DNA of 64,000 nucleotides. It comes from Psammoneis japonica. Taxonomy: Eukaryota. The DNA lies in contig QPGO01000051.1 of assembly GCA_008632985.1 (NCBI GenBank), positions 62,001 through 126,000 of the forward strand, read 5' to 3'. Of this stretch, positions 1-64,000 are shown piece after piece; the stretch's first letter is position 1; every line of letters begins with the position of its first letter. The notes under the pieces were generated by a model. It worked only from the letters and a program-made list of their open reading frames with translations, did not search any database and was not told where the DNA came from. The position numbers were made by a program, and so were the translations under genes.

Positions 1-1750
1 AGGCCGACCTCGTAGCTGATCATGAAGCTGAGGGTGAAGTTCGCCTTGAAAAAGAAGACCGATTTTGTCAACCCTGCTGCCACAATCAGAGCAAACACCA
101 TCAAGTGATGAAAGAGGAGCCTTGAGGTCTGTTTGCTGAATGTGAAGCATCCCAGTGGCGCTGAGAAAATCCTCCGAGCACAGACGGGGGTCTTTGATGT
201 TGTCAAAGTTCAGAATGGCAGAGAATGCAAAGGACGCCACACCAGCTGGCATGGTTTCGCCGCAAAAGACAATCCAGGCATGAATCGTCGTTCAACCATG
301 ATGCCAACGAAAAACTCAACATTGTCTGCACTCGCACAAAGTTCCTTCAGTGCCCTTGTTGCCTCTGATGAAGCTCTGAAGTCTTCAAAGCTCTCCAGTC
401 GAGGGAGATGGAAATGCTCCCGATGGTCATTGAAACCTTGCATCCCTTGAGTTTGCTCATCCTGGATCGTTTGAACTGCGACCTCCTTTGGACAAAAAGG
501 AACATTGAACGCTTCGATGCTCCCCATGGGAGTGCAATGGAAGGCTCACAAAAAGTCGGCGGGATGATGTTGGGAGTGCATTTCAGGCTTCCAAAGAAAG
601 TCCAGCCAGGGGCCCTGTGCTCTCTAACTTTCAAACTCAGATTTTCTTGCCACGACTTGTCTGCAAGTTGTGCAGTTTCCCGCCAAAATCCTCAATCCGT
701 TGGGCCGCGCCTCTTGCACTGCTGCTCATTCTTTTGAAACACTTGCCTGTCCATGGAATGTGATGATGCTGTGGCCTCTTAAAGCCAACAAACCCAAGCA
801 AGATTGCAGTGACACTCCAGCAGTTAGAAGGGCAAAGGAAGGCCTCCTGCTCTGCAGCCACCAAGAGGAGCACCACATCATGTGTCAAGAAGTTGGTGAC
901 TTGCTGCTGATGCAAGTGGCTTTCTTGGATGTTGGATGCTGACTGGGCTGTTTTTTGGTGTGACAAACATGCGACAAAAGTCGACACATGATGCGCTCCA
1001 GCCGAGTTTCTTCAGCCCCTGAAAAAACCTGTGTGGCCTGCTCTGAGCCATGAGCCACATGCAGTGACTTGCAAAGCACAGCAAAACAACACACAGGTCC
1101 ATTGCCGGTGGCTCAATGTGCGCCGCGACCTGCAAGCAGCGCGTCCCATTGATGTGCAGCTGCGACGGCCCAAACCCGGGTGGCGCCCCCCCACATGCAT
1201 TTGACAGAGTGTCTCATCATGATGCTGCCATGATCTAAAATTGGTGGTTGTCAATTGGTGATTGTGCATCAATGACTGCATGAGCAGCTGAAACTCTGGT
1301 GCACAAGGCAGAATTTGCTGAGGTCGCTGTGTGAAAAAAGAGCTGCTCCACATTGTGACGTGGGCCCACAGAATTCCATGTGCAAGCCCCGCAGTGTGAC
1401 AATTTGGTCAATGGACCACCTGTCTTCAATGTCCAAAGCTTGACATTTGGCATTTTTTCAAATCTGCCTGCCGACGCCACTCTTTTGAGACACGTTTGAG
1501 GGTGCTGCTGGTGGCTGCAAAAAATGCCAAAAGTTGTTGAGTTGATTTTCCAACAATTGCGCCACAAAATGACACACAAAATGTTGCCAAAGCTATGCAG
1601 AAATGTGAGAACATGACATGAGGCACATGACAAAAACTTCTGTGTCACAGCCCAGTGCTGCCAAGGCATTACGTGTCAGCAAAATCACAGCAGCTGATGA
1701 TTTTTTTCAGGATTGCACCACAGACCCCATGGACGGGTTCCAGTCCTAGG
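1..1750. mobile_element. Degenerate, TpA-depleted repeat or transposon-like relic (family not identifiable)
   Basis: Only a handful of TA dinucleotides in 1.7 kb. Overlapping Cys/His-rich, nearly Tyr-free ORFs occur in all frames with no coherent protein. 1350-1550 is a converted copy of 1760-1980. Confidence 0.5.
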
Positions 1751-1980
1751 TGGGACTCCGTGTGACATTGGGCCCGTAGAATTCTACGTGCGAGCTCCGT
1801 AGTACGAGAATTTAATTAATGCATATATTTATCTTCAACATCAAATAAACTGCCAAGTTTGTGGTACAATTATGCCTCTTGCCACTCGACGTTTTTGCAA
1901 ATGCGCCTGCCCTACGCGATTCTTAAGACATTATAGAATCGCGCTGTAACAAAAAATGTCAAAAGTTGTTGGACGGATCG
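1350..1980 (+). repeat. Diverged direct repeat pair (about 1350-1550 and about 1760-1980)
   Basis: gggcccacagaattccatgtgcaagccccgcagtgtgacaatttggtcaatg versus gggcccgtagaattctacgtgcgagctccgtagtacgagaatttaattaatg. Both end near aaaaaatgYcaaaagttgttg. Confidence 0.85.
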
Positions 1981-2148
1981 CTCAATAAGTGTACCGTNGC
2001 AAAGATTGACCACATCTCACTGGCCAATGTTCGTGTCAAAGTTCAGAAAGCTTGCCCAGATTTGGACACTGCACAAGCTGCTCAAGGGACCAATTGTTTC
2101 AAGAATTTGCTCTCAATCTCTGAAGCCTTCACAATGGAGATGCGGTGT

Positions 2149-2600
2149 AAAAAATTGGCTTTTTTCTCACGACAAATTTTTTGAACGCAAAGTGAACTTG
2201 GTCATTTCAACCACAACTCTGGCATGAGGCCCACTCAGAGCTGACAAACCAAGTTCCCTGGGATCTTCCAGCAGCTGCTTTGGTTCTTCTTGCGCTGTCT
2301 ACATGGCAACATCTCAGACACATCTCAGGCTGACCTGCACAACTCCTGTCACCAAGTGCTTTGATGTTCATGTGAAAAAATGGCTTTTGTCTCAGACAAA
2401 TTTTTTGAATGCAAAGTGAACTTGGTCATTTCAACCACACCTCTGGCATGAGGCCCACTCAGAGCTGACAAACCAAGTTCCCTGGGATCTTCCAGCAGCC
2501 GCTTTGGCTCTTCTTGCGCTGTCTGCATGGCAACATCTCAGACACACATCTCAGGCTGACACCTGCAGCACAACTCCTGTCACCAAGTGCTTTGATGTTC
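2149..2600 (+). repeat. Tandem duplication of an approximately 225 bp unit
   Basis: 2149-2369 and 2374-2600 are near-identical (aaaaaattggct...caccaagtgctttgatgttc). Confidence 0.95.
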
Positions 2601-2873
2601 TCTCATGCCTTCTACCAGTGTGGAAACGATGTTCACATGTGGAGAGGCTATCTTGACCGCGTGCGTAAAGAATTCATTTGTTAATCATTCGTTCAGGGGG
2701 ATTGATGGAAGCACAACTAACATCATGCCACTGATCTCGCTCGGATGCTTTTTGCGCGCGTAAAAATTTGAGGCGCGCGTATCGTGAAAATCTGTCGAGT
2801 TTTGCGAGTTTTCGAGTTTTCAGTTTTGATCATGATCAAGTTTTCTCAGTGAACTCCCAAACACGCTGCCACC

Positions 2874-3692
2874 ATGACCGCCTTTACTGCCACGAGAACC
2901 AACGTCCATGACGAAAACCTTCATGATGAGGACGTGAGAAATGAGAAAAGCCGAAAGCGCAAGCCTGAAAATCAAGGTAGTCGCAATGACGAGGAACAAG
3001 CGTCCAAGGACACGAAGGACAAACAACGTCCGACTGAGCTACTCGTTTGGGATGATTTATGGAGTAACGACAACGACGTGGTCACAAAAGCAACAGAGAC
3101 TCTTCTGACTCTTACTCACAAATCTAACCTGGCAGATGCGAAATCTACTTGTGACTTGGTTATTGAAGCAAGCGGGCATATTATCCTACTGAAGCATATT
3201 GAAGAGTCCCTCCAACACCACACTCGGCATGCTTTCATGGGTAACGCCTTAGGTCTGCTCTCAAATACATTACACTTCTGTCAGTATCACGCTGAGAAAG
3301 TTTCCAAGACGCCAAAGCTCGTGGAAACGGTTTTCAGGGTCATCCAAGGGTACCATTCCAGTTGTAGCGGGCGTGCAATCGGCCTCTTGGCAAATCTTTC
3401 CAAAGGGAATGCCGCCTTTTCGAAAGAAGTTTTTGAAGCAGGCGCGATTCCTCTAGTGTTTGAAAGTATGAAATACTTCCCCAGTGACAAGCACGTGCAG
3501 CTTTCCGGGGCTCTCTTGCTTCGGCAAGTTTTGTACAGCAACAAGGAGCAACGCAAAGGTATCATCAACGCTGCTCTCGCGGCCGGGGCAATATCTGTGC
3601 TTTCTAAGGCAAAGCAGTCATTTTCGAACGACAAGAGCATCAACAAACATGCCAACGGGTGCCTCAAGGTTTTGGAAGAGGAACGCTATTGA
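2874..3692 (+). CDS. Armadillo-like repeat protein, divergent member of the local family
   Basis: Intact 272 aa ORF. It shares RKRK, LVWDDLWS, VIEASGHI, GLLANL, FEAGAIP and ISVLSKAK motifs with the copies at 27.6, 40.6, 51.0 and 55.9 kb. Confidence 0.8.
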   Translation: MTAFTATRTNVHDENLHDEDVRNEKSRKRKPENQGSRNDEEQASKDTKDKQRPTELLVWDDLWSNDNDVVTKATETLLTLTHKSNLADAKSTCDLVIEASGHIILLKHIEESLQHHTRHAFMGNALGLLSNTLHFCQYHAEKVSKTPKLVETVFRVIQGYHSSCSGRAIGLLANLSKGNAAFSKEVFEAGAIPLVFESMKYFPSDKHVQLSGALLLRQVLYSNKEQRKGIINAALAAGAISVLSKAKQSFSNDKSINKHANGCLKVLEEERY

Positions 3693-3908
3693 ATGTTTCC
3701 TATTTCAATGAGCGAAGTAGAGATAGGGAAATATTCAATGAGCGAAGTAGAGATAGTTATTAGAAACCACTAATAGAATCAAGGTTGCTGGAATACTACG
3801 ATCAGCAATTCTTATAATACAGAGTGATAGATTCATGACAAGGATACTGGTTCTAGTCGGGTGAATTTACAGTATGTACTTTATTTTATGAGTTCAGTCT
3901 CTGTCACT

Positions 3909-5087
3909 TTAAACCCATTCCCTAGGGTTTTGTGCTGCGTCAAGAAAGTCTGCTTCGGGCGATCCCTCCGCCGGATGATGGTCATACTCCCAACGCGCTG
4001 TCTCTGGCAAACTCATCAAGATACTCTCGGTCCTACCGTTGGTCTTGAGTCCGAAAATTGTTCCACGGTCGTAGACAAGGTTGAACTCCACGTAGCGACC
4101 ACGTCGGAGTTGTTGCCACTGCTTTTGCTCTTCTGTGAATTCGTCATTCTTGTGCTTCTCAATGATTGGTCCGTATGCCTTGACAACATTGTTGACAGCG
4201 TCCTTGCAAAATTCAAAGATTTCTTCCTTGGGACGGTCGTTCAAGTCGTCAAAAAAGATTCCTCCAAGACCACGACGTTCGCCTCGGTGCTTGATCAAAA
4301 AGTACTCGTCCGCCCACTTTTTGAACTTGGGATAGTATTCCGGGTCGTGGCGGTCACAAACCTCTTTGTAAGTGCCATGGAAATGTTTCATGTCTTCCTC
4401 GTCAATGTAGCTGGGAGTAATGTCGGTTCCACCGCCAAACCACCAGCCGCGGTCGGTTTGAAAGATGCGGTAATTAAAGTGCATGGTGGGGCAGTGTGGA
4501 TTGCGTGGGTGCATGACACACGAGAGACCACAAGCGGCAAACGGAACATCGCTTCCCTCGCCACGGTCGTTCTTACGATCCAAGTCACTTTCCGTGGCGG
4601 CCCTCAATGCTTCTTGAGGCATTTTACCGTGCACGACAGACAAGTTGACTCCCGCCTTTTCCCATACATTTCCATCAGCTAAAACACGCGAGAATCCTCC
4701 TCCTCCAGTCTCACGGATCCAGCTGTCTTCTTGAAAGGTTGCCTTGCCATCAATTTCAGCAATAGCATCGGTGATTGAAATTTGGGCATCACGCAGCATC
4801 TTTTCCATCTTGATGAGCATTTCCTTGTCGCCGCCCTCAAAGTCAGGAATAAACTTTTCAGCCAATCCAACTCCAGTACTCTGAAGGGAAAAAAATATGG
4901 AATATGAGAAAATATAAGACAGAAGTGATCCAAAGTATGATTTTGTTCTCAGACTACTCACCGCATCGACCTCGGGTTCCGCCGTTGTCGAGGCGAGTTT
5001 TGTACTCCGCCGAACCGTTGAGAGAGGAGCAAAAGCGTTGGCTCCAGCAAGGCAAAGAGCCACGGAAACAGTAAAGTAAATCTTCAT
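3909..5087 (-). CDS. hemF: Oxygen-dependent coproporphyrinogen III oxidase, plastid-targeted; in-frame intron 4881-4961
   Basis: Motifs [42 protein letters not shown] and [16 protein letters not shown]. Signal peptide followed by ANAFAP. An 81 nt GT..AG intron. Confidence 0.97.
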
Positions 5088-5816
5088 TTTTGTTCAATCA
5101 CCCGAAACTGAAATTGTGAGCAAAAGAAAACACGTATGTCATCGGCTTTATCGGAGGGAAAATCCGAATTGTTGAATGCAAATCCTGTGGTCAGCCATCA
5201 GAGTTCGGATTTGAAACAAAAATGAGGTTGCGCCACGGATCGGAAGGAAGCGAAAAAGTTCAACAACGACTCAAATGGGTCATGAGACACATTTGGTAGC
5301 GCTTTTTATTATTGTTCTCCAGCCTCTAAGTATTTTTATACTATAGTTCCTTCTCGCGTCACTCGGAGAAAGATGACGCCAAAAAGGGCGCGAAAAACAT
5401 GCGATAGTGGTTCTCAAAAATTGGCGCGTCGATCACACACTGAATTTTTGTATCGAAAAAAAGTTTATTGATAGGTATAATCATGAATACAGCATAATTT
5501 TAATTCCTACCATATTTTATAACAAGACATAAATATATATGCAGGTGTGGGAAATTGAAGCACTGATAGGTCGATAAATAAAGAAATAGAAATCCATAAT
5601 AAAATATATCGCAGCCAATCAAAAAAGGGCAATACTTTTGCTTCTTTCGTGGAAACATACTGGGATTTCTACATACGTCAGATCCACACAAAAGACATAC
5701 GAAAAGCATTCGGCTATTCATTGGCACTTGCCGGCACAGCGCATCACGCACAAAGCCATCACTGAGAAACTTTTCTCGCAACGAGAAACACAATTTTGAC
5801 TCTTTTATTACCGACC

Positions 5817-7262
5817 ATGTCGCACAGACCCATCAAACGTAGGTCATCGTCAAAGGATGATGCACTAATTAGTCATACAGAAGCTGCAAAAGACGAAGAA
5901 AAGACCATCCCCTTCCTACGGTACGTGATTCTTGTTTACGGCATGTTGTCCACGCTGGACAACTTCGATTTCGCTGGTCCGGTTTCGTCTATTGTAGAAC
6001 GTTTCAACGTTTGTCGTTGTGGCATTCTATGAATCGGTCTTGTATTGTTTGAATGTATCTGTCAGATTGGGTGTTCCATGCCTTTGTACATTCGTTTGTA
6101 AGGTCGCAATCATTCGCCATTGCCGTGATGTTTTGTTCTCTGCTACTGTACTGTACGTACAGTGTACAGTACTTCCAACACGTTGGCGCATAACCCTTTG
6201 CGATTTATTTTGATAAAAGATTTTGCGGGTGTTCGCTGATGACGTCCAATTGACCTGTGGAACCAATTTGATAGTTCCACGTGGAGTACATTTTAGAACG
6301 AGATCAATTCTGCACTGCCCCTTGAAATTTTGTCTCTAACTCTAGCTAGCTAGAGAGAGTGTAACTAACTTCTTTGTTTCCTCTCTTTCTAATCATAGAC
6401 GACTATGTGACATGCTAGAGGAAAATGGAAACGCAATATCGTTTTATCCTGGATGTAAGTTTTTGCCTGGTCGTTCTTTTGCAGTGTGCACTCTAGTAGA
6501 AGTGGTTGTATCTAATCCATCTTTCTGTCATCCATTTTTTTCAAAGGTCGCAAGAATGGTCAGGACGTTCTAGGAAGGATTGTAGTTCATGATAGGGCCA
6601 AAATGGAGGCCGAAGTTCTTCCAAAGTATTTCAATCACGCATCGTTTGCCAGTCTACGCCGCCAACTCAACTATTTTTCCTTTTCCCGCGTCGGAAAAGG
6701 GAGGACCAGGGGGGCAATTTACTGCAACGAGGCCGTTGTCGAGCTACACGATATATTGCAGCTCAAGCGCAGAACCTCAGGAAACCATGGCCCTAGCGCG
6801 TCTCAGGAAGCTATTCACCGAATCGAGACACCATCAGAGTCATCTACCACCAGCTCAGAGCCCGTGCTGATGGAACTAGAGTCGATCCGTAGCGGAGCCG
6901 ATGATCTTCCCGTCTTCTCTGTCGAGCATACTAGATCTTCAGGGGTGTTTAATTCTGTCATTCCAGTGGTTCACGTGCCGCTTAGTCATCACAAGGGGCC
7001 CAGGTCTTTGACTAAACGAACAAAGAACAAGCGCTGCACCCCGAAGCTCGTGTCTCCGCCAAGCACTTCACCGGTGCCACATGATCCACAAGAGCCACGC
7101 GTCACGCTTGACTTGACGGTCCCGCCTGCATCCATTGTGTGCACAAGTGAACAGTCGGGAGAGAGTCCCGCTTCTCTTCCCAAGGACGACGACATTCTTG
7201 AAGGATGCAACGCTCTCTTGTCCTTTTCAAGCGGGCTACGTCAACCAGTAGGCCTCGCGTAA
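5817..7262 (+). CDS. Heat-shock-factor (HSF-type DNA-binding domain) transcription factor, multi-exon
   Basis: Exons give ...PFLR, RLCDMLEEN...ISF and IVVHDRAKMEAEVLPKYFNHASFASLRRQLNYFSF. Putative introns at about 5921-6398 and about 6455-6546. Confidence 0.9.
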
Positions 7263-7563
7263 GGCTTGCCTGGGAGGGAGCAACTCTGGTTCAATTTATG
7301 TCATCATTGCCAACAGTGGCACTGGGTTTCATACGCTTCCATGCTATTATGACCACCTCCTTTCATAATAAATCTTTTCGTTCATTGCATAGCTTTTATC
7401 ATCAGGTTTGTGCTATCTTGTGTTTTAGGGATATCCTTCTAAAGTTCAACGTTGTAGCTAAGTCTAATTCAACTTTTCAATCGAGAATCGACTCAGTGTG
7501 CGACTAGTGTAGCCAACAAGGTTAGACAGAGTGGCATGCATAATAATATATAAACCCACATCT

Positions 7564-10500
7564 CTAGTAGAAACCTCCTCGAAAGTTGTCATAGGTATTG
7601 GATCTCCCTTTTCGTTGCTGTCGGTTGTTTTCTCCCTCTAGTCCATAAACGCCCGAGTTGCCCGTGCCAAAATCGCCAAATCCATAATTGAAGTCGACAC
7701 CTGGCACACTCAAGGTCTTCTTTCGAACTCGAGGAGGATTTTTCGCCACCCAATCAAGAAGCACATCTCGCTCGGCATTCATCTCGCTCCAGTTCATGGT
7801 TGGCTCAAATCCAAGCGCAGGAAGACGACGGGTACGAACATAGCGACCGCGACCATCTTCTCCGCCCGTGGGCAAAAACACCAAAGCGCCCGTTTCGTTG
7901 GCCTGAAGCACGGCAGGGCTGACGAAGTCTTGACGGAGCGTTTCTCCCGCTGCAATAACGCCTCTCACGGTTGTCTCATTTGGAGCAGGTGGCTCCTCTT
8001 CGTTTTCCACATCCACTTGCGTCCAGCTGGGCAAGTGATAAAAGAACTTGGTTGTAATCACGACGGTTGCGATAGTACCTCCTACAAGAGCAAGAACCCA
8101 ATATGTGTACAGAGCAATCTTGAACGGAGATCCGGGGGTAATATTAGAAAAAGCATCCACAGCAGCCCGGTATGCCTGAACAGCATTTGCGTGTGCCAAT
8201 ATCGGAAAGCAAAATGCAGCATGCGCGGGGGAGAACTCTTTTGTTCGAAACTTGTCCCAACGGGTCACCAAGCTCTGCACACTGGAAAGGAGTCCAATGA
8301 CTGCGAGGAAAAACAGAAAGTGCATGCACGGCAAATACACCATGCGATGAACGTGCTGGAATCTCGTCACGTCTGGGTGCTCCTCTTCAAACGATGGCTG
8401 AGCCATAATGGTCAACGCGTACAAAGAAATCGCGGGAGCCGACATTTGAATCCAACAAACCGGTGCTGACATTTTCTTGTTTAGCGTTACTCGAATCAAA
8501 CTAATCGGAAAGAAGAAAAAGTTCAGAGAAAGAGAAATCTGCGGAAAACAAGGGAAGAAAGACGGTATGAGACAAGCCACCTCAGATGCTTTCATCGTTG
8601 TACAACATCATTAAGAACACACTCACCGCCATTAGAAAGTGCCCTGGCATTGGATAGTAGAGCCATGTTTTCACAGCGCTTAAACCAATTCCAACCGTGT
8701 TGGGGAACCAACTCGGTTCCGGCATGATATGGTAAGCAAGCGCCATGTAAATAAACCAAATCACTAGTCCCAAGTGAAGCGTAGCCGCTGCAGACACTAG
8801 AACTTGTCCAAACCACCCTCTGCCAGCAAAGACGCAAACGGTCGTCATGCAAATGAGTCCTGCAGGTGACGACGTGGTGGGTGAACTCATTTCATCCATA
8901 ACGACTCGGGTGGCGATTAGGACCTTGGCCATGAATCCCATGGCTAAGACACCGGCTAAGGCAGAACAGACAAAATGAAAATTGACAGCCAGCCTGTACA
9001 GCCTATTGTGTGTGTCACAATAGAAGCAGCCAGGGAACTCCGGAAAGGTGCACTGAGAAGAATGAAAGTGCACAGGCTCGCAAGAGTGTAGATTCTCTTC
9101 TGCAAACTTAAACCACACAACTCCCAGGGTGGTAATGGCCAGAGCCACGGCTCCAATGGTAAGGGGCAAGTTACAAATAAAGGTTTCTGCCGTCGCAAAC
9201 AATTTAAGTGCGTAAGCTGTCACATTTGTGAATTCCTCTTCCAACCACCGACCCAGTCGTCTATGCAATCGATTGGCTTCTTCCAATTTTCTTGCAGCCT
9301 CGGCTTCAGCCCGTGCCTCCTCCTTCCACTGTGCAATCAGTTTGGCTCGTTCCTTTTCAAACATTTTGGCACGTTTCTTGGCCCACCGCTTGTGGTCGTA
9401 CTCGGACGACGACGACGACGAAGAGGAGTATGACACCCCACCCCCACCACCATCGTCTGAGGAACCCGAATCGGGCACGTGACGATGACGGCGGCGTCTT
9501 TCGCTCTTTTTGTTCTTACGGCGACTCTTCCCGCGGCTCTGTATGTATAAGAGAGATGTGAAAAGTTAGCAACTGACAAAACGGTATCATGACGCAATCG
9601 CTATTGCACATACCTTGCTCTGTTTGTTCAGCAACGCGGTTGTCTTTCGATTGTCCCATCGGACGGTTTGCTCATTGTACAGCGGAAGGTCGCCACTACG
9701 CCTACTGTCGCTCGAATACATTTCTTGTCGTGATCCTTCCCGAGACGAGATGCCGGGGGGAGGCAAGAGCGAGGTTCGTTCATTGGCTTCGTCTGATTCC
9801 AAACGACGTTCCGATGAAGTTTCATCCTCGCTCTCGTCTTGACTGCAAAACAAGAACAACGCAAATGCAGAATTGTCAGACAAACTTGAAAACAAACACA
9901 TACCATCACCAGGTCACAACACTCACCTGGACGACACAAAGGACGACGATGGTTGAATGGCTTCACGAGAAGCCCGCCGATAAGGATCTTCCGCCATTAT
10001 AGCAGCCGATCTTGCCGCAGCTGATTCCACTGGTTTTTGTTTCTGCGGCTTTCGCCCGGTATCGTTTTCTTCCCAGTTATCATTGTCAATCGATGATAGT
10101 CCCTGTCGATGGACACCACGACTGTTGGGTGGGCGTGGCGAATGAGAATTGGTCCTCCTGACGGTCGTTGCGGGTGGAAATGGCTGCTTGTTCATTTTGG
10201 CTCGTTGTCGTTCGGCTCGTTGCAGAAACGCTTGATTACGTTCATGGTATTCTTGTACATTGGGTTGCTGCTGCTGTTTGGGCGACTTGTTGAAGAGTCC
10301 AAGCAAAAATCCAGAACCACTGCTTTTACGACGATGGTGTTCCTTTTCCTTTTCACGAACAGGAGGTGGTTGCTGCTGCGGCTGTTTATTCTGTGGTGGG
10401 GGAGGAGGCGGCGGTGGAGGAGGGGGTGGCGGCGGCAGTGGCAAGGAGTGAATGTGGCGGCGCTGTTCTTGTTCCAGCAAATATCCCGCAATATCTTGAT

Positions 10501-11581
10501 CCAACCGATCGGTCAGAGACGCTCTTGGATTGTCCGACGCAGAACCCAACGATGACACACTTCCAGTACTTTCGTGGCGAATATGAGCGGCACTCATGGG
10601 TGGCGGTGGATGTGAGGGAGGTGGTGGCGGTGCTGGAGCAGAATGCTGTCGATGTCGACCAGCAGAATCGGACGATGTGTGGGAATCGGCACTTCCTAAT
10701 GGGCTGCGTTGACCAAAGCCTCCACCCGAAGGTGGTAAGCTACTCGAATACACGGGAGACGTGGATGGCGGACGCATAACTCCCTTTGAAATGGTATCCA
10801 AGGGAACAGGCCGACGCGCATGATAACTACCCGGAGTTAGCTGTTCGGCTCTGGGACTCGGATTGGAGGGATAAGTAATCTGTACACGTGGACCAGGCCC
10901 AGCAAAGTGTGCACCACTTCCGTACTGCTGATCGAAATAAGCGTGTTCTGATGGCGCTACTGGGATCTGAAATTGCTGCTGTTGCTGCTGAGCCTGTTGT
11001 TGCACTTGTTGCTGCTGCTGAGCTTGTTGTTGAGCCTGTTGTTGCGCTTGTTGCTGTTGCTGAGCTTGCTGCTGTTGCTGTCGTTGCTGCAATAATTTTC
11101 TTCGCTGATGATAGGGCAGTACTCTAGGATTGGTTTGATGAACTGGCGAAGGCAATCGCGGTGGTTGCGGTGTAAAGCTTCCCGAATTGGCGGAATCCAT
11201 GCTTCCCCATCGTTCGTGGTGACGTATGTACTCGTTGGGAGTTCCGCGAGGATACGAAAACACCAGAGAACCGTCACTGCCGTCCGAATCATAAAAGGAC
11301 TGCACAAACTGATGATTGGGTTGCGGGGTAAATTCTGAAGAATGCGTATTCAGAGCTAACGGAGGTGCGTGATCTGGCATGTCAACCGTGCGTCTTGCGG
11401 CGGAACCAGTTGTTGGTGTTGGTTCGTTGCTGGAGGCAGAACTGACATATGCGGAATCATAAGTCTGTACTCGATCGATCTGCTGCAGTCTTCGAGATGA
11501 TGAGTCGTCATCTTCTTCATTCCAACTGCCACTTCTTGCAGCTGCAGGCGGCGGCGGCGGTGGAGCACCATCTTCGCTCAT
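7564..11581 (-). CDS. SLAC1/TDT-family anion channel with a long Gln/Pro-rich N-terminal region; about 3 introns
   Basis: C-terminal multi-TM region with PSWFPNTVGI and FSPAHAAFCFPILA. GT-AG introns at about 9926-9843, 9613-9539 and 8626-8539 link ORFs 9923-11581, 9587-9901, 8582-9478 and 7564-8595. Confidence 0.75.
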
Positions 11582-12507
11582 GGTTCTTTAACTATGCCGA
11601 TTGCAGAAGAAGAATGAGGTTGGAGGTCAAAGAGAAAGCCGGAAGAGAGTGCGCGCAGAGCGACAACGACAGCCCGCGACTTCGCCTTTTTTTGTCGCCA
11701 GGCGAGATCGAAATGATCAAAGACATTTTATGAGTATACGTGTTCCAATGTTGAAATTTTAGTATCGTCATTTGAATTGTGCATTATTATTGCCTTTCGA
11801 ATGTCCAATTTATAGAAATGTCCCTTCCTGAAATGAAATTAGTTCAATGACATAACCGCCAGAAACCCGGCGAAACGTCTTTCTGTGCCCGCCCGTTCGC
11901 CTCTCCACCAGCCCACCAGCCACCAGCCTCCACACCATGCCTGCAATGCTGTACACCCTACCAGCATTCCTTTTGCCAGAATGTCAAAATTGTCACCACC
12001 GTTGATCACATCACTTCTTCCCCTTCCTACCGTGTTTTTGTTTCTTTCTACTCTGTGACATGCTCCTCAATGCACAGTGCTGGATTCGCTCCCCTCACTG
12101 TCTTTGCTGGAGAGACAACACGGCGCACATTTCTTGCTGACTGTGTGGTGACTGAAGAGATGGGCTTGGCAAGTGCAACTTGCAGAGAAACTTCTCATTG
12201 TGGACATGTGCATTACATCCACTCGAGTTGGAGTTGATGATTCTAATGTAGGGTTTGTTTTTGCTGTACAGCATATTTTTGAAAATTCAATACAATCATC
12301 ATAGCCGTAAAGTAACATTACGGTTCGGAAGAGAAGAACTCCCTCCAACGTCTGTACGGCGAACCTCATCACGCCAACTCAGTGAAATCGAAAAAATTTC
12401 GAACGCGACGCAACAACGCAAAGCACAACGTCGCCGCCTTGATCTTTCTTCCACCGTTGTGCATTGCAACACAGACACACACTTAAGTTTCTTTCTGTGC
12501 GTGTGTT

Positions 12508-14644
12508 GTGTCTTTTTGCATGCTCTTGTTGAGAATGCCTCCAAGCTGTCGTGTAATTTTTCGTTCACGCTTTGCTGCGACTGCCGTTCTAGCTCTCACA
12601 ACCTTGACCAGTCGTCCTACACCCAGTGTTTGTTTTGCAACTACCGCACCCTTTACTCGCAAGAACAATAAGTTTGGCATTGGTTCTGTTTCGTCTCTAA
12701 TTTCCAGAATGTCCAGCACTACAGAGGAAGCTCCAGTCGAGACTGTCAAGGCGGAAAAGGATGCCAAACTCGATTCTCTGCGTGCCTTGATGAAAGAACG
12801 TAATTTAGATGTGTACATTGTACCTTCAGACGATCCTCACTTGTCAGAATACGTTCCGGACGCATACATGCGTCGTGGATTCTTATCGGGCTTTCATGGA
12901 TCGGCTGGAACCGCATTGATTAAAGAAAACGAAGCACTGCTATGGACGGATTCCAGGTATTTCAACGAAGCTACTTTGAAACTGAATCCCAATCACTGGA
13001 CTTTGCAAAAGCAGGGACAACCCAAGGTTCCTACGATTCAGAAATACTTGGTAGACGCAGCGTGGGATCATTATCAGGATACCAAGGAACCTCTTGTGAT
13101 TGGTATAGATCCGTATGTACATGCGGCTAGTTTTTGTACCGATTTGGATGAAGCGCTCGAGAAGAAAGCCAAGGAAGAATCTGTCGACAAGGATACGAAG
13201 ATTGGTGTGCTGGATACCAGCAATGAAAACTTGGTGGATATTGTTTGGGGAAGCAGTCGTCCCGGTATACCGAAATCGCCCTTTCGCGTTCACCCCATTG
13301 AATACGCCGGAATGAGTGTTGCCGACAAGATTACCAAGATTCGTGAAGAAATGGAAACAAAAAAGGCGACTCTGTCTGTCTTTTCTACCCTGGACGATGT
13401 AGCCTATTTGTTCAATGTGCGAGCCATGGGCGATGTCGAACTTGTCCGGTTGGAATTTCCTACGCGACCGTATCCAAGGAAGATGTGACTCTCTATTGCG
13501 ACGAAGCCAAGGTGGCCAACGTGCAACAACACCTGAAGGAAGCCGGCGTCACGGTCAAGCCATACGAGGACATTGTTCCCGATGTCGAAAAGCACGCTCA
13601 AGTGGACGGCAACAAGGTTTGGATTGACAAGGCTCGCGCCAATTACGCTCTGTGTCATGTCATACCTTCCGACAATATGTCAATGCCCAAAACGCCGTGA
13701 CGGCGCTCAAGGCTTGCAAGAACGAGGCGGAACTCGAGGGTATGCGCCGAGCGCACGTGGTGGACGGTGCCGCCATGGCGCACTTTTTGGCGTGGCTCAC
13801 AAATGCCATTACAGTCGAAAAGCGTCAAGTGAGTGAGGTTGAAATTGATCTAAAATTGACGGGCTACCGCGCAGAACAACCCGGGTTCCTTGAAGTCAGC
13901 TTTCCCACCATTGCCGGTGTTGGATCCAACGGTGCCATTATTCATTACCGTGCTCAAGAAGGAACAGATCTACTCAAATATTTGGATGACAAGAATCCCA
14001 TCTTGATTGATTCGGGTGGACAGTACGAGTACGGAACAACCGATGTCACCAGGACGTGGCATTTCGGAACGCCTACACAAGAATTTGTTGATGCGTACAC
14101 CCGTGTTCTCAAGGGAAACATTGGTGTCGATGTCATGAAATTTCCTCAAGGCACACCTGGGTTTGTCTTGGATGTCTTTGCACGCAAGGCCTTGTGGGAC
14201 GCCGGGCAAGACTACGGCCATGGTACGGGCCATGGCGTGGGAGCAGCACTCAACGTGCACGAGGGGCCGCAATCCATTTCACCTCGATGGGCCAACACCG
14301 AGGGACTCAAACAAGGCATGGTCGTGAGCAATGAACCAGGGTACTACGAAGATGGTAACTTCGGTGTTCGTATTGAAAACTTGTTGGAGATTCAATATGT
14401 GAACCCCGAGGATGCCGACAAGGACGAAGACGACTCTAAAAAGACCTTTTTAAAGTTCGGGAAGCTTACAATGATCCCTATTCAAAAGAACTTAATTAAT
14501 CTTGATCTCATGACAGATACGGAATTGGATTGGTTGGATCAGTACCATCAACAAGTGTACGACAAGGTGTCTCCGCTTTTGGAGGAAGAGAGCGATGCAA
14601 TGAAATGGCTCATCACATCTTGTGCCAAGATTGAGCGGAAATAA
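12508..14644 (+). CDS. Xaa-Pro aminopeptidase P (M24B); two apparent frameshifts near 13440 and 13675
   Basis: Motifs VPSDDPHLSEY, GFHGSAGTA, LWTDSRYF, IDSGGQYEYGTTDVTRT, HGTGHGVG, HEGP and SNEPGYYEDGNFGVRIEN. Start codon uncertain. Confidence 0.95.
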
Positions 14645-14985
14645 GCTGTATTACAGTATGTACTAAAACTGTAGCTGCCATAAATAACTCTTTAATACCA
14701 AGCCCCTTTCACTCGGTTGGGTAGATGTCGGTTCTGCCAATGTTGCCAGTGAGGTTGTAGTTTGAAGTGTACGCACGAGCACGTACGTGTGTACCGCTTG
14801 GCGCACGACACGTTCACTAACGGAGAAGCCTTCGACTCGCCGTCGCGAACCTCCGTCAAAGAACACGCTACTCTAGCAAGAGTGATATTGAGCGAGGTGG
14901 AGCTTAAGAATTATCGGGATGTAAGTGAATGTGCATTAACGTTTAAAAATGATCGGATGTAAAGCAAAATCTCCACGTGTATGAT

Positions 14986-15996
14986 TCATGTCCTTCGAAG
15001 CGGAAAAGCTTGATCCCGCTGTTGAACACGGGCTCGGAGAACACCCAGTGAAGAGCTCAAGATGGACGACTCTGGGGCATCATCAAACTGACCCTCAACA
15101 TCATCTACAACAATCCGAGGTCGCTTGAAGTTTCCAACTGGAGAGTCGCCGAGTGTTCGCTTCATACCGAGCCCGGTTCTCAGCGAAGCAACAACTGGTT
15201 GCGGTTGCTGCGTGTCGAAGAGCTTCGGTTTAGCAAGTGCAGCAGGCTGAACCACTGGTTTATTCGCCTGTATACTTCGCCTTAGCGCGGAAGTCGTGAG
15301 GTTCATGATGCGCCGGTGATGCGATGCTGCTTGTGATATGCTGTACAGGGTGGGCGCCACCACGGGAGGTTCAACAATCGGCGGAGGAGGCGGAGGCAGC
15401 AGCAAAGGCAGGGCAGGCAAGTAACCAGAAGAGCCTCGAATGGGAAGGCCTAGAGAGCTGGTCTTGCCTTGGAATTCTTCGAGAAGTAAGCGATTCATAG
15501 CTTCTTTGCGAAGAACTCCTAAGCGACTCATAGCTTCTACGCGAAGAAGTCGGTCCACCTCTTTCTTTGCTTCTTTCGCACGAGATCGTCGATTAGGCTT
15601 CTCCCGAAGAGCTTGAGCCGTCTTCTCCAAGACTTTATCTCTTGTTAAGACGGGGCACTTTCCATTTACAGATGCTTCAAGGAATCTTCCGGGTGGATTC
15701 AGGCTGTCAATCGCTCTGGCAACCGCGAAGACTATTGGAGCTTTATGCTCTCTCGGAGCCGCCTGGTATGCCATCTGGTGCATCTTGATGAGCCGTCGGA
15801 AGATCTGGTTCCCAGGATGCATAGCGACCCCGTTCCCTCTCCCGCAGAGAATGTCATTATCTCGGATATCAGTCAAGTCCACATATCTTTTTTCTTCTGG
15901 TTCTTCTTCGTCAGACCGTTCATGATCCGTCTCATCGTATTCTTGAGATCTTGAGATTCGCATGTTTCCTCCCTTCTCATCGAAAGCCCCGCACAT
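14986..15996 (-). CDS. DUF6824-domain protein (diatom-expanded family)
   Basis: DNDILCGRG..HPGNQIFRRLI...PPGRFLE...KTAQALRE signature, followed by a low-complexity tail. Confidence 0.85.
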   Translation of the reverse strand: MCGAFDEKGGNMRISRSQEYDETDHERSDEEEPEEKRYVDLTDIRDNDILCGRGNGVAMHPGNQIFRRLIKMHQMAYQAAPREHKAPIVFAVARAIDSLNPPGRFLEASVNGKCPVLTRDKVLEKTAQALREKPNRRSRAKEAKKEVDRLLRVEAMSRLGVLRKEAMNRLLLEEFQGKTSSLGLPIRGSSGYLPALPLLLPPPPPPIVEPPVVAPTLYSISQAASHHRRIMNLTTSALRRSIQANKPVVQPAALAKPKLFDTQQPQPVVASLRTGLGMKRTLGDSPVGNFKRPRIVVDDVEGQFDDAPESSILSSSLGVLRARVQQRDQAFPLRRT

Positions 15997-16639
15997 CAAA
16001 CTGACAGATATCTAAGTGTTCTGGGCTCTACCATATGCAGAGGGATGACTGCTATGGATGCGGAGAATGGCAATAGCACATCCAAAACAAGTCTTCGCAT
16101 CCACGCAGAACGTGAGACGCGAGATGTTGCTGCAATGACGACCGCGTGGTGAAGTGAAGTCCGTGAAAGTGAAGCCTTGGGACGAACTTCCGAAAGCAGG
16201 ATTTCTACGATCAAAACTGGTATGCCAAAACAGTGGTGTTGAATTAGTACGAGAACAGCGCATGTAGAAATACATGGAAGACATGGTATTTATGCCACAT
16301 ACGTCAGATCAAATTTATCATGCATTGAACATTGTTTATTGACAAGACCAGCTGGAGGTCATAAGTATCATGGATACTATCAAATTTATTGATCTCGCAA
16401 GACCAGATGATGATTATGGACGTCATGAGCAAATTTTTACTATCGCATTTGGTGAAGTTTCGGAATGTCTCATTCGCTCTTGGCGATTCTTTTCGCGCTT
16501 GAGCGCGATCTCTCATCACGAGAGATCTGAAATGAGAAAGACGCCCTCCGTATCGGCGACTTGTGAAGAGTGCTGAACCGAAGAGCAAAGTTTTGAGCAT
16601 CGACGAACATCATTGTACGCTTTAAATGCAGCGTTCATA

Positions 16640-17110
16640 ATGGGAAATCAATTAACTCAGCTCTTGTGGACGGACATTCGATCGTTCGGCAAGGATATGG
16701 GAGAAAATCTGCCGCCCCGATTGATATTCTGGGCCCGTCTCTTCCCCTTCCCCCAGTTCCTTGGTGGTGCATTGAGCTGCTGCTTCAAAGGTCCCACAAG
16801 TGTAGGAGCTCAGTTCTTTTATACACGAGCCTTTTCCTTTGTCGTGGCGGGTCAAATACACAAACGTCATCCGTTCAGCAAGTGGATGGGACCGCTGATG
16901 CATATTCCCATGTATGGGTGGACGCTTCCATTGAGTATCCGGTGGCTGACGCAGTCAAAGCCCCAACGTGACTGGCATTATGGATTTGTTCTGTACACTA
17001 CCATTATTACCACCGTTTCACTGACCATGGACGCGGCGACGGTGGCCAAATGTCTGATTCAAGGTAACCAAGCGGTGGGCGAATACAAAGGCAAGGAGAA
17101 GGATACGTAG
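16640..17110 (+). CDS. Small multi-pass membrane protein, function unknown
   Basis: ATG at 16640, about 156 aa with several hydrophobic segments and normal composition. Confidence 0.6.
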   Translation: MGNQLTQLLWTDIRSFGKDMGENLPPRLIFWARLFPFPQFLGGALSCCFKGPTSVGAQFFYTRAFSFVVAGQIHKRHPFSKWMGPLMHIPMYGWTLPLSIRWLTQSKPQRDWHYGFVLYTTIITTVSLTMDAATVAKCLIQGNQAVGEYKGKEKDT

Positions 17111-17299
17111 TCACCGATTGGCAGACATGCATGTCAATTGAATACATGATACCATTTCTCTCGTTATTCTGTTTTAAACATTTTAAGGAATAGCCCGTAC
17201 ACAATATCATGGCGTGTGTCCACATGCATGGATTGATTTTGTCTCTTCGGTGTCGCCGCGGATCCGAGGGCATAGTGCAAAACTAGAAACGCAAATCAA

Positions 17300-18392
17300 G
17301 ACAGATCCCTATGATTAGCAACCACGAAATGATAAGCGCTTCTCACCACAACGTGTTGCAGCGCCGTCAAAGCGTATCTGCAGCATGCGGATCGAGTCTC
17401 GGAAGAAAGCCACAATGGCAGCTGACCATTGCACAAATGGAGAATAGATCCCTGCCATTGCTGTAGCAACAACGGGATGATGGCCGCTTCTCACTGCGAT
17501 GTTCGGTCATTGATCTGATAATTCCTTCCGCTTCACACCTTCCGGGGTGAACCAAACGAATGAAAACGTTGACCGGAGAAAGGCCTTGTCCTCCATTGTC
17601 GCATTCTCCACCAATCAAATTCAAATGGTCGATGACGATTGCCATGAGCTTCACCTTCCACCATGAGCTCACCAACAGAGTAGTTGCCAATCCCTGCAAT
17701 CATGGAAATGCTCTGACCCAGGCCATGTCCCCTGTCGATGTGAGGTGTGAACTTGGCGTTGCCATCAATGGCACAATGTGATGAAGGAAGACGCGTGCTG
17801 CTCGCACATGCATGCCATGCGCTGCTGCATGTGCAGTCCGGGCATGCAGAACGAGTCTCAGAAGAAAGCTGCAATGGCAGCTGACCATTGTACAAATGGA
17901 GAATGGATCCCTGCTGTTGATGACCCATGGGATGAAGGCTGCTTCTCACAATGATGTTTGGTCATTGGTTGGGCGATGCCCTCTGCCGCTTGACACCGAG
18001 TGAAAAACGTTGACCGGAGAGTGGCCTTGTCCAGTGTTGCATTCTCCACCCATCAAATTCAAGTGGCCAACAACCAATGCCATGAGCTTCACCTTCCACC
18101 ATGAGCTCACTGGCTGCCTGAGTGGTCACCAGTTCCTGCAATCATGGAAATGCTCTGTCCCAGGCCACGTCTCGCCCCTGTCGACGTGAGGTGTGAACTC
18201 TGCATTGCCGCCATCAACAGCACAATGTGATGAAGGAAGACATGTGCTCATGCATGCCATGTGCGTCATGCCAGCTGGCTCATTTTCTTGAATGAGATTT
18301 TCCTTGAGGCAGCTCAAAGACTGCTCCAGTCAGCTCATGAAACAATGAGTTGCGCCTCAGAACTTCACAACATGCAAGAAGTCAGAGTTTGT
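17300..18392 (-). pseudogene. Tandem degenerate copies of the 3' end and 3' flank of the gene at 23507-25294
   Basis: 17381-17800 and 17833-18392 align with about 23386-23940 (AKFTPHIDRGHGLGQSISMI versus AEFTPHVDRGRGLGQSVSMI). A short third copy lies at 17301-17350. Confidence 0.92.
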
Positions 18393-19945
18393 CATGGACG
18401 CATGATGTGCACCCCAATGATGTTGATGACAAAAAGATGCCAGCTGAGCCATGTGTGCAGAGTTTTGCATGGATTGCTGCACATCATTTGCACAAGCAGT
18501 GTGTGGTTGATTTTGACAACTTCTTTTGGCTTTGAGACTGCAGAAGAGTGGTGCCAATCGCCAGTCAACAATTTGGAGCAGATGTGGCATGTGTCATGAA
18601 GGAAACATTGAGTTGTGGCTGGCATCATTCTAAAATTGACCTGTTGTGTCCAAACAATTTTTCAGATCTTCTTGACACATCACCTGGAAGTTGGTGCACA
18701 AAGTCACTGAAATGGATCTGTGTGATGTGTGAGTGGCCACACAAGTCAGAGCCATTCTTGTGATGAGCTCTGAGCCCTTTTGGAGCATGGGGTCAAAATG
18801 GCATTGCCCTGACAGCTTGCTTTTCTTGTTGAGAAAACAGTTCCCTGAAGCATGGACAACAAGGCACAACCAAATGTGGTTGACATGCAAGTTGCTAAAG
18901 TTGTTTTGTTTTGTGCATCACCTGGTGCTGGAACACATCAGATGCTCCCACCAGGGAGAGCCAACTTGAGTCTTGGCTGTCCCGCATGACCAAGAAGAGC
19001 TCCAACATCATGCTGTTTGTCCAGTGGGTCAATTGCCACTCAGGTCCTGAAATGGAGAACTTGAATCTTGCTGCACCAGCAAAAATGATGAAGCTTTCAC
19101 AGTGCCAGCCCACCCCACACCTTTGGGAGCAACAACTCATTTCAAAAACAAAACATCTTTGGCGCCCCATCCTCTGCAAAAAATGTTGCCAGAGAAGTTG
19201 TGCCACTGCCGGTCAAGGCATGGAGACCCATGAATCTTCTGCCACACTGGGCCCCCTTTTCTGCCCTGCTGGTGATGTTGCCACCCTGATGTCACCATTC
19301 CCGAAGCTCCTCCCACCCTCCTCCCAGCCTGCCTGCCCCCTCCATTCCAGCACTGACTGAAGCAAGCCACTTGAGCATGAGATTGAAGTTTCTTGGCCCC
19401 TCTGCTTCTGTCACCAATGGCTCCCTTGTGCTGTTCAATCCCTCAACAATGATGGGGTCTTTCTTCTTCCCTTTGCAGTTGATCACTTGGGTGGCCTTTT
19501 TCCCCCACCACTTGCTTCTTCTTTGGCTCTTCCTTCCCTGCCATCTGCTCTCAACCCAACCTCCCTGGTCCTTGTCTCCTTTTGCCCTTAAAGACTCTGA
19601 CACTTCCTGCTCTGCCTTTTCTTGTGTGTGCTCACTTCTCAATCTTCTCTTCTTTCCTCTGCAGACTTTGCTTGGAACCAACTCACCAGTGATGGCTTTG
19701 GAAGTTTGCACCACTCCTCCTCACCATCACAGTGGGCGATCAACCAGACTCTTGGCTGCAACATCACTTGCCATCTTGCCGCTCTGCCCTTTGTTTCCTT
19801 CCTGCTCTCCATGCAGATTCTTCTCCTGTTCCTTTTTTAAAATGCCCAGCATGCTGCATCATGTGCCCATTTTTCGCCTCTGCTCCGGCAGCTTCTTCCG
19901 TGCCTCCCTCTTCTGTCTCACTTCCCACTTCTGTTTGGGCTCTCT
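18393..19945 (-). mobile_element. TpA-depleted transposon-like fossil, possibly with a Ulp1/C48-like protease remnant
   Basis: Near-zero TA. The minus strand gives a K/R/E-rich segment followed by NHIWLCLVV...QCHFDP (QYYFDP if back-mutated). Confidence 0.4.
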
Positions 19946-20213
19946 AAATCCTTAGTAAACACGGAGAATGCGGCAAGGCTCCAGCAACCTCATCGAAGGA
20001 GAGTTTGTGGAAGTGCAGACCGATTGGATTGAAGTGTATGGTGCACTTTCGGAGGACAAGATCCGAGGACATCGCATGGCCACCAAGGAGCAGACAAATG
20101 GTGCTGTAAACCCACGGACGACGGTTTCGGTTTCCCAAATTTTGTTTGTACTGACTAGTCAAGGAGTCGTAGACACTAAGCTGTTCAGACAGGGAAGCGA
20201 CTCAACTAACTCA

Positions 20214-22607
20214 TTACTTCGTAAGTAGTTTCTTTGCCCATTTGTGGCAGGCAACATGCCCTGGTAGGTCACGCCAATTCGGGGCGCTCTTGATGCATTT
20301 CAGAATGTCGTTTCCAACAGGATCTTTCATAGTGATGTTGTGTTTGCATTCTTCGACGTAGAACTTGCATGCTTCGATTTGGCCATTGGAAGCTGCCACA
20401 AAGAGCGGTGGCTGATTGGACCATAGAATAGGGTCGGTGTTGGCAGGATTGACACCTTGGCCGACAAGATATCTCATGATCTCCACTCTGCCAGTATACC
20501 CAGCCCAACCAACTGGGCAGCCATGCTCATCAAATCCTTGGTCCGCTCATCAGTGCACAACCACTGGACAATTTCCAAGTTGCCCTTCTTCGCTGCCCAT
20601 TCCAGAGCAGTGAACCCAAGCATCGGGGCGCGAAGTTCGTCCACTCTCCCGTGACAAAGTCGAATGGCTTCGGAACAGCAGTTTTGGGCAGTTTCTAAAT
20701 GCGGCAACGGTCCACAGCAGATTAGAAAGCGCTGCGTTGGATGCAAATCCGAGAAGGTGGTAAACTGCAGCGTGTTTTTCATGATATCTGCGTTGGCAAT
20801 ACCCCCCATCGCTAGGGTTTCGTCAAAGCCCGCGTTCCCAGTTGTCACAGTATTCTGCTGCAGAGTGATGATGCTTTGCCCATCGGGATTCCAAAAGATA
20901 CCGAGCATGCCGGTGCCACTCACTTCCGAGATCATACTCTGACCTGGTGGGAGCGAGCCGCCCCCTTCGGATAGCCCATGCTCGATTTGCAGGCCTGTTC
21001 CATTCACGTTCAACTTTGCCATTTGCTTATGAAACTGCACAAAGACACGTGAACATTGCCCCCGATGTTGCTTCCAATGCTCCTTTTGGCATTTGGCGTT
21101 GCAATACGAGACGCCCTCACTGCAACAAAAAACTCAATGCGGGTGAGATTCCATCAACATCAACATTCACAGAATAAGACGCTTTTCGTTTCTTACCATC
21201 TTGCGCAAGTCATCAGCTTCTTCTTGTTCTTCTTTCCACAATTGTCGCATACCTTCTCCGGATCTTGAATTCGAAATTTAGAATCACGACCAAATCCAAC
21301 CGATTTCATGGCCTTGTTCAAGAACTTCATCACTTTTTTGTCGTCCATATTGTCTACCCCTTCTTGTCGAACCATTTCAAAAAATTTGTTTCTCCCCATG
21401 ATATAGTTGTCCAATTCAGTTCCATTGTAATAGTCGAGCGTGTAAATGTTGACTGATCCTTTAAATCCGACTGCCGTGTCGTCCACCAATGCATGTTGGA
21501 CGGCTTCCACGGCACCAATGGTATAATCCGTGGCAATGCGAATATGAACGTCTCTACTGGATGAAATGCCCCAATTCTCTTCGGGGCCCTTCAGTGCGTT
21601 TGGTTCGTATCCAAAGGCGGGCATGCATTTGGCAAAGTACTCCTTGCTCTTGGCCTTGCCAGCTTGAAGCGCTTTCCATTTATGAATTAGGTTTTGGCCC
21701 AATTTAAGTTCCTCCAGAGTCTCAATGAATGGTTCAAGCCACAAGATTGCGGACCAAAATGCTTGAGGATCAATTTGACTGAGGACGCCAGGTGCGAGAC
21801 GATCCGATTCTCCGAGAGCAACGGCATGATTGGCGTACATGGTGGCTTCTTCCACTCCATAGTCCAAATATATTCATGGTTGATAGTCAAGTTCTTTCGT
21901 TACCCGAGAGATCAACATATCGAACCTCATGTGCATCCAAGTACTGCTTCAAAGCACACGGATAAATCTGATACGAACCAAGCTTGACGGCCTCAAATCG
22001 TTGCGGACCAAGTCTTTCCAACTTGGCTTCGAATCTGTCTTCGTGCACTCGATGGGGTTCCCATTTCACCAGTATATCCTTGTGACGGTGCAACTTTTTC
22101 TTGATGTTCTGAAAAACCTGGTTCAAAGGGGCCGCCAACTTAACCGAATCATCTCCAAATGCCGCCCGATTCATGGCTCGAACAATATTGAGATCTGTCA
22201 GCTTGATTAGGATTGGACCCTTCACTACTTTTTGCTGTTGTTTCTGTACAAACTTCTCCATGGCGGCCATACATCCTCTGGATCGTGCCGCACCCCTTTC
22301 ACAATCGTCATTTCGGCGATCTGTCCTTGGTGGACCAAGGTGCCCCGAAAGCTAGTATCATTCAGTGTGCCTCTTCCAACTCCCACACTGAACTCTGCAC
22401 GTTCTTCAAAGATTTCAATGTTAGATTGTGTAATGGACATTGGACCCGGAAATCCATCGAACGAGACGGGATGACGAATGTCACTCCCGTTTGCATCCTC
22501 TTGGATGTCATGACTCTAGCGGCGGCTCCATTACGCTTTTTGCCAACTTCACTTGTCAGACCGACAATACGGCATATAGACGACGGTGTTGTATCTTTCA
22601 TGGACAT
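20214..22607 (-). CDS. MYND zinc-finger plus ankyrin-repeat protein (intron about 21195-21121; several frameshifts)
   Basis: CDNCGK..KLMTCAR then EGVSYCNAKCQKEHWKQHRGQC. Ankyrin motifs GFTALEWAAKKGNLEIVQWL and QPPLFVAASNGQIEACKF. Confidence 0.8.
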
Positions 22608-23506
22608 GTTGCTGCTGCAGTTTTGGTTTGATCCGGTGACGCTATCAGAGGAGTCTTATGAGTCTCGCTCTCAGCTAGCTCTACTAGCTAGAGAGCTACT
22701 CTAGTAGAGAGTCGTCTCAGCGTGTGAATGCACGAGGTCGCGAGTTTCGCGCCTTACTGTATTAATACTGTAATTGCGTGTTGCTTTTGTTTCGTGTGTG
22801 TGTATTGTGTGTGAAACGATTCTGCACACTTTGCTTCAATCGAGGAGTTCGAATTTGGTGTTTTTGAACCAGAAGTACAATCGACAGTAGTGCACCCGAA
22901 TTATAGAATGCAGATGCTCGTCGAAGCTCACTACCGGACTCAAATATTGTTTCCTTCCGCAAACGAGGACTTCAAACTCGAGGCAGATCTCATCGACACG
23001 GCTTGTTGTGGCCAAATGCGATGATAATCAATTTTGCCTAGGGTAGTTCGGAACTGACTTTGGTGAGAGAAAGTTGATGAAGAGGATCGAAGAAGATTAA
23101 GAAGTATACTTGATTAGGATAAATCCTTGAGGAGCCAACAGTTAGCACTCGTGTACGTATCCTGCGCTGTGAAGCCGCTAGCTGTCACCCTTCTCAACTT
23201 CACCTATACAGTTTTGCAACGCGAATAGCATTTTGCTCATTTTGTTGTCGCTTGTATGGGTTGGTTATTGTCGTCCGTGATTGCCTTCGATTTGTTTGGT
23301 AGTTTACACCGACCAGTTCACACAATAGTGAGGTCAGCTGAGACGAAGGAGTGTCAAGTTTCCTTACCATAGCGCCACTGTATAAGCAGTCCGGGCATGC
23401 AGAACTAGTCTCGGAAGAAAGCCGCAATGGCAGCTGAATATTGCGCAAACAGATCCCTACTATTAGCAACAACGGGATGACAGCCGCTTCTCACTGCGAT
23501 GTTTGG

Positions 23507-25294
23507 TCATTGGACTGACGACGATGCCTTCCGCTTCACACCTTCCGGAGTGAACCACACGAGTGAAAAACGTTGCCCGGAGAATGGCCTTGTCCAGTGT
23601 CGCATTCTCCACCCATCAAATTCAAGTGGTCGATAGCGAATGCCATGAGCTTCACCTTCCACCATGAGCTCACCACCAGAGTAATCGCCAATCCCGACAA
23701 TCATGGAAACGCTCTGACCCAGGCCGCGTCCCCTATCGACGTGAGGTGTGAACTCGGCGTTGCTGTTAATGGCACAATGAGATGAAGGAAGACGCGTCCT
23801 CGTACAAGCCATATCCGTCACGCCAGCGAGATCATTTTCTTGAATGAGCATTTTCTCGAGTTCAAAAACCGCGTGAGTCAGTTCAGGAAACAAGGAGTTA
23901 CCCCTAGGAACTTCGTCTTGCGAGAAATCATAGTTTGTTGTCGAGACTACGGTAAAGGAGCCGGCGCCTTGACTGGATTCTCCGTCAAGATTTCCAATAA
24001 TGCTTGACCGAGCAGCGGTCGTCGAAGGCCATTGCTTGGATTCAACGAGGTGTTGAAGGAGGCCGAGAATATCAACATATGTTTCGGGTACCGGAGAATG
24101 CACTTGCTGCGCTGCTTCATCTGTCTTAGGAATGGTTGCCGATTGCATCTGCGCGCGAATCCGAGGTGCGATGTCATCTCGTAGCTCAACCAGCCAAGCC
24201 TCTGTTGCCTCTTTCTCAATGTCGTTAAGAAGCTGCTCTTGCATCCACTCGATCGGATCGGCGTCGTTGCCTCGATAAACATCGTCCAGCTCCAACAGTT
24301 TCTCCCCAGAATGATACATTTCTACTCCATGAAACCGTGCTTCTGCACGATAGAGATACCCTGGTGGAGCAAGTGGGGTCTCCATGAGTGCCTTGCGATC
24401 CATGGAACGGGTCAGATATTCACGTGGAAGCCAACCGTGTACGACAGCCACAACCGCCCCAACGAGACGCCGTACTTGCTGTTGCAAAAATTGATCCGCA
24501 CAAAACTCTGCAACAACAAATAACTGATCGTCGTTTTCTACCAAGTCACCAAGTCTTGCACGATCCAAGGATCGCCATACCGGGTCGTAGTTTGGAATCA
24601 GTCTCAAGAGAGGATCGGCATAATTGTGAAATGGCTGTCGCTCTCGGAACGAGAGTTTGCCAAAGCGTTGGGAGACAGCTTCTGGCAAGGACCTACTTTC
24701 AATGGAGCGCAACAAATCCTTGACAATACATAGTGACTGTGGAGTTTCCGTTTTGTACTGCTTTTCATGCCATTCAATTACTTCTTCTGGATTCGGAAGC
24801 CACGCAACTGGCAAGAGAAAATGGTAAACGTGTTGGGTGCACATTTTCTCGGCGTGAATGATTTGATCAACAAGTCGTATCCCAAAAAGCGTAGCTCCAG
24901 TGTCTTGCAAGCTTTGTTGTGTGCTTTTGACTATGGATTGATTCATAGAGTAGTTACTGGGCGCATAAAAGCTGACAATCGAAACATCCTCGGCTGACGG
25001 ACAATCGTCTTCTTGCGCCAGACAGTTTGCCCGTAACTTTGCAACACTGACCTGGGTGCTACTTATGAATTCATCAAACGGCCACTGTATATCTTTTGGT
25101 TTCTCTCGATACCCAAAGTGAATCATGGCCCATTGGCGTTCCAAACGTACTTGATTGTTGGTGTGATTGGAACGAATGTGCCGAAACAACGCGTTGCGAG
25201 TCGCGAAGTTGGCTTTGCAAATGTTGCATTGCAACGAAGCAACCGCGACAATCAATAAAATGAAAAGTATAACAAAGAGATAATGATATGGCAT
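23507..25294 (-). CDS. Fusion protein: hydrophobic leader, C2H2 finger, TruA/Pus1-like pseudouridine-synthase fold, and C-terminal 2OG-Fe(II) dioxygenase-like domain
   Basis: CNICKANFATRNALFRHIRSNH. YHFLLP, FHNYA, DQFLQQQVRRLVG and LAPPGYLY resemble TruA. HVD...GDYSGGEL...FDG..RHWT...RFSLVWF gives an HxD..H..RxS pattern. Confidence 0.75.
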   Translation of the reverse strand: MPYHYLFVILFILLIVAVASLQCNICKANFATRNALFRHIRSNHTNNQVRLERQWAMIHFGYREKPKDIQWPFDEFISSTQVSVAKLRANCLAQEDDCPSAEDVSIVSFYAPSNYSMNQSIVKSTQQSLQDTGATLFGIRLVDQIIHAEKMCTQHVYHFLLPVAWLPNPEEVIEWHEKQYKTETPQSLCIVKDLLRSIESRSLPEAVSQRFGKLSFRERQPFHNYADPLLRLIPNYDPVWRSLDRARLGDLVENDDQLFVVAEFCADQFLQQQVRRLVGAVVAVVHGWLPREYLTRSMDRKALMETPLAPPGYLYRAEARFHGVEMYHSGEKLLELDDVYRGNDADPIEWMQEQLLNDIEKEATEAWLVELRDDIAPRIRAQMQSATIPKTDEAAQQVHSPVPETYVDILGLLQHLVESKQWPSTTAARSSIIGNLDGESSQGAGSFTVVSTTNYDFSQDEVPRGNSLFPELTHAVFELEKMLIQENDLAGVTDMACTRTRLPSSHCAINSNAEFTPHVDRGRGLGQSVSMIVGIGDYSGGELMVEGEAHGIRYRPLEFDGWRMRHWTRPFSGQRFSLVWFTPEGVKRKASSSVQ

Positions 25295-25746
25295 TGCTTA
25301 GAGTCGGGATTGGCGTGCCTTGACAGATGCGACGGAGACGGCATCGTATCTCTTCATCCCGTCATTGTCAGGCGATGCGACCGCGATGTCGATTGTCGAG
25401 CGATCGAAAGGCGCGATGATGCGCGAGCGCACGCGCGATCTCTTGAGTTTTCTAAGCGCACAATCGCCTAAACACGGTAAAGAAAGATTGCAATATATAA
25501 TCTATATATATTTTAATTTATTAGAAACTGAACCATCTTTATATGCCATAGTCATTGGCAATTTCCGTTAAAGTATTATGGATAAAAAGTATATTGCAAA
25601 TATTTAAGATTGAAGAAGTATATATCAAACCGAAATCGCTCGTTTTTTTTCACTTCGCGCCCCTGCGGCAACAACAAAAGCCGTTGTTCACGACGGCATT
25701 GCGAAGTCCACAAATCTTGTCCATCCCCGTAATTCACACAGAAACA

Positions 25747-26376
25747 ATGTGCAACGACATTGGATCAGCATCACAATGTTGCTTCTTTTATAGTATTGCG
25801 GGTATGATCTTTACTGTGAGTGCTGGTGATTGAAAACAAGAAGAAACTTGTAGTGGGCTTGTTGCCTACTGGTGTAGAGAATGTACTGCTGGCTACGTCG
25901 ATCACATGACAAACGGCCCGCCTGCCGAGACTTGACAATGCTGCTTCGTTGGACTTTCAAATGGCTCTTATTGTCACTTTGGATCATTTTGAATGACTCA
26001 TAGATGCACTTCTGTGGCTGTTGTTGCTTTGTATTGACAAACTCGTATCAATCGGCACTTTTCTCAGCTACTCCTGTGTTTGCTGCTAACATTCCGTTTT
26101 GCATACCGTTGTTTGTTTTGCTGTATGTAGGCCTGGGTGGGTATTTTGATCAAAACGCAACCATTCTTTATCAATGGCTTGGAGGACGTTGAAGAGGCCG
26201 GAACGAGCGCATTTGGAGCCATGTTTATGTTTATATGTACCCTGATTTTGTCGCTGGTTGGAAAGTTTTACGATGCGACTCGAAAGAAGGACGAGATTGA
26301 TGACGTTGATGCGTACCAGATGGAGGGATACCAACTCAACACTGGAGAGGTTCCAGCTTATGGAACTACAGGGTAG
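25747..26376 (+). CDS. Small two-TM protein, RNASEK/V-ATPase subunit f-like; intron 25816-26130
   Basis: The spliced product is MCNDIGSASQCCFFYSIAGMIFT|AWVGILIKTQPFFINGLED...SAFGAMFMF. A paralog at 33158-33995 has the same intron position. The family call is by resemblance only. Confidence 0.7.
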
Positions 26377-27584
26377 AGAGTGAATGATATACAGATGAGT
26401 GCTCTGTTCCTCTTGAAGGAGCGTGGATACTACTATTGCGCAGCGTGAGATTGATCCAGTAGTTCTTGAACGATTGGGAAATTATGGAGATATCAATGAT
26501 AATCCAAGGTATAATCAAATCCTTGTCTAGTCTCTCGATATTTGCTTTCTCCCTTGGGTTTCCCCACAGTATCTCGACGTCTCAACTCTTCAAGACATGT
26601 GACGCTCATTGAAAGTTGCGCACGGATATTGGTATGCATCGTCACAGACGCGAGTCATCAGGCTTTGTCTGCCATTCTAGGCCCTCCCGAGGGAGCAGTC
26701 AGACTCGTAGCCTCCATGTAAAGAGAGCGGCGACTTGCTAGAGGCTACAACACCGATTCAAGATTGGTGACGCCAACAAACAGAACCACAGAGCATCAAG
26801 ATTCAAGATATTCATTTACCAAGTAGCGTCGCCCACAAGAACGAAGCATCACATACAGGCGGTATAGCACAACTTCATCAAACGGGACCCATGCAAGTTT
26901 TTGAATTCGGTCGCAAAAGGAGATGCGTCGTTTCCTGTTACTCGACTTCCTCTACGGTAAAGACTCTGTTCTAGAGAGGAGAACTCCTCTACCAGTTTTG
27001 GAGGCAGCTAGAGAGAAAGAGAGAGAGCGCTCGCTAGCACTACACTCTAGGAGTAGTATTGTAGATTGGAGGGCTAGCGCGCTTCTGTTCAGAGTCAAGC
27101 AGGGATATTGTTGTGGCCTCGCTGTTCCTCCCCACTCGTAGCTAGAATAGAATCATGTTTGTATTCGTACTGCACGTTCCCAGAGCTACCATGAGAGCTG
27201 TACTGTACGGTGGATAGTTCCGATATACCTACCATCCAGTAGAGAAGTACAAACCGACAAACCGATAGAGTGAAGGGAACTTTTGCGGAAAAGTCGCAGG
27301 CTCAGACTAAAAGCAAACGGGTGGACCGAGCGACAAGTGCGTGGTAACCCATCAGCAACAACTATCGAGCGTGGACTAGAAATAGCAACTATGCGCTTGA
27401 ATCGATAACTACAAATTTGCCGCAGCGATTGAAATACAGCTAACTTGTTGTTACTTTGATAATAATACTAAATATAAGCTAACAATCACCGCAACAGCAA
27501 GGACGAGCTCGCGTGGAAATTTCTCTTGACACCAACTTGTCCCACAAGCAAGACAGCTTGGCATCAACTCTCATAGAATGCAAA

Positions 27585-28463
27585 TCAGTCTTTGTTCAAT
27601 GCCTTGATACAAGCTGTGGTAAACTTCTTGATAACTTGATGGTCAGGGAAGTTATACTTCGCTTCGGAAAGCACCGTCAAGGCCTTGCAAGCATTCGCCG
27701 CGTCAACAATCTTCTCCGTTTCCTTCTTGCTTGTCAAAAGTTGTCTGAGCAAATGGGAGCCAAGCCGTTGCATGTCCTCGTTGTTGACGAATCTCCTCAT
27801 GCTTTCAACAGCTAGTGGAATCAACCCAGCTTCAAACAATTCGACCTTAAAATCATCATCGTTGACTGCAAGATTTCCCAACACACCGCAAGCGCTGTCG
27901 TTGAATGCAAGATTTCCCAACACACCGCAAGCGCTGGAACAGCATTCACAGCGGTCAGCAAAGTTCTGCATGATCTTGACAATCGTGTCTGCCACCATTG
28001 GATGCTCACGAATAACCTTCTTGTGATTTTTATTATTGCAGGAAAGATTCATTAGAACGATAAGATTATCGTCAATGAACTCATGACGTTCCTTGTCTCC
28101 GACAGACTTCTCTACATTCTTCAGCATTACGATGTGTCCGCCTCCTTGGACAACTTTCAGACAATTTTCATTTGCGTAAGGGTTGCCATTGGGTTTGTCC
28201 TCATCCTCGTACGTTAAATCCTTTAGCTTGTAAGTAGCCTTTTCAACCGTTTCAGAGTCTTCGCTCCACAAATCATAACACACGAGCTGCTTAATCGAGC
28301 GCTCTTCTTCTTCTTCATCCGAGATTTCCTTGGATTTTTGCGCGTCGCCTCGACCTCCTTGTTCCTCAGCTTTGCGCTTACGATCGTTGGCACTCCTCAC
28401 TTCGTCGCGAGCGATGTCATCATTGTTGTTTGTGGCTGCTGCAGCGGTGGCTGAGGAGGACAT
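27585..28463 (-). CDS. Armadillo-like repeat protein (local family) with a 39 bp internal tandem duplication
   Basis: Intact ORF from the ATG at 28463. Contains SACGVLGNLAFND followed by SACGVLGNLAVND. Confidence 0.88.
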   Translation of the reverse strand: MSSSATAAAATNNNDDIARDEVRSANDRKRKAEEQGGRGDAQKSKEISDEEEEERSIKQLVCYDLWSEDSETVEKATYKLKDLTYEDEDKPNGNPYANENCLKVVQGGGHIVMLKNVEKSVGDKERHEFIDDNLIVLMNLSCNNKNHKKVIREHPMVADTIVKIMQNFADRCECCSSACGVLGNLAFNDSACGVLGNLAVNDDDFKVELFEAGLIPLAVESMRRFVNNEDMQRLGSHLLRQLLTSKKETEKIVDAANACKALTVLSEAKYNFPDHQVIKKFTTACIKALNKD

Positions 28464-29026
28464 GGTGTTCAAGGTTTTGTTGCAGAAGCCACCAATGCAA
28501 AAATGGTTTGCAGTTCTTGTGGGGAACCTTTGAGAGAATTTTGAGTGAAGACGAACGCGCTCGCCGGCTCATCGGCGCACTCAATTCAATCTCTCCTCCC
28601 TCGATCAGTCAGTTTTCAGTTTTGAGCAATCCCGACACGTCATAGCAAAAGCAGACCCATCTCTGGTCGGTGACAGTGCCTCCAAGATGCAAAAGACACG
28701 TTCATCGATGTGACGAAAAAAATTCCCGATTGATCGCGCACGTCTTTTCATCGCCACAATTTGCTCGCAAACCCGTCACTCTATTTGTGCTGCCTCTGCT
28801 ATGCCAAGCAGCCAATATCAAATAGGGCCCTATCTACTCTCTAGGCTAGAGACTCTCTATCTACTCTTAAAGAGCAGCGGCCCCCATTTCCAGGTAGAAG
28901 CAGGCCGCGTTGATAATGTTACCGGTATGTTGTGACATTGTAGTCGTCCGAGTCAATCTAGTCGACCGATTCGAAGCGTTGCACTTCTCACTTCATCAGC
29001 ACAAAAAGCAAAAAAGCGAAGGCACC

Positions 29027-30397
29027 ATGACGTGCGTTCTGCCATTGTTGCAGCGCTTGCTAGAACTGGCAATCATACTTATTACTGCATCAGATGTCGT
29101 GGCATTTCAGACATATTTATCGCTAGCTAGTCGAAAGATTGCCTGTTCTTCTTCTTCTTCTTGCCGCTCTCCTGCTCCTCTTTGTTCGGTCGCACAACAA
29201 CACGTGGATATCTCTGAGAATGCTCCCCGTGACATTTCCACTCTGGAGGAATGGGCGCATGCCTGTGGAGTTCAAAGAGCCGAGGGCTTTCAACTTACCA
29301 GTAGTCAAGAAGATGCAGGACTGGATGTCTTTGCCATGACTACGGAGGATGTGTATGCCGACACTTCTGTCCTATATGTACCTCATGAAATGATTCTTTC
29401 GAGTCAGAAAGCCGTGCAAGAGTTGGGTCGACAAGAAGAGGCGGAGCCTCTGATACTGAATTCGGAACTTCGACACTACTATCTCATGCTAAAGATTCTG
29501 TTGGAGTACGAGCGAGGCGTAGATAGTCCCTGGTTTCCCTGGTTGAATTCGTTGCCGCGGTACTTTGCCAATGGTTCGAGCATGACACCCTTTTGTTACA
29601 AATGTTTACCGCCCTTGGTGGCACTTTTGGCCATGAAGGAACGTGCCAATTTAAACAATTTACAATGCAAACGAGTCGCTTTTCTAGGTAATGATACCAA
29701 GGGCAATTCAGATCTTTGGAAATGGGCCTTTCAGATAGTGTATACACGAAGCTTTGAAGCCGACGACGGCTCTGGCGATCTGAGGATTGTCCCCATGGCG
29801 GATCTGTTGAATCACGGAACTGAAACAGAAGTTTCAATGGTTTATGATGAGGAAGGCAACTGTTATGTCCAAACGACACGAGATGTGCCGGCCGGGTCAC
29901 CTCTCCGAATGAGCTACGGAGATCCTACCAACCCTTCCTTTCTGCTTGCGAGGAATGGTTTTCTCGACGAATCATCCCCGGCAACCTTTTGCAAGTACAT
30001 GCCGTCGCATGTCAATGAGGAACTATCCAACTTGGGATGCGCTCCAAACCGCATGCTCTTTTACAAAGATACGGGGGATGCGTCAGAAGAAGTATGGGAT
30101 GTTCTCCTTTATCAAGTCCTCACCGACTCTAACGAGTTAGAGACACGGCAAGAATTTTACGAGGCACACATGAACGACGACTACGAAAGCAAGCAAGCTC
30201 TTCATGAACAATTTTATTCAGAAACTTCCGCCAAATTGTTAAATCACCTGGATACCTTTCTAAGCCAGCTGGACGAACTGTCCGATAAGGCTCATGGCAG
30301 AGATGTCCAAGAGCACCCTCGTCTCCCTCTCATTTTGCGTCATAACGAGTTTGTCCGCAACACTTTTTTGGCAGTGAGAGCCCGATACTTTGAGTAG
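29027..30397 (+). CDS. SET-domain protein lysine methyltransferase (Rubisco LSMT/SETD3-like), probably organelle-targeted
   Basis: Motifs SPWFPWLNSLP, WAFQIVYTRSF, VPMADLLNH and MSYGDPTNPSFLLARNGF. N-terminal signal ending VVAF. Confidence 0.9.
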   Translation: MTCVLPLLQRLLELAIILITASDVVAFQTYLSLASRKIACSSSSSCRSPAPLCSVAQQHVDISENAPRDISTLEEWAHACGVQRAEGFQLTSSQEDAGLDVFAMTTEDVYADTSVLYVPHEMILSSQKAVQELGRQEEAEPLILNSELRHYYLMLKILLEYERGVDSPWFPWLNSLPRYFANGSSMTPFCYKCLPPLVALLAMKERANLNNLQCKRVAFLGNDTKGNSDLWKWAFQIVYTRSFEADDGSGDLRIVPMADLLNHGTETEVSMVYDEEGNCYVQTTRDVPAGSPLRMSYGDPTNPSFLLARNGFLDESSPATFCKYMPSHVNEELSNLGCAPNRMLFYKDTGDASEEVWDVLLYQVLTDSNELETRQEFYEAHMNDDYESKQALHEQFYSETSAKLLNHLDTFLSQLDELSDKAHGRDVQEHPRLPLILRHNEFVRNTFLAVRARYFE

Positions 30398-30504
30398 GTC
30401 TAATGCAAGGGACAACATTTTCTTTGAAAGAGAAAGAGCCACTCTCTAGAAACGCGTGGTGGCAGAAAGAGAATAGTTGGCTAAGTGAAACTTAGAGGAC
30501 GGAC

Positions 30505-30894
30505 ATGGATCGGTTCCACCTTGCTCGGGTCGGAGCTCACTACAGAGACGTTGCATCTGTCTACCCTTGATATCGGTGGCGAAAAACTGATAGACTTGAT
30601 CTACGTATTTAACTTCTGAAGACCGAACCAGTTACGTCGTTGAAGCGGGAGCACGTCCTTTGGCTAATTGAAAGCTTGAAGGTTAAAACAAAATGGAGTT
30701 ACGCAGGCTGGTGGAACTCAAACCTCAACCGTGGTGATTTGCTGAGTGCCGTACAGAATAGACGGACTACGAATAAGATAATAATTGACGGCATGAACGC
30801 ATCAAGGGCTTTGCCCGTGCTAGCGGAGGCAAAGTGTAATTTTCCAGACAACGTCGCCATCAAGATTGATACCGTGCCAGGCATGACTGTTTGA
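30505..30894. pseudogene. Relic mosaic: duplicated 3' end of the 31026-31477 gene plus a 3' fragment of an ARM-family gene
   Basis: ggatcggttccaccttg...aaaaactgataga occurs at both 30507 and 31039. IIDGMNASRALPVLAEAKCNFPDN matches the ARM C-terminus. Confidence 0.8.
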
Positions 30895-31025
30895 AAGTTG
30901 ATTCAATCAGTTGAGATCGAACTGAAGAATCTCGTAGAGGCTAGGAAATCCAATGGTTTCGATCGGTTGAAACAGGAAGAAGGCCCTTGCGTAAATTCGA
31001 ATAGCTCGCTAAATGAAACTAAGAA

Positions 31026-31477
31026 TTAAGAGGGAGAAGGATCGGTTCCACCTTGTTCGGGGTCGGAACTCACCACACAGACGTCGTGTAGAAAGGCTTG
31101 GCATTCCAGTTTTCTACCCTCGACATCTGTAGCAAAAAACTGATAGATGCGGTATCTCTCGTTGACTCTTGGCGGTCCGTCAGCTACATCTTTTAACTTT
31201 TGATACATTGTATCCACCTGCTGACGCATGGATAGACAAGCGTGTACATACCGTCGACATCAGGTGCAGCATCAGAATCGTTCGCCGTTTGATGGAGTCC
31301 TAGCAAGAGATTGCCGTGTGACACAATAGTAATGTCGGGTTGTTCCAACCATTTCTTGAAATCCAGACGGTTGCAATAGAAATCAACCAGCCGAGGACGA
31401 TTCTGGGTCTTGAGAAAGACTAGGCCACCATACATTTGACCCACTGTTGTCGTCTCTGCCGCCTCAGAAGAGGACAT
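31026..31477 (-). CDS. Glyoxalase/VOC-fold protein (frameshift near 31228)
   Basis: LVDFYCNRLDF...VDTMYQKL...YQFFATDVEGRKLE pattern spans two adjoining ORFs. Confidence 0.75.
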
Positions 31478-31479
31478 GC

Positions 31480-32990
31480 TGTTGGATGTTGTGCGATGGA
31501 TTGTTGCGTCGCTTGCAGCAGGCAGGACGGACCAAAATGTGGCGCGTATTCATCGCACAGCAGCGGCGTCGCGTGCATGCACGGGTGTGCCTGTTCATGC
31601 TTTGACTCACGCTCACAAGTGCGGTCGCACACTGGAAGACATTGCAAAAGTCGGTTTTTATCCCATACATCAATGAAATGGCAACCAATTCTAACAAACG
31701 ACTTGAACATGAAGAAACACGACACTCTTAGTCCAAAAATGTCTCTCGTCCATCCAAAATGATTGGACTGGAGAAACCTGCTTTTGCTCACAACTGCCTC
31801 ACACAACAGAGAGATGACAAGCAACACTCCCGGGGAAAGAAAATCTCCTGCAATGGACATGTGTGTGATGGCTTGAGGGCAAATCTGATCAGTGGACTGC
31901 AGCATGTTCTGTGGCTAGAGAAAGTTCTGCAGGTGCTGGGGTTTCTTGGCGCATCATGTCCAACCTTGCCGCTGGCCAGAGCAAGAAGCAGCTTCATTTC
32001 TTCTCCATTTGTGCTGAACTTCTAGCACCTTGCACAGGATTGATCATGCTCAGATCACAGATGGGACTTTTGACTGTTGACTCCAAGGTCCAACAACATT
32101 GTTTGAGACCAGCCCCTTTTTTCAAATGGTGTGTTGCTCGCAAGAGCTGGTGCGCGCCGCCGGCTGCACGACCTCCTCACAGGAGACAGCAGGAGTGCCA
32201 TGGATCAAAACTGGAAAGTTGGGGCTCAAAAGGTGGCAGTGGCAAGGATGAAGCCAATGTCTCCAATGAGGAGGAGGACATTTCATCAGCTGCAAAACTT
32301 TGTGGTGGGGAGACCTGTGGACTGTGGAGCAGCCACCTCAGCAGCAATTGTTGACAATCAGAAGAAACAGTTTGATGAAGAATCCTTCACTTGGAAACAG
32401 AGACAAGAATGGTCTCCAGTGGGGCATGTCATTTTTAGGAAAACATCAAGAAGTTTCTTCATGCTGACTGTGGTGGTCATTGTTTCACACTGCACACTGC
32501 ACCTTGCCAGATGTCCATCCAAGCATGACTGACACTGTGGTCAGGGTCATCAAGCACTTTTCAGATAAAGTCAGTTGCTGCATGAGGGGGCAAATGGCTT
32601 TCTGGGGTTCCTTTTGTTTCAAATGATTCACCACAATTCTTGAATCAATGGCATTGGTGAAGTGTGCTTGGATTGAAGAACCCCCCGTTGGCCATCGAAT
32701 CTGTGCAAATTGACTTGCAGAAAGCACAGAGATCACAGAAATGCATGTGCAAGGTTTTTTGCTGCTGCTTGGCATGTGCTTTTGGACAGCAAGGTGAACA
32801 CAAAGAAGAACTTTAAAGCAGCTAAAGCTTGCAAAAGGTTCTGACGGTGGTGCAGGCTGCCTCTGTGGACAACTTTTTCCCGAGCATCTAGAGTTCACGA
32901 AAGTTTCCACTGAGTGCACAAGCTGTTGGCAACAACTGATTTGGTCACTGTCTGAAGCTCTCCGAATGTTTCAGAAGTTGAAGGAGAATG
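31480..32990. mobile_element. TpA-depleted domain with an unidentifiable repeat relic
   Basis: Very few TA, strong TG/CA excess and Cys/His-rich pseudo-ORFs. Confidence 0.45.
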
Positions 32991-33157
32991 TAAAAGATTT
33001 CACCCGTTCTGGTGGGATCACATCACGCTCCATTCCGTAGTAGCCAGAGTTGATCGCCCCATCCTTCACAGCATTAATTTTGAATCATCAAAAACATGCT
33101 ATGGTAGGAATGCTAATGTGAGTAAGAATATGATAGAGAGAATTCTATACTGTCGTT

Positions 33158-33995
33158 CTATGTGAATGCCGTCAACGGCACGTGTTCCTGATCTTGTTGT
33201 TGTTGCCCCCGATCTAATCGACTTGGGTCTACTTGATAGTCCTGCAAATCCAAGAATTGTGGTGCCTGTTGTTGCTGTGATGATGACACGTGACTGTAAG
33301 TACTGCTAGAGCCATCGTCCGTCAAGAGTTGACGATCTTGTCGTCGTTTGACTCGAGAATCATGGATTCGTAAGATTACTGAGGCAATAAAAGTAAAGAT
33401 AAAGAATCCCATGGCTCCAAAGGCGCTGTCTCTACATGCGTCAACGTCTTTTAATCCACCTACATAGAATGGTTGTTTTGCAATCATTATTCCTACCCAT
33501 GCCTAAATTTGTAAAGAGCGAGAAAAGCAGTGAGAAACGAGAAACATGTGCTAAGGGTGGGTTGCATGACTCCATCCTACTTGTAGGCATGCAAAAATAC
33601 CAACCCCGCAAAAGACTTCAAAGAGGGTGGTCGCAATAAACTCTCCAACTCAGGAACGAGCAATAACGCGTGTAATGGTCGGAAAAGGCCTCGAGAAGAA
33701 AACACGACTTGACTCAGTAGCTCCGAAAAATAATCGAACTCCGAGGTGAAACGATCTCTCTTGTTCTCTCTCGTTGTATCTATCGCCCGAATAAGAGCTT
33801 TTAATCAATACTTCTCTCTATCTCTCGTTGCGACAACACTTCGAATTGACTCTTATTCAAAAATGACGTACTCCGCACGTCATGGCGGAATGTTTTCTTG
33901 TGATAGAACAAAAATCAATCACTCACCATAAATATAGCTCCCACCACGGAATAGAATGTACAGCATTGCGCGATTGCCCCAAGATCAGTACACAT
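33158..33995 (-). CDS. Small two-TM protein, paralog of 25747-26376; intron 33926-33503
   Basis: MCTDLGAIAQCCTFYSVVGAIFM|AWVGIMIAKQPFYVGGLKD...SAFGAMGFF, with a GT-AG intron at the same codon as the paralog. Confidence 0.75.
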
Positions 33996-34299
33996 GTTTA
34001 TTCTCGCTCTGTTGTAATAACGTCGTAATTGACTCTGACAGTGTCTTTGTTGTGATGCAGCAGCGTAGTGATGATGATGACTGAACAGCAGCCTGCGTAG
34101 AATGACTACCACGACGCACGTAAATCGAACGGTCGAATTCAACGCGCGCAAGAAAAATGACCGCAAAGCACTGTTCCTACGTCTCCAAACAAATACAGCC
34201 AAAATCCCAACAGAGAAGAAACAAATCGTGTCAAGTAAAATGTCTTTGGTTCAATCGTTGGAGTGTAATACAAGTCGTTGGATGAATCTAAGGACATGG

Positions 34300-37200
34300 A
34301 CGATGAGCGACAGTCATTGTCACTTTTTGTGTGCCGTTGTGTTGTGTCTGATGTTGGAGTGTTGGTGCGTGTTTCGCGCGCAAAAGCGAACCACATGCGC
34401 GGTACTCAAATCACGTAGGACTTTACGTGAAACAAGCAACCAACTTGACCCTATTTCACTCAATACCTTTTCTTGATGATCGAGTCGCTGGAGCATGCCG
34501 GCAGGACAGGATTGATAATGCGATTACATCCAAGTAGAGGAGCTGGCCTAAAACAAGCATTGAACACTGTGCACCATGCTTGAATCACACTCAACTTTCG
34601 TGATTGACTTCTTTAAAACATCGTCTCAGCCAGTTGCTGGACACACTTGGCGTTGGACACCATGTCTTTCGTCAACAACTTGTGTGTGAATGCAATCATC
34701 GCATGGTTTCATGTGAATGTAAATGCTGTGGGCAGAGGCTGGATGGCACTCTCTGGTGCTGCTTGCTCTGCCAGCTTCAGCCAGCTGCACGACATTGTGA
34801 CAGAGGTGGCGTTTGGAGCAACATTGCAGAAATGTCTTCTTTGTTGCCGCCACTCACATGAAAATTGAAATTGTTGTCACAAAAAAAATGTGTTTGTTGT
34901 GGCGATTGTTTTTTACAAGGACAAAGCCATTTGACGGTTGCAACACATCACACACCCCAGTGGATCCGTTGCTTGGATTCAAGAACAACAACGCACTGCC
35001 GCGCACCTTCTTGTCAAGTGCAGATGGCACCACGGCGTCAACGGCAATTTCTTCTGTCGATTTGTGTTTTTCACCAAAGAATGGCGATGAAGGAGGCAAG
35101 AACAGGAAACATTGCACTGGGCATTCAAAGCAAAAGAGCTGCCTCCGAGCGCCTCTGCTCGTGTGCACGCTGCAAAATGACAGAAATGATGGTTTCCTTC
35201 TCACAAAAACAACTTGCCGCAATGAAAACAACATTTTTTATGTTGACAATTTGAACTTTCATGTGAACAGTCACAACAAAAAAGATTTCTGCAAAATTGT
35301 GCATTTGGTGAATCACAGAATTGCTCGGCAACACACCATCATCATTTCTTTGGCCCTGCCGTGGCCCGTCTGCTGGCATCTCAGTGAGGAGACATCAGTG
35401 CACGAGGTGACCTGTGCATGCAAAGCATGCACGGTGCAGTTGATGCATGGACTCACAATTGAGAGTGTGGATGGTGTGGGGGGGGGGCACCATCAAAGAT
35501 GCTTCCCACCAATGTTGCTCAAGGCGACAACAGCTTGCTTGTTTCTTTGAAAGCACATTTTTGTGTCGATGTCACGAACTTCCATCCAAGATTGCAACCT
35601 GGGTTGCCTGCTGCATCAAACCATTTCTCAAGCAAGTCATGCAATTGCAGAACTGCCACAACCTCCACCAGGAAAAATGGAGCAGTCTGTCCATTGGTTT
35701 TTCTTGATTGATTGGCCTGTGATCTTCGTTGATCAACAGTCTTTTGATGCCACCAGAAATGGCCTGCTCGGCTCGAGCTTGTCTTCTCACTAAATTGTCA
35801 ACTTTGCCATTGAGAATGTTGAAGGCATTTGCATGGAATGTTGTTTGCAGGCTCTGGTGTGTTGCACCTGAATGTGCTGGGCCACACTGGGTGTGTGTGT
35901 GCCAACACAAGTGTCAAAAAGAGCAGAGAAAATTTTGCACATCCCAGGAAAAGGGCAAGGCACCAGGGGAAGATCTGGCACCAGAGCCCCTTCCATTTAT
36001 GATGACAATGGCACGTTGGTCATCAGCATTGACTTTGCATGGCCACTGATGGCAATGATGCATGGAGACCCTGAAATGACAGTGATGGAAGATGGTCGTT
36101 GACAGCAATGATGTGTGTGGAGAGACACCAAAATGACAGTGATGGAAGATTGGGCATGTGGGGCTCTGTCGCACATCATTGTGGACAAGAAATGGGATTT
36201 TTGAGTCAGGGCTCAAGCCCACAGCTTGAAGTGTGCAAGTCACAACCCCCCCCCCCCCCCCATTTCAAGAAACGAGAGGGTGCATGTGAGCTCTGTCCAG
36301 CACAAGCCCAAGAAGCAAGAGGCTCAGCCAGGACCCAGAGCAATTCTGAGTGCTTTCTGCAGGTGGAATTTCCAAATGATCCACGTGTGCAATGTCTGAA
36401 AGGATTGTTCCAAAAAACAGAGATTTGTCTCATGAACCCATCAGTTGCTCCAACGAGACAGAAGCTGGAGCCACCCTGAGAAAACCTCATTCTGTCTTGT
36501 GCAAAGTGCTTGCAAGATGGGGTTCCTGCAGGCAGGAGCATGAAGCATGAAATGACATTGCTGGAGCTCAATTTGTTGTTGTGCACATCAACTGAATTTT
36601 CGCACTCAAAGGGTCTGGATTGCACAGTTGAGATTAAAAAGCTGTTGAAAGAATGCAAAAAGGAGGATGATGCATCTTGCATGGAGGCTTTTGACCCTGA
36701 GATTTTTCTGCAGGGATCAGCTCTGGCAACAAACCCCAGGCTTTTCCTGCACAAAAAGGTTCAAATTTGGTCGAGACTGCTTGGTCAGTGCTCTGTTGTT
36801 GGGTGTGCCTTGGACATTTCTGAACACCATCTTTCAATGTCAAAGACAACTCCACCTTCTTCTGTGTTGTTGACTGCCAATTGGCTGAAGGTCAGCATGC
36901 CTTGGCACTTGGCTTGGATGTTTGTTTTGTCAATTGGAAGGGCAGAAAACCAGCCAATGTCAGAAATCTAAAGAACTTGAAATGTGACCCAGTCACTTGG
37001 GTGCTCCAAGAATGGCATTGTTGTGGTGAAGTCAACATCAAAAAGGCAAACACTCTGGCATTTTGTGCCATGTTGACTCAAACTTGGAACAAGCAGCTCA
37101 GGGAACACATTTGTGGCCCACCAGGACTGCCACGTGTGTGTCCCATGACATTCAATGCCCGGGCACCTAGTGGGCCACTTGTTGTGGGGCCAACACTGCC

Positions 37201-40165
37201 ATTGTTAGAAATGTTGGTTGCTGGGAATGCATTGCAGAGTCACTTGAGTGCATTGCAGAGGGAAATGAATGAAGTCATCTTCCTGGTGACAAAAATCAAG
37301 ACCCCATTTTTGATTTTGGTCGCTCTTTCCCAAAACATTCTTGAAGGCCTTGGCCACCACCACAGAACAAGCCAATGCAATGTGGTCAAGGGCGCCAATG
37401 GTTCATTTCAGCTGGCTCAAAAAAATGCCAGTGACAATTTTGCAGCACTTTTCTCATCATGTTTTTGAACAATGATGTGAGTTTCATGTGAACAATGCAA
37501 GTCTCAACAAAAGCCATTTTAGACATGTGCCACCTGTTGGCTTTCTTGATTTGCTGAGTTGCCTGCGGCATGATCGTTGCACTCATTGGATGCCAGGTTC
37601 TCCCAGTTGGGTTTTTGAGTCTGAGCTTCTTTTTTCAGCCTCAAGCTCACTGCATTTTGATGACATTTTTGCCTGCTTGAGATTGGCTTCATTTGGTGGT
37701 GGCTGTTCCCAGTTTCTTGATGGTCCAACAAGCTTTGCTGTGCTGTGCAAACTTTGAGTCACCACCAAGATTGTGGCTCTTTTCAGCACAACAGACAAAC
37801 GCAGGCGGGCTGGAGAGTGCACTTGATTTTTGTTTCATTTTGCCACCTTTGCAGTCACGCATGTTTCCTCTTCTGTTCTAAAATGTGGCTTTTGGAACAA
37901 AGTTGTCATTCTCAAACCTCATGACAGAGTCAATGTCCCTGAGGCAACCTGCTGCCAAGCAGCAGTGCTGAGCCTGGCACTTGCTCTTGCCGGGGAGGGG
38001 CTGGCAGGCAAGAAGGATCCATCACATGATTTGCCTGTGCCTGATGAAAGCCATGGCAAATGACCTCATCTCTCATGGCTTCTGCTGAAATAGAAACCAA
38101 TTGGCCAGTGAACAGATTTGCAAAAAGAGCACATCTTTGAAAAGAGCGACTTGCTCCTGTGCAGTTGGAAGTTGGTGGTGCAGGCTGATTGGTCACTCTG
38201 GCCCCAGCAACTGCACCAGCATCTTCATTGATGCCATGTTTCATTGCATGGCACATGGCATCCCTTTCAAAGGAGTCAGGGTTGAACTCCTCAAATTCCT
38301 TGTCCCAGTCCCTTGTTGCTGATGGCGCGTCAAATGATGAGCTCACACTTCTTTGTGACAGTGGACTGGGGCAAATTGTGGGGCCACATCGCCATCAGAG
38401 TCATTGGCATCGGTGGCGCTGGCCATGTCATCAACAACAAACAAGCACTTGAGTCATCTGACAAGTCCAAAAACAGCAACGCAATGCATGAAAATGCATC
38501 TCGTCATCATTGCTCCTTTGTGAAATCCACCTCTTTTGGAGCTCGGAGGGAGAGGTGAGGCTTCCCGCATTGATCAAGGGCTCGAGTCTCGTTGATCACC
38601 GCAGAGCCTCAGGCAGGCACCTGCACTGGAGACTTCATTGATCGGGGGCAGGCAGGGTGCCAGCGGGCGGGCTTTGCCAGCAGGCCTGTCAGCAATTTGA
38701 CACAAAAAAGGACCATCCAGTCACTCCAATCTTTAAAATCAGTGGCGCCACCAATTGCACAACGGCAATCATGCACTGCAGGTGCAATGAGTGTGGTTGC
38801 AAATGCAAGGCAAATGATGGCAAGCCACTGCTTGAGTTGCCAAAGCTTGTCGGACAGTTGCATCCCATGGACATTTGGTGCACATGGTTGCCAACTCCTC
38901 ATTTCACATGGACTTGACAACAACAAGATGCGCTAAACACGAGTTGAAAGAAAGCAGCAATGGTGATGCCATGTCAGCATGCTGCACCAACAACGTGGCC
39001 GAGCTTGCCTTGACATGGAGGAGCAACATTGTTTGAGGTGGATTGAAGCAGCAAAAAGTTCCACGATGCCCACACCAGTGTTTTCAGCTTTTGAGAAGTG
39101 GCTGGGTCACTGCGGACCAACAGGTCTTGAAGCGTGGTTCAATCGGCACAAGTGCTCTGCGTCTCCTGGAGCGGCAGACGCCGGTGGACGGTGCGATCCA
39201 GATTCTGGTGAGCCTCTCTTCATGGAAGACACCAAGCCGGTGGTGGAAAATGCAAAGGTGACAGCTTGTGGACTCGATGAGCCTTCACAATGTGGAGACT
39301 TGTGCAGAGTCGTCAAGCCTTCAAAATGGTCAAAGTGTGAGCTTGGCACGTGCATCACCACCGCCGGCACCAAATCCAAGCTTGAGAAGTTTCATCACAT
39401 CGTCAAGCATTTTGGAAACACCGGTTCCAGGAGTGCCTTCATAGATGCACTGTGTCTTGCTGGAACTTGTGAGTGCAACATTGCGGTGTGTCAGCATCTT
39501 CGAACAGATGAGATGACAGCGGACGAGCGCGCCAAGATTCCGCACGCCTTTCGTGGGGTTCCAATGTTTCTTAACCACAGCAGGCTCAATTGCAACAACA
39601 AGTTGTTGGAGAAAGCGAGAGTCAGTCATCCTGTGCATGAAAATGTTGAAGAATTGAAAGCAGACAATGGGGCAAGCGGTGTTTTTCAGCATGCACGAAA
39701 CAACTGGAAAGCTTGGGCGAGGAACTCGAAGCGAGAAAAGCAAAATTTGGCACAGCAGCGGTGAGCAGCAAGAACAACCCTGACAGATGCATGTGCAGCA
39801 AGTGTGGGACAAGAAAATGCAAAAGGAACTGTGAGTCACAACAGCCGATGCCGACGTGTGCTGAGGGGCCGAGCGTGAAAAAAAATGAAGTCCTCGTGTC
39901 TTCAAGATGTGGCAGTGCCGAGATGCGAACCACCCGTCCCTGATGCACCACACCCTGTGCCACATTGTGCACCGATTGCCATTGCTCCATTTTGGACCAG
40001 TTTTCCAACATATTTGCCGCCGTTGCAGATGGCGCCGAATCCGCAATCGCATCTGACCAACAAATTCTGTTGCTTCCGAGCAAGGGATTTTCATCTTTCA
40101 AAAACAAACTTGTTGGGGGTGGATGCTCGAGGAAGAGCACCACATGATGAAGAACATTGTTCATC
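34300..40165. mobile_element. Large TpA-depleted domain of nested transposon-like fossils
   Basis: About 5.9 kb with sparse TA. Includes a transposase-like remnant at 38979-39764. Confidence 0.6.
38979..39764 (+). pseudogene. DNA-transposase remnant (Dada/DUF6729-like C-terminal catalytic region, tentative)
   Basis: DPDSGEPLF...DLCRVV...CITTAGTKSKLEKFH resembles the D..G.PLF...LY...Y...RG.S.LE.FH pattern, with Tyr replaced by Cys. The 261 aa ORF contains no Tyr. Confidence 0.5.
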
Positions 40166-40584
40166 TAAGTAGCCTGTAAATGTAGATTCATTATTTGCAT
40201 TGTGATTCTAGCCAACGTTCCATCTCGAATTGGGACCAAGATGGAAGACGGGAAATGGGGGGCGATGGCGCATAAATAAAACCAACCATAGAAATCTTTT
40301 ATGCGCACCAGGCTCATGTGCTCTATCTTCAACTCCGCGACCTTCGTCTCCACTTCTTTCCTTGCTGCTTCCGTTTGCTCTCTTCCTTCCTTCTCTCTTG
40401 TTGCAGGAGCAGCAACGGGGTCGCTTCGCTCCCCCTCTCCCCCCCTCTTCTTCCGTCTGTACCCCCCTATTTTCCTAGCTAGAAGTAGTAGAGAGAGTAG
40501 AGACTACTGCAGAGGCACTTCTCCCAAAACCTCTCTGCGTTGTCGTTTTTTCCTCGTCAACAACAAACTTGCATCATCACCACT

Positions 40585-41946
40585 ATGGCTTCTTTGCATA
40601 TCGTGCCTTTCGAGGACTTTTTCGGTGAGCAAGGCCTCTCTACGGAGAACTTTAAAGACACTTCAGTGGAGGACTTTCGTGAGTTGTCTCGAACGCTCTC
40701 TGGTCCACTTCAGCACGCTTCCAACTGGCGAGCCTTTTGCGAAATCAAAAATAGTCTCATCGTCATTGACCGCAAGATGACGTGCCTCACTCAAGTCTGC
40801 GATGAAGCAGACTTACGTATGGAGGAACTTCTGGAATTGAAAACAAAAGAGTTCAGTTTTCTTGTTGTCAACATTCTCGGCCTCTCCGTGGTGGATTATC
40901 CTCCTCTGTTTCATCTCTACACGGAGGCACAAAAGCAAAAGAGTACAGACACCAACACCGCCTCTCTGGAACCTCTCATGGCTCCAAACAGCAGTGGTGG
41001 TACTGCTGCTGCCGATACGGTCACTGCCGATCCAGTTGTTCCTCAACAAGTGACCTACGGCAAGAAGCCGGCCCCTGCTCCTGGCATCCCTAAGAACGAG
41101 AGAAGAACTTCTGTTCCTGTGGTTTCATCTCCAGCCCCTCATACTTGTCCCATGCCCGCCCCTGTAGCCGTGACTCCGTCCGCCGCTGCAGTAGCCGCTC
41201 CCGACGAAGCGAGAGGTTCCAACGATCGTAAGCGCAAAGCCGAGGAGCAAGGAGGTCGAGAAGACGGGGAAGAGGAAGAGCGCTCGATTGGGCAGCTCGT
41301 TGGGGAAGACTTGTGGAGCGATGAATTTGAAACGGTTAAAAAGGCGACTGTGAAACTGGTTGAGCTAACTTCCCATGAGGATGACAACCCTGGTGTAGAA
41401 GCAAATTGCAAAAGAATTGTCGAAGCCTCCGGGCATCGTGCCGTGCTGGAGAATGTGAAGAAGTCTGTGGGCGAGAAGGAGCGTCATGAGTTCATTGAAA
41501 ATAATCTTTGCATTCTAATGGAGCTTTCCTACACTAGTGACAAGCGCGCGAAGATCATTCGCAATACTCCAAAAATCGTTGACACAATTGTCAAGATCAT
41601 GCAAACCTTTGCTGACCGAAGTGGATGCTGTGCCAGCGCTTGTGGTTTGTTGGGAAATCTTGCGGAAAAGGGTGCCGATTTCAAGGTCAAAGTGTTTGAA
41701 GCTGGGCTGGTCTCGTTAGCTGTTGAAAGCATGAAGAAGTTTGCCAACGATGAGTACATGCAATGGTTTGGCACCTTGTTCCTCGAACAACTTTTGAGAA
41801 GCAAGAAGAAGAAAAACAAGATTGTCGATGCAGCAAATGCGTGCAGGGCCGGGTCGGTGCTATTCGAAGCAAAGCACAACTTCCCTGATAATAAAGATGC
41901 CGTGAGGCATATCAAAGCCTGTATCAAGATATTGAACGAACGCTGA
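40585..41946 (+). CDS. Armadillo-like repeat protein (local family) with a unique N-terminal extension of about 200 aa
   Basis: Intact ORF. The family-homologous part starts near 41180 (AAVAAPDEARGSNDRKRKAEEQGG). Confidence 0.85.
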   Translation: MASLHIVPFEDFFGEQGLSTENFKDTSVEDFRELSRTLSGPLQHASNWRAFCEIKNSLIVIDRKMTCLTQVCDEADLRMEELLELKTKEFSFLVVNILGLSVVDYPPLFHLYTEAQKQKSTDTNTASLEPLMAPNSSGGTAAADTVTADPVVPQQVTYGKKPAPAPGIPKNERRTSVPVVSSPAPHTCPMPAPVAVTPSAAAVAAPDEARGSNDRKRKAEEQGGREDGEEEERSIGQLVGEDLWSDEFETVKKATVKLVELTSHEDDNPGVEANCKRIVEASGHRAVLENVKKSVGEKERHEFIENNLCILMELSYTSDKRAKIIRNTPKIVDTIVKIMQTFADRSGCCASACGLLGNLAEKGADFKVKVFEAGLVSLAVESMKKFANDEYMQWFGTLFLEQLLRSKKKKNKIVDAANACRAGSVLFEAKHNFPDNKDAVRHIKACIKILNER

Positions 41947-42199
41947 TTTGCATTCTGTGACAGTTGGAATGACCTTCTGTCTTCCGTCTGGGACAAGTTG
42001 GTGTCAAGAGAAACTTCCACGCGAGCTCATCCTTGCTGTTGTGGATGTTGAGCTTTATATTTAGTACCATTATCAAAGTGACGATGTCTTAGCTTTAGTT
42101 CAATTCCTACTGTAAATTAGCAGTGAACGATTCAAGTGTGCTGCAGCTGCTGCCTCTAGCGCTACATGTTCCGCGCTAGAGTGGTGTCTGGTGCTAATG

Positions 42200-45164
42200 G
42201 TGTAGCCCGGTGTCTCGTTTTACTACTTGGCAGAATGTTTCCTGGAGATCTCGTCCGCTGTTGACAACGCCAAACCGACAGAACTGGGAGATGACCGTTC
42301 CGCACCTTGAATTACGCAAGCAAGTCTTCCTGTATGTTGCTCCTGCCGTCCTCTCACCATTTAGAGAAGAGCAGCATTTCAATTTTCAACCCCCACAACC
42401 GTCCAGTCGATTTTAGCGAAATCATCAAGAGCATCCCAGATTGCGGTTTCTAATGCTTGGATCAACTTGAGAAGGCTGGCACTGTCATGTGAGAAAACTG
42501 AACTGGAGACCTCTTCATGCGCTTGGCAACAAGTCGCACTCAGGGAGCACTTTCTCCTTCTTTCCTTCCATTGCAAATGGGCCCCACATCACCTTTTCCT
42601 TTTACCTGCACCATGCCATGCTGTTCAAAAACAAAATCACCCCCTCCAGGACTTTTGCAACATGCTGCATCATCTGAATTCTCACCGGAACTTCCTGAAA
42701 CACACCCATTCCAGAGGCTGCACATGTGCAGATTGTCAACGAAACCCTTTTTGACAACTTCCCACCAGACTCAATTCTCAATTTGCTCCCTCTTGAGTCC
42801 TTGCCTGGTGGAGTCAGTCATGGTTGGCCTTCGTGCAACACACGTCAGCTGCGCAACAGCCAGCAGGCCAGCAGCAATGTGGCTTGCCTTTGTGGAGCTC
42901 CTGCAGCCTGCAGCCACTTGTGGACTCACAGCAGGAGTCATGTTCATGACAAGGTCAGTCAAGTGACAGACAGGTCCTGCTGATGGCAGGGTGTCATCTG
43001 GTGCACGTTGTGTGCATGTGCCAGCACACCTTCTCATGCACGTCAGAGTGCACAACATTGCAACATCTGCACACATGACAAAAATGTGTTGCTGTGTTAT
43101 AAAACCTGCTTGTCTGCACATGACAGTTTTTGTCATTTGGTCAATTGTCAATCTCCTGCCATTCTTCATGTTTGAACACAGATGTTTTTTTAGTTTTTGT
43201 GCTCTGCCTTTTTCACAACAACCGACGATCTTTAACGACAAGCCAAACATTGCAATTGCATGCAATGCAATTTTCATCATGCAAAGTGTGCACTGATTGT
43301 TTGGTCAATGACTGTGCTCCAATTTGCCCAGTCGTCCGCATCGTCCTCTTCATTCCATGTGTCTCATCCGCTCTCTTGCAAGAATTTCAAATGTGCCACT
43401 GCCGCGTTGGATGTTTCCTTGTCACCGTTCCAAAAAAGCCACACTGCATGTCTTGCATTTGGGTGAACATCATCAAGAGGAAAAGGTCCCTCGAAACGCC
43501 GAATCACATCGCTGCTCCCCTCTTGACATTGTGTCGTCGGCTTCTTTTTCTCTTTCTTCATTTCGCCTGTCCTGTTTTTCTCTTCCTTCTTCGTCTTGGT
43601 GCCGCCTGTTTTCACCGTCTCCGGCATCTTTCCATCTGAATCCTTCTTTTTCATTGATCCCGTCGCCATCGCCTTCATCATCTCTTGTTGTGTTTTTTTT
43701 TCTGTTGTGTGTCACTTTGTTTTGGATCCATGTTTCTGACTTCTCTCCATGCTGTCTCCATTTCCGAATGTTTCTTTGTGATTGTTCGTGTGCATCACTT
43801 GAAGGCACCCATGTGTTCTTCACGCACCTTGACGCGTGTGCAGAAATCCATGTTGTTTTCCAGTGCATGCACCCTTTCTCCTGATGCTGTTTTGCACAAT
43901 GTTTTCTTCCATCAACTCCACACTCCTCATTGCTCTTTCCCAGCATGATCTCATGTGGGATTTCCCTGGGAGAAGTTGCGCGCGCGTCTGGCAGGTTTTT
44001 GTGTTTAAAACTCCAAATCCCACCAGGCACACATGTGACTTCTCCCACACACCACTCTGGCACATTTCTACAGAAACCAGTTTTTGGTGTTGGAACAGCA
44101 ACCATGGTGCCATGTGACCTGTCGGTCGCCTCTCTGTTGCAAGACAACAACGATTCCTGCCTCGAGGAGGCCGCATTTGAATCTCTCTTTGCCAACGGTT
44201 TTGGAGTGATCGACAGCAACGAGCGGAGCCATGTCAAAGCAACAATCGAGACGGTGAAATCCAAGGTTCAGTTCCACCGCGACTCCACTTGTGACCCCTC
44301 TCCGAATTGGATCGCGCTTGCCTGTGTGTGGCAAAAGTCGAAGGGCAGACCTCATTTTTTTGTAGAACTGATGGCTGTGATCTGCGTTGTTGCAAAGGAA
44401 CTTGGGTGCAAGAGCTTGCTGCACTTTCTTTCCACAAAAGGATGGAGTCACTCCAGTCAAGGCGCCAAACGCATCAACTCTTTTCTCCTTGGCAGAACTG
44501 CACCAAGCTTGATGTTGCTGTTCCCAGTGTGCCTCTCAATGAAATCAACAATGCAATCATGCAATTCCAGGGGAGCACCACGTGTGTCCATGAGCTTCTT
44601 GCACAACTCCACGCAAGCTCCGTCAAGATTTGTCAAAGAGGGAGCAGAAGCCAAGGCCTCTTCTGCAGGAGTGTGATGCCTGATCCTCAAACGTTGATCC
44701 TCATCGTGAATGTCCTCTTCCTCCTCCATTGTCACGTCCAACACTGCAGCAAAGGATTGACCACCGCCAACATCCAAATCGTTCATTGCCAAAAGTTCAA
44801 CTCCATGCATGCTGTGGTTTGATGAAATGGAGGACATGTCGTCCATTCCGTGCAGTGCGTCATCCGGGGAGGGGAACAAGGGGCTGCTGCACGGATCACT
44901 CGTTGAAGATCTTGGGAATCTGCTGCAAGCAGATTGCCTTGGATGGGATTCGTCATCATCAGAGGATGAAGAGGAAGAGCTGCCACTTTCTTTGGGTGGC
45001 CCCTCTGTTGTGGCAGGAATGTTGCTTTGATCTGGGATTGGATCTTGGGTTTGCAACTCTTGGGCAACTGAGCAACACGTTGGTGAGTGTCTCCAATGGC
45101 AGGCTGTTCGCAAAAAACTTTTGCCACACCCGGGACAGAGAAGAGGGTTTCCGTCCATTGTCAA
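42200..45164 (-). mobile_element. Degenerate minus-strand coding fossil, transposon-like, with an N-terminal CxxC finger
   Basis: CPGCGKSF...H...C followed by ELCKKLMDTRGAPLELHDCIVDFIERH. Fragmented ORFs continue to about 42200. TA is depleted above about 42420. Confidence 0.4.
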
Positions 45165-45379
45165 TCAGACAACGTTGACAGGGCCTTCATCAAGACTCAT
45201 GCTCGTCATCCTTGTCTTGTGGATGAGAAAGGAAAAGAAGAACAACACGCAAAAAATGGCGGGAAATTGGCAAACATTGCATTGTCTTCCAGATTTGGAT
45301 GATTCTTGTGGGCATGACGTGTCTGCATTTTGATTTTTTATCTGGCATTTACGATGAACATTGCACTTTTCATTTGCCA

Positions 45380-47350
45380 TCAAAATGCAGGATGTTGTCT
45401 CCGTTGAAGCGCAATGACAGCCATGTCAAAAAGCAAGTTGGACTGTTCGTTGTTGTGTGTGAGTGCATTTTCAAATTTCAATGTTGCTGACAATGATTTG
45501 TGCAATGTCGTGGAGAAAAACAGAGTGGCTGGCTGTCTCAACACGACCCAAACAACGGCTGCACTGTTGAACAACAACACTCCTCTCACTGTTGCCATGA
45601 AAAGATCAAGATGTCGTCTCCAGCACCACCGGCAAAGAAGAGAAAGAAAAATGAGTGATGGCACCATGGCTTTCCTGTGCACACTCAAGCTGACTTCAAC
45701 ATTGTTTGACTCATTGGACACTGGTGCTCTGACAAGATCATGCTCTGCTGCTGAATCTTTCCTCCCAGATGCTTGCCAGCAGAGCCTGCACACTGACCCT
45801 CGGCAATGAAGCTTCCCTCCTTCATTGGGCATTTTGCTCACATGCTGCACTCCCACCCAAAATTGATGGCCCACCTTCAGATTTCCACCAAAGTGGACCA
45901 GCAGGAGCTGGCACCCATCTGCTGGCTCCATGGCTGTGAGTGGGTCTGGAGCTCAATCTCCACAAGCAGACCTCTGGAACCAAACCAGCTTGGCTCTGGG
46001 GATCCAGCTGTTGCTCTGTTTTCAAGGGGGCAACAGCCACTGCAGAGTGGGGAAGATGATGCAAAAACCTGTTGATCAGCTCAAGTCTGTCCAAACAGGT
46101 TTGATGTCTCTTGCACTTGCCACTTTGCTGGACCAGCTGATTGCTCACACCTTGGTGACTCAACTCTTGCTCATTCTCTTTGTGTGGCTGTTTGGCAAAA
46201 AAATGTGAAGAGTTGGACAGGAGCCAAAAGGATGCACTCCCACCCACCCTGGGAGCTGGCACTCACCTGCCAGAAATCTGGGATGGTCGCATGTGCATGC
46301 ACACCATCGCACAACTGAGCTGCTGTGCAGAGCAGGTTGTTTGTGCTTTTTGCCACTCATTGGAGTGACACAGAGACCATCAGTGACAAGCAAAAAATCC
46401 ACTTGATTTTTTGCATGAAATGGCAAAAATCTGATTTGCTCGCCCATCATGATCATGGCAGTTTTTGAGATTTTTGAGGGCACTTGTCCTGTCATCTCCA
46501 AAGTGGCAAATTGACTTGTGTTGGGTTGTGACTTGTTGCCATGGTTGAAAAAATGGCACCCTGCTCAGCTGTGCGTGCTTTTGGCTCCATGAGGCATGAG
46601 GCACTGCTGTGAACTTCTGAAGTCATGCTGCTGCTCATGCTGAAGTGCATTTGCACATCACACAGTTCCCAGTGGCAGCACAAATCAGAAATTTTGTGAC
46701 TGCATGCACTGTTGTGCCAGCTTCTTTTGCTTGTGCTGCAGCTGTGGCACTGAGTGCCGCCCACTGCTCTCTCACAAGAATGGAAAAATGCCCCCCCCCT
46801 CCTGGCTGTGCCCTGGGTGAGTTTGCCCCCTTTGTTTGCTCAATGGCTGCCTTTCTCTCAGCCACAATGGCCAAACAGTCTCTGGAGCCATGCAGAAGCA
46901 TTGCTTGACTGCACAGGACAGATTTGACAGTGCATCCTCTGAGCAGATGAGCTTGTCCAAAACAGGCATTGAGCCACTGTGCTGGGCCAACAGAAGAGTG
47001 CACATTCAACTTTTTTTGTGCACAAGCAAGTGATTCTTTCTTGAAATTGTGCTCTCAAGGGGCTTGACACACTTGGCAATGGAGGAGGCCATGTCTTTCA
47101 TCAGCTGTTCACAATGCATGAGAATCGCAGTCATTGCCTCAAGTCATGGTTGCATGAACAATGTGTGGCCAAAGGCTTGGCGGTGCTCTCTGCAGTGCCA
47201 TGCCATCAGGCCCCACCCTCTGTGTGCTCTCAACTGGCTGAACTGCAAAGCACATCTGTGACAGCTGCAAGCTGCAGTGACATGCAACCAAAGAGGAGAT
47301 TTGAACACAAAATTGAAAATGAAACAATGCAAGTGGCTGGCAGCACAGTT
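45380..47350. mobile_element. TpA- and CpG-depleted relic, unidentifiable
   Basis: I see no TA and few CG across about 2 kb. Confidence 0.4.
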
Positions 47351-47553
47351 GCTGATGTCAGAGATGAATCTGCTTTTGCTGTCATGTGTGGGTGTGGGGG
47401 TTGCTCAAAACTGGAGGGAGGCAAGAGATTGGAAAGTGCCCCAGCAACAGTGGTGAGTGTGTTTGTCTGCACCCAGAATTCTTTCAAAGATTCCCCATAA
47501 AACTGCAAACCATTTTTTGCACTTGCAGCTTTTGCAACAAAACTTTGCACACA

Positions 47554-48400
47554 ATGTCTTCCTTCATGGCCCCTGCAGCAGCCACAAACAACAATGACGA
47601 CATTGCTCTCAATGAAGCAAGGAGTGGCAATGATTGCAAATGCAAAGCTGAGGAACAAGGAGGTTGAGGTGATGTGGAGGAGGAACCCAAGGAAATCTCA
47701 GATGAAAAAGAAGAGCACTTGATTGAGGAGCTCCTGCTTGTGTGGGAGGACTTGCAAAGCAACAACTTTGAAACAGCTGCAAAGGCAACCACACAGCTGG
47801 TCAAACTAACTTCACATGACAATGACAATCCTGATGCAGAAGCAAATTGCAAAAGAGTTGTGGAAGCCTCCAGGCATGTTGCCGTGCTGAAGAAGGCAGA
47901 GAAGTCTCTTGGCCACAGGAGCCATCACAGGTTTGTTGGTGCAAATCTTTACAATCTCAAGCATCTTTCCTGCAAGAGTGACAAGTGCCAAAAGATTGTT
48001 CACCAGACCACTTCAAAGGTGGTGGGTGCAATTGTGAAGATCATCCAAAACTTTGCTGGTGGCCGCAGAGGATGCTGTGCGCCAGCGCGCTTGTTGTGCA
48101 TTGGGAAATCTTGCACTCAATGATCATGACCACAAGGTTAAATTGTTTGAAGCTGGGGGATTTCATTGGCTGTTGAAAACATGAAGAGATTTGCCAATGA
48201 TGAGGAAATGCAGCATGGCAGCTCCCATTTGCGCTCAAAGAACAGCTTTTGACAAGGAAGGGGGGAAACAACCAAAGAAGATTGCTGGTGCTGCAGATGC
48301 TTGCAAGGCCTTGACAGTGATGTCCAAAGTGAAGTGTGACTTCCCTGACTGTCAAGGCATCAAGAGGAAGACCACAGCTTGCATCAACACATTGAACGAC
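47554..48400 (+). pseudogene. Hypermutated pseudogene copy of the ARM-family gene (upstream region homologous from about 47355)
   Basis: Collinear with the 27585-28660 locus. CGA>TGA stop at 47665, frameshifts, and systematic TA>TG/CA and CG>TG/CA changes. Confidence 0.93.
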
Positions 48401-48685
48401 AACGGCATCTACAGCAGTGTGAAGCTGCTTTATTTAGCAAGACCTGTCCGCAGGCTTGTGAGTTTCCTACTGACGACAACAGACATGTTTCAGTTTCTAC
48501 GTAGATTCTACGTAGGCCGCCTTAATCCTACGTCATTGGTTGATTTCGATTGGCTCAACGACGCACCGCCGCACAAAATCACCACACTTCTATCTTGTTG
48601 TTGATGTTGCGTTGTTGCGGTTCTCATCCATTGATTTTGCATCGATTAGTGTATTAGCAACCACATCAACCCTCACTAAAGTATA

Positions 48686-50402
48686 ATGAAGTTTTCTGTT
48701 GTGGCAAGCGCCGCAGCGGTGCTCTTTTCGAGTAGCAGCAATGCCTTTGTGCCGGCAAGGTATGTTGATGAATCTTTTTGGATTCGCATCGTAGAATCTC
48801 GGTATCTTTCTACGCGCAGAAAATTGAAAATGTCTTTTTTGTTTGTTTGCTCACCTCTTTGTTGTTGATGTTTTCAACCGTAATTTCCAACTTACAATGC
48901 AGTATCAAGCATCAATCTCAATCACTGAAAATGGTTGCCATGGAACCCCCTACAGATCAGCAAGAATGGTCTCCCTCGTCTTGGAGGGATCGTAAGGCTT
49001 CGCAAATGCCCGTGTACGAGGACGATGAGGAATTAGACGGTGCGGTGAAACGCATTGAAAAGTGCTCTCCCCTCGTCTTTGCCGGTGAAGTCCGTTCGTT
49101 GCACGAACAGTTGGCCCGTGCCTGCACCGGACAGGGCTTTTTGCTCATGGGTGGTGACTGTGCCGAAGCCTTTAAGGAATTCAATGTCGATCACGTCCGT
49201 GATACCTTTCGTGTTATTTTGCAAATGGCACTCGTCTTGACGTTCGGATCCGCCATGCCTGTCATCAAGGTGGGACGCATGGCTGGGCAGTTTGCCAAGC
49301 CACGATCGGAACCGGATGAAGTGCAGGATGGAGTGGCGCTTCCTTCGTACCGTGGGGATATTATCAATTCAGAAGAATTCACGGCAGAAGCGAGGCGGAA
49401 CAATCCAAACAACATGGTGGAGGCCTATCATCAGAGTGCACAGACTCTTAATATTCTGAGGCCTTTTCGACCGGTGGGTATGCCGATATTAGTCGCTTGC
49501 ATGCGTGGAATTTGGATTTTGTGGAACAGAGTGATGAGGGTAGCAGGTATGCTGGTATTAGTCTGTATGGTTGTACCTTCTGAGGCGATTTTCGCTCTTA
49601 CTAACCTCCTACTTACTCTATTCTTCTCAGGTACCGCAAGTTTGCTACAAAGGTTGACGAGTCTCTCCGTTTCATGAAGGCCATTGGTGTGGACACCTCC
49701 AAGGCTCCCTTTACACAGACGGACTTTTACACGGCACACGAGTGTTTGCTCTTGCCCTACGAACAGGCTCTGACACGCCAAGACTCCACCACGGGTCGTT
49801 GGTACGATTGTTCGGCACACATGTTGTGGGTCGGGGAACGGACACGCGAACTCGACGGCGCCCATTTGGAATTTGTCCGTGGCATTGGCAATCCTCTCGG
49901 CGTCAAGATTTCCGACAAGTGCACTCCGGAAGAATTGATTCGCATCATTGACACTATGAATCCACAAAACATTCCCGGTCGTCTCACCATTATTGTTCGC
50001 ATGGGAGCCGATAAGCTACGCAAGAATTTGCCCGGACTCATTCGTGCCGTCCAACGGGAAGGCAAGTCGGTCTTGTGGATTTCGGATCCCGTGCACGGCA
50101 ATACGCGCAAAACGGAGAACGGGTTCAAGACGCGGGATTTTGACAAGATTCGAGATGAACTGCGTGCCTTTTTTGATGTTCATGATGAAATGGGATCGCA
50201 TCCCGGTGGAGTGCATTTGGAAATGACGGGTGAAGACGTGACGGAGTGTATTGGTGGTTTGTCTGACGTGACGGAAACCAATCTTGGAGATCGTTATCAT
50301 ACCTATTGTGATCCTCGTCTCAATGGAGCGCAAGCGTTGGAATTGGCCTTTTTGATTGCTGAGCGAATGAGGGTACGAACCGGATTGCCTCCTGTTGAGT
50401 AG
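48686..50402 (+). CDS. Class II DAHP synthase, plastid-targeted; introns about 48760-48902 and 49547-49630; frameshift near 49460
   Basis: Motifs [60 protein letters not shown] and CDPRLN. Leader ending SNAFVP. Confidence 0.96.
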
Positions 50403-50509
50403 ATGGAATGACGACAAAGCGAGTATTGTCGTGGTTTTGAGATGTGTGATAGGAGTCCATCGTGTGTTGGAAGGAAAGACACAAAAGAGCGGAATAAAAG
50501 TAGTACCAT

Positions 50510-50830
50510 ATCATATTGAGCAGGATTTTACTTTGCGCATTCAAAGCGAGGACGGACTTTCCGAGACGCCGACACTATTTGAGCCGGGCATCTGTGTCGG
50601 CACCTGCATCATTTTTTGGATTTTCTCGGCGTTAAGATGGACAACATCGTAGCATCTAAACAGGAGGCACACAAGTACAAGGAACACAAGAAGGCGTGAA
50701 AATCGGGGAGCACGGAATGCCTGTCAGTCCATACACAATATTAGTACTGTACGACAGTCTATATTGCATTATGCGCCACATCTCTCCTAAAACCTAAAAC
50801 TGGTAGGGCTTTCACTGTCGTCTCCACCGT
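50510..50830 (+). repeat. Dispersed direct repeat (second copy about 53955-54370), probably the 3' end of a lost gene
   Basis: catattgagcaggattt...ggactttccgagacRccgacactatt...caagaaggcgtgaaa occurs in both places. Confidence 0.85.
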
Positions 50831-51049
50831 ACCGCACGCACCTATGGTATGCATGATGCGATCGATAGATGGATATATAGATGCAAGCAAGAAACGTGAG
50901 GAGAGAGCTATTACTGCTAGAGAAGTAGCCTTAGCTTTTGAGCACCACCTGAAATGAGCTTGGCCGGTGTTGCGCACTGCGCACCCACGCGGCGCGCATC
51001 TCGCATTGCATATATGTTGATGGTTTTTGTCATTTTTGGACTTGCCACG

Positions 51050-51897
51050 ATGTCCTCCTCCGCCGCTGCAGTAGCCACAAACAACAATGATGACGTCGCT
51101 CCCGACGAAGTGAGGAGTGCCAATGATCGCAAGCGTAAAGCTGAGGAACAAGGAGGTCGAGGCGACGTGGAGGAGGAATCCAATAAAATCTCGGATGAAG
51201 AAGAAGAAGAGCGCTCGATCGAGGAGCTTGTGTGGGAGGACTTGTGGAGCGAAGACTTCGAAACGGTTGAAAAGGCGACCAACAAACTGTGGAAACTGAC
51301 TGTCAAAGATGACAACCGCGATGACATAGAAGCCAATTGCAAAAGAGTTGTGGAAGCCTCCGGGCATGTTGTCATGCTCAAGAATGTAGAGACATCTGTG
51401 GGCGACAAGGAACGTCAAAATCTTATTCGCACCACTCTTGGCATTCTAATGAGTCTATCCTACAAAAGTGACAAGAACAGGAAGATCATTCGCAAGACTC
51501 CAAAGGTGGTGGATACGATCATCAAGATCCTCCGAAACTTTGCTGACCACTGTGGATGCTTTGCCCGCGCTTTTGGTGTGTTGGGAAATCTTCCATTCAA
51601 CGATGATGATTTTAAGGTCAAATTGCTTGAAGCTGGGGTGATTCCGTTAGCTGCTGAAGGCATGAAGAGATTTGCTGATGATGAGTTTATGCAAGAAGTT
51701 GGCTCCGATTGTCTTGCCACCCTTTTGACAAGCAAGAAGGAAACGAAGAAGATTGTCGACGCAGCGAATCTTGCAAGGCATTGACGGTGCTATCCGAAAC
51801 AAAGTATAACTTCCCTAACAACCAGGACATTAAGGAGAGCACCGTAGCTTGTTTCAAGGTATTGATCGAACACTTATTTGCATTCTATGAGAGATGA
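51050..51897 (+). CDS. Armadillo-like repeat protein (local family); 1-nt frameshift near 51769
   Basis: Homologous to 55911-56735. The C-terminus CKALTVLSETKYNFP continues in another frame. Confidence 0.8.
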
Positions 51898-51899
51898 TG

Positions 51900-52590
51900 C
51901 CAAGCTGTCCCATGTCTGGGACCAGTTGTTGCCAAAAGAAACTTCCACGCGAGCTCGTCCTTGCTGTTGTGGTGGTTCTTAGCTTTTATTCAGTGTTGTT
52001 ATCAAAGTAACAGCCTGTTGGCTTTGTTTCAATTGCTTCGACAAATTTGGAGTGAACGATTCAAACGTATTTGCTTTTTCTAGTCCACGCTAGATGGTTG
52101 TTGCTCATGGAATAAAACGTACTTGTCGGCCGGTCTACCCGTTTGCTTTATCAGCAGAAGCTCCCTTCTATTCTCTCCATTGGTTTGTCGATTTATGCTT
52201 ATCTACTGGACAGGTGTGACGGAACGCCCACTGTACAGTGCAGCTCTAGGATGTGGTGACAACCAATGGGAGGGTCGTTGTTTCCTTGTCAGGGAAGAGG
52301 AGCACCTAGACGAGGTAGACTTTTACAAGCCAGGAGGAAATTCCTATCGCGTTGATGCGGTTGACAATCACATTCAATTTAGGGTCGATGGAGTGCAAAC
52401 CGTTAATGTATTTGAACCGGAAATGGGAACGAGAATTGGTGAGCAGATAATAGACCACCGCGGAATCGGAGTCACGATAATGCGGGAACATACCGTTCGG
52501 CTCAGAAACTTTTTGTGCACGCCTCTGAAACTATGTTTCCAGAATAAAACAGGTTGACTCATCAGCACACTCCGTAGTAACGAATTCTAT
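51900..52590 (+). repeat. 3' flank co-duplicated with ARM genes (copies at about 56736-57385, 27240-27584 inverted, 41947-42190 and 53756-53872)
   Basis: All copies share gaaaYttccacgcRagctcRtccttgctgttg. The longer copies also share ctacccgtttgcttta, and ggaggaaattcctatcgcgt is common to 52332 and 57108. Confidence 0.9.
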
Positions 52591-52599
52591 GTAGCCGCA

Positions 52600-53755
52600 G
52601 ATGGAGATGGGCTATTTCATAGCAGGATTGACGACTCGCATTGTCTACCGGCTGGTCATAATGGCGCACCTATTGTCGATGGTGTTCAAATGAGACTCTA
52701 CAAATGCGACAAGAACAAATTGAGTCAGAAGTGGGAGTGGCACGAAGGATTCGAGGCTCCCATTTTCCTCACGAGCAACCCAAACTTGCACCTAGAAAAA
52801 TCGAGGAGTGGACGAGTACAACGCATGACAGCTTTTACCACGAAATGTTCCATTCAATCTTTACACCCGCACCACCCGTGTCGAAACTCATTTCAGAAAG
52901 CATGGCAAGCCTGGGGTTAAAGCCGGGCGAGTATGCAGCAGCTCATCTCCGTGCCTTGTATGCCCCAGCAGAACGCTCAGAGAAAGAAACTGCCGAGTTT
53001 GCCATTAATGCCGTCAACTGCGCTTCCCCGTTTGCGTCCGGGTGGTCCTATCTACTTTGCTTCGGATTCAAAACACGCGGTTGAAATCGTCTCGATTGAG
53101 CAGCTTGTTTGGGAAGACTTGTGGAGCGACGACTTCGAATCGGTTAAAAAGCGACTGAAAACCTGAGTCAACCTACCTACCAAGATGATGACAATCCTGA
53201 TGTAGAAGAAAATTGCAAAAGAGTTGTCGAAGCCTGCGGGCATGCTTTCATGCTGAAGAATGTAGAGAAGTCTGTGGGAGACACAAGGAACGTCTTAAGT
53301 TCATTCAAGCAAATCTTTTCATTCTAACGAATCTTTCCTACACGAGTGACCAGCGCAGGGAGATCATTCGCAAGATTCCAAAGGTTGTTGACACGATATT
53401 CAAGACAGCGCAAGCCTTTGCTGATCACTGTGGATGCTGTACCCACGCTTGTGGTGTGTTGGGAAATCTTGCATTTAACGATGACGGCTTTAAGGTCAAA
53501 TTGTTGGAAGCTGGGGTGATTCCGTTAACTGTTGAAAGCATGAAGAGCTTCGCCAACGACAACATCATGCAACGGCGTGGCTCCTGTTTGCTCAGACATC
53601 TTTTGAAAAGCAAGAAATACACGAAGAAGTTTTTCGATGGGGCGAATGCTAGCAAGGCCCTAACGGTGCTGTCCGAAGCAAAGTATAAATTCCCTGATGA
53701 TCAATGTGTCAAGGTGCTTACCACAGCGTGTATCAAGATATTGAACGAACACTGA
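52600..53755 (+). pseudogene. Chimeric relic: ricin-B-lectin-like fragment, glycosyltransferase-like fragment and 5'-truncated ARM copy
   Basis: HCLPAG...DGVQMRLYKCDKNKLSQKWEW, then GEYAAAHLRALY...AINAVNCAS.LRPGGPIYFASDS running directly into SIEQLVWEDLWSDDFE. Confidence 0.65.
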
Positions 53756-54382
53756 TTTGGCATTCTGTGACAGGTGGATGCCAAGCTGTTATGCGTCTGG
53801 GACAATAGTTGGTGTCAAGAGAAACTTCCACGCAAGCTCGTCCTTGCTGTTGTGGTGATTGTTAGCTTACATTGATGTGGTTGAGATGTGATAGTGTCCG
53901 CCGCGTTGGAAGTAGAGACTCTAGAGAGCGAAATATAAGTACGGTAGTACACGTCATATTGAGCAGGATTTAACTTGCGCTGTAACAGCTGTCGTCTATG
54001 TGCAAGCGACGATACAAGGAAGAGATGAATATCATGTTACCGCGACGAAGGACTTTCCGAGACACCGACACTATTATTTGCATCGTGCGGATTCCTTTCG
54101 TTTCTTTAAGCGCAGCAGCAGAACTCTGTAGCTAGATGCCGAGGTACATTTAGCCGGGTATCTCTACCTGTATCTTTTTGAGGATTTTCTCAACGCCAAC
54201 ATGGACAACAAAGTAGTACCTGGAGAGGAGGCAGACAAGTACAACGAATACAAGAAGGCGTGAAAGAAGGGGGGCGTGAATGCCTTTTCAGTCTATACTC
54301 AATACGATAGTCTCTTGCATTATACCCGCATTTGTACTAAAACTGGTACAGTAGCTCGTAGTTTCTGCGATGAAACTGCATG

Positions 54383-55444
54383 CTATGCTTCCTCTTCCGC
54401 ATCATCGAAATCTTCTTCTTCTCTTGCTTCGAGTCCGTTGACCGGAAACGTGTTGGATTCGAAATCCATCATTGCATCGAGTCCTTTTGGAGTAGTAGCG
54501 GTAGCAACTAGACAGTCGGTTCCATCCTCATCTTCATCTCGCGATAAGACAATATCACTACCATCAACCAGAGCTCGAGTTTGTAAGGCTTGTTGTGGAT
54601 GCGCTGACACAGCAAGCATTCCCTTCGCTCGAGCGGCTTCCAGCAGGGGTAAAAAGTCGGAATCTCCCGACACAACCACGAGAACACCCGCCATGGAGTG
54701 GTCGCTGATTTTTTCCGTTTTCTTCATCCATCTTTCTGCGTGAGTAATAAGCATCGCGTCAACATCATGGGCTTCGCGAACCCAAACACCTTGTTCCTTG
54801 AGAATCTGAAACAAATCATTCCGTTTCCGCTTGGCGATATCTCCTTTTGAGTTCATACCGATTCTCCTCAACCCTACCTGTGCTTCCTTGTACTTTTGAT
54901 ATTTCAGCTGCTCCTTGGTTGTAAGCTTGTTCTTCTTCTTGCTTTGACGCATTCGAGTGAGGCGCTTTTTCTGCTCCCTGTCGTGTAAATTCTTCATGTG
55001 CTTGTTGAGCTTTTGAAACACATCCAAGCCTCGCTTCTTGTCTTTTTTCGTAAGCCTCATTTTTGCACCACAGACTCCACAACGCAAGTCTCCAGACTCA
55101 TCGTAACCAGTCTGAGCGAGTTGCTCATTCGTCCGAGTCTTTAGTTGAAATTCTTGTTGAAAGGGCTCCTCCTTTTCGTCGTCGTCTTGTCTGGCAAACC
55201 ATGTTTGTGTCGCAACGTTACCAAAGCCTTTCATTGTATCTATTTTACCAACAGATCTCGAAAAGTCTTTGAGAGGTCGAAGCCATTCTGCCACGTTGGT
55301 TCGAGTGGGGATTGTGGTCCGTTGAATATTGTCGAGATCGAAAAAGATTCCAACGCTGACTTTGTTGTTTGTGGTGGAAAAACACACTTTGCGTGGTGAT
55401 GATGTGGTTATTCGAACCAACGGTATGCGGCATGTAGAAAACAT
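54383..55444 (-). CDS. NYN-domain (PIN-like) protein with an inserted zinc-finger-like motif
   Basis: IFFDLDN and VVVSGDSDFLPLLEAARAKG motifs, plus CGVCG...HMKNLHDREQKKR. Confidence 0.85.
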   Translation of the reverse strand: MFSTCRIPLVRITTSSPRKVCFSTTNNKVSVGIFFDLDNIQRTTIPTRTNVAEWLRPLKDFSRSVGKIDTMKGFGNVATQTWFARQDDDEKEEPFQQEFQLKTRTNEQLAQTGYDESGDLRCGVCGAKMRLTKKDKKRGLDVFQKLNKHMKNLHDREQKKRLTRMRQSKKKNKLTTKEQLKYQKYKEAQVGLRRIGMNSKGDIAKRKRNDLFQILKEQGVWVREAHDVDAMLITHAERWMKKTEKISDHSMAGVLVVVSGDSDFLPLLEAARAKGMLAVSAHPQQALQTRALVDGSDIVLSRDEDEDGTDCLVATATTPKGLDAMMDFESNTFPVNGLEAREEEDFDDAEEEA

Positions 55445-55910
55445 CTGGTAACTATGGTCCTCTGTTCTAGCTAGCAGAGCATACTATTAGAATACGTTGC
55501 TCTTATTTCACCGCCGTTGTACTCATGCGGCTTCGTTGTCTCTGCAAGTGGTACTTGAGACCAGAGGCTCAATGCTCAATGCGGCTCATGGCCTCATGGC
55601 TCATGCTGGCCTCATGTGGCTCATCGGTGTCTGTTTGGAGCTAGCTTTTGGCGAGCTTTGGAGCTTGAAGCGGTGCGCGGTGCACGCGCTTCACCCACCA
55701 ACGCACGCATGACGGACCTTAGATAGAGGAGCGCGCGCGCGCGCGCGAGCGAGAGAGCATGTCTGTACGGTACTTCTATGTACAGTAGAAGTACGTGCGT
55801 AGCGTACGTGCGTACCGGCACCTCAACTCTAAAGCTTGAGCGCCTTACCGGCATAGGACGTATGCATCGTCTTTTTTATTTTTTCTCTTTATCATTGTCA
55901 TCGTGCCACG

Positions 55911-56735
55911 ATGTCCACCGCCGCCGCCGCAGCAGCCACAAACAACAACAATGGCATCGGTCCCATCAAAGTGAGGAGCGCCAACGATCGTAAGCGCAAA
56001 GCAAGGGAGCAAGGTGGTCGAGGCGACGTGGAGGAGGAATCCAAGGAAATCTCGGATGAAGAAGAAGAGCGCTCGATTGAGCAGCTTGTTTGGGAAGACC
56101 TTTGGAGCGACGACTTTGAAACAGTCAGAAAGGCGACTCTTGAGGTGAAGAAACTGGTTTTGAATGCAAGTGACATCCCTGAAGCAGAAGCAAATCGCAA
56201 AAGAATTGTCGAAGCCTCCGGACATGTTGTCATGCTGAAGAATGTAGAGAAGTCTGTGGGAGACAAGGAACGTCATGAGTTTATCGGCACAAATCTTCTC
56301 ATTCTAATGTTTGTTTCCTGCCTGAGCATCAAGCGCCAGAAGATTATGCGTAAGACTCCAATGATCATTGAAACGATTGTGAAGATCATGCAAACCTTTG
56401 CTGACCGCAGAAAATGCTGTTCCAGCGCTTGTGGTGTGTTGGGAAATCTTGCGGACGAGGATGACGATTTCAAGGTCAAATTGTTTGAAGCCGGGATGAT
56501 TCCGTTAGCTGTCGAAAGCATGAAGAGATTCGACGAGGATAAACTTATGCAATGTCTTGGCTCCACTTTGCTGGAAAACCTTTTGAAAAGCGAGAAGGAA
56601 ACGAAGAAGATTGTCGACGCAGCGAACGCTTGCAAAGCATTGACGGTGCTATCCGAAGCAAAGGATAACTTCCCTGACAACCAGGAAGTCAAGGAGAGCA
56701 CCGTAGCTTGTATCAAGATATTGATCAAACACTGA
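55911..56735 (+). CDS. Armadillo-like repeat protein (local family)
   Basis: Intact 274 aa ORF with SACGVLGNLA and LFEAGMIPLAVESMKRF. Confidence 0.88.
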   Translation: MSTAAAAAATNNNNGIGPIKVRSANDRKRKAREQGGRGDVEEESKEISDEEEERSIEQLVWEDLWSDDFETVRKATLEVKKLVLNASDIPEAEANRKRIVEASGHVVMLKNVEKSVGDKERHEFIGTNLLILMFVSCLSIKRQKIMRKTPMIIETIVKIMQTFADRRKCCSSACGVLGNLADEDDDFKVKLFEAGMIPLAVESMKRFDEDKLMQCLGSTLLENLLKSEKETKKIVDAANACKALTVLSEAKDNFPDNQEVKESTVACIKILIKH

Positions 56736-57410
56736 TTTGCATTCTGTGACAGGTTTGTGCTTGTTGTCAAGAGAAACTTCCACGCAAGCTCGTCCTTGCT
56801 GTTGTGGTGATTGTTAGCTTACATTTAGTATCATTATCAAAGTAACAACATATTAGCTTTAGCTCAATTCCGTTGGTACTGGTTGCTGTTGCACTCCCAC
56901 GGTAGCGAGTTGCATATTCTCGCCCGATCTACCCGTTTGCTTTAGCAGCAAAAGTGCCCTTCTCTCTGTCGATTTGTATTTCTATATATGGGTATAATGG
57001 CACAACCACTGTGCCGTGCAGCTCTAGTATATCCTAACAAGCAATGGGAGGGTCTCAATTCCTTGTGACGGAAGGAAAAACCTGACGAGGTACAATTTTT
57101 CAAGCCCGGAGGAAATTCCTATCGCGTCGATATAGGTGGCAATCGCATTCAAATTTAGGTCGATACAGTGCAAACCGTTAATGTAGTGGATCCGGAAATG
57201 GGAACGCCAACTGGTCAGCAGGTAAGGTATTAGGCCACGGCGGAATCGGAGTCATGACGGTGTGAGATGATGCGATTCGGCTTCGCAGCTTTTCGTACAC
57301 GCGCACCTGTAGCTGTATTTTTTCCAGATTGAAATAGGTTGACTCGTCAGAAACTCCATAAAAACGAATTCTATGCAGCCGCAATACTAATTACGTGTAG
57401 CTCTTTCTAT

Positions 57411-58771
57411 CTAACTTTGATTGGACTCAAAGTCCTTGGGCAACCAATCCATCATTGCATTGATAGCCTTGTTGAGACCGTTCTTTTCCACAATCCGGCG
57501 TTCATTTCCACGCCACTCGTCATTGTCGTCCCAGGTAAACCACGACACGGCATGGAATCGATCGCCGGCAAACACGTCCCGTCCATGAAGCGCACGGTAA
57601 TTATCCACCAAGAGAACATCACCGGGCTCCATGGAGAGAGCGGTAATGTGCTTCTCACTTGCACGTTTGATTTCTTGACAATCCTCAAGCGTCAATGGTT
57701 CCATCGTGTCGGCATAGAAGACTTCTGTCATTCCCACCTCTGGCACGCCGCAGGGTCTTCTGTCGCGGAGCTTGCGAGCGTGGTTGTGGGCATTGTTGAA
57801 CCACACGGGCAGACCCGTCACTGGATGACGGTTAATGGGCGACTCGGCACACTCGACGGCTTGGAGCGTCCCGGCTTGCCATCGGCTTCATAAATCATTT
57901 CCAAATCCATATCAAACTTGGGAGCAACAGCCATATCCACGACTCCCTTGATTCCCTCCTTGACGGGTCCAGGAAGTTCCGGGGGAATGTCCAGATTCGA
58001 CACGGAAATACGAATCTTGCGATCATATAGTTTCTGCAAAACCTTGGTATCCAGTTCGGCCAAAATGGCGGCACCGTCCGCCACAAGAAAGCGTCCACCG
58101 CCCTCGGTGGCTTTCTGAAAGCACACAAAGGCCGCATAGGCGGCCGTGCGCTTGGCGGTCGATTCGCAATGCAAACCAATGTAATGTCCTCGCAACGACG
58201 GTTTGTTGACTTCTTCATAGAGCGCATCACGCTCGGATGCAAACTTGCGCAATCCCGAACTGTGAAGAGGATCCAAACAGGGTTCCAACTCGAGTGCCTC
58301 GTACATGGCACGGTGGCCCTTGACATTTTTCATCAAATCAAAACCACGAAACCAAATTGCACCATACTTGAGAAGCTCACTGCGAATCTTTTCCTTGTTT
58401 TTACTAAAATACTCGGCTCCCATGGCATTATCCGCGTCTGACGCACGCATCTCTAATGGACACTTTGGCATTTTGGCCGCTTCTTTTTGCGCTTGAATTA
58501 CGTCAATGTTTTCGGTATCCCAACGAGTCAGGACATTCCCACATGCCACTCAAATCGGGTTTCGACTCGTCGCTCTTCATGAATTCTTCTGGTTCCAATC
58601 CCGGACGATCTTCCCATTCGGGGACATAACCCGCATCGGGAGCGACTCGTTCCGGTGCAACGGTGGATGCCAATTTTGTGGATGCAGCACGTCCGACGGG
58701 AGTGGGGAAAAGGCAACCACAGCGGTGGAACACAAGGCAACCACTGTCAATGCTAGTGAATTAAACTTCAT
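57411..58771 (-). CDS. TauD/TfdA (clavaminate-synthase-like) dioxygenase, plastid-targeted; several frameshifts
   Basis: LLKYGAIWFRGF, IGLHCES, VWFNNAH and GDVLLVDNYRALHGRDVF motifs. Leader MKFNSLALTVVALCSTAVVAFSP. Confidence 0.88.
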
Positions 58772-59184
58772 GGTATTACAATATTGTCGTGGCAACAAGA
58801 AGATACACACAGTATGCCTCCAATCCGAACAGCTGAGAAAGAAGATGCGGTCCGTGTTGATTTGCAATGAGATGAATGATCGCGGTGAGAGCTCGGTCTC
58901 AAAACTTCAACATGCTGAGTCACTCTTCGTGTAGAACTTGTACCATTGGTACAGTTGTGTAGAATCCTACGAAGACCAATCAAAGATCCTTTCGTCTGTC
59001 TGCTGACCGCACTCCACGTGTAATTGCTTTTGAACCGAGAAAAGTTCCACACGTGTTGTTGTGATGTGTTTCAACACAAAACAGCAGAAAAAGGGCGTCA
59101 GTAGTTAGTTGTGCATCAGAGCCCATCAGACTTGGGAGAAGACTATTTTTCAGCAGATAGGTTTAATAAACAACATCTTTAGTC

Positions 59185-62100
59185 ATGCGCATGGGAAGTC
59201 CCCCCAAGAAGCGACGGGGTCGGAGAAATAAAAACGCTGCTCCGACTCGCAAAACATTCCGAAATTTTCCTCTCCAGGATTAATCGTTGGGCATGTATCG
59301 TCGGATTTGATTGCGTCCATTTATACCCCCACCATTGTTCATAAAGCGGATGAAATGTTGGAAACCTATGCCGGTGAATTGTTGGATTACCAAGACTTGA
59401 TCAAGGAACGAGGCGGTCAAGCCGAGGTGGATGCAGAAGGAAATGTAATGACAGAAGAGCAAGAGCTGCCTCCACATCCGACTCGTCCACTCTTTGCTTC
59501 GCAAGCCTCCATTGACGACTTTGCCGATACGCTGAATGAAATATCCAAACACTTTGGTACAGAAACCAATGGTTGGAAGGTACACGCCCACGCGGCCAAG
59601 TTTGAACGTCAACTCGATGAAAAGTACGGGATTTTCCGACCGTTCATTACAAACCACCCGGAAATTGAAATTTCATCCGATCCATGCAACGCAAATACGC
59701 CATGGGACACTTTAGTCCCTTTCGAAAAGGAGAATCTCCGTTTGGGACAACGACGTCTGTCATTTTGCTATTCATGATGCAACGCAATGGAGTACGGTGG
59801 GAAGCACTCTTGCTTTCCTTTCTCTTTTTGCTGGTTGGGTTACAACCGTGGGCATTGGTTGTCCTTGTCGCGTTGGTGCACAGTCAATTGGAAAAGAGAA
59901 AAGCCACGTCGGTAGGCAACATGCCGTCTGTAATTGAACCCGTCAAGCCGTTTTATCAACGCGACGATAAAGACGCACAAGTAGTGAGTGACGAGGAAAA
60001 GCTTGCGATTTTATCCAAACCGGTTGGTACGAAACTAGCAGAAGGAGAGAAACTAGACGGATCGGCATACAATGTTATTGTTCTTGGCTCTGGTCCGGCT
60101 ACGCTCTATACAGCGGCTCTCTTGTCACGAGCCGGACGCAAGGTTCTCGTCCTGTCTGGCAATGCCGACGCGAGTGGGTGCTTGACCATGAGCTCGTCGG
60201 GCTCGCGGTTTGCAGGCGTTCCATTTGACGCGGCGTCTTCCAATGTATCGAGATTAAACAAGATGCAGTCACTATTAGCTCCGGCGCTCGTGACACGACG
60301 GACGTGCAGGGCGGAATTCGCTTTGCCGAGATTGGATCCGAAACGGACGGATTTGCCTTTGAGATTTTGTCTATACCCGGCATGGGTTGTCGGGACGGCA
60401 AGGGCAGTGAACCCTTTGTCTTGCGTGCTGGAGGTGGAATCAGTAGTCTCATGGATGATACAGCCACCCATCTTGGCGATGGATGGCCTGGGAACGACGG
60501 TGACATTGGACACTCCACCAGTGGAGCGTACATGGCCGTTTGCGCCGCTATTAATGCATCTGCCTCTGATTTTTACATGTCCAAGATTTTGCCAGAACAA
60601 GTCAATTCTATGCGAAGCTCCAGCACGTACCAAGACATGTCCTTGAGGTATGCATCGACATTGTTGGATCGGTACTTTAGTTTGAATGGACACGTTCGAT
60701 CCCTCATGGCGGGCATTGGTCTCAAGGGCGAAGCGTTGAAACCATCCAAGACTAGCATTGCCGCGCACGTTACGAATATTTGTTCTGCTCTCTCGGGAGA
60801 AGGTATGCATTATCCAGTCGGAGGGCCTCGAACGCTTAGTCATGCTCTTGCGTCTGTCATTGAACAATGCGGAGGCCGTGTCGTTTCGGGTGTCCACGTC
60901 CAAGAACTCATGTTTGGACCAGCTCCCCCAGTCGATCAACAAAAGAAAAAGAGCAACAATGGTGACAAACAAGCCGAAGATGACATGCCACCTGCGCCTC
61001 GATGCATTGGAGTCAAACTTGGCAATGGACAGGTTGTAACGCTCCCTCAGCAACAACAAGGTGACCAAGCTGTATCTGTCGAATCCACTGTTTTATCAAT
61101 GGAAGGATTTATTCATACGTTCATTAGGTTACTGCCCGAATCTATAAGAAGCAAGCACAAGGTGCCTCGGGGATTGCCGGCCTTGACGGAGAGTCGTCCC
61201 GTATTCAAGGTATTGTTTGGAATAAAAGGCAACGCGCAAGACTTGAATGTAACGGGTGCTGACTTTTATCGATTGCCACAAGCGTCCTTGGCAATTGACG
61301 AAATTGATCCCGTCACGGGAGCGATCAAGCTAGGAGTTATTGGAGGTTCCAATGACGAGGACGATGAGGCCCATGCACAAGCTACCGCGGACCAGGGCGC
61401 AGGCGAAGACAAGCGCCGAGACAAGACATCCAAACTAGAAGCTACGGACGAAATAACGACACGGACCAACCTTCTGGTCTTGCAAAAAAGAAAAAGATGG
61501 GAAGAAACAAATTTGATACTGGAGTGTCGTGGATGCAGATTTCCTTTCCGTCTGCCAAAGACCCCGCGTTCGGTTCGTGCCATGGCAAGACAAAACAACA
61601 TGCGTCGTGACGATTGAAGCTGATGACGACTTTGTAGCTTTCTTTGATACCAAACCAAAACTCTATGTGGACACGTCTAGCGATGCGGGTACACGCGCAA
61701 GGTTGATTGATCGCGTCAAGAATGATCTTCTGGAACCTTTCCTCAGCTTGATGGTAAGTTGTAATTATTGGCGCTTGTGGTTGTCGATATTATATGTTGT
61801 GAAGCTCTTCTCAAACGCTCCATTTCCTTTTCACCTTTAGGAAAAATTGAGCACGTTGAGCTTCATGGTCCGTTTCACCGTGGCCTTAGTCACAATCCGG
61901 AAAGATATGCGGCCAAGGGCGTCAGAGCAGAGTCTCCTTATCCTGGTTTGTTTCTTGGTGGGTCTGACTTGACCGTAGGTGAATCCTTTTCTGGTTCCAT
62001 TGTAGGCGGTTGGCTTGCAGCTAATGCAGTAATGGGATACAGCATGTTGGACCATTTGTACTTGAACAAGAACATCACGTCGGATTTGGAACGTTTCTTG

Positions 62101-62193
62101 TTCATGCTCCTTCGTCGCTCGAACAAGAGGATTTGGCTGTCCGTTACGCCCACCGTTTCAGAGGTCCCCAAAGAAGACGCGAAACAGTCATGA
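59185..62193 (+). CDS. FAD-dependent oxidoreductase, retinol-saturase/phytoene-desaturase-like, with an N-terminal membrane region; frameshifts and an intron at about 61754-61840
   Basis: VIVLGSGPATLYTAALLSRAGRKVLVL, MHYPVGGPRTLS and PYPGLFLGGSDL motifs. Start uncertain. Confidence 0.8.
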
Positions 62194-63541
62194 ATACAGG
62201 ACTGAAATAATAGCCAGGCACGCATATAGGCGATAAAGATAAACAAAGAAACGATTCAGAACATGTAAATTCAACGATTATCAACGATCTATTCACGGGT
62301 TTTAAGAACGCCCATGACGACCATCCTCCTCTAGGCAGGACAAAGAGGAATCCTTCTTCACCCAATTCGCTCAACACCGACCGAATGGCGTGCTTTGAAA
62401 GAACTACACTCCGTTTCCATTTACCAGCAGCGTTTGCCTCTCGAGCCCTTTTCAGCTTGTTCGTCGGTAAGGCTTTTAGGAAGTCATCATTCAGTATACC
62501 CTCACCTAAGTAACGATTGATGAATTCATCCACAAGATCGATTGCGCATGTGCTCCCGGATTCGCCAATGATGTCCGCGAAACTTTGGGCATCCTCCCTA
62601 TCTCTGCGTAAACCCCTACGGTCGATTAACTCTATCGATTCCATTGCCGTCTTGAGCCGATCTAGTGAAGGGAGGACGCGGCCATGCTTTCTCAACCGAT
62701 TCTTGGATATCTTTGTATCGAGAAGTGCCTTTGCAGTCAGTTCATCCAGCCTCTCATCATTAAATTTCGGACTAAACTCCTTGAGTACAGTATTAATACA
62801 TGCAAGGTAGCTACATGATGCCTCATCCAAATCTGCAGGGAACGGTGTCCTCTCGTTGCACCGGCCGTCCTCGTAGATAAGATCATCGAAACCAAAGTTA
62901 AACGGAACGAAGGAATTACTGGACATCTGTATCATCTTGATATTGGGTTTGTCACTCCTTACAGCTGCGAACACTGGTCGAATTTCTTTCAAATTCAGAT
63001 TGTATGCGGTAATCTTTTCCACCACCTTGCCTGTATCGTCAAAGGCCACAATCTGGAAATCCGCTTTGCCTGAAATGATTCCTTCTGCTCCCACAGACAT
63101 GACGGGAGGATCAAATGTGATTGTCATTGAATTGGCATTTGGGCGGCACTTGTTTTGTTGTACAAATGCATCATTTGGAAGTGAACCGAATGTCGCATCG
63201 TCGAGGTGCGTTCTTGCGCAGACTTGACACGCTCCGGGCACATCAAAGGTGACTCCAGGGAACTGGTTTGAAATGATGTCTCCATCGCATCTAATTCCTC
63301 CACCCTTGAGGTCATCAAAGTCAAGTGTGGTTGCACAGCTACCGAAATCGCCACGAGTCAAAGGTTTAGCTGTCGCTCCTCCAGCACTATTGACATCTGC
63401 TGCCTGCGAAGGAAAAAGAGCCGCCCCCGTCGCCTCTGCAAAGAGCGGATTACCAAGGGCATCAAGCTCCTCTGCATTCACAAACCAAACCTGTCTTGCT
63501 AAGACTAGCGCAACACCGACAAGGCGCCTGCGGAAGATCAT
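62144..63541 (-). CDS. Putative secreted protein, function unknown (3' end uncertain)
   Basis: 465 aa ORF with a signal-peptide-like N-terminus and a beta-rich domain (TLDFDDL...ITFDPPVMSVG...FGFDDLIY). Confidence 0.65.
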   Translation of the reverse strand: MIFRRRLVGVALVLARQVWFVNAEELDALGNPLFAEATGAALFPSQAADVNSAGGATAKPLTRGDFGSCATTLDFDDLKGGGIRCDGDIISNQFPGVTFDVPGACQVCARTHLDDATFGSLPNDAFVQQNKCRPNANSMTITFDPPVMSVGAEGIISGKADFQIVAFDDTGKVVEKITAYNLNLKEIRPVFAAVRSDKPNIKMIQMSSNSFVPFNFGFDDLIYEDGRCNERTPFPADLDEASCSYLACINTVLKEFSPKFNDERLDELTAKALLDTKISKNRLRKHGRVLPSLDRLKTAMESIELIDRRGLRRDREDAQSFADIIGESGSTCAIDLVDEFINRYLGEGILNDDFLKALPTNKLKRAREANAAGKWKRSVVLSKHAIRSVLSELGEEGFLFVLPRGGWSSWAFLKPVNRSLIIVEFTCSESFLCLSLSPICVPGYYFSPVFMTVSRLLWGPLKRWA

Positions 63542-63845
63542 CTTGTTTGTGCAAAGAGAGTGTCATCGCGGTCTCCCTCTTCCTATGCCGTGCCGTGAAT
63601 CCGCAAATTGTGACCTCAATTTTTCACAGCGCCGCAGAAACATTTATTGTGACATCACACAAGTCATTAGTTCGCTTTTAAATGTTTGGTCGTGGTCCGC
63701 GATCAAAAGATTTTGAGTCGTGCGAATCATCAAGGACTCGCAAACCTTGAACCCGGAAGTGCGATAGGCAGGATAAAAAAAATCTTTCATGACAATGACA
63801 TCAATGACAATACGCGTACTGTAAGAGAAAACACACCGCAGAAGA

Positions 63846-64000
63846 ATGAGTGAGCCCGTCCCGTCATCCTCAGCAATGCTCAGTCCTAATGTGTCCGAAG
63901 CTCTAAACCTCAAGGCCGCAGGGAATACGCTTCTGGCTGCAGGAGACTACTCTGGAGCGATTGATTCATACTCTGAAGCGCTGAAGCTCATACCAGCAGC
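63846..64000 (+). CDS. TPR-repeat protein, 5' part (runs off the window)
   Basis: MSEPVP...ALNLKAAGNTLLAAGDYSGAIDSYSEALKLIP matches the TPR consensus. Confidence 0.8.
   Translation, partial: MSEPVPSSSAMLSPNVSEALNLKAAGNTLLAAGDYSGAIDSYSEALKLIPA

Follow-up and report, generated by a model that had tools for sequence, protein, structure and literature searches.

What has stripped bounded stretches of a diatom genome of nearly all their TA dinucleotides, and did this happen where the DNA now lies? The question arises from a 64-kb window of the pennate diatom Psammoneis japonica (the whole stretch analysed, from contig QPGO01000051.1), in which the earlier note had described seven such domains with normal flanks. 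The window total is 1850 TA; 64 lie inside the seven claimed blocks, the weak one included (18,042 bp, obs/exp 0.05), where ~700 would be expected at the outside density, and 1784 lie in the other 45,958 bp (obs/exp 0.57). The near-complete loss within bounded domains and the normal flanks are thus as described, and TA-erased blocks account for about a quarter of the stretch (18 kb of 64 kb). The longest TA-free run, at 45350-47498, spans 2148 bp (P ~6e-37 at the outside density), two others of 976 bp and 773 bp occupy 44363-45339 and 43233-44006, and one of 740 bp, at 17891-18631, encloses the interval 17893-18630 that had been reported to hold no TA. Outside the blocks, the longest TA-free run is 264 bp.

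CpG is depleted as well, which the earlier note had not mentioned: its obs/exp is 0.35 in the blocks vs 1.00 outside. TG (obs/exp 1.77) and CA (1.66) are raised within the blocks. Pyrimidine-purine steps make up 0.238 of all dinucleotides inside and 0.242 outside, and the share of TA plus CG among these steps falls from 0.40 outside to 0.10 inside. Because the pyrimidine-purine total is constant, the blocks have been converted from a normal composition rather than being natively TA-poor. The claimed blocks and the repeats within them are as follows (dinucleotide values are obs/exp).

1-1750: TA-erased block; 8 TA, TA 0.07, CG 0.46, TG 1.87, CA 1.47
2000-2640: TA-erased block; 3 TA, TA 0.07, CG 0.24
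2145-2369 and 2370-2600: tandem pair in block 2000-2640; 92.6% identity, zero TG/CA discordance
11860-12240: weak claimed block; 5 TA in 381 bp, TA 0.23, CG 0.50
17380-19945: TA-erased block; at 17520-19944, 6 TA, TA 0.04, CG 0.26, TG 1.92, CA 1.55
31480-32990: TA-erased block; at 31550-32990, 11 TA, TA 0.11, CG 0.34
34300-40165: TA-erased block; at 34720-40165, 17 TA, TA 0.05, CG 0.38
42420-48409: TA-erased block; at 42452-48409, 14 TA, TA 0.035, CG 0.32
43116-45771: high-copy repeat in block 42420-48409; TA 0-0.10, CG 0.46-0.85

Six of these domains are confirmed. The remaining one, 11860-12240, is not distinguishable from background, since ordinary gene windows outside the blocks dip to the same range (TA obs/exp 0.13-0.27). 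CpG loss is uneven within block 34300-40165 (CG obs/exp 0.08-0.2 at 36500-38000 and 0.57-0.77 at 39000-40000), yet TA obs/exp is ~0.03-0.06 all along it. Block 1-1750 continues past the window start.

Five right edges (1750, 19945, 32990, 40165, and 48409) fall within a few bases, and the left edges at ~17380, ~31480, and ~34300 are graded across 300-600 bp. At both testable edges, the block ends where a duplicated segment ends, so the thing recognised could be an inserted or duplicated segment and not a chromatin state. Comparison of the block edges gave no common terminal motif, and a transition-blind self-comparison of the window in the purine/pyrimidine alphabet revealed neither additional between-block homology nor terminal repeats. 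An Rfam search of the window returned no family, and a tandem-repeat scan returned nothing relevant. Block 42420-48409 is flanked by an expressed ARM gene and a DAHP synthase gene; an RNA-like run (X2), which has GT..AG joints in the DAHP synthase gene, has zero cover within the blocks, and we do not count this as evidence. A further run, X3, placed no contigs on the window.

The blocks contain the high-copy repeat, anonymous single- or low-copy sequence, and dead duplicates of two host genes. The repeat at 43116-45771 has a summed word depth of 6,400-14,500 in run X1, vs ~36-60 for single-copy DNA, and 461 of 2163 placed X1 contigs are at least 99% identical to the TA-free sequence. With so many near-identical TA-free relatives, the repeat family may have spread already TA-free. 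The description of the blocks as transposon-rich is only partly borne out: one 2.6-kb stretch is high-copy, the rest is single- or low-copy, and no viral, transposable element, or reverse transcriptase protein domain was found in searches of block ORFs and read-throughs. Specifically, 24 in-block ORFs matched no Pfam family (the sole match was at chance level, E 0.09, over the whole Pfam screen), nor did 12 six-frame read-throughs, with X written for each stop, across 34300-40169 and 42420-48409. The ORFs at 45380-45952 and 44457-45164, both on the minus strand, had no relatives in a homologous-protein search, ORF 34801-35550 had 0 matches in an exhaustive HMMER search, and ORF 36824-37468 had no usable Atlas match. 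A transition-blind scan for RNY periodicity, a method blind to strand, gave a weak coding signal except in the ARM pseudogene.

Contigs assembled from the raw reads of run X1 (0.9-3 kb, depth 28-37) show 0-1 differences from the blocks. One contig at 31427-33173, with 1 difference, covers block 31480-32990; those at 34389-36260, 36247-37102, and 38268-39178 have 0 differences each, as do those at 40852-43087 and 45626-48591, which span both edges of block 42420-48409. The raw reads, which had been set as a check on the TA-free sequence, thus reproduce it and make an assembly artefact unlikely; this agreement is within one sample, possibly the assembly's own source.

The earlier note had drawn the direction of change from three pairs of paralogs inside and outside the domains. 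We found two independent sets, and both display TA>TG and TA>CA.

17354-17822 (unit 1) and 17819-18395 (unit 2): two tandem dead fragments copied from 23365-23941
23365-23941, minus strand: unmutated parent segment, within ORF 23507-25297 (PseudoU_synth_1 and zf-C2H2 matches)
47359-48409, plus strand: dead ARM-repeat copy at the right end of block 42420-48409, polarised by five outside copies
40501-41946, plus strand: ARM-family control paralog outside the blocks
27310-28665, minus strand: ARM-family control paralog outside the blocks
50942-52070, 53091-53917, and 55857-56899: ARM-family control paralogs outside the blocks

The surroundings of the parent segment have ordinary values (TA obs/exp 0.40-0.58, CG ~0.9-1.1). 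Unit 2 retains TA at 0 of 16 sites (9 TG, 4 CA) and CG at 11 of 37 (11 TG, 9 CA), and unit 1, at the block edge, retains TA at 2 of 12 and CG at 17 of 28. Relative to the parent, TA became TG or CA at 13 of 16 sites, and TG or CA became TA at 0 of 82. The two units share 11 TA sites, seven in the same derived state and four that differ; among their 28 common CG sites, four have the same derived state, five still read CG in both units, and 19 are discordant.

The ARM pseudogene sits within its own local tandem gene array and shares its orientation, and its homology to the other copies stops at ~48405-48410, which is the block edge. It retains TA at 0 of 17 sites (7 TG, 6 CA) and CG at 3 of 41 (17 TG, 17 CA), vs 4-7 of 11-16 and 21-28 of 35-39 in single control paralogs (pooled controls: TA 29/66, p = 3e-4; CG 126/188, p = 6e-13). 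All other classes, including G>A, match the controls (p 0.12-1.0): outside TA, A>G occurs at 22 of 204 sites vs 84 of 1031 and T>C at 15 of 160 vs 79 of 831; outside CpG, C>T occurs at 12 of 113 vs 48 of 575; and transversions number 48 of 750 vs 306 of 3759. AA is retained at 64 of 81 sites, vs 55-68 of 76-89 in controls. Written in purines and pyrimidines, the pseudogene is 86-88% identical to its paralogs, which are 88-90% identical to one another. Both sets therefore support the claim that, within bounded blocks, TpA underwent A:T>G:C transitions on either strand, and the polarised spectra place the excess of A>G and T>C at TpA, with control levels elsewhere. For the four of six blocks without paralogs, the same polarity would hold by analogy only. 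Swaps between TG and CA are also in excess in the ARM copy (13/128 vs 20/677); we considered these as proof of long-continued activity and rejected them, as conversion of TA and CG that were already private to this copy explains them equally well.

TG and CA are about equally frequent in every block, and the bins show no overdispersion (chi2 16.2 on 20 df and 12.4 on 22 df). Along the ARM copy, the two outcomes alternate as in a random order (24 runs vs 24.5 expected). Equal outcomes in random order argue against editing of one strand of RNA or cDNA. Among 59 surviving TA, 27 lie in TTAA or CTAA, vs 14% outside, which suggests that the mutator prefers TA followed by a pyrimidine. This survivor bias speaks neither for nor against any particular deaminase and, TA being symmetrical, would suit a process directed at thymine just as well.

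CG>TG and CG>CA changes are frequent in both polarised copies (34/41 in the ARM copy, 20/37 in unit 2), and we read them as a probable second process, separable from the TA loss. TA is gone where CpG is still at 0.5-0.85 (43116-45771 and 39000-40165), which, with the comparison of the tandem units, puts TA loss first and argues for mutation in place. At the level of sequence, these comparisons show that TA loss comes before CpG loss and is separable from it. The tandem pair at 2145-2600 has no TG/CA discordance, so its duplication is later than the mutation.

With moderate confidence, we favour the reading that the blocks are non-functional DNA, mutated in place by a TpA mutator and subject in addition to methylated-CpG decay. 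A fast, region-restricted mutator would turn A:T into G:C at no other site than the palindrome 5'-TA-3'; as it would pick its strand at random, it would leave TG or CA in place of TA. Methylated CpG would decay more slowly, in the familiar way, and likewise give TG or CA. From the CpG decay we infer that the blocks are silenced, methylated chromatin, a state that would target the mutator. The leading candidate chemistry is DNA adenine deamination, in which an enzyme of the deaminase fold, ADAT2/TadA-like or otherwise, would convert adenine to hypoxanthine. The tRNA substrate context of the ADAT2/TadA family is U33-A34, which a 5'-T preference would mirror.

The earlier note had proposed a new kind of system. 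The same TpA-only hypermutation is described in the accessible text of a 2026 preprint on the chlorarachniophyte Bigelowiella natans, where two viral integrations that are silent gathered 231 mutations, 230 of them A>G or T>C and every one of these at TpA, at a rate measured in mutation-accumulation lines as ~1000-fold above background (bioRxiv 10.64898/2026.01.13.699255). As far as that text goes, the two cases share A:T>G:C change only at TpA, yielding TpG or CpA on either strand, bounded regions in an ordinary remainder (judged here within the 64-kb window), and clusters poor in TpA and rich in CpA+TpG as a long-term footprint, with many sequences unannotatable. They differ in host (Rhizaria there, Stramenopiles here) and in targets, which are giant-virus and virophage inserts in B. 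natans and a repeat, dead duplicates of host genes, and anonymous DNA here. By the same text, depletion in B. natans is partial (Rho TpA 0.45) and here near-saturated (obs/exp 0.05), and the rate was measured directly there, whereas the present case is known from its footprint alone. Hardly any other class of mutation is raised in the B. natans regions, which showed no CpG component; here CpG decay is superimposed (CG kept at 3/41 and 11/37), and CpG is not mentioned in the accessible text of the preprint. TpA hypermutation in the window thus belongs to a kind that was described only very recently; this is its first sighting in a diatom, at saturation and together with CpG decay. Our literature search found no report of TpA hypermutation in diatoms, and a mutation-accumulation paper on P. 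tricornutum describes, in its accessible part, a GC>AT bias and no TpA effect.

As the earlier note had argued, neither 5mC deamination nor fungal repeat-induced point mutation (RIP) explains the TpA loss, given its direction and specificity. RIP is likewise a dinucleotide-specific transition hypermutation with sharp limits that destroys duplicated or selfish DNA and defeats similarity search. It is C>T change mainly at CpA, creates TpA, and mutates all copies of a duplication; here the direction is reversed, with TpA lost and CpA and TpG gained, the parent segment and five ARM paralogs are unmutated, and much of the affected DNA has single-copy-like depth. The CpG loss resembles 5mC decay in diatoms, fungi, plants, and vertebrates, with CG>TG equal to CG>CA (17 each) and non-CpG C>T at background, but the TA loss has no counterpart there, is faster, and is separable. 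ADAR and APOBEC hyperediting also leaves deaminase-type transition clusters on selfish elements, and ADAR has a preference for 5' U; the substrates of these enzymes are RNA or single-stranded cDNA, and their traces in retrocopies are tracts biased to one strand, unlike the equal strands, random order, and host pseudogenes seen here.

Several other explanations must be weighed against a mutator that deaminates adenine in silenced DNA. The targeting could be the same and the chemistry different, with the thymine of TpA enzymatically modified (for example, TET/JBP-type oxidation to 5hmU or 5fU), or its adenine N6-methylated and then lost, and miscoding giving T>C or A>G. TA is palindromic, so A-directed and T-directed events look alike in sequence data; the survivor bias reads equally well as a preference for T after a purine, 5-formyluracil mispairs with G, and thymine and 5mC are both 5-methylpyrimidines before a purine in the two lost dinucleotides. 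We nevertheless consider this chemistry unlikely, as TpG is abundant in the blocks, its T is not visibly unstable beyond what conversion of private TA and CG explains, and TA and CG are lost with different, separable kinetics. Error-prone patch repair, in which 5mC deamination would leave T:G mismatches for non-canonical mismatch repair and a pol-eta-like polymerase would place G opposite T at TA, accounts for TA being lost only where CpG has decayed too, and repaired mismatches could remove TA faster than CpG. However, pol-eta spectra include AA sites and many transversions, and in the in-block ARM copy neither AA>AG/GA changes nor transversions exceed the controls; the pol-eta-type WA>WG change offered by the earlier note therefore fits poorly. 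The B. natans events, in the accessible text, also include essentially no C>T, and we regard patch repair as improbable. A-to-I editing of retroelement RNA or cDNA by an ADAR- or ADAT-like enzyme, fixed by reverse transcription and insertion, would share the 5'-U preference typical of A-to-I (bioRxiv 10.64898/2026.01.13.699255, accessible part of the discussion). It is largely refuted and has only the slightest probability: both strands are equal without strand tracts, no reverse transcriptase or transposable element domain was found in block ORFs and read-throughs, pseudogenes of a local host array are affected, and changes went on after a tandem duplication. An assembly or base-calling artefact at modified bases is just as hard to credit. 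All runs with sequence come from one sample, maybe the assembly's source, but independent raw-read contigs are exact over 0.9-3 kb at depth 28-37, and errors would not fall solely on TA and CG, and there purely as transitions, nor would they give graded chronologies between tandem copies.

The remaining alternatives concern how the blocks came to be targeted. They may have arrived TA-poor, as copies that lost TA elsewhere or as natively TA-poor DNA, which would suit the many near-identical TA-free relatives of the repeat (461/2163 X1 contigs), the block edges at duplicated-segment ends (2/2), and the tandem pair at 2145-2600 that was duplicated after mutation. We give this a low probability, since the ARM pseudogene lies in its own local array and in the array's orientation, the units at 17354-18395 kept diverging side by side (TA 4/11, CG 19/28), graded left edges are hard to obtain by insertion, and the mass balance indicates conversion from a normal composition. 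A RIP-like homology trigger, with duplicates sensed by pairing and TpA instead of CpA as the target, is slightly less probable again. The two cases that can be polarised both involve duplicated host genes in which mutation halts at the ends of homology, and diatoms have DNMT4 enzymes related to fungal RID, according to the accessible text of PMC9998398. The partner copies are nevertheless intact (23365-23941 and five ARM copies of similar similarity), large parts of the blocks have single-copy-like depth, and the transition-blind comparison revealed no hidden homology in the window.

Until now, TpA-only hypermutation of bounded regions has been reported in one preprint, on one chlorarachniophyte, as far as its accessible text goes. 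A saturated diatom footprint means that the process is not peculiar to B. natans or to viral inserts; it ties the TpA process to regions with the hallmark of cytosine methylation and supplies an order of events, TA erased first and CpG decaying later. Since the signature occurs in Rhizaria and Stramenopiles, it may be an old defence common to the SAR supergroup. We put forward only tentatively that an old, SAR-wide genome-defence mutator recognises TpA in silenced DNA, is saturating here, and was possibly escaped by the repeat in TA-free form. If so, the diatom mutator would saturate any dead or foreign DNA, host pseudogenes included, and the spread of a TA-free, target-less repeat would be an escape from defence. 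Diatoms dominate ecologically and some of them are open to genetic work, so a route to the enzyme is realistic, and a natural A:T>G:C mutator of double-stranded DNA with dinucleotide specificity would be of interest to base editing. TA-erased blocks escape homology-based annotation of repeats and genes and will skew analyses of diatom genomes that rely on composition.

The coproporphyrinogen oxidase gene is a neighbour in the present window. Around its relatives, 39 metagenome loci (235,172 bp) contain 0 windows of low TA and high TG+CA; these loci are mostly short, gene-centred, and of mixed taxa, too small a set to speak for other species. In the present stretch, 144 of 636 windows are of this type.

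The 1,850 TA dinucleotides of the window are very unevenly distributed, and sliding windows reveal six blocks in which the observed/expected (obs/exp) ratio is 0-0.1, compared with about 0.4-0.8 elsewhere in the window.

TA-depleted blocks (sliding-window TA obs/exp 0-0.1 in each)
about 1-1750
about 2000-2640
about 17380-19945
about 31480-32990
about 34300-40165
about 42420-48409

Together with a weak seventh stretch (11860-12240, below), the blocks cover 18,042 bp and hold 64 TA (obs/exp 0.05), against about 700 predicted from the density in the 45,958 bp outside (1,784 TA, obs/exp 0.57). The longest run without TA is 45350-47498 (2,148 bp, P about 6e-37), and the maximum outside the blocks is 264 bp. 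The bounded TA loss claimed in an earlier note on this DNA is thus borne out, and its example, 17893-18630, indeed contains zero TA; a seventh block that it listed, 11860-12240, is weak, with five TA and an obs/exp of 0.23, which is in the range of ordinary gene windows. CpG obs/exp is 0.35 in the blocks versus 1.00 outside, and the transition products TG and CA reach 1.77 and 1.66 in the blocks. The CpG poverty is a feature absent from the earlier note.

The composition of the blocks is a product of conversion. The fraction of dinucleotides that are pyrimidine-purine steps is 0.238 in the blocks versus 0.242 outside, and the share of these steps that is TA or CG is 0.10 versus 0.40. A native TA-poor composition was rejected because the pyrimidine-purine total is constant while the TA+CG share drops. 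G+C is almost equal in and out of the blocks (0.488 versus 0.476), since A:T>G:C changes at TA and G:C>A:T changes at CG are about equally numerous.

The direction of change is evident from paralogs. The last (3') kilobase of block 42420-48409 is a dead copy of an ARM-repeat gene (47359-48409, +), a family with five further copies in the window. We scored the dead copy against the consensus of the five outside copies, and each of these was scored likewise as a control. The dead copy retains 0/17 TA (seven became TG, six CA, and four other) and 3/41 CG (17 TG, 17 CA, and four other), whereas each outside copy retains four to seven of 11-16 TA and 21-28 of 35-39 CG (dead copy versus pooled controls, p=3e-4 for TA and p=6e-13 for CG). 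The other classes compared (A>G and T>C outside TpA, C>T and G>A outside CpG, and transversions) occur in the dead copy at rates like those of the controls (p 0.12-1.0), and in a purine/pyrimidine alphabet the dead copy is 86-88% similar to its paralogs, which are 88-90% similar among themselves. Similarly, the left end of block 17380-19945 comprises two tandem fragments (17354-17822 and 17819-18395) derived from the gene at 23365-23941 (-). Of these, the inner one retains 0/16 TA (nine became TG and four CA) and 11/37 CG (11 TG and nine CA); in the reverse direction, TA is found inside at 0/82 of the outside TG/CA sites in this set. The TA>TG/CA polarity described in the earlier note therefore holds, on two independent sets instead of its three inside/outside pairs.

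Conversion is strand-symmetric. Each block has about as many TG as CA, and their counts per 250-bp bin show no excess over binomial (chi2 16.2 on 20 df, 12.4 on 22 df, and 5.2 on 8 df); outside the blocks, the counts are overdispersed. Along the dead ARM-repeat copy, TG and CA outcomes follow one another at random (24 runs versus 24.5 expected). The equal counts, binomial bins, and random order argue against one-strand editing of an RNA or cDNA intermediate. Surviving TA (n=59) are found in TTAA or CTAA in 27/59 cases versus 14% outside, and in ATAC, GTAC, or ATAT in 3/59 versus 31% outside, which suggests that TA followed by a 3' pyrimidine is the better target; alternatively, the surviving TA could be newly arisen.

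TA loss is even across the blocks and CpG loss is uneven. At a TA obs/exp of about 0-0.1, CG obs/exp is 0.03-0.2 in 45500-48000 and 36500-38000, 0.46-0.85 in a high-copy repeat, and 0.57-0.77 in 39000-40000. With the parent gene (23365-23941) as outgroup, seven of the 11 TA sites common to the tandem fragments have an identical derived state, so these TA were lost before the tandem duplication, and four are discordant. Among 28 common CG sites, four have an identical derived state, five are intact in both fragments, and 19 are discordant. TA erasure was thus early and fast, whereas CpG decay was slow and went on in place. Another tandem pair within a block (2145-2600) is 92.6% identical with zero TG/CA discordance and was thus duplicated after both TA and CG conversion, the opposite of the pair at 17354-18395.

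One sample, which may be the source of the assembly itself, is represented by three public runs whose library type is not on record. Raw-read contigs from run X1 have 0-1 differences from the blocks over 0.9-3 kb, and several span block edges.

X1 contigs and their differences from the assembly
34389-36260, 0 differences
36247-37102, 0 differences
38268-39178, 0 differences
40852-43087, 0 differences
45626-48591, 0 differences
31427-33173, 1 difference

As all runs come from one sample, possibly the assembly's own, this agreement is read-level and not second-isolate support; given also how strictly the changes keep to their contexts, a base-calling artefact is unlikely. In a DAHP synthase gene, run X2 bridges two short GT..AG introns (48757-48901, 143 bases, and 49543-49628, 84 bases) and thus behaves as RNA would, although its record does not label it so.

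Judging by a neighbouring coproporphyrinogen oxidase, whose best named relatives are from Nitzschia, Fistulifera, and Amphora (66-70% identity), the host is probably a raphid pennate diatom. The genes between the blocks are ordinary. Pfam searches of ORFs, six-frame read-through, and homology searches found no TE or viral proteins in the blocks. By X1 summed depth, 43116-45771 is a high-copy repeat (6,400-14,500 versus about 36-60), parts of 35812-40459 are low-copy, and 31164-33155, 34484-35811, and 45772-48427 look single-copy. The description of the blocks as transposon-rich is therefore true only in part: it suits the high-copy repeat, but not the missing TE proteins, the single-copy-like stretches, or the dead host-gene copies among the targets. 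In the repeat, TA is absent and much CpG is still present, and 461 of the 2,163 X1 contigs matched to the window have at least 99% identity to it. The repeat family may have multiplied after TA loss, in which case it would be immune to a TpA mutator.

In 30500-50400, X1 contigs on single-copy-looking block parts have a depth of 28-37, and the flanks sum to about 56-69 and differ from the assembly at many closely spaced sites, in some cases at half depth (23/50 at 31218-31284). X1 depth is not equivalent to copy number; possible readings are that the blocks are hemizygous or that the second allele differs by more than 10% in them. Intact ARM-family genes are TA-low (obs/exp 0.13-0.27 in 28251-28750, 56001-56500, 41251-41750, and 51251-51750) with normal CpG, which may reflect codon usage or old partial exposure to the same process.

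The CpG decay suggests methylated, silent chromatin at the blocks, and a TpA-specific mutator would be targeted by this silent state or by recognition of an inserted or duplicated segment. As far as is known, the substrate A of the tRNA adenosine deaminase family is always preceded by U33. We favour adenine deamination in DNA as the chemistry because the changes are pure transitions with an absolute 5'-T dependence, which would mirror the U33 context, and because DNA editing is reported for relatives of these enzymes (cited in the available text of bioRxiv 10.64898/2026.01.13.699255). A thymine-directed modification at TpA is a possible alternative, as TA is a palindrome in which sequence cannot separate an A-directed from a T-directed event. 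Patch repair by pol-eta fits poorly, since AA sites and transversions are both at background. Fungal RIP was rejected: it acts in the opposite direction and mutates every copy of a duplication, whereas the diatom partner copies are intact. Diatoms have DNMT4 enzymes, relatives of the RIP enzyme RID, to which the accessible part of PMC9998398 assigns no function.

Our search of the literature on diatoms found no report of such a TpA process, and the first diatom mutation-accumulation study describes, in its available text, a bias toward GC>AT and no effect at TpA. In mutation-accumulation lines of Bigelowiella natans, two integrated viral regions accounted for 231/302 nuclear mutations; 230 of these 231 were A>G or T>C changes, every one of them at TpA. 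The rate there was about 6e-7 per site per generation, in some lines only, and the authors' candidate is an ADAT2-like DNA adenine deaminase (bioRxiv 10.64898/2026.01.13.699255, April 2026). The accessible portions of this preprint make no mention of CpG, diatoms, or stramenopiles. As far as they describe it, the TpA-only A:T>G:C change of B. natans matches the TA part of the diatom signature, and the diatom blocks thus belong to the same, already described kind, yet differ in lineage, near-saturation, non-viral targets (host pseudogenes among them), and superimposed CpG decay. Of the earlier interpretation, a TpA-specific, block-confined mutational footprint with polarity and strand symmetry stands, but given this precedent a categorically new system does not. 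The diatom footprint is a genuine second occurrence of a very recently described kind, with added information.

The edges at 1750, 19945, 32990, 40165, and 48409 are sharp to within a few bases. The left edges at 17380, 31480, and 34300 are graded, with TA becoming sparser over 300-600 bp. Of the four large blocks, three thus combine a graded left edge with a sharp right edge, an asymmetry that may be chance or directional spreading. At both testable edges, mutation ends with the parent-gene homology (17354-17383 and 48405-48410). A 250-bp island of normal composition (1751-1998; 19 TA and many CG) lies between two erased blocks and ends at the sole N of the window (1998); it may have been inserted later or may mark a join made in assembly. 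The motif TCTACGTAG, with one mismatch allowed, occurs 18 times versus 3.5 expected (0/100 shuffles reach 18), with sites at 48496-48516, 40164-40172, 1777-1790, 20353-20362, 34093-34101, and 33460-33468, among others. Two exact copies stand in tandem some 90 bp beyond the 48409 edge, and the 40165 edge itself coincides with a variant; the motif probably belongs to the promoters of the flanking genes.

Follow-up and report, generated by a model that had tools for sequence, protein, structure and literature searches.

Repeat-induced point mutation (RIP) of ascomycete fungi changes C to T at CpA and so creates TpA in repeats. A>G changes, the type of change considered here, are likewise produced by ADAR, by polymerase eta and by the ADAT2/TadA deaminases. 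ADAR acts on double-stranded RNA, with G as the preferred and U as the least preferred 3′ neighbour, and favours U/T as the 5′ neighbour of the A that it edits. Polymerase eta leaves a WA signature, with A>G changes at both TA and AA, while the natural context of TadA is a UACG loop. The amphioxus ADAT2 enzyme is described as preferring GAA when it acts on A and TCG when it acts on C (PMC10354150).

The closest described system is that of the chlorarachniophyte Bigelowiella natans, where giant-virus and virophage DNA integrated in the genome undergoes TpA-specific hypermutation (Mettrop et al., bioRxiv 10.64898/2026.01.13.699255). According to this preprint, the changes are almost exclusively TpA>TpG and TpA>CpA and lie in local foreign or repeat-like domains of an otherwise normal genome, which also contains TpA-poor, CpA+TpG-rich clusters; its main text gives no flank rule. 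In diatoms, CpG decay is reported for methylated transposon islands (PMC9998398). Full-text literature searches retrieved neither a description of TpA loss in diatoms nor a flank rule for TpA hypermutation. Here, we analyzed a 64-kb stretch of DNA (the window) of the diatom Psammoneis japonica, in which both dinucleotides are depleted in sharply bounded domains.

Results

The domains were called by a two-state model on TA density, which assigned 16,764 bases to five TA-poor domains with 48 TAs inside (Table 1). All counts refer to this one 64-kb window and these 48 sites, and the baseline termed "outside" is gene-rich DNA. Within the domains, the observed/expected ratio of TA was ∼0.00–0.10 per kb bin and that of TG and CA was 1.5–1.9. 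The edges are sharp, with an intact ARM-repeat gene between two domains, and the largest domain includes a TA-free stretch (45350–47498). TG and CA were balanced in 34 of the 35 500-base bins used to check for strand bias. The domains are also CpG-poor, with inside/outside ratios of 0.32–0.43 for CG compared to 0.03–0.16 for TA trinucleotides. The density of TA was flat (1.5–3.3 per kb) among segments with anything between 6 and 32 CGs per kb, which would be expected of a steady state.

As in B. natans, the affected DNA forms local, repeat-like domains and the rest is normal. However, when compared with the account in the preprint, the domains of the diatom are near saturation (TA observed/expected ∼0.03), are also CpG-poor, and consist of repeats without recognizable viral or transposon genes together with host-gene copies. 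As in RIP, dinucleotide-specific transitions have ruined repeats in place and left nearby genes intact, but the direction is opposite, since TpA is lost; unlike in RIP, single-copy stretches are affected and intact paralogs 70–78% alike are spared.

Table 1. Features of the window (positions within the 64-kb stretch)
Feature	Position	Strand	Remarks
TA-poor domain	1–1746		7 TAs, 2 TAAA/TTTA; truncated at window edge
TA-poor domain	17520–19944		6 TAs, 4 TAAA/TTTA
TA-poor domain	31730–32813		small; 4 TAs, 2 TAAA/TTTA
TA-poor domain	34615–40165		5551 bases; 17 TAs, 11 TAAA/TTTA; 127 CGs
TA-poor domain	42452–48409		5958 bases; 14 TAs, 10 TAAA/TTTA; 112 CGs
Haem-peroxidase-like fragment	213–545	-	in domain 1–1746
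Tandem 225-base copies (two)	2146–2600	+	92.6% alike; short TA-poor stretch
Hypermutated tandem copies of pseudouridine-synthase gene fragment	17383–17822, 17815–18392		in domain 17520–19944; source gene 23367–23938
High-copy repeat	42898–45663		in domain 42452–48409; 9 TAs, 6 TAAA/TTTA
Hypermutated ARM-repeat host-gene copy	47359–48399	+	single-copy; supplies ancestral TA, CG, TG and CA states
Leftover TA (ggtTAaat)	48139–48140	+	paralogs CA (4) or CG (1)
Intact ARM-repeat paralog	40501–41943	+	between domains; TA content normal; unmutated reference
Other intact ARM paralogs (references)	27194–28467 (-), 51043–52599, 53091–53882, 55904–57383

The high-copy repeat reached a summed contig depth of 6000–15400, compared to ∼35 in its flanks, which corresponds to several hundred copy-equivalents. 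No Pfam domain or protein homologue was found for it; a homologue search with the frame 43476–44267 (minus strand) found none at near lengths, and a 24-base word of the repeat gave 0 matches in metagenomes. In the domain 34615–40165, read depth indicated a single copy up to ∼35980 and ∼2–12 copies over 35983–40592. A Pfam search of 149 open frames of at least 110 residues and 96 frames of 55–109 residues revealed neither a transposon or viral domain nor a reverse transcriptase. The public runs listed for this DNA were three, all of one sample, with no RNA run among them. When contigs were compared with the window, most of the 40 listed of 114 variant places were CG/TG and TG/CA differences, which do not settle ancestry.

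The initial annotation had described the remaining TAs as mostly TAAA/TTTA, and this held across the window: 29 of the 48 in-domain TAs have this context, whereas outside the domains it accounts for 264 of 1802 (Fisher p = 1.2e-12, odds ratio 8.9), so that contexts inside the domains do not match background frequencies. The bias was present in each domain (Table 1) and robust to trimming of 200 (26/39) or 400 bases (21/32) from each edge. Between 34600 and 48200 it covered 21 of 31 in-domain TAs, the ten off-pattern sites having gone unmentioned in the annotation. All five TAs in 18600–19950 are indeed TAAA; the tttaaaa listed at 34613 also exists, but its TA is at 34614, one base outside the domain edge. 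In the normal DNA between both large domains (40166–42451) the proportion was 14/75, and TAs outside the domains showed no preference for a following AA (18% compared to 20.5% overall). Context-free creation of TA from CA, TG, AA, TT, GA or TC would yield 13–22% TAAA/TTTA (p ≤ 1.7e-8), and thus no such creation suffices for the 60% seen. Contigs of run X1, which may be the assembly's own data, showed 0 differences over 34600–36260, 36247–37102, 37353–38029, 38268–39178, 40852–43087 and 45626–48400; the leftover TAs in these stretches are therefore not consensus slips, and assembly error near homopolymers is ruled out there.

The flanks within the domains were then compared by the pool-normalized share of TA, defined as TA/(TA+TG+CA) with half-sites of both strands included. 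The share was 5.4% for TAAA (32/596 half-sites, CI 3.7–7.5%) and 0.54% for TAY (19/3540; six contexts, without TACG and TATA; p = 1.8e-15), with only 2 of 923 half-sites retained in TACC and TACT together. The effect is polar, as TAAA (32/596) differs from TATT (2/555 half-sites; p = 7.7e-8), and a T-run 3′ of TA gave no protection (0/353 at length 2). It is also of short range, covering positions +1 to +3 with little left at +4 and nothing at +5. Retention relative to outside rose with the length of the A-run from 0.04 (length 0) to 0.06, 0.23 and 0.36 (lengths 1, 2 and 3). The idea that TA abutting an A-tract resists change was too simple, since TAGA was enriched as well (14/440 compared to 13/1185 for TAGB, p = 0.007), less strongly than TAAA, and TAAC marginally so (p = 0.07). 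For TACG, which corresponds to the natural context of TadA, 3 of 121 half-sites were retained, and the interval is wide (0.5–7%).

When AA, GA and AC were taken as the resistant set, retention was 0.014, 0.125 and 0.62 for sites with none, one and two resistant sides, and the two-sided class did not differ significantly from outside (13/165 compared to 50/396, p = 0.11). By our arithmetic this grading is intermediate between an additive and a multiplicative effect and does not separate slow erasure from biased re-creation. CG loss was independent of the flanks (inside/outside ratios of 0.32 for TCG, 0.34 for ACG, 0.37 for CCG and 0.43 for GCG), CGAA being the CG context with the lowest retention; A-runs are therefore no general shield of DNA, and the flank effect is specific to TA. 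As a guide to which base pair is changed at one-sided TAAA sites, the ratio of CA to TG inside relative to outside was 1.18 before AA, 1.30 before GA, 1.38 before GG and 1.27 before GT, values that are confounded by CpG decay and uncertain ancestral composition.

Ancestral states were obtained from an alignment of the hypermutated ARM-repeat pseudogene with its five intact paralogs. TA was kept at none of the 13 columns in which it is the paralog majority; the pseudogene has CA at six, TG at five and another dinucleotide at two. The seven strict-consensus TA sites became CA (4), TG (2) and TC (1), so that, as in the B. natans preprint, TG and CA were nearly the only products (11/13 and 6/7). 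Consensus CG sites had become TG or CA in 26 of 29 cases, and A>G after A was found at just 2 of 59 sites. Five of 56 strict-consensus TG sites had become CA through a double change and one of 33 CA sites had become TG; these are footprints of erased TA intermediates. A TA intermediate in an aagTAaag context was erased at 48330. The TTTA context occurs in just one or two of the 13 TA columns, both converted, which leaves a direct per-context test without power. The pseudouridine-synthase fragment copies supply about a dozen more ancestral TAs, with one retained (17681, gagTAgtt), again too few per context.

Since its paralogs have CA or CG, the TAAA-context TA at 48139 was re-made and is not a survivor; a CA/TG origin is possible for those at 47498 and 47950 as well. 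In the tandem pair at 2146–2600, copy 1 has TA at 2148 (tgTAaaaa) and 2300 where copy 2 has TG. The TG opposite position 2148 means that TAAA sites are convertible. The term "survivors" used in the annotation therefore applies at most to part of the leftover TAs, true survivors possibly being among them, and the flank rule describes a steady state.

As far as tested, the flank pattern fits none of ADAR, polymerase eta and amphioxus ADAT2. The annotation had suggested a comparison with TadA, ADAR and polymerase eta, of which the latter two did not match. TAG was lost less completely than TAC or TAT (retention by +1 base 0.076 for G, 0.026 for C and 0.031 for T; inside/outside ratios 0.09 for CTA/TAG and 0.03 for TAC and TAT), which is not the order of ADAR. 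AA was undepleted (AAA/TTT 1.20, AAG/CTT 1.01), which, with the rarity of A>G after A in the pseudogene, speaks against polymerase eta. The amphioxus ADAT2 contexts were not singled out either (GAA/TTC 0.83; TCG in effect no lower than the other NCG).

Discussion

We propose, with a probability of roughly 0.6, that two long-running DNA-level processes have acted on these repeat-associated islands and that the leftover TAs represent the steady state under a flank-dependent TpA eraser. One process would be ordinary CpG decay, blind to flanking bases. The CG>TG/CA changes have the flank-independent pattern predicted for deamination of 5-methylcytosine, and resemble in this the decay of methylated islands described for diatoms (PMC9998398); they are separate from TpA loss, being less complete and without an A-run effect. 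The other process would be a TpA-specific A:T-to-G:C change, turning TA into TG or CA with equal action on both strands. It would read about three bases beside the TpA, working best where a pyrimidine follows (TAC, TAT) and at least 10 times less efficiently per side at TAAA or at TA followed by GA, with TAAC possibly in the same slow class on the marginal evidence available; on the opposite strand, a T-run 5′ of the T would protect equivalently. Ordinary transitions at CA and TG would steadily re-make TA, most of which would be erased again, with accumulation in the contexts of slow erasure. The leftovers would then be a steady-state read-out composed of true survivors and re-made sites.

The flank rule itself could result from slow erasure, from biased re-creation or from both, and we infer the first. 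If the eraser were blind to flanks, the leftovers would be new C>T (or G>A) changes at CAAA/TTTG, possibly through deamination of methylated non-CpG cytosines. This is an unlikely account, though the most serious of the alternatives. The clearest leftover with a known ancestor, at 48139, arose by C>T in a CAAA context, those at 47498 and 47950 may have a similar origin, and no ancestral TA survived. Retention also rises only ∼2–3.4 fold from one to two resistant sides, close to additive, and slow erasure must accommodate the TAAA converted in one tandem copy and the intermediate lost at 48330. On the other hand, the rate at CAAA would have to be 10–25 times that of other CA contexts (pools of 5.4% compared to 0.2–0.8%), yet TAAA is not enriched outside the domains, CpG loss has no flank preference, and diatoms are described as having little non-CG methylation (PMC9998398). 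Moreover, an active flank-blind eraser would remove the new TAs too. Less probable still is repair in which a TpA lesion or mismatch arises regardless of flanks and is reverted better beside A-runs: its net pattern would be identical to that of a flank-reading mutator, and all context counts fit it equally, but it adds the assumption of a repair preference that is polar and spans three bases.

Two further alternatives appear very improbable. TAAA/TTTA could have been kept by selection, for example as TATA-like or polyadenylation-like signals of active repeats, and the high-copy repeat does retain a tgttataaaa motif at 43098–43100. However, the bias is equal in single-copy, evidently dead DNA (4/4 in 34615–35982; 3/4 in 45664–48409, including the ARM pseudogene), the motifs are dispersed over both strands at the density given above, and no coding potential was found in the open frames scanned with Pfam or in the single frame used for the homologue search. 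Slightly weaker yet is the idea that retroelement transcripts hyperedited by an ADAR-like enzyme were copied back into DNA. The 5′ U/T is ADAR's preferred neighbour, as pointed out in the B. natans preprint (10.64898/2026.01.13.699255), but a +1 G is less favourable here than C or T, the strands are affected equally, and the depletion runs unbroken across the host-gene pseudogene, gene fragments and single-copy DNA. In addition, copies differ by TG versus CA/TA at the same place, so that the changes postdate the separation of the copies, and the scanned frames contain no reverse transcriptase.

The preferred reading, flank-dependent erasure with re-creation of TA, is consistent with an agent that reads sequence. 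The initial annotation had argued for an enzymatic process rather than GC-biased drift. The context bias is strong, polar and absent at CpG, which supports the sequence-reading part of this argument, while the enzyme itself is putative. By analogy with the proposal made for B. natans, a DNA-acting adenine deaminase is a candidate; a thymine-modifying enzyme may be equally compatible with these data. More tentatively, the islands could carry the footprint of a DNA enzyme with an extended motif (TA not followed by AA or GA, per strand), belonging to a heterochromatin-directed "reverse-RIP" defence common to diatoms and rhizarians, from which repeats may escape by becoming TA-free, as the high-copy repeat may have done.

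A single 2026 preprint is so far the only description of TpA-specific hypermutation, with an adenine deaminase as the proposed agent. A flank rule provides a biochemical signature for an otherwise anonymous mutation bias: candidate deaminases or thymine-modifying enzymes become testable on TACT and TAAA substrates, and the mutations published for Bigelowiella can be screened for a matching flank deficit. The leftover motifs also offer a means to recognize saturated domains elsewhere. Finally, the TA content of such domains would be a dynamic balance, which bears on how these islands are dated and modelled.

TA-poor domains in the window

The gene-dense window (G+C ∼48%) contains five sharp-edged domains, delimited with a two-state model on TA density and comprising in total 16,764 bases with 48 TA and 340 CG dinucleotides. 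The per-kb observed/expected ratios within them were 0.00–0.10 for TA, 0.07–0.70 for CG and 1.5–1.9 for TG/CA, compared to 0.34–0.73 for TA and values near 1 for CG in the rest of the window. TG and CA were in balance throughout the domains, which indicates that both strands were hit equally. The + strand is pyrimidine-rich in two TA-poor segments, 19520–19944 (C 152 + T 152 of 425 bases) and 43452–43951 (T 200 + C 144 of 500 bases). A short TA-poor stretch missed by the model (1992–2650; 4 TAs in ∼620 bases) contains a 225-base tandem repeat.

Positions of the TA-poor domains, intact ARM-repeat genes and double changes
Feature	Position	Strand	Remark
TA-poor domain	1–1746		
TA-poor domain	17520–19944		
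TA-poor domain	31730–32813		
TA-poor domain	34615–40165		
TA-poor domain	42452–48409		
Intact ARM paralog	27194–28467	-	
Intact ARM paralog	41196–42136		between the two large domains
Intact ARM paralog	51043–52599		
Intact ARM paralog	53091–53882		
Intact ARM paralog	55904–57383		
Double changes	47618, 47755, 48099, 48219, 48438		TG>CA
Double change	48330		CA>TG

Flanking bases of the leftover TAs

The initial annotation had described the TAs remaining in 34600–48200 as mostly TAAA/TTTA, and this was borne out: 21 of the 31 in-domain TAs of that range, and 29 of the 48 leftover TAs across all five domains, have this context, compared to 264/1802 outside (odds ratio 8.9, p = 1.2e-12). Its statement that all five TAs in 18600–19950 are TAAA was exact. 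The bias was found in each domain (2/7, 4/6, 2/4, 11/17 and 10/14, in order) and persisted when the domain edges were trimmed back (26/39 and 21/32). The normal sequence that separates the two large domains lacks it (14/75). If TA were created irrespective of context at the domains' CA, TG, AA, TT, GA and TC sites, a TAAA/TTTA share of 13–22% would be expected, and outside the domains AA after TA is slightly under-represented, not over-represented.

For normalization, the share TA/(TA+TG+CA) within the domains was calculated on both strands for each two-base 3′ context. It amounted to 5.4% for TAAA (32/596), 3.2% for TAGA (14/440), 1.6% for TAAC (8/489) and 0.54% for six pyrimidine-first contexts (19/3540; TACG and TATA left out), with TACC and TACT together at 2/923. 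TAAA differed from the pyrimidine-first contexts (p = 1.8e-15) and from TAAG+TAAT (p = 2e-9), and TAGA from TAGB (p = 0.007); TAAC was marginal (p = 0.07). Since TAAA retention is 5.4% even when every domain TGAA and CAAA is counted as a former TAAA, a flank-blind loss of 97–99% cannot explain the counts. Retention, expressed as a fraction of the corresponding ratio outside, was 0.30 for TAAA and 0.01–0.04 for most contexts.

The flank effect resides in positions +1 to +3, with little left at +4 and none at +5, and relative retention climbs with the length of the A-run (0.04, 0.06, 0.23 and 0.36 for 0, 1, 2 and 3). It is also polar, as a T-run 3′ of TA gave no protection (0/353 at length 2). 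Easier melting of A+T-rich DNA was ruled out as the cause, because TAAA and TATT, which have similar duplex stability under the nearest-neighbour model, differ strongly (p = 7.7e-8). Nor do A-runs protect DNA against mutation generally, given that CpG loss in the domains was alike for all four 5′ neighbours (in/out 0.32–0.43) and CGAA was the least retained CG context.

Host gene copies within the domains

Self-comparison and alignment identified the final kb of the right-hand domain (47359–48399) as a hypermutated, single-copy pseudogene belonging to an ARM-repeat host gene family, of which the window contains five intact paralogs that are 70–78% alike. At the 13 columns with TA in at least three paralogs, the pseudogene has CA (6), TG (5) or another dinucleotide (2), and never TA. 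Strict-consensus CG sites had become TG or CA in 26 of 29 cases; A>G after A was seen at only 2 of 59 sites. Compared to the consensus, 6 of the 89 TG/CA sites carry double substitutions (TG to CA at 5/56, CA to TG at 1/33). This frequency is far above that expected from independent single changes, and is best read as the trace of a TA intermediate that arose by an ordinary TG>TA transition and was then erased via the other strand. The TA at 48139 (ggtTAaat) was re-made, since four paralogs carry CA and one CG there. The TA at 47950 is probably new as well, and that at 47807, where 2/5 paralogs have TA, may be a survivor. Hypermutation has spared both the ARM gene that lies between the two domains and the paralogs of that gene; targeting thus depends on the domain rather than on sequence similarity alone.

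Two tandem fragment copies of a pseudouridine-synthase gene (23367–23938, itself unmutated) are located in a domain (17383–18392) and show the same TA and CG to TG/CA changes as the ARM pseudogene, partly in common and partly different between the copies (CA versus TG). In the 225-base tandem pair (2146–2600), the copies carry TA and TG, respectively, at two positions, including tgTAaaaa, which indicates that TAAA sites are slowed, not immune. Another piece of a host-type gene, a haem-peroxidase-like fragment (213–545, minus strand; PF03098, E = 1.5e-9), lies in the left-edge domain. Other copies of a moderately repeated segment (39434–39849) differ from the window mainly in CG versus TG/CA and in paired TG versus CA; at 39706 the window has TG, in contrast to TA (actAgaa) in a further copy.

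Copy number of the domain DNA

Copy classes were taken from summed contig depth in one sample. Depth was ∼32–40 (single copy) at 34600–35500 and 45664–48400, 60–450 at 35983–40592, and 6000–15400 at 42898–45663. The domain DNA is therefore in part a very abundant repeat and in part adjoining single-copy DNA, including the ARM pseudogene. Contigs of a sequencing run that is possibly the assembly's own data showed only 112 variant places (share ≥10%) over the 13.8 kb compared; 40 of 114 places were inspected individually. Independent depletion of hundreds of copies would give ∼200 TG/CA split places in 42898–45663 alone; the lower number suggests that this repeat may have been amplified or homogenized after turning TA-poor. 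A screen of 245 open frames yielded no protein domain of transposons or viruses, and one long frame of the repeat had no homologue at near lengths.

Candidate enzymes

ADAR and polymerase eta, proposed for comparison in the initial annotation, do not match the flanks: ADAR prefers G at +1, which is here less favourable than C or T, and the polymerase eta motif WA would cover AA, which is not depleted. TACG, the natural context of TadA, has few sites in the domains. TA>TG and TA>CA are mirror images, so a change of A (deamination) or of T (e.g., hydroxylation) would give the same data. The contexts preferred by amphioxus ADAT2 according to the available part of its description, GAA and TCG (PMC10354150), are not singled out here. 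Among known systems, the nearest is that of Bigelowiella natans, in which integrated viral DNA undergoes hypermutation at TpA only (bioRxiv 10.64898/2026.01.13.699255); the available portions of the preprint's main text state nothing on flanking bases.

Probable steady state of erasure and re-creation

TA density was flat (1.5–3.3 per kb) across segments with 6 to 32 CG per kb, and TAs have been shown to undergo both erasure and re-creation. The leftover TAs are accordingly interpreted as an equilibrium of ordinary transitions with an eraser (the proposed process converting TA to TG or CA), in which the TA share of each context would be set by the ratio of its re-making rate to its erasure rate.

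The flank bias is attributed, with a probability of about 0.6, to slow erasure next to resistant flanks (AA, GA or AC, counted per strand). Retention was 0.014, 0.125 and 0.62 with none, one and two resistant sides, respectively, and the two-sided class was not significantly lower than outside (13/165 vs 50/396, p = 0.11). Strand-independent protection predicts a multiplicative gradation and biased re-creation an additive one; the observed values fall between and do not separate the two. Biased re-creation, i.e., C>T preferentially at CAAA with a flank-blind eraser, is considered less likely. For this, C>T at CAAA would have to run at a rate 10–25-fold above that of other CA sites, no matching excess exists outside the domains, and non-CG methylation is scarce in diatoms, as stated in the available part of PMC9998398. 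Moreover, new TAs would themselves be lost to an eraser that ignores flanks.

The initial annotation had interpreted the leftover TAs as survivors of a mutator with a sequence or shape preference. This reading is supported in part: the flank rule is real, polar and TA-specific, and it appears to reflect a steady state, not pure survival.

Follow-up and report, generated by a model that had tools for sequence, protein, structure and literature searches.

Loss of TpA and CpG from a host gene duplicate and the segment around it in a diatom genome

One copy of a small gene family in the diatom Psammoneis japonica has lost most of its TpA and CpG dinucleotides, and paralogues without the mutation sit 3-8 kb away. 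What kind of process changes a single gene copy in this way, in which direction does it run, and what sets the limits within which it acts? Here we address these questions by comparing the altered copy, hereafter copy B, with its paralogues in the 64,000-nt stretch of DNA that was analysed (the window), and by following the same signature into the repeat, the spacers and the other gene relics of the window.

The ARM-like family and its altered copy

Six copies of the family, designated A to F, and one distant member are found in the window:

2874-3692: distant family member
27585-28463, minus strand: copy F, intact 292-aa ORF; upstream region in common with B
41179-41946, plus strand: copy A, the family-homologous part of ORF 40585-41946; intact frame, normal TA and CG
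47359-48396, plus strand: copy B, mutated and frame-broken duplicate of the ARM-like family (alignment, blastn)
50954-51784, plus strand: copy C, normal composition; frame shortened by the loss of 1 nt close to its 3' end
53091-53760, plus strand: copy D, lacking the 5' part, with a 1-nt deletion and a 2-nt insertion; TA observed/expected (o/e) 0.42, CG o/e 0.89
55911-56735, plus strand: copy E, intact 274-aa ORF, normal composition

Members of the family encode small proteins of about 275-290 aa, and the pairs formed by A, C, E and F have dN/dS values of 0.43-0.51. An exhaustive phmmer search returned 140 relatives at E<=0.001, 25 of them at E<=1e-10. Among them are several proteins of comparable length that align from one end to the other (40% identity and E 1.5e-28 for the best one), and long multi-repeat proteins match residues 183-290. 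A word-based protein search with copy F as query gave no match, although phmmer did find relatives of F. Judged from these comparisons of sequence, this is a real, fast-evolving host gene family. The initial annotation had taken B for a copy of a host gene, and both the dN/dS of the intact paralogues and the 25 close relatives bear this out, as does a spliced-looking run that matches exactly 65 nt of flank just 3' of copy A. Two Pfam profiles, ARM_PUB (21-22 bits, cut-off 33) and ARM_LRRK2 (15-18 bits, cut-off 26.2), score below the curated threshold, and the family is therefore named 'ARM-like' only.

Homology between B and F spans 47359-48397 (blastn). The observation that led to this analysis is thus real, and the extent first given for it, 47355-48405, matches. 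About 200 nt 5' of the start codon are common to B and F (blastn); because B carries this promoter-side sequence of F, it is a duplicate made at the DNA level, and an mRNA copy is ruled out. The five paralogues, at 70-79% identity, have been spared, with normal TA and CG. In B the o/e ratios are 0.05 for TA and 0.17 for CG, versus 0.25-0.42 and 0.89-1.01 in the siblings. When the expectation is taken from the normal DNA of the window, the 1038 nt of B hold 4 TA where about 39 are expected and 7 CG where about 58 are expected, a deficit far beyond chance. GC content is 0.47 in B versus 0.45-0.49 in the siblings.

B is also broken as a gene. Codon 38 has changed from CGA to TGA, a premature stop, and four indels (+4, -1, +5 and +5) break the frame. 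Seven example changes had been put forward for B, of which five are private to it in a MAFFT alignment of the six copies: aagtataac>aagtgtgac, cttgtatcaa>cttgcatcaa, gatcgtaagcgc>gattgcaaatgc, ggtcgaggcgac>ggttgaggtgat (the CGA>TGA stop at codon 38) and, in the upstream region, gctatg>gctgtc. The remaining two, tcctacaa>tcctgcaa and gatgtagaa>gatgcagaa, have to be withdrawn as private changes: E and F share TGC and GCA at those sites, which makes the direction there ambiguous. The statement that the gene was destroyed by a mutator is borne out in part only: the stop comes from the loss of a CpG, and the indels are not a product of this process. The gene may have died before the mutator acted. 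In an RNA-like run (run X2), B is touched by mismatched paralogue contigs only, which counts neither for nor against its expression.

Context and direction of the changes

Substitutions specific to each branch were counted at two levels of stringency. The strict count is restricted to dinucleotides common to at least four of the five siblings, within the core alignment only. On this count B has lost all six TpA (2 to TG, 3 to CA, 1 other) and 20 of 21 CpG (7 to TG, 13 to CA), with one CpG kept; the five siblings pooled have lost 4 of 14 TpA and 11 of 51 CpG (Fisher p for B versus siblings 0.011 at TpA and 4.6e-9 at CpG). Taking TpA and CpG together, 25 of the 26 strict losses in B ended as TG or CA. 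The loose count, for which at least three of five siblings agree and the flanks are included, covers 41 CpG in B (17 TG, 17 CA, 4 kept) and 21 TpA (6 TG, 6 CA, 1 kept). TG and CA outcomes are balanced at both dinucleotides (6:6 for TA, 17:17 for CG), and the two strands have therefore been used equally.

Elsewhere in the alignment B behaves as its siblings do. Outside TpA and CpG, private AT>GC changes number 16 of 207 in B (7.7%; siblings 4.7-9.5%), private GC>AT changes 12 of 148 (8.1%; siblings 4.6-8.2%) and private transversions 15 (siblings 12-19). Since these other contexts fall inside the sibling range, the excess in B is context-specific, and its extra branch length (0.24 versus 0.13-0.21 in the siblings) consists of TpA and CpG changes only. 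An excess at TpA and CpG on this branch alone is what the initial annotation had predicted for such a count.

Loss of gene function does not by itself lead to this pattern. Copy D is frame-broken yet retains the TA o/e of 0.42 and CG o/e of 0.89 listed above; dead-gene status alone is therefore insufficient, and relaxed selection alone was rejected as an explanation because D is broken and has normal composition. We also rejected gBGC, which has no dinucleotide specificity.

The family tree is star-like (supports 27-42), and polarity was consequently argued without a root, from agreement among copies, from composition and coding state, and from remote homologues. First, five copies agree against B. 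Second, the siblings have the composition of the normal genes of the window, and B has that of the non-homologous segment surrounding it. Third, the stop and the frameshifts are located in B. Fourth, at conserved columns among 13 remote homologues the residue found is that of the siblings, for example W66 in 8 of the 13, D69 in 11, G109 in 11, P155 in 9, P216 in 9, G235 in 9, L265 in 9 and A268 in 10. The residue of B is never the majority state at these columns. The direction is thus clear, as had been claimed at the outset: TA and CG shared by the five siblings have been lost from B.

The few TpA that persist in mutated segments of the window (defined below) have a neighbour in common. Thirty-eight of the 50 (76%) carry a 3' A on at least one strand (NTAA or TTAN), versus 683 of 1775 TpA (38%) in normal DNA (Fisher p = 1.7e-7). 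A per-strand survival model fitted on four tetranucleotide classes gives survival of 0.59 for s(A), 0.40 for s(G), 0.16 for s(C) and 0.135 for s(T). For the other six classes it predicts 0.16, 0.064, 0.054, 0.026, 0.022 and 0.018, where 0.091, 0.054, 0.041, 0.020, 0 and 0 are observed. This suggests strand-wise action with the preference TAY > TAG > TAA, in a small sample of which some survivors may be newly made TpA.

The affected domain and other mutated segments

A two-state HMM on dinucleotide classes was run over the 64,000-nt window, together with a 500-nt profile. It delimits six mutated segments, which carry no strand and make up 17,096 of the 64,000 nt (26.7%):

1-1733 and 1996-2612: two mutated segments flanking an N-containing, TA-rich island (1-2612 in all); a haem-peroxidase relic lies in the first at 213-545, minus strand (Pfam)
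17601-19874: second mutated segment, with duplicates of the 3' end of gene 23507-25294
31748-32813: mutated segment with a probable decayed relic of the ARM-like family
34550-40010: mutated segment with 3.1 TA/kb, 22 CG/kb and no recognised protein domain
42452-48396: TpA/CpG-depleted segment holding B

Per kb, mutated segments hold 2.4-4.0 TA, 10-28 CG, 92-120 TG and 97-117 CA, and normal segments hold 31-76 TA (37-47 in the four longest), 49-61 CG, 73-84 TG and 53-73 CA. The four dinucleotides sum to about 240/kb in mutated and normal DNA alike, the outcome that conversion of TA and CG to TG and CA in place would give. In most 500-nt windows of the mutated segments, TA o/e is 0.00-0.10. The window is otherwise gene-dense eukaryotic DNA with a GC content of 0.41-0.54. 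Normal genes between the segments include coproporphyrinogen oxidase, an M24 peptidase, an HSF-type factor, DUF6824, and proteins with NYN and SET domains. A class-II DAHP synthase, in its C-terminal half (49674-50402), shares 88-92% identity with proteins of Seminavis, Cylindrotheca, Nitzschia, Pseudo-nitzschia, Odontella and other diatoms, which marks the DNA as that of a diatom.

The segment at 42452-48396 is 5.9 kb long, and copy B makes up its rightmost 1.0 kb. Over this segment 14 TA are seen where about 225 are expected and 110 CG where about 333 are expected, with 669 TG and 622 CA. On its right, the HMM places the boundary (48396) where B homology stops (48397), and faint homology with more CG>TG/CA changes may continue to about 48460. 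Normal TA and CG density is back 230 nt 5' of the first exon of the DAHP synthase gene. A search of the segment ends for terminal repeats or target-site duplications gave none that were convincing. To the left of B the segment has three parts, likewise without strand:

left spacer, 591 nt: TA 1 seen where 22 are expected, CG 9 where 33 are expected
43043-45764: high-copy repeat, 2722 nt; TA 9 seen where 103 are expected, CG 86 where 152 are expected
45765-47358: right spacer, from the repeat to B, 1594 nt; TA 0 seen where 60 are expected, CG 8 where 89 are expected

Copy number was read from the contigs of run X1 over 42000-49500, in which summed word depth is 5,500-17,500 over 43004-45764 and 32-58 outside it. 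The repeat stretch is covered by more than 2,000 short contigs, and seven contigs turn unlike the window left of 43043 (consensus agreement 0.47); this pile-up, with the divergence left of 43043, identifies a dispersed high-copy repeat. One contig of 2966 nt at depth 36 equals 45626-48591 with zero differences, in a run that may be the assembly's own data. It places B and the 1.6-kb spacer at single-copy depth. The process had been said to reach beyond repeated sequence, and this stands: B and the spacer, both at single-copy depth, are TpA-free like the adjoining high-copy repeat.

The same signature separates the copies of the repeat. Among the best-supported 30 of 60 differences between copies at 43043-45764, 23 set CG or TA against TG or CA. 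TG and CA alternate between copies at three sites among them, as happens when a single ancestral TA or CG is resolved independently in different copies. Over 42000-49500, 64 of 70 counted differences in run X1 are transitions. TpA loss is uniform over repeat and non-repeat DNA, and CpG loss is weaker in the repeat. With TpA near zero throughout and CpG less depleted in the repeat, two arms with different rates can be told apart. The simplest reading is that two processes of unlike rate are at work and that the repeat arrived more recently, in a domain that had already been affected. A word-based protein search with the repeat ORF 44457-45158 (minus strand) gave no match. Its assignment to Plavaka was rejected as too weak (cluster 56% Plavaka, score 0.91, recognition 1845 where the mark is 2300).

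Other gene relics carry the signature as well. A 595-aa gene at 23507-25294 (minus strand) has its 3' end duplicated at 17355-17822 and 17815-18392. The former begins in normal DNA just left of the segment at 17601-19874, and its 3' part overlaps the segment. The latter keeps none of 15 parental TpA (8 became TG, 4 CA) and 11 of 37 CpG (11 became TG, 9 CA). The C-terminal 157 aa of the parent had no match in Pfam or PDB. At about 32300-32835, three colinear motif matches in differing frames probably mark an older relic of the ARM-like family. Host-gene relics are thus found in three segments besides that of B, and there are at least four relics in all.

Among 83 ORFs of at least 90 aa, taken stop to stop, Pfam (E<=0.01) found no reverse transcriptase, integrase, transposase or capsid domain, and 12 of the longest ORFs in mutated segments gave no transposon or viral domain at E<=5. 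The sole Pfam match in the scans of mutated-segment ORFs is the haem-peroxidase fragment. Since host-gene relics are present and transposon domains absent, the segments are not simply 'transposons', and the one feature that argues for a defence against foreign DNA is the copy number of the repeat. The relics could equally fit duplicated or silent DNA as the target.

Candidate mechanisms and known systems

We consider it probable that B is a host-gene duplicate lying in a chromosomal domain under a context-specific mutational process that acts on DNA. In the main arm of this process, the self-complementary TpA becomes TpG or CpA through an A:T>G:C transition on either strand. In a second, slower arm, CpG becomes TpG or CpA, as expected of methylated-cytosine deamination, a signature seen at 20 of 21 CpG in B. 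What is affected is a bounded domain rather than a sequence family: the high-copy repeat, the single-copy spacer and the gene copy inside it are all changed alike, and the changes end within tens of bases of the right end of B, by the expressed DAHP synthase gene. Targeting may follow a silenced or methylated chromatin state, and the role of the process may be defence against repeats or foreign DNA. For the TpA arm, our working model is enzymatic deamination of adenine in the DNA of a silenced, methylated domain, in which an adenine with a required 5' T would become hypoxanthine and be read as G.

An unlikely alternative, and the one that fares best, places the chemistry on thymine. A TET/JBP-type dioxygenase or another enzyme would modify the T of TpA (5-hydroxymethyluracil is one possible product), and T>C would follow from mispairing or from errors of repair. 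TpA being palindromic, the TG and CA outcome would be identical. In sequence data A>G on one strand is indistinguishable from T>C on the other, and the neighbour rule can be read as 3' of A or as 5' of T. Moreover, base J and 5hmU tend toward T before A in kinetoplastids and dinoflagellates. However, 5hmU pairs mostly as T does, and a near-complete T>C change needs an extra step; the sole published account of the signature also favours adenine deamination.

In the RIP of ascomycetes, C>T changes occur mainly at CpA, create TpA, lower GC content and mutate all copies of a duplication. Were a RIP-like process at work here, duplications would be recognised by homology and B would have been mutated as a duplicate. 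Duplicated sequences in mutated segments do include, besides B and the high-copy repeat, the relic of the ARM-like family and both duplicates of the 3' end of gene 23507-25294, and RIP too ruins repeats by context-specific transitions, can spill into single-copy genes and leaves islands of skewed dinucleotides. Its chemistry is nevertheless opposite, as fungal RIP makes TpA from CpA, whereas here TpA is destroyed and GC kept (0.47 in B versus 0.45-0.49 in the siblings). The five paralogues at 70-79% identity, the frame-broken D included, are spared, whereas the spacer at 45765-47358 is fully TpA-free at single-copy depth. In addition, the hypermutated viral insert of Bigelowiella is single-copy (bioRxiv 10.64898/2026.01.13.699255). 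We therefore regard recognition of duplicates by homology as very unlikely.

Hyper-editing of RNA by an ADAR-like enzyme (A>I after U), followed by reverse transcription and insertion, draws on the 5'-U preference described as typical of ADAR enzymes in the same preprint (bioRxiv 10.64898/2026.01.13.699255). It deserves very little credence: within a single copy both strands carry the changes in equal number (6:6 and 17:17), B has about 200 nt of promoter-side sequence in common with F, the non-repeated spacer is affected too, and the loss of CpG is left unexplained. ADAR and APOBEC footprints in animal retroelements resemble the present case in their clustered transitions, their neighbour preference and their reading as restriction of mobile DNA. 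They differ in being strand-biased and tied to RNA or reverse transcription, whereas here the strands are equal and non-mobile DNA is included.

We can likewise give hardly any weight to an explanation without a mutator, whether as an artefact that modified bases cause in assembly or base calling or as foreign DNA whose native composition this is. Modified bases can give systematic errors in some long-read consensus sequences, and the supporting run may be the data from which the window was assembled; but the k-mer contig of 2966 nt matches 45626-48591 without differences, allelic bubbles of some 160 nt and over 2,000 short contigs of repeat sequence appear in the run, as with accurate rather than noisy reads, B also carries indels and non-context changes, and native composition is ruled out by the sibling comparison, which shows conversion in place.

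Context-specific mutation of DNA within a domain, the reading we prefer, has precedents for each of its arms. Deamination of 5-methylcytosine in methylated repeats leaves the same CpG>TpG/CpA signature, strongest in the same segments. It does not cover the loss of TpA, which in the repeat is faster and more complete than that of CpG.

For the TpA arm, the mutator is not wholly new, the same signature being already in print for Bigelowiella natans. Mettrop et al. describe TpA-targeted hypermutation of integrated viral DNA (bioRxiv 10.64898/2026.01.13.699255). Of the 302 nuclear single-nucleotide mutations in their mutation-accumulation lines, 231 lay within two regions of integrated viral DNA, and nearly all of these were A>G or T>C at TpA; the affected regions showed no rise in mutation outside the target context, and the de novo rate was about 1000-fold over background in some lines (bioRxiv 10.64898/2026.01.13.699255). 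The B. natans genome holds 124 clusters of TpA-poor, CpA+TpG-rich windows, and its TpA-poor coding sequences are enriched in transposon-type domains, including reverse-transcriptase and DDE-type, with some host-type domains (bioRxiv 10.64898/2026.01.13.699255). An ADAT2-like DNA adenine deaminase is the agent that the authors propose rather than show, and the word 'diatom' is absent from their text (bioRxiv 10.64898/2026.01.13.699255).

Set against that text, the two cases are alike in three respects. TpA becomes TpG or CpA on either strand (here 5 of 6 in the strict count for B and 12 of 15 in 17815-18392, with none kept); the regions are confined, with normal neighbours (here 2.4-4.0 versus 31-76 TA/kb); and the lasting footprint is clustered TpA depletion with CpA+TpG enrichment. 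They are unlike in host, a chlorarachniophyte (Rhizaria) there and a diatom (Stramenopila) here, and in extent, the viral insert having a Rho of 0.45, whereas the footprint here approaches saturation (most 500-nt windows have a TA o/e of 0.00-0.10). Strong CpG loss, perhaps a separate process, is seen here and goes unreported there. The target there is integrated viral DNA; here it is a high-copy repeat and host-gene relics without a recognised viral or transposon domain. Finally, a de novo rate was measured there and the footprint alone is seen here, whereas here a gene duplicate with intact paralogues gives polarity site by site.

A full-text literature search found no report of TpA-specific mutation in diatoms, and region-wise TpA removal has so far been reported in that one 2026 chlorarachniophyte study only. 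As a tentative proposal, to which we give slightly less than even weight, diatoms may possess a defence mutator directed by chromatin domain. It would erase TpA faster than methyl-CpG decays, act strand by strand with the preference TAY > TAG > TAA, spread from repeats to single-copy DNA and cull duplicates. In a bolder form, its target would be DNA that is present in one of two haplotypes, or very different between them; a block at half depth and one contig joining 42044 to 48455 suggest such a haplotype-specific target.

The diatom footprint is near saturation over a quarter of a 64-kb window. A gene copy with intact paralogues provides the cleanest natural control, giving direction, context and background rate in one alignment. 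There is also a concern for annotation: TAA and TAG stops cannot occur where TpA is absent, and long spurious ORFs are the result. If the system is the same as that of Bigelowiella, an ancient SAR-wide mechanism or convergence is implied, and diatoms with working genetics would open the enzyme and its targeting rule to test. If the proposal is true, what was a curiosity of one alga would become a candidate general mechanism of genome defence in major marine primary producers. Copy B shows that ordinary genes are not immune, which bears on the expansion of gene families.

A second natural experiment and a possible neighbour rule of TpA loss

The host gene at 23507-25294 (minus strand) encodes a 595-aa protein and lies in normal DNA, outside the six stretches depleted of TpA and CpG that we refer to as mutated segments. 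Two tandem duplicates of its 3′ end were found at 17355-18392 (parent region compared: 23367-23938), spanning the left edge of the mutated segment 17601-19874. The inner duplicate has kept none of the 15 TpA of its parent and 11 of the 37 CpG. This duplicated 3′ end is a second natural experiment and its outcome matches that of copy B, the frame-broken member of the ARM-like gene family in which nearly all TpA and CpG have turned to TG/CA.

Among the TpA that survive in mutated segments, 76 % stand in the contexts NTAA/TTAN, versus 38 % in normal DNA (p 1.7e-7; all survivors counted), and a per-strand multiplicative survival model predicts the remaining tetranucleotide classes. These survivors suggest a neighbour rule of TAY > TAG > TAA for TpA loss.

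The part of the gene copied into the mutated segment is its C-terminal 157-aa region (23507-23980, minus strand). The gene as a whole gives pseudouridine-synthase and C2H2 matches, both weak. No Pfam or PDB match was obtained for this region. Most of the atlas clusters closest to it are viral (Nucleocytoviricota, Uroviricota), and in one of these closest clusters 2OG-FeII_Oxy_3 occurs in 14 % of the members; a small dioxygenase-like domain is possible.

Further relics and the high-copy repeat

Two other matches to genes fall within mutated segments:
32300-32835, three stretches that match motifs of the ARM-like family, colinear and in shifted frames, inside the mutated segment 31748-32813
213-545, minus strand, animal haem peroxidase fragment in the mutated segment 1-1733 (Pfam E 1.5e-9, covering positions 394-461 of a 530-position profile)

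The motifs matched at 32300-32835 are LW.DLW, P.M.DT.V.V...F.D..CC and LL.S..TKK..AA.ACK, and the locus probably represents a copy from the ARM-like family that is older and has decayed further. Because the haem peroxidase fragment is adjoined by ORFs in other frames, we regard it as another host-type relic.

No transposon domain was recognised in the high-copy repeat at 43043-45764. One of its ORFs (44457-45158, minus strand) begins with a C2H2-like CxxC...HxxxH motif and gives a weak atlas lead to clusters partly carrying the Plavaka transposase family, at a score of 0.91 and with low recognition.

Haplotypes around B and the neighbouring gene

In sequencing run X1, one contig of depth 27 joins 42044 to 48455, and contigs belonging to the 6.4-kb block itself have depths of 32-36. 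At 48562-48721 the run gives two allelic contigs, one of depth 35 and one of depth 28.6. On the other haplotype the block may be absent, or more than 12 % different.

The neighbouring gene:
48688-50402, plastid-type DAHP synthase

The signal peptide of this enzyme, encoded by exon 1, terminates in ...SSNAF|VPA, a motif typical of diatom plastid targeting. The intron at 48758-48900 (GT..AG) is missing from a contig of the second run, X2, which thus behaves like RNA despite its label 'DNA?'.

Composition and annotation

A further interval:
1734-1995, TA-rich island (76 TA/kb) between two mutated segments, adjoining the single N of the window (1998)

This island may reflect a gap in the assembly or a spacer of low complexity. 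Within mutated segments, the lack of TpA removes TAA and TAG stops, so that both strands carry many long ORFs that overlap one another; over about 19 kb, 83 ORFs reach 90 aa or more. Such ORFs could be mistaken for genes by gene callers.
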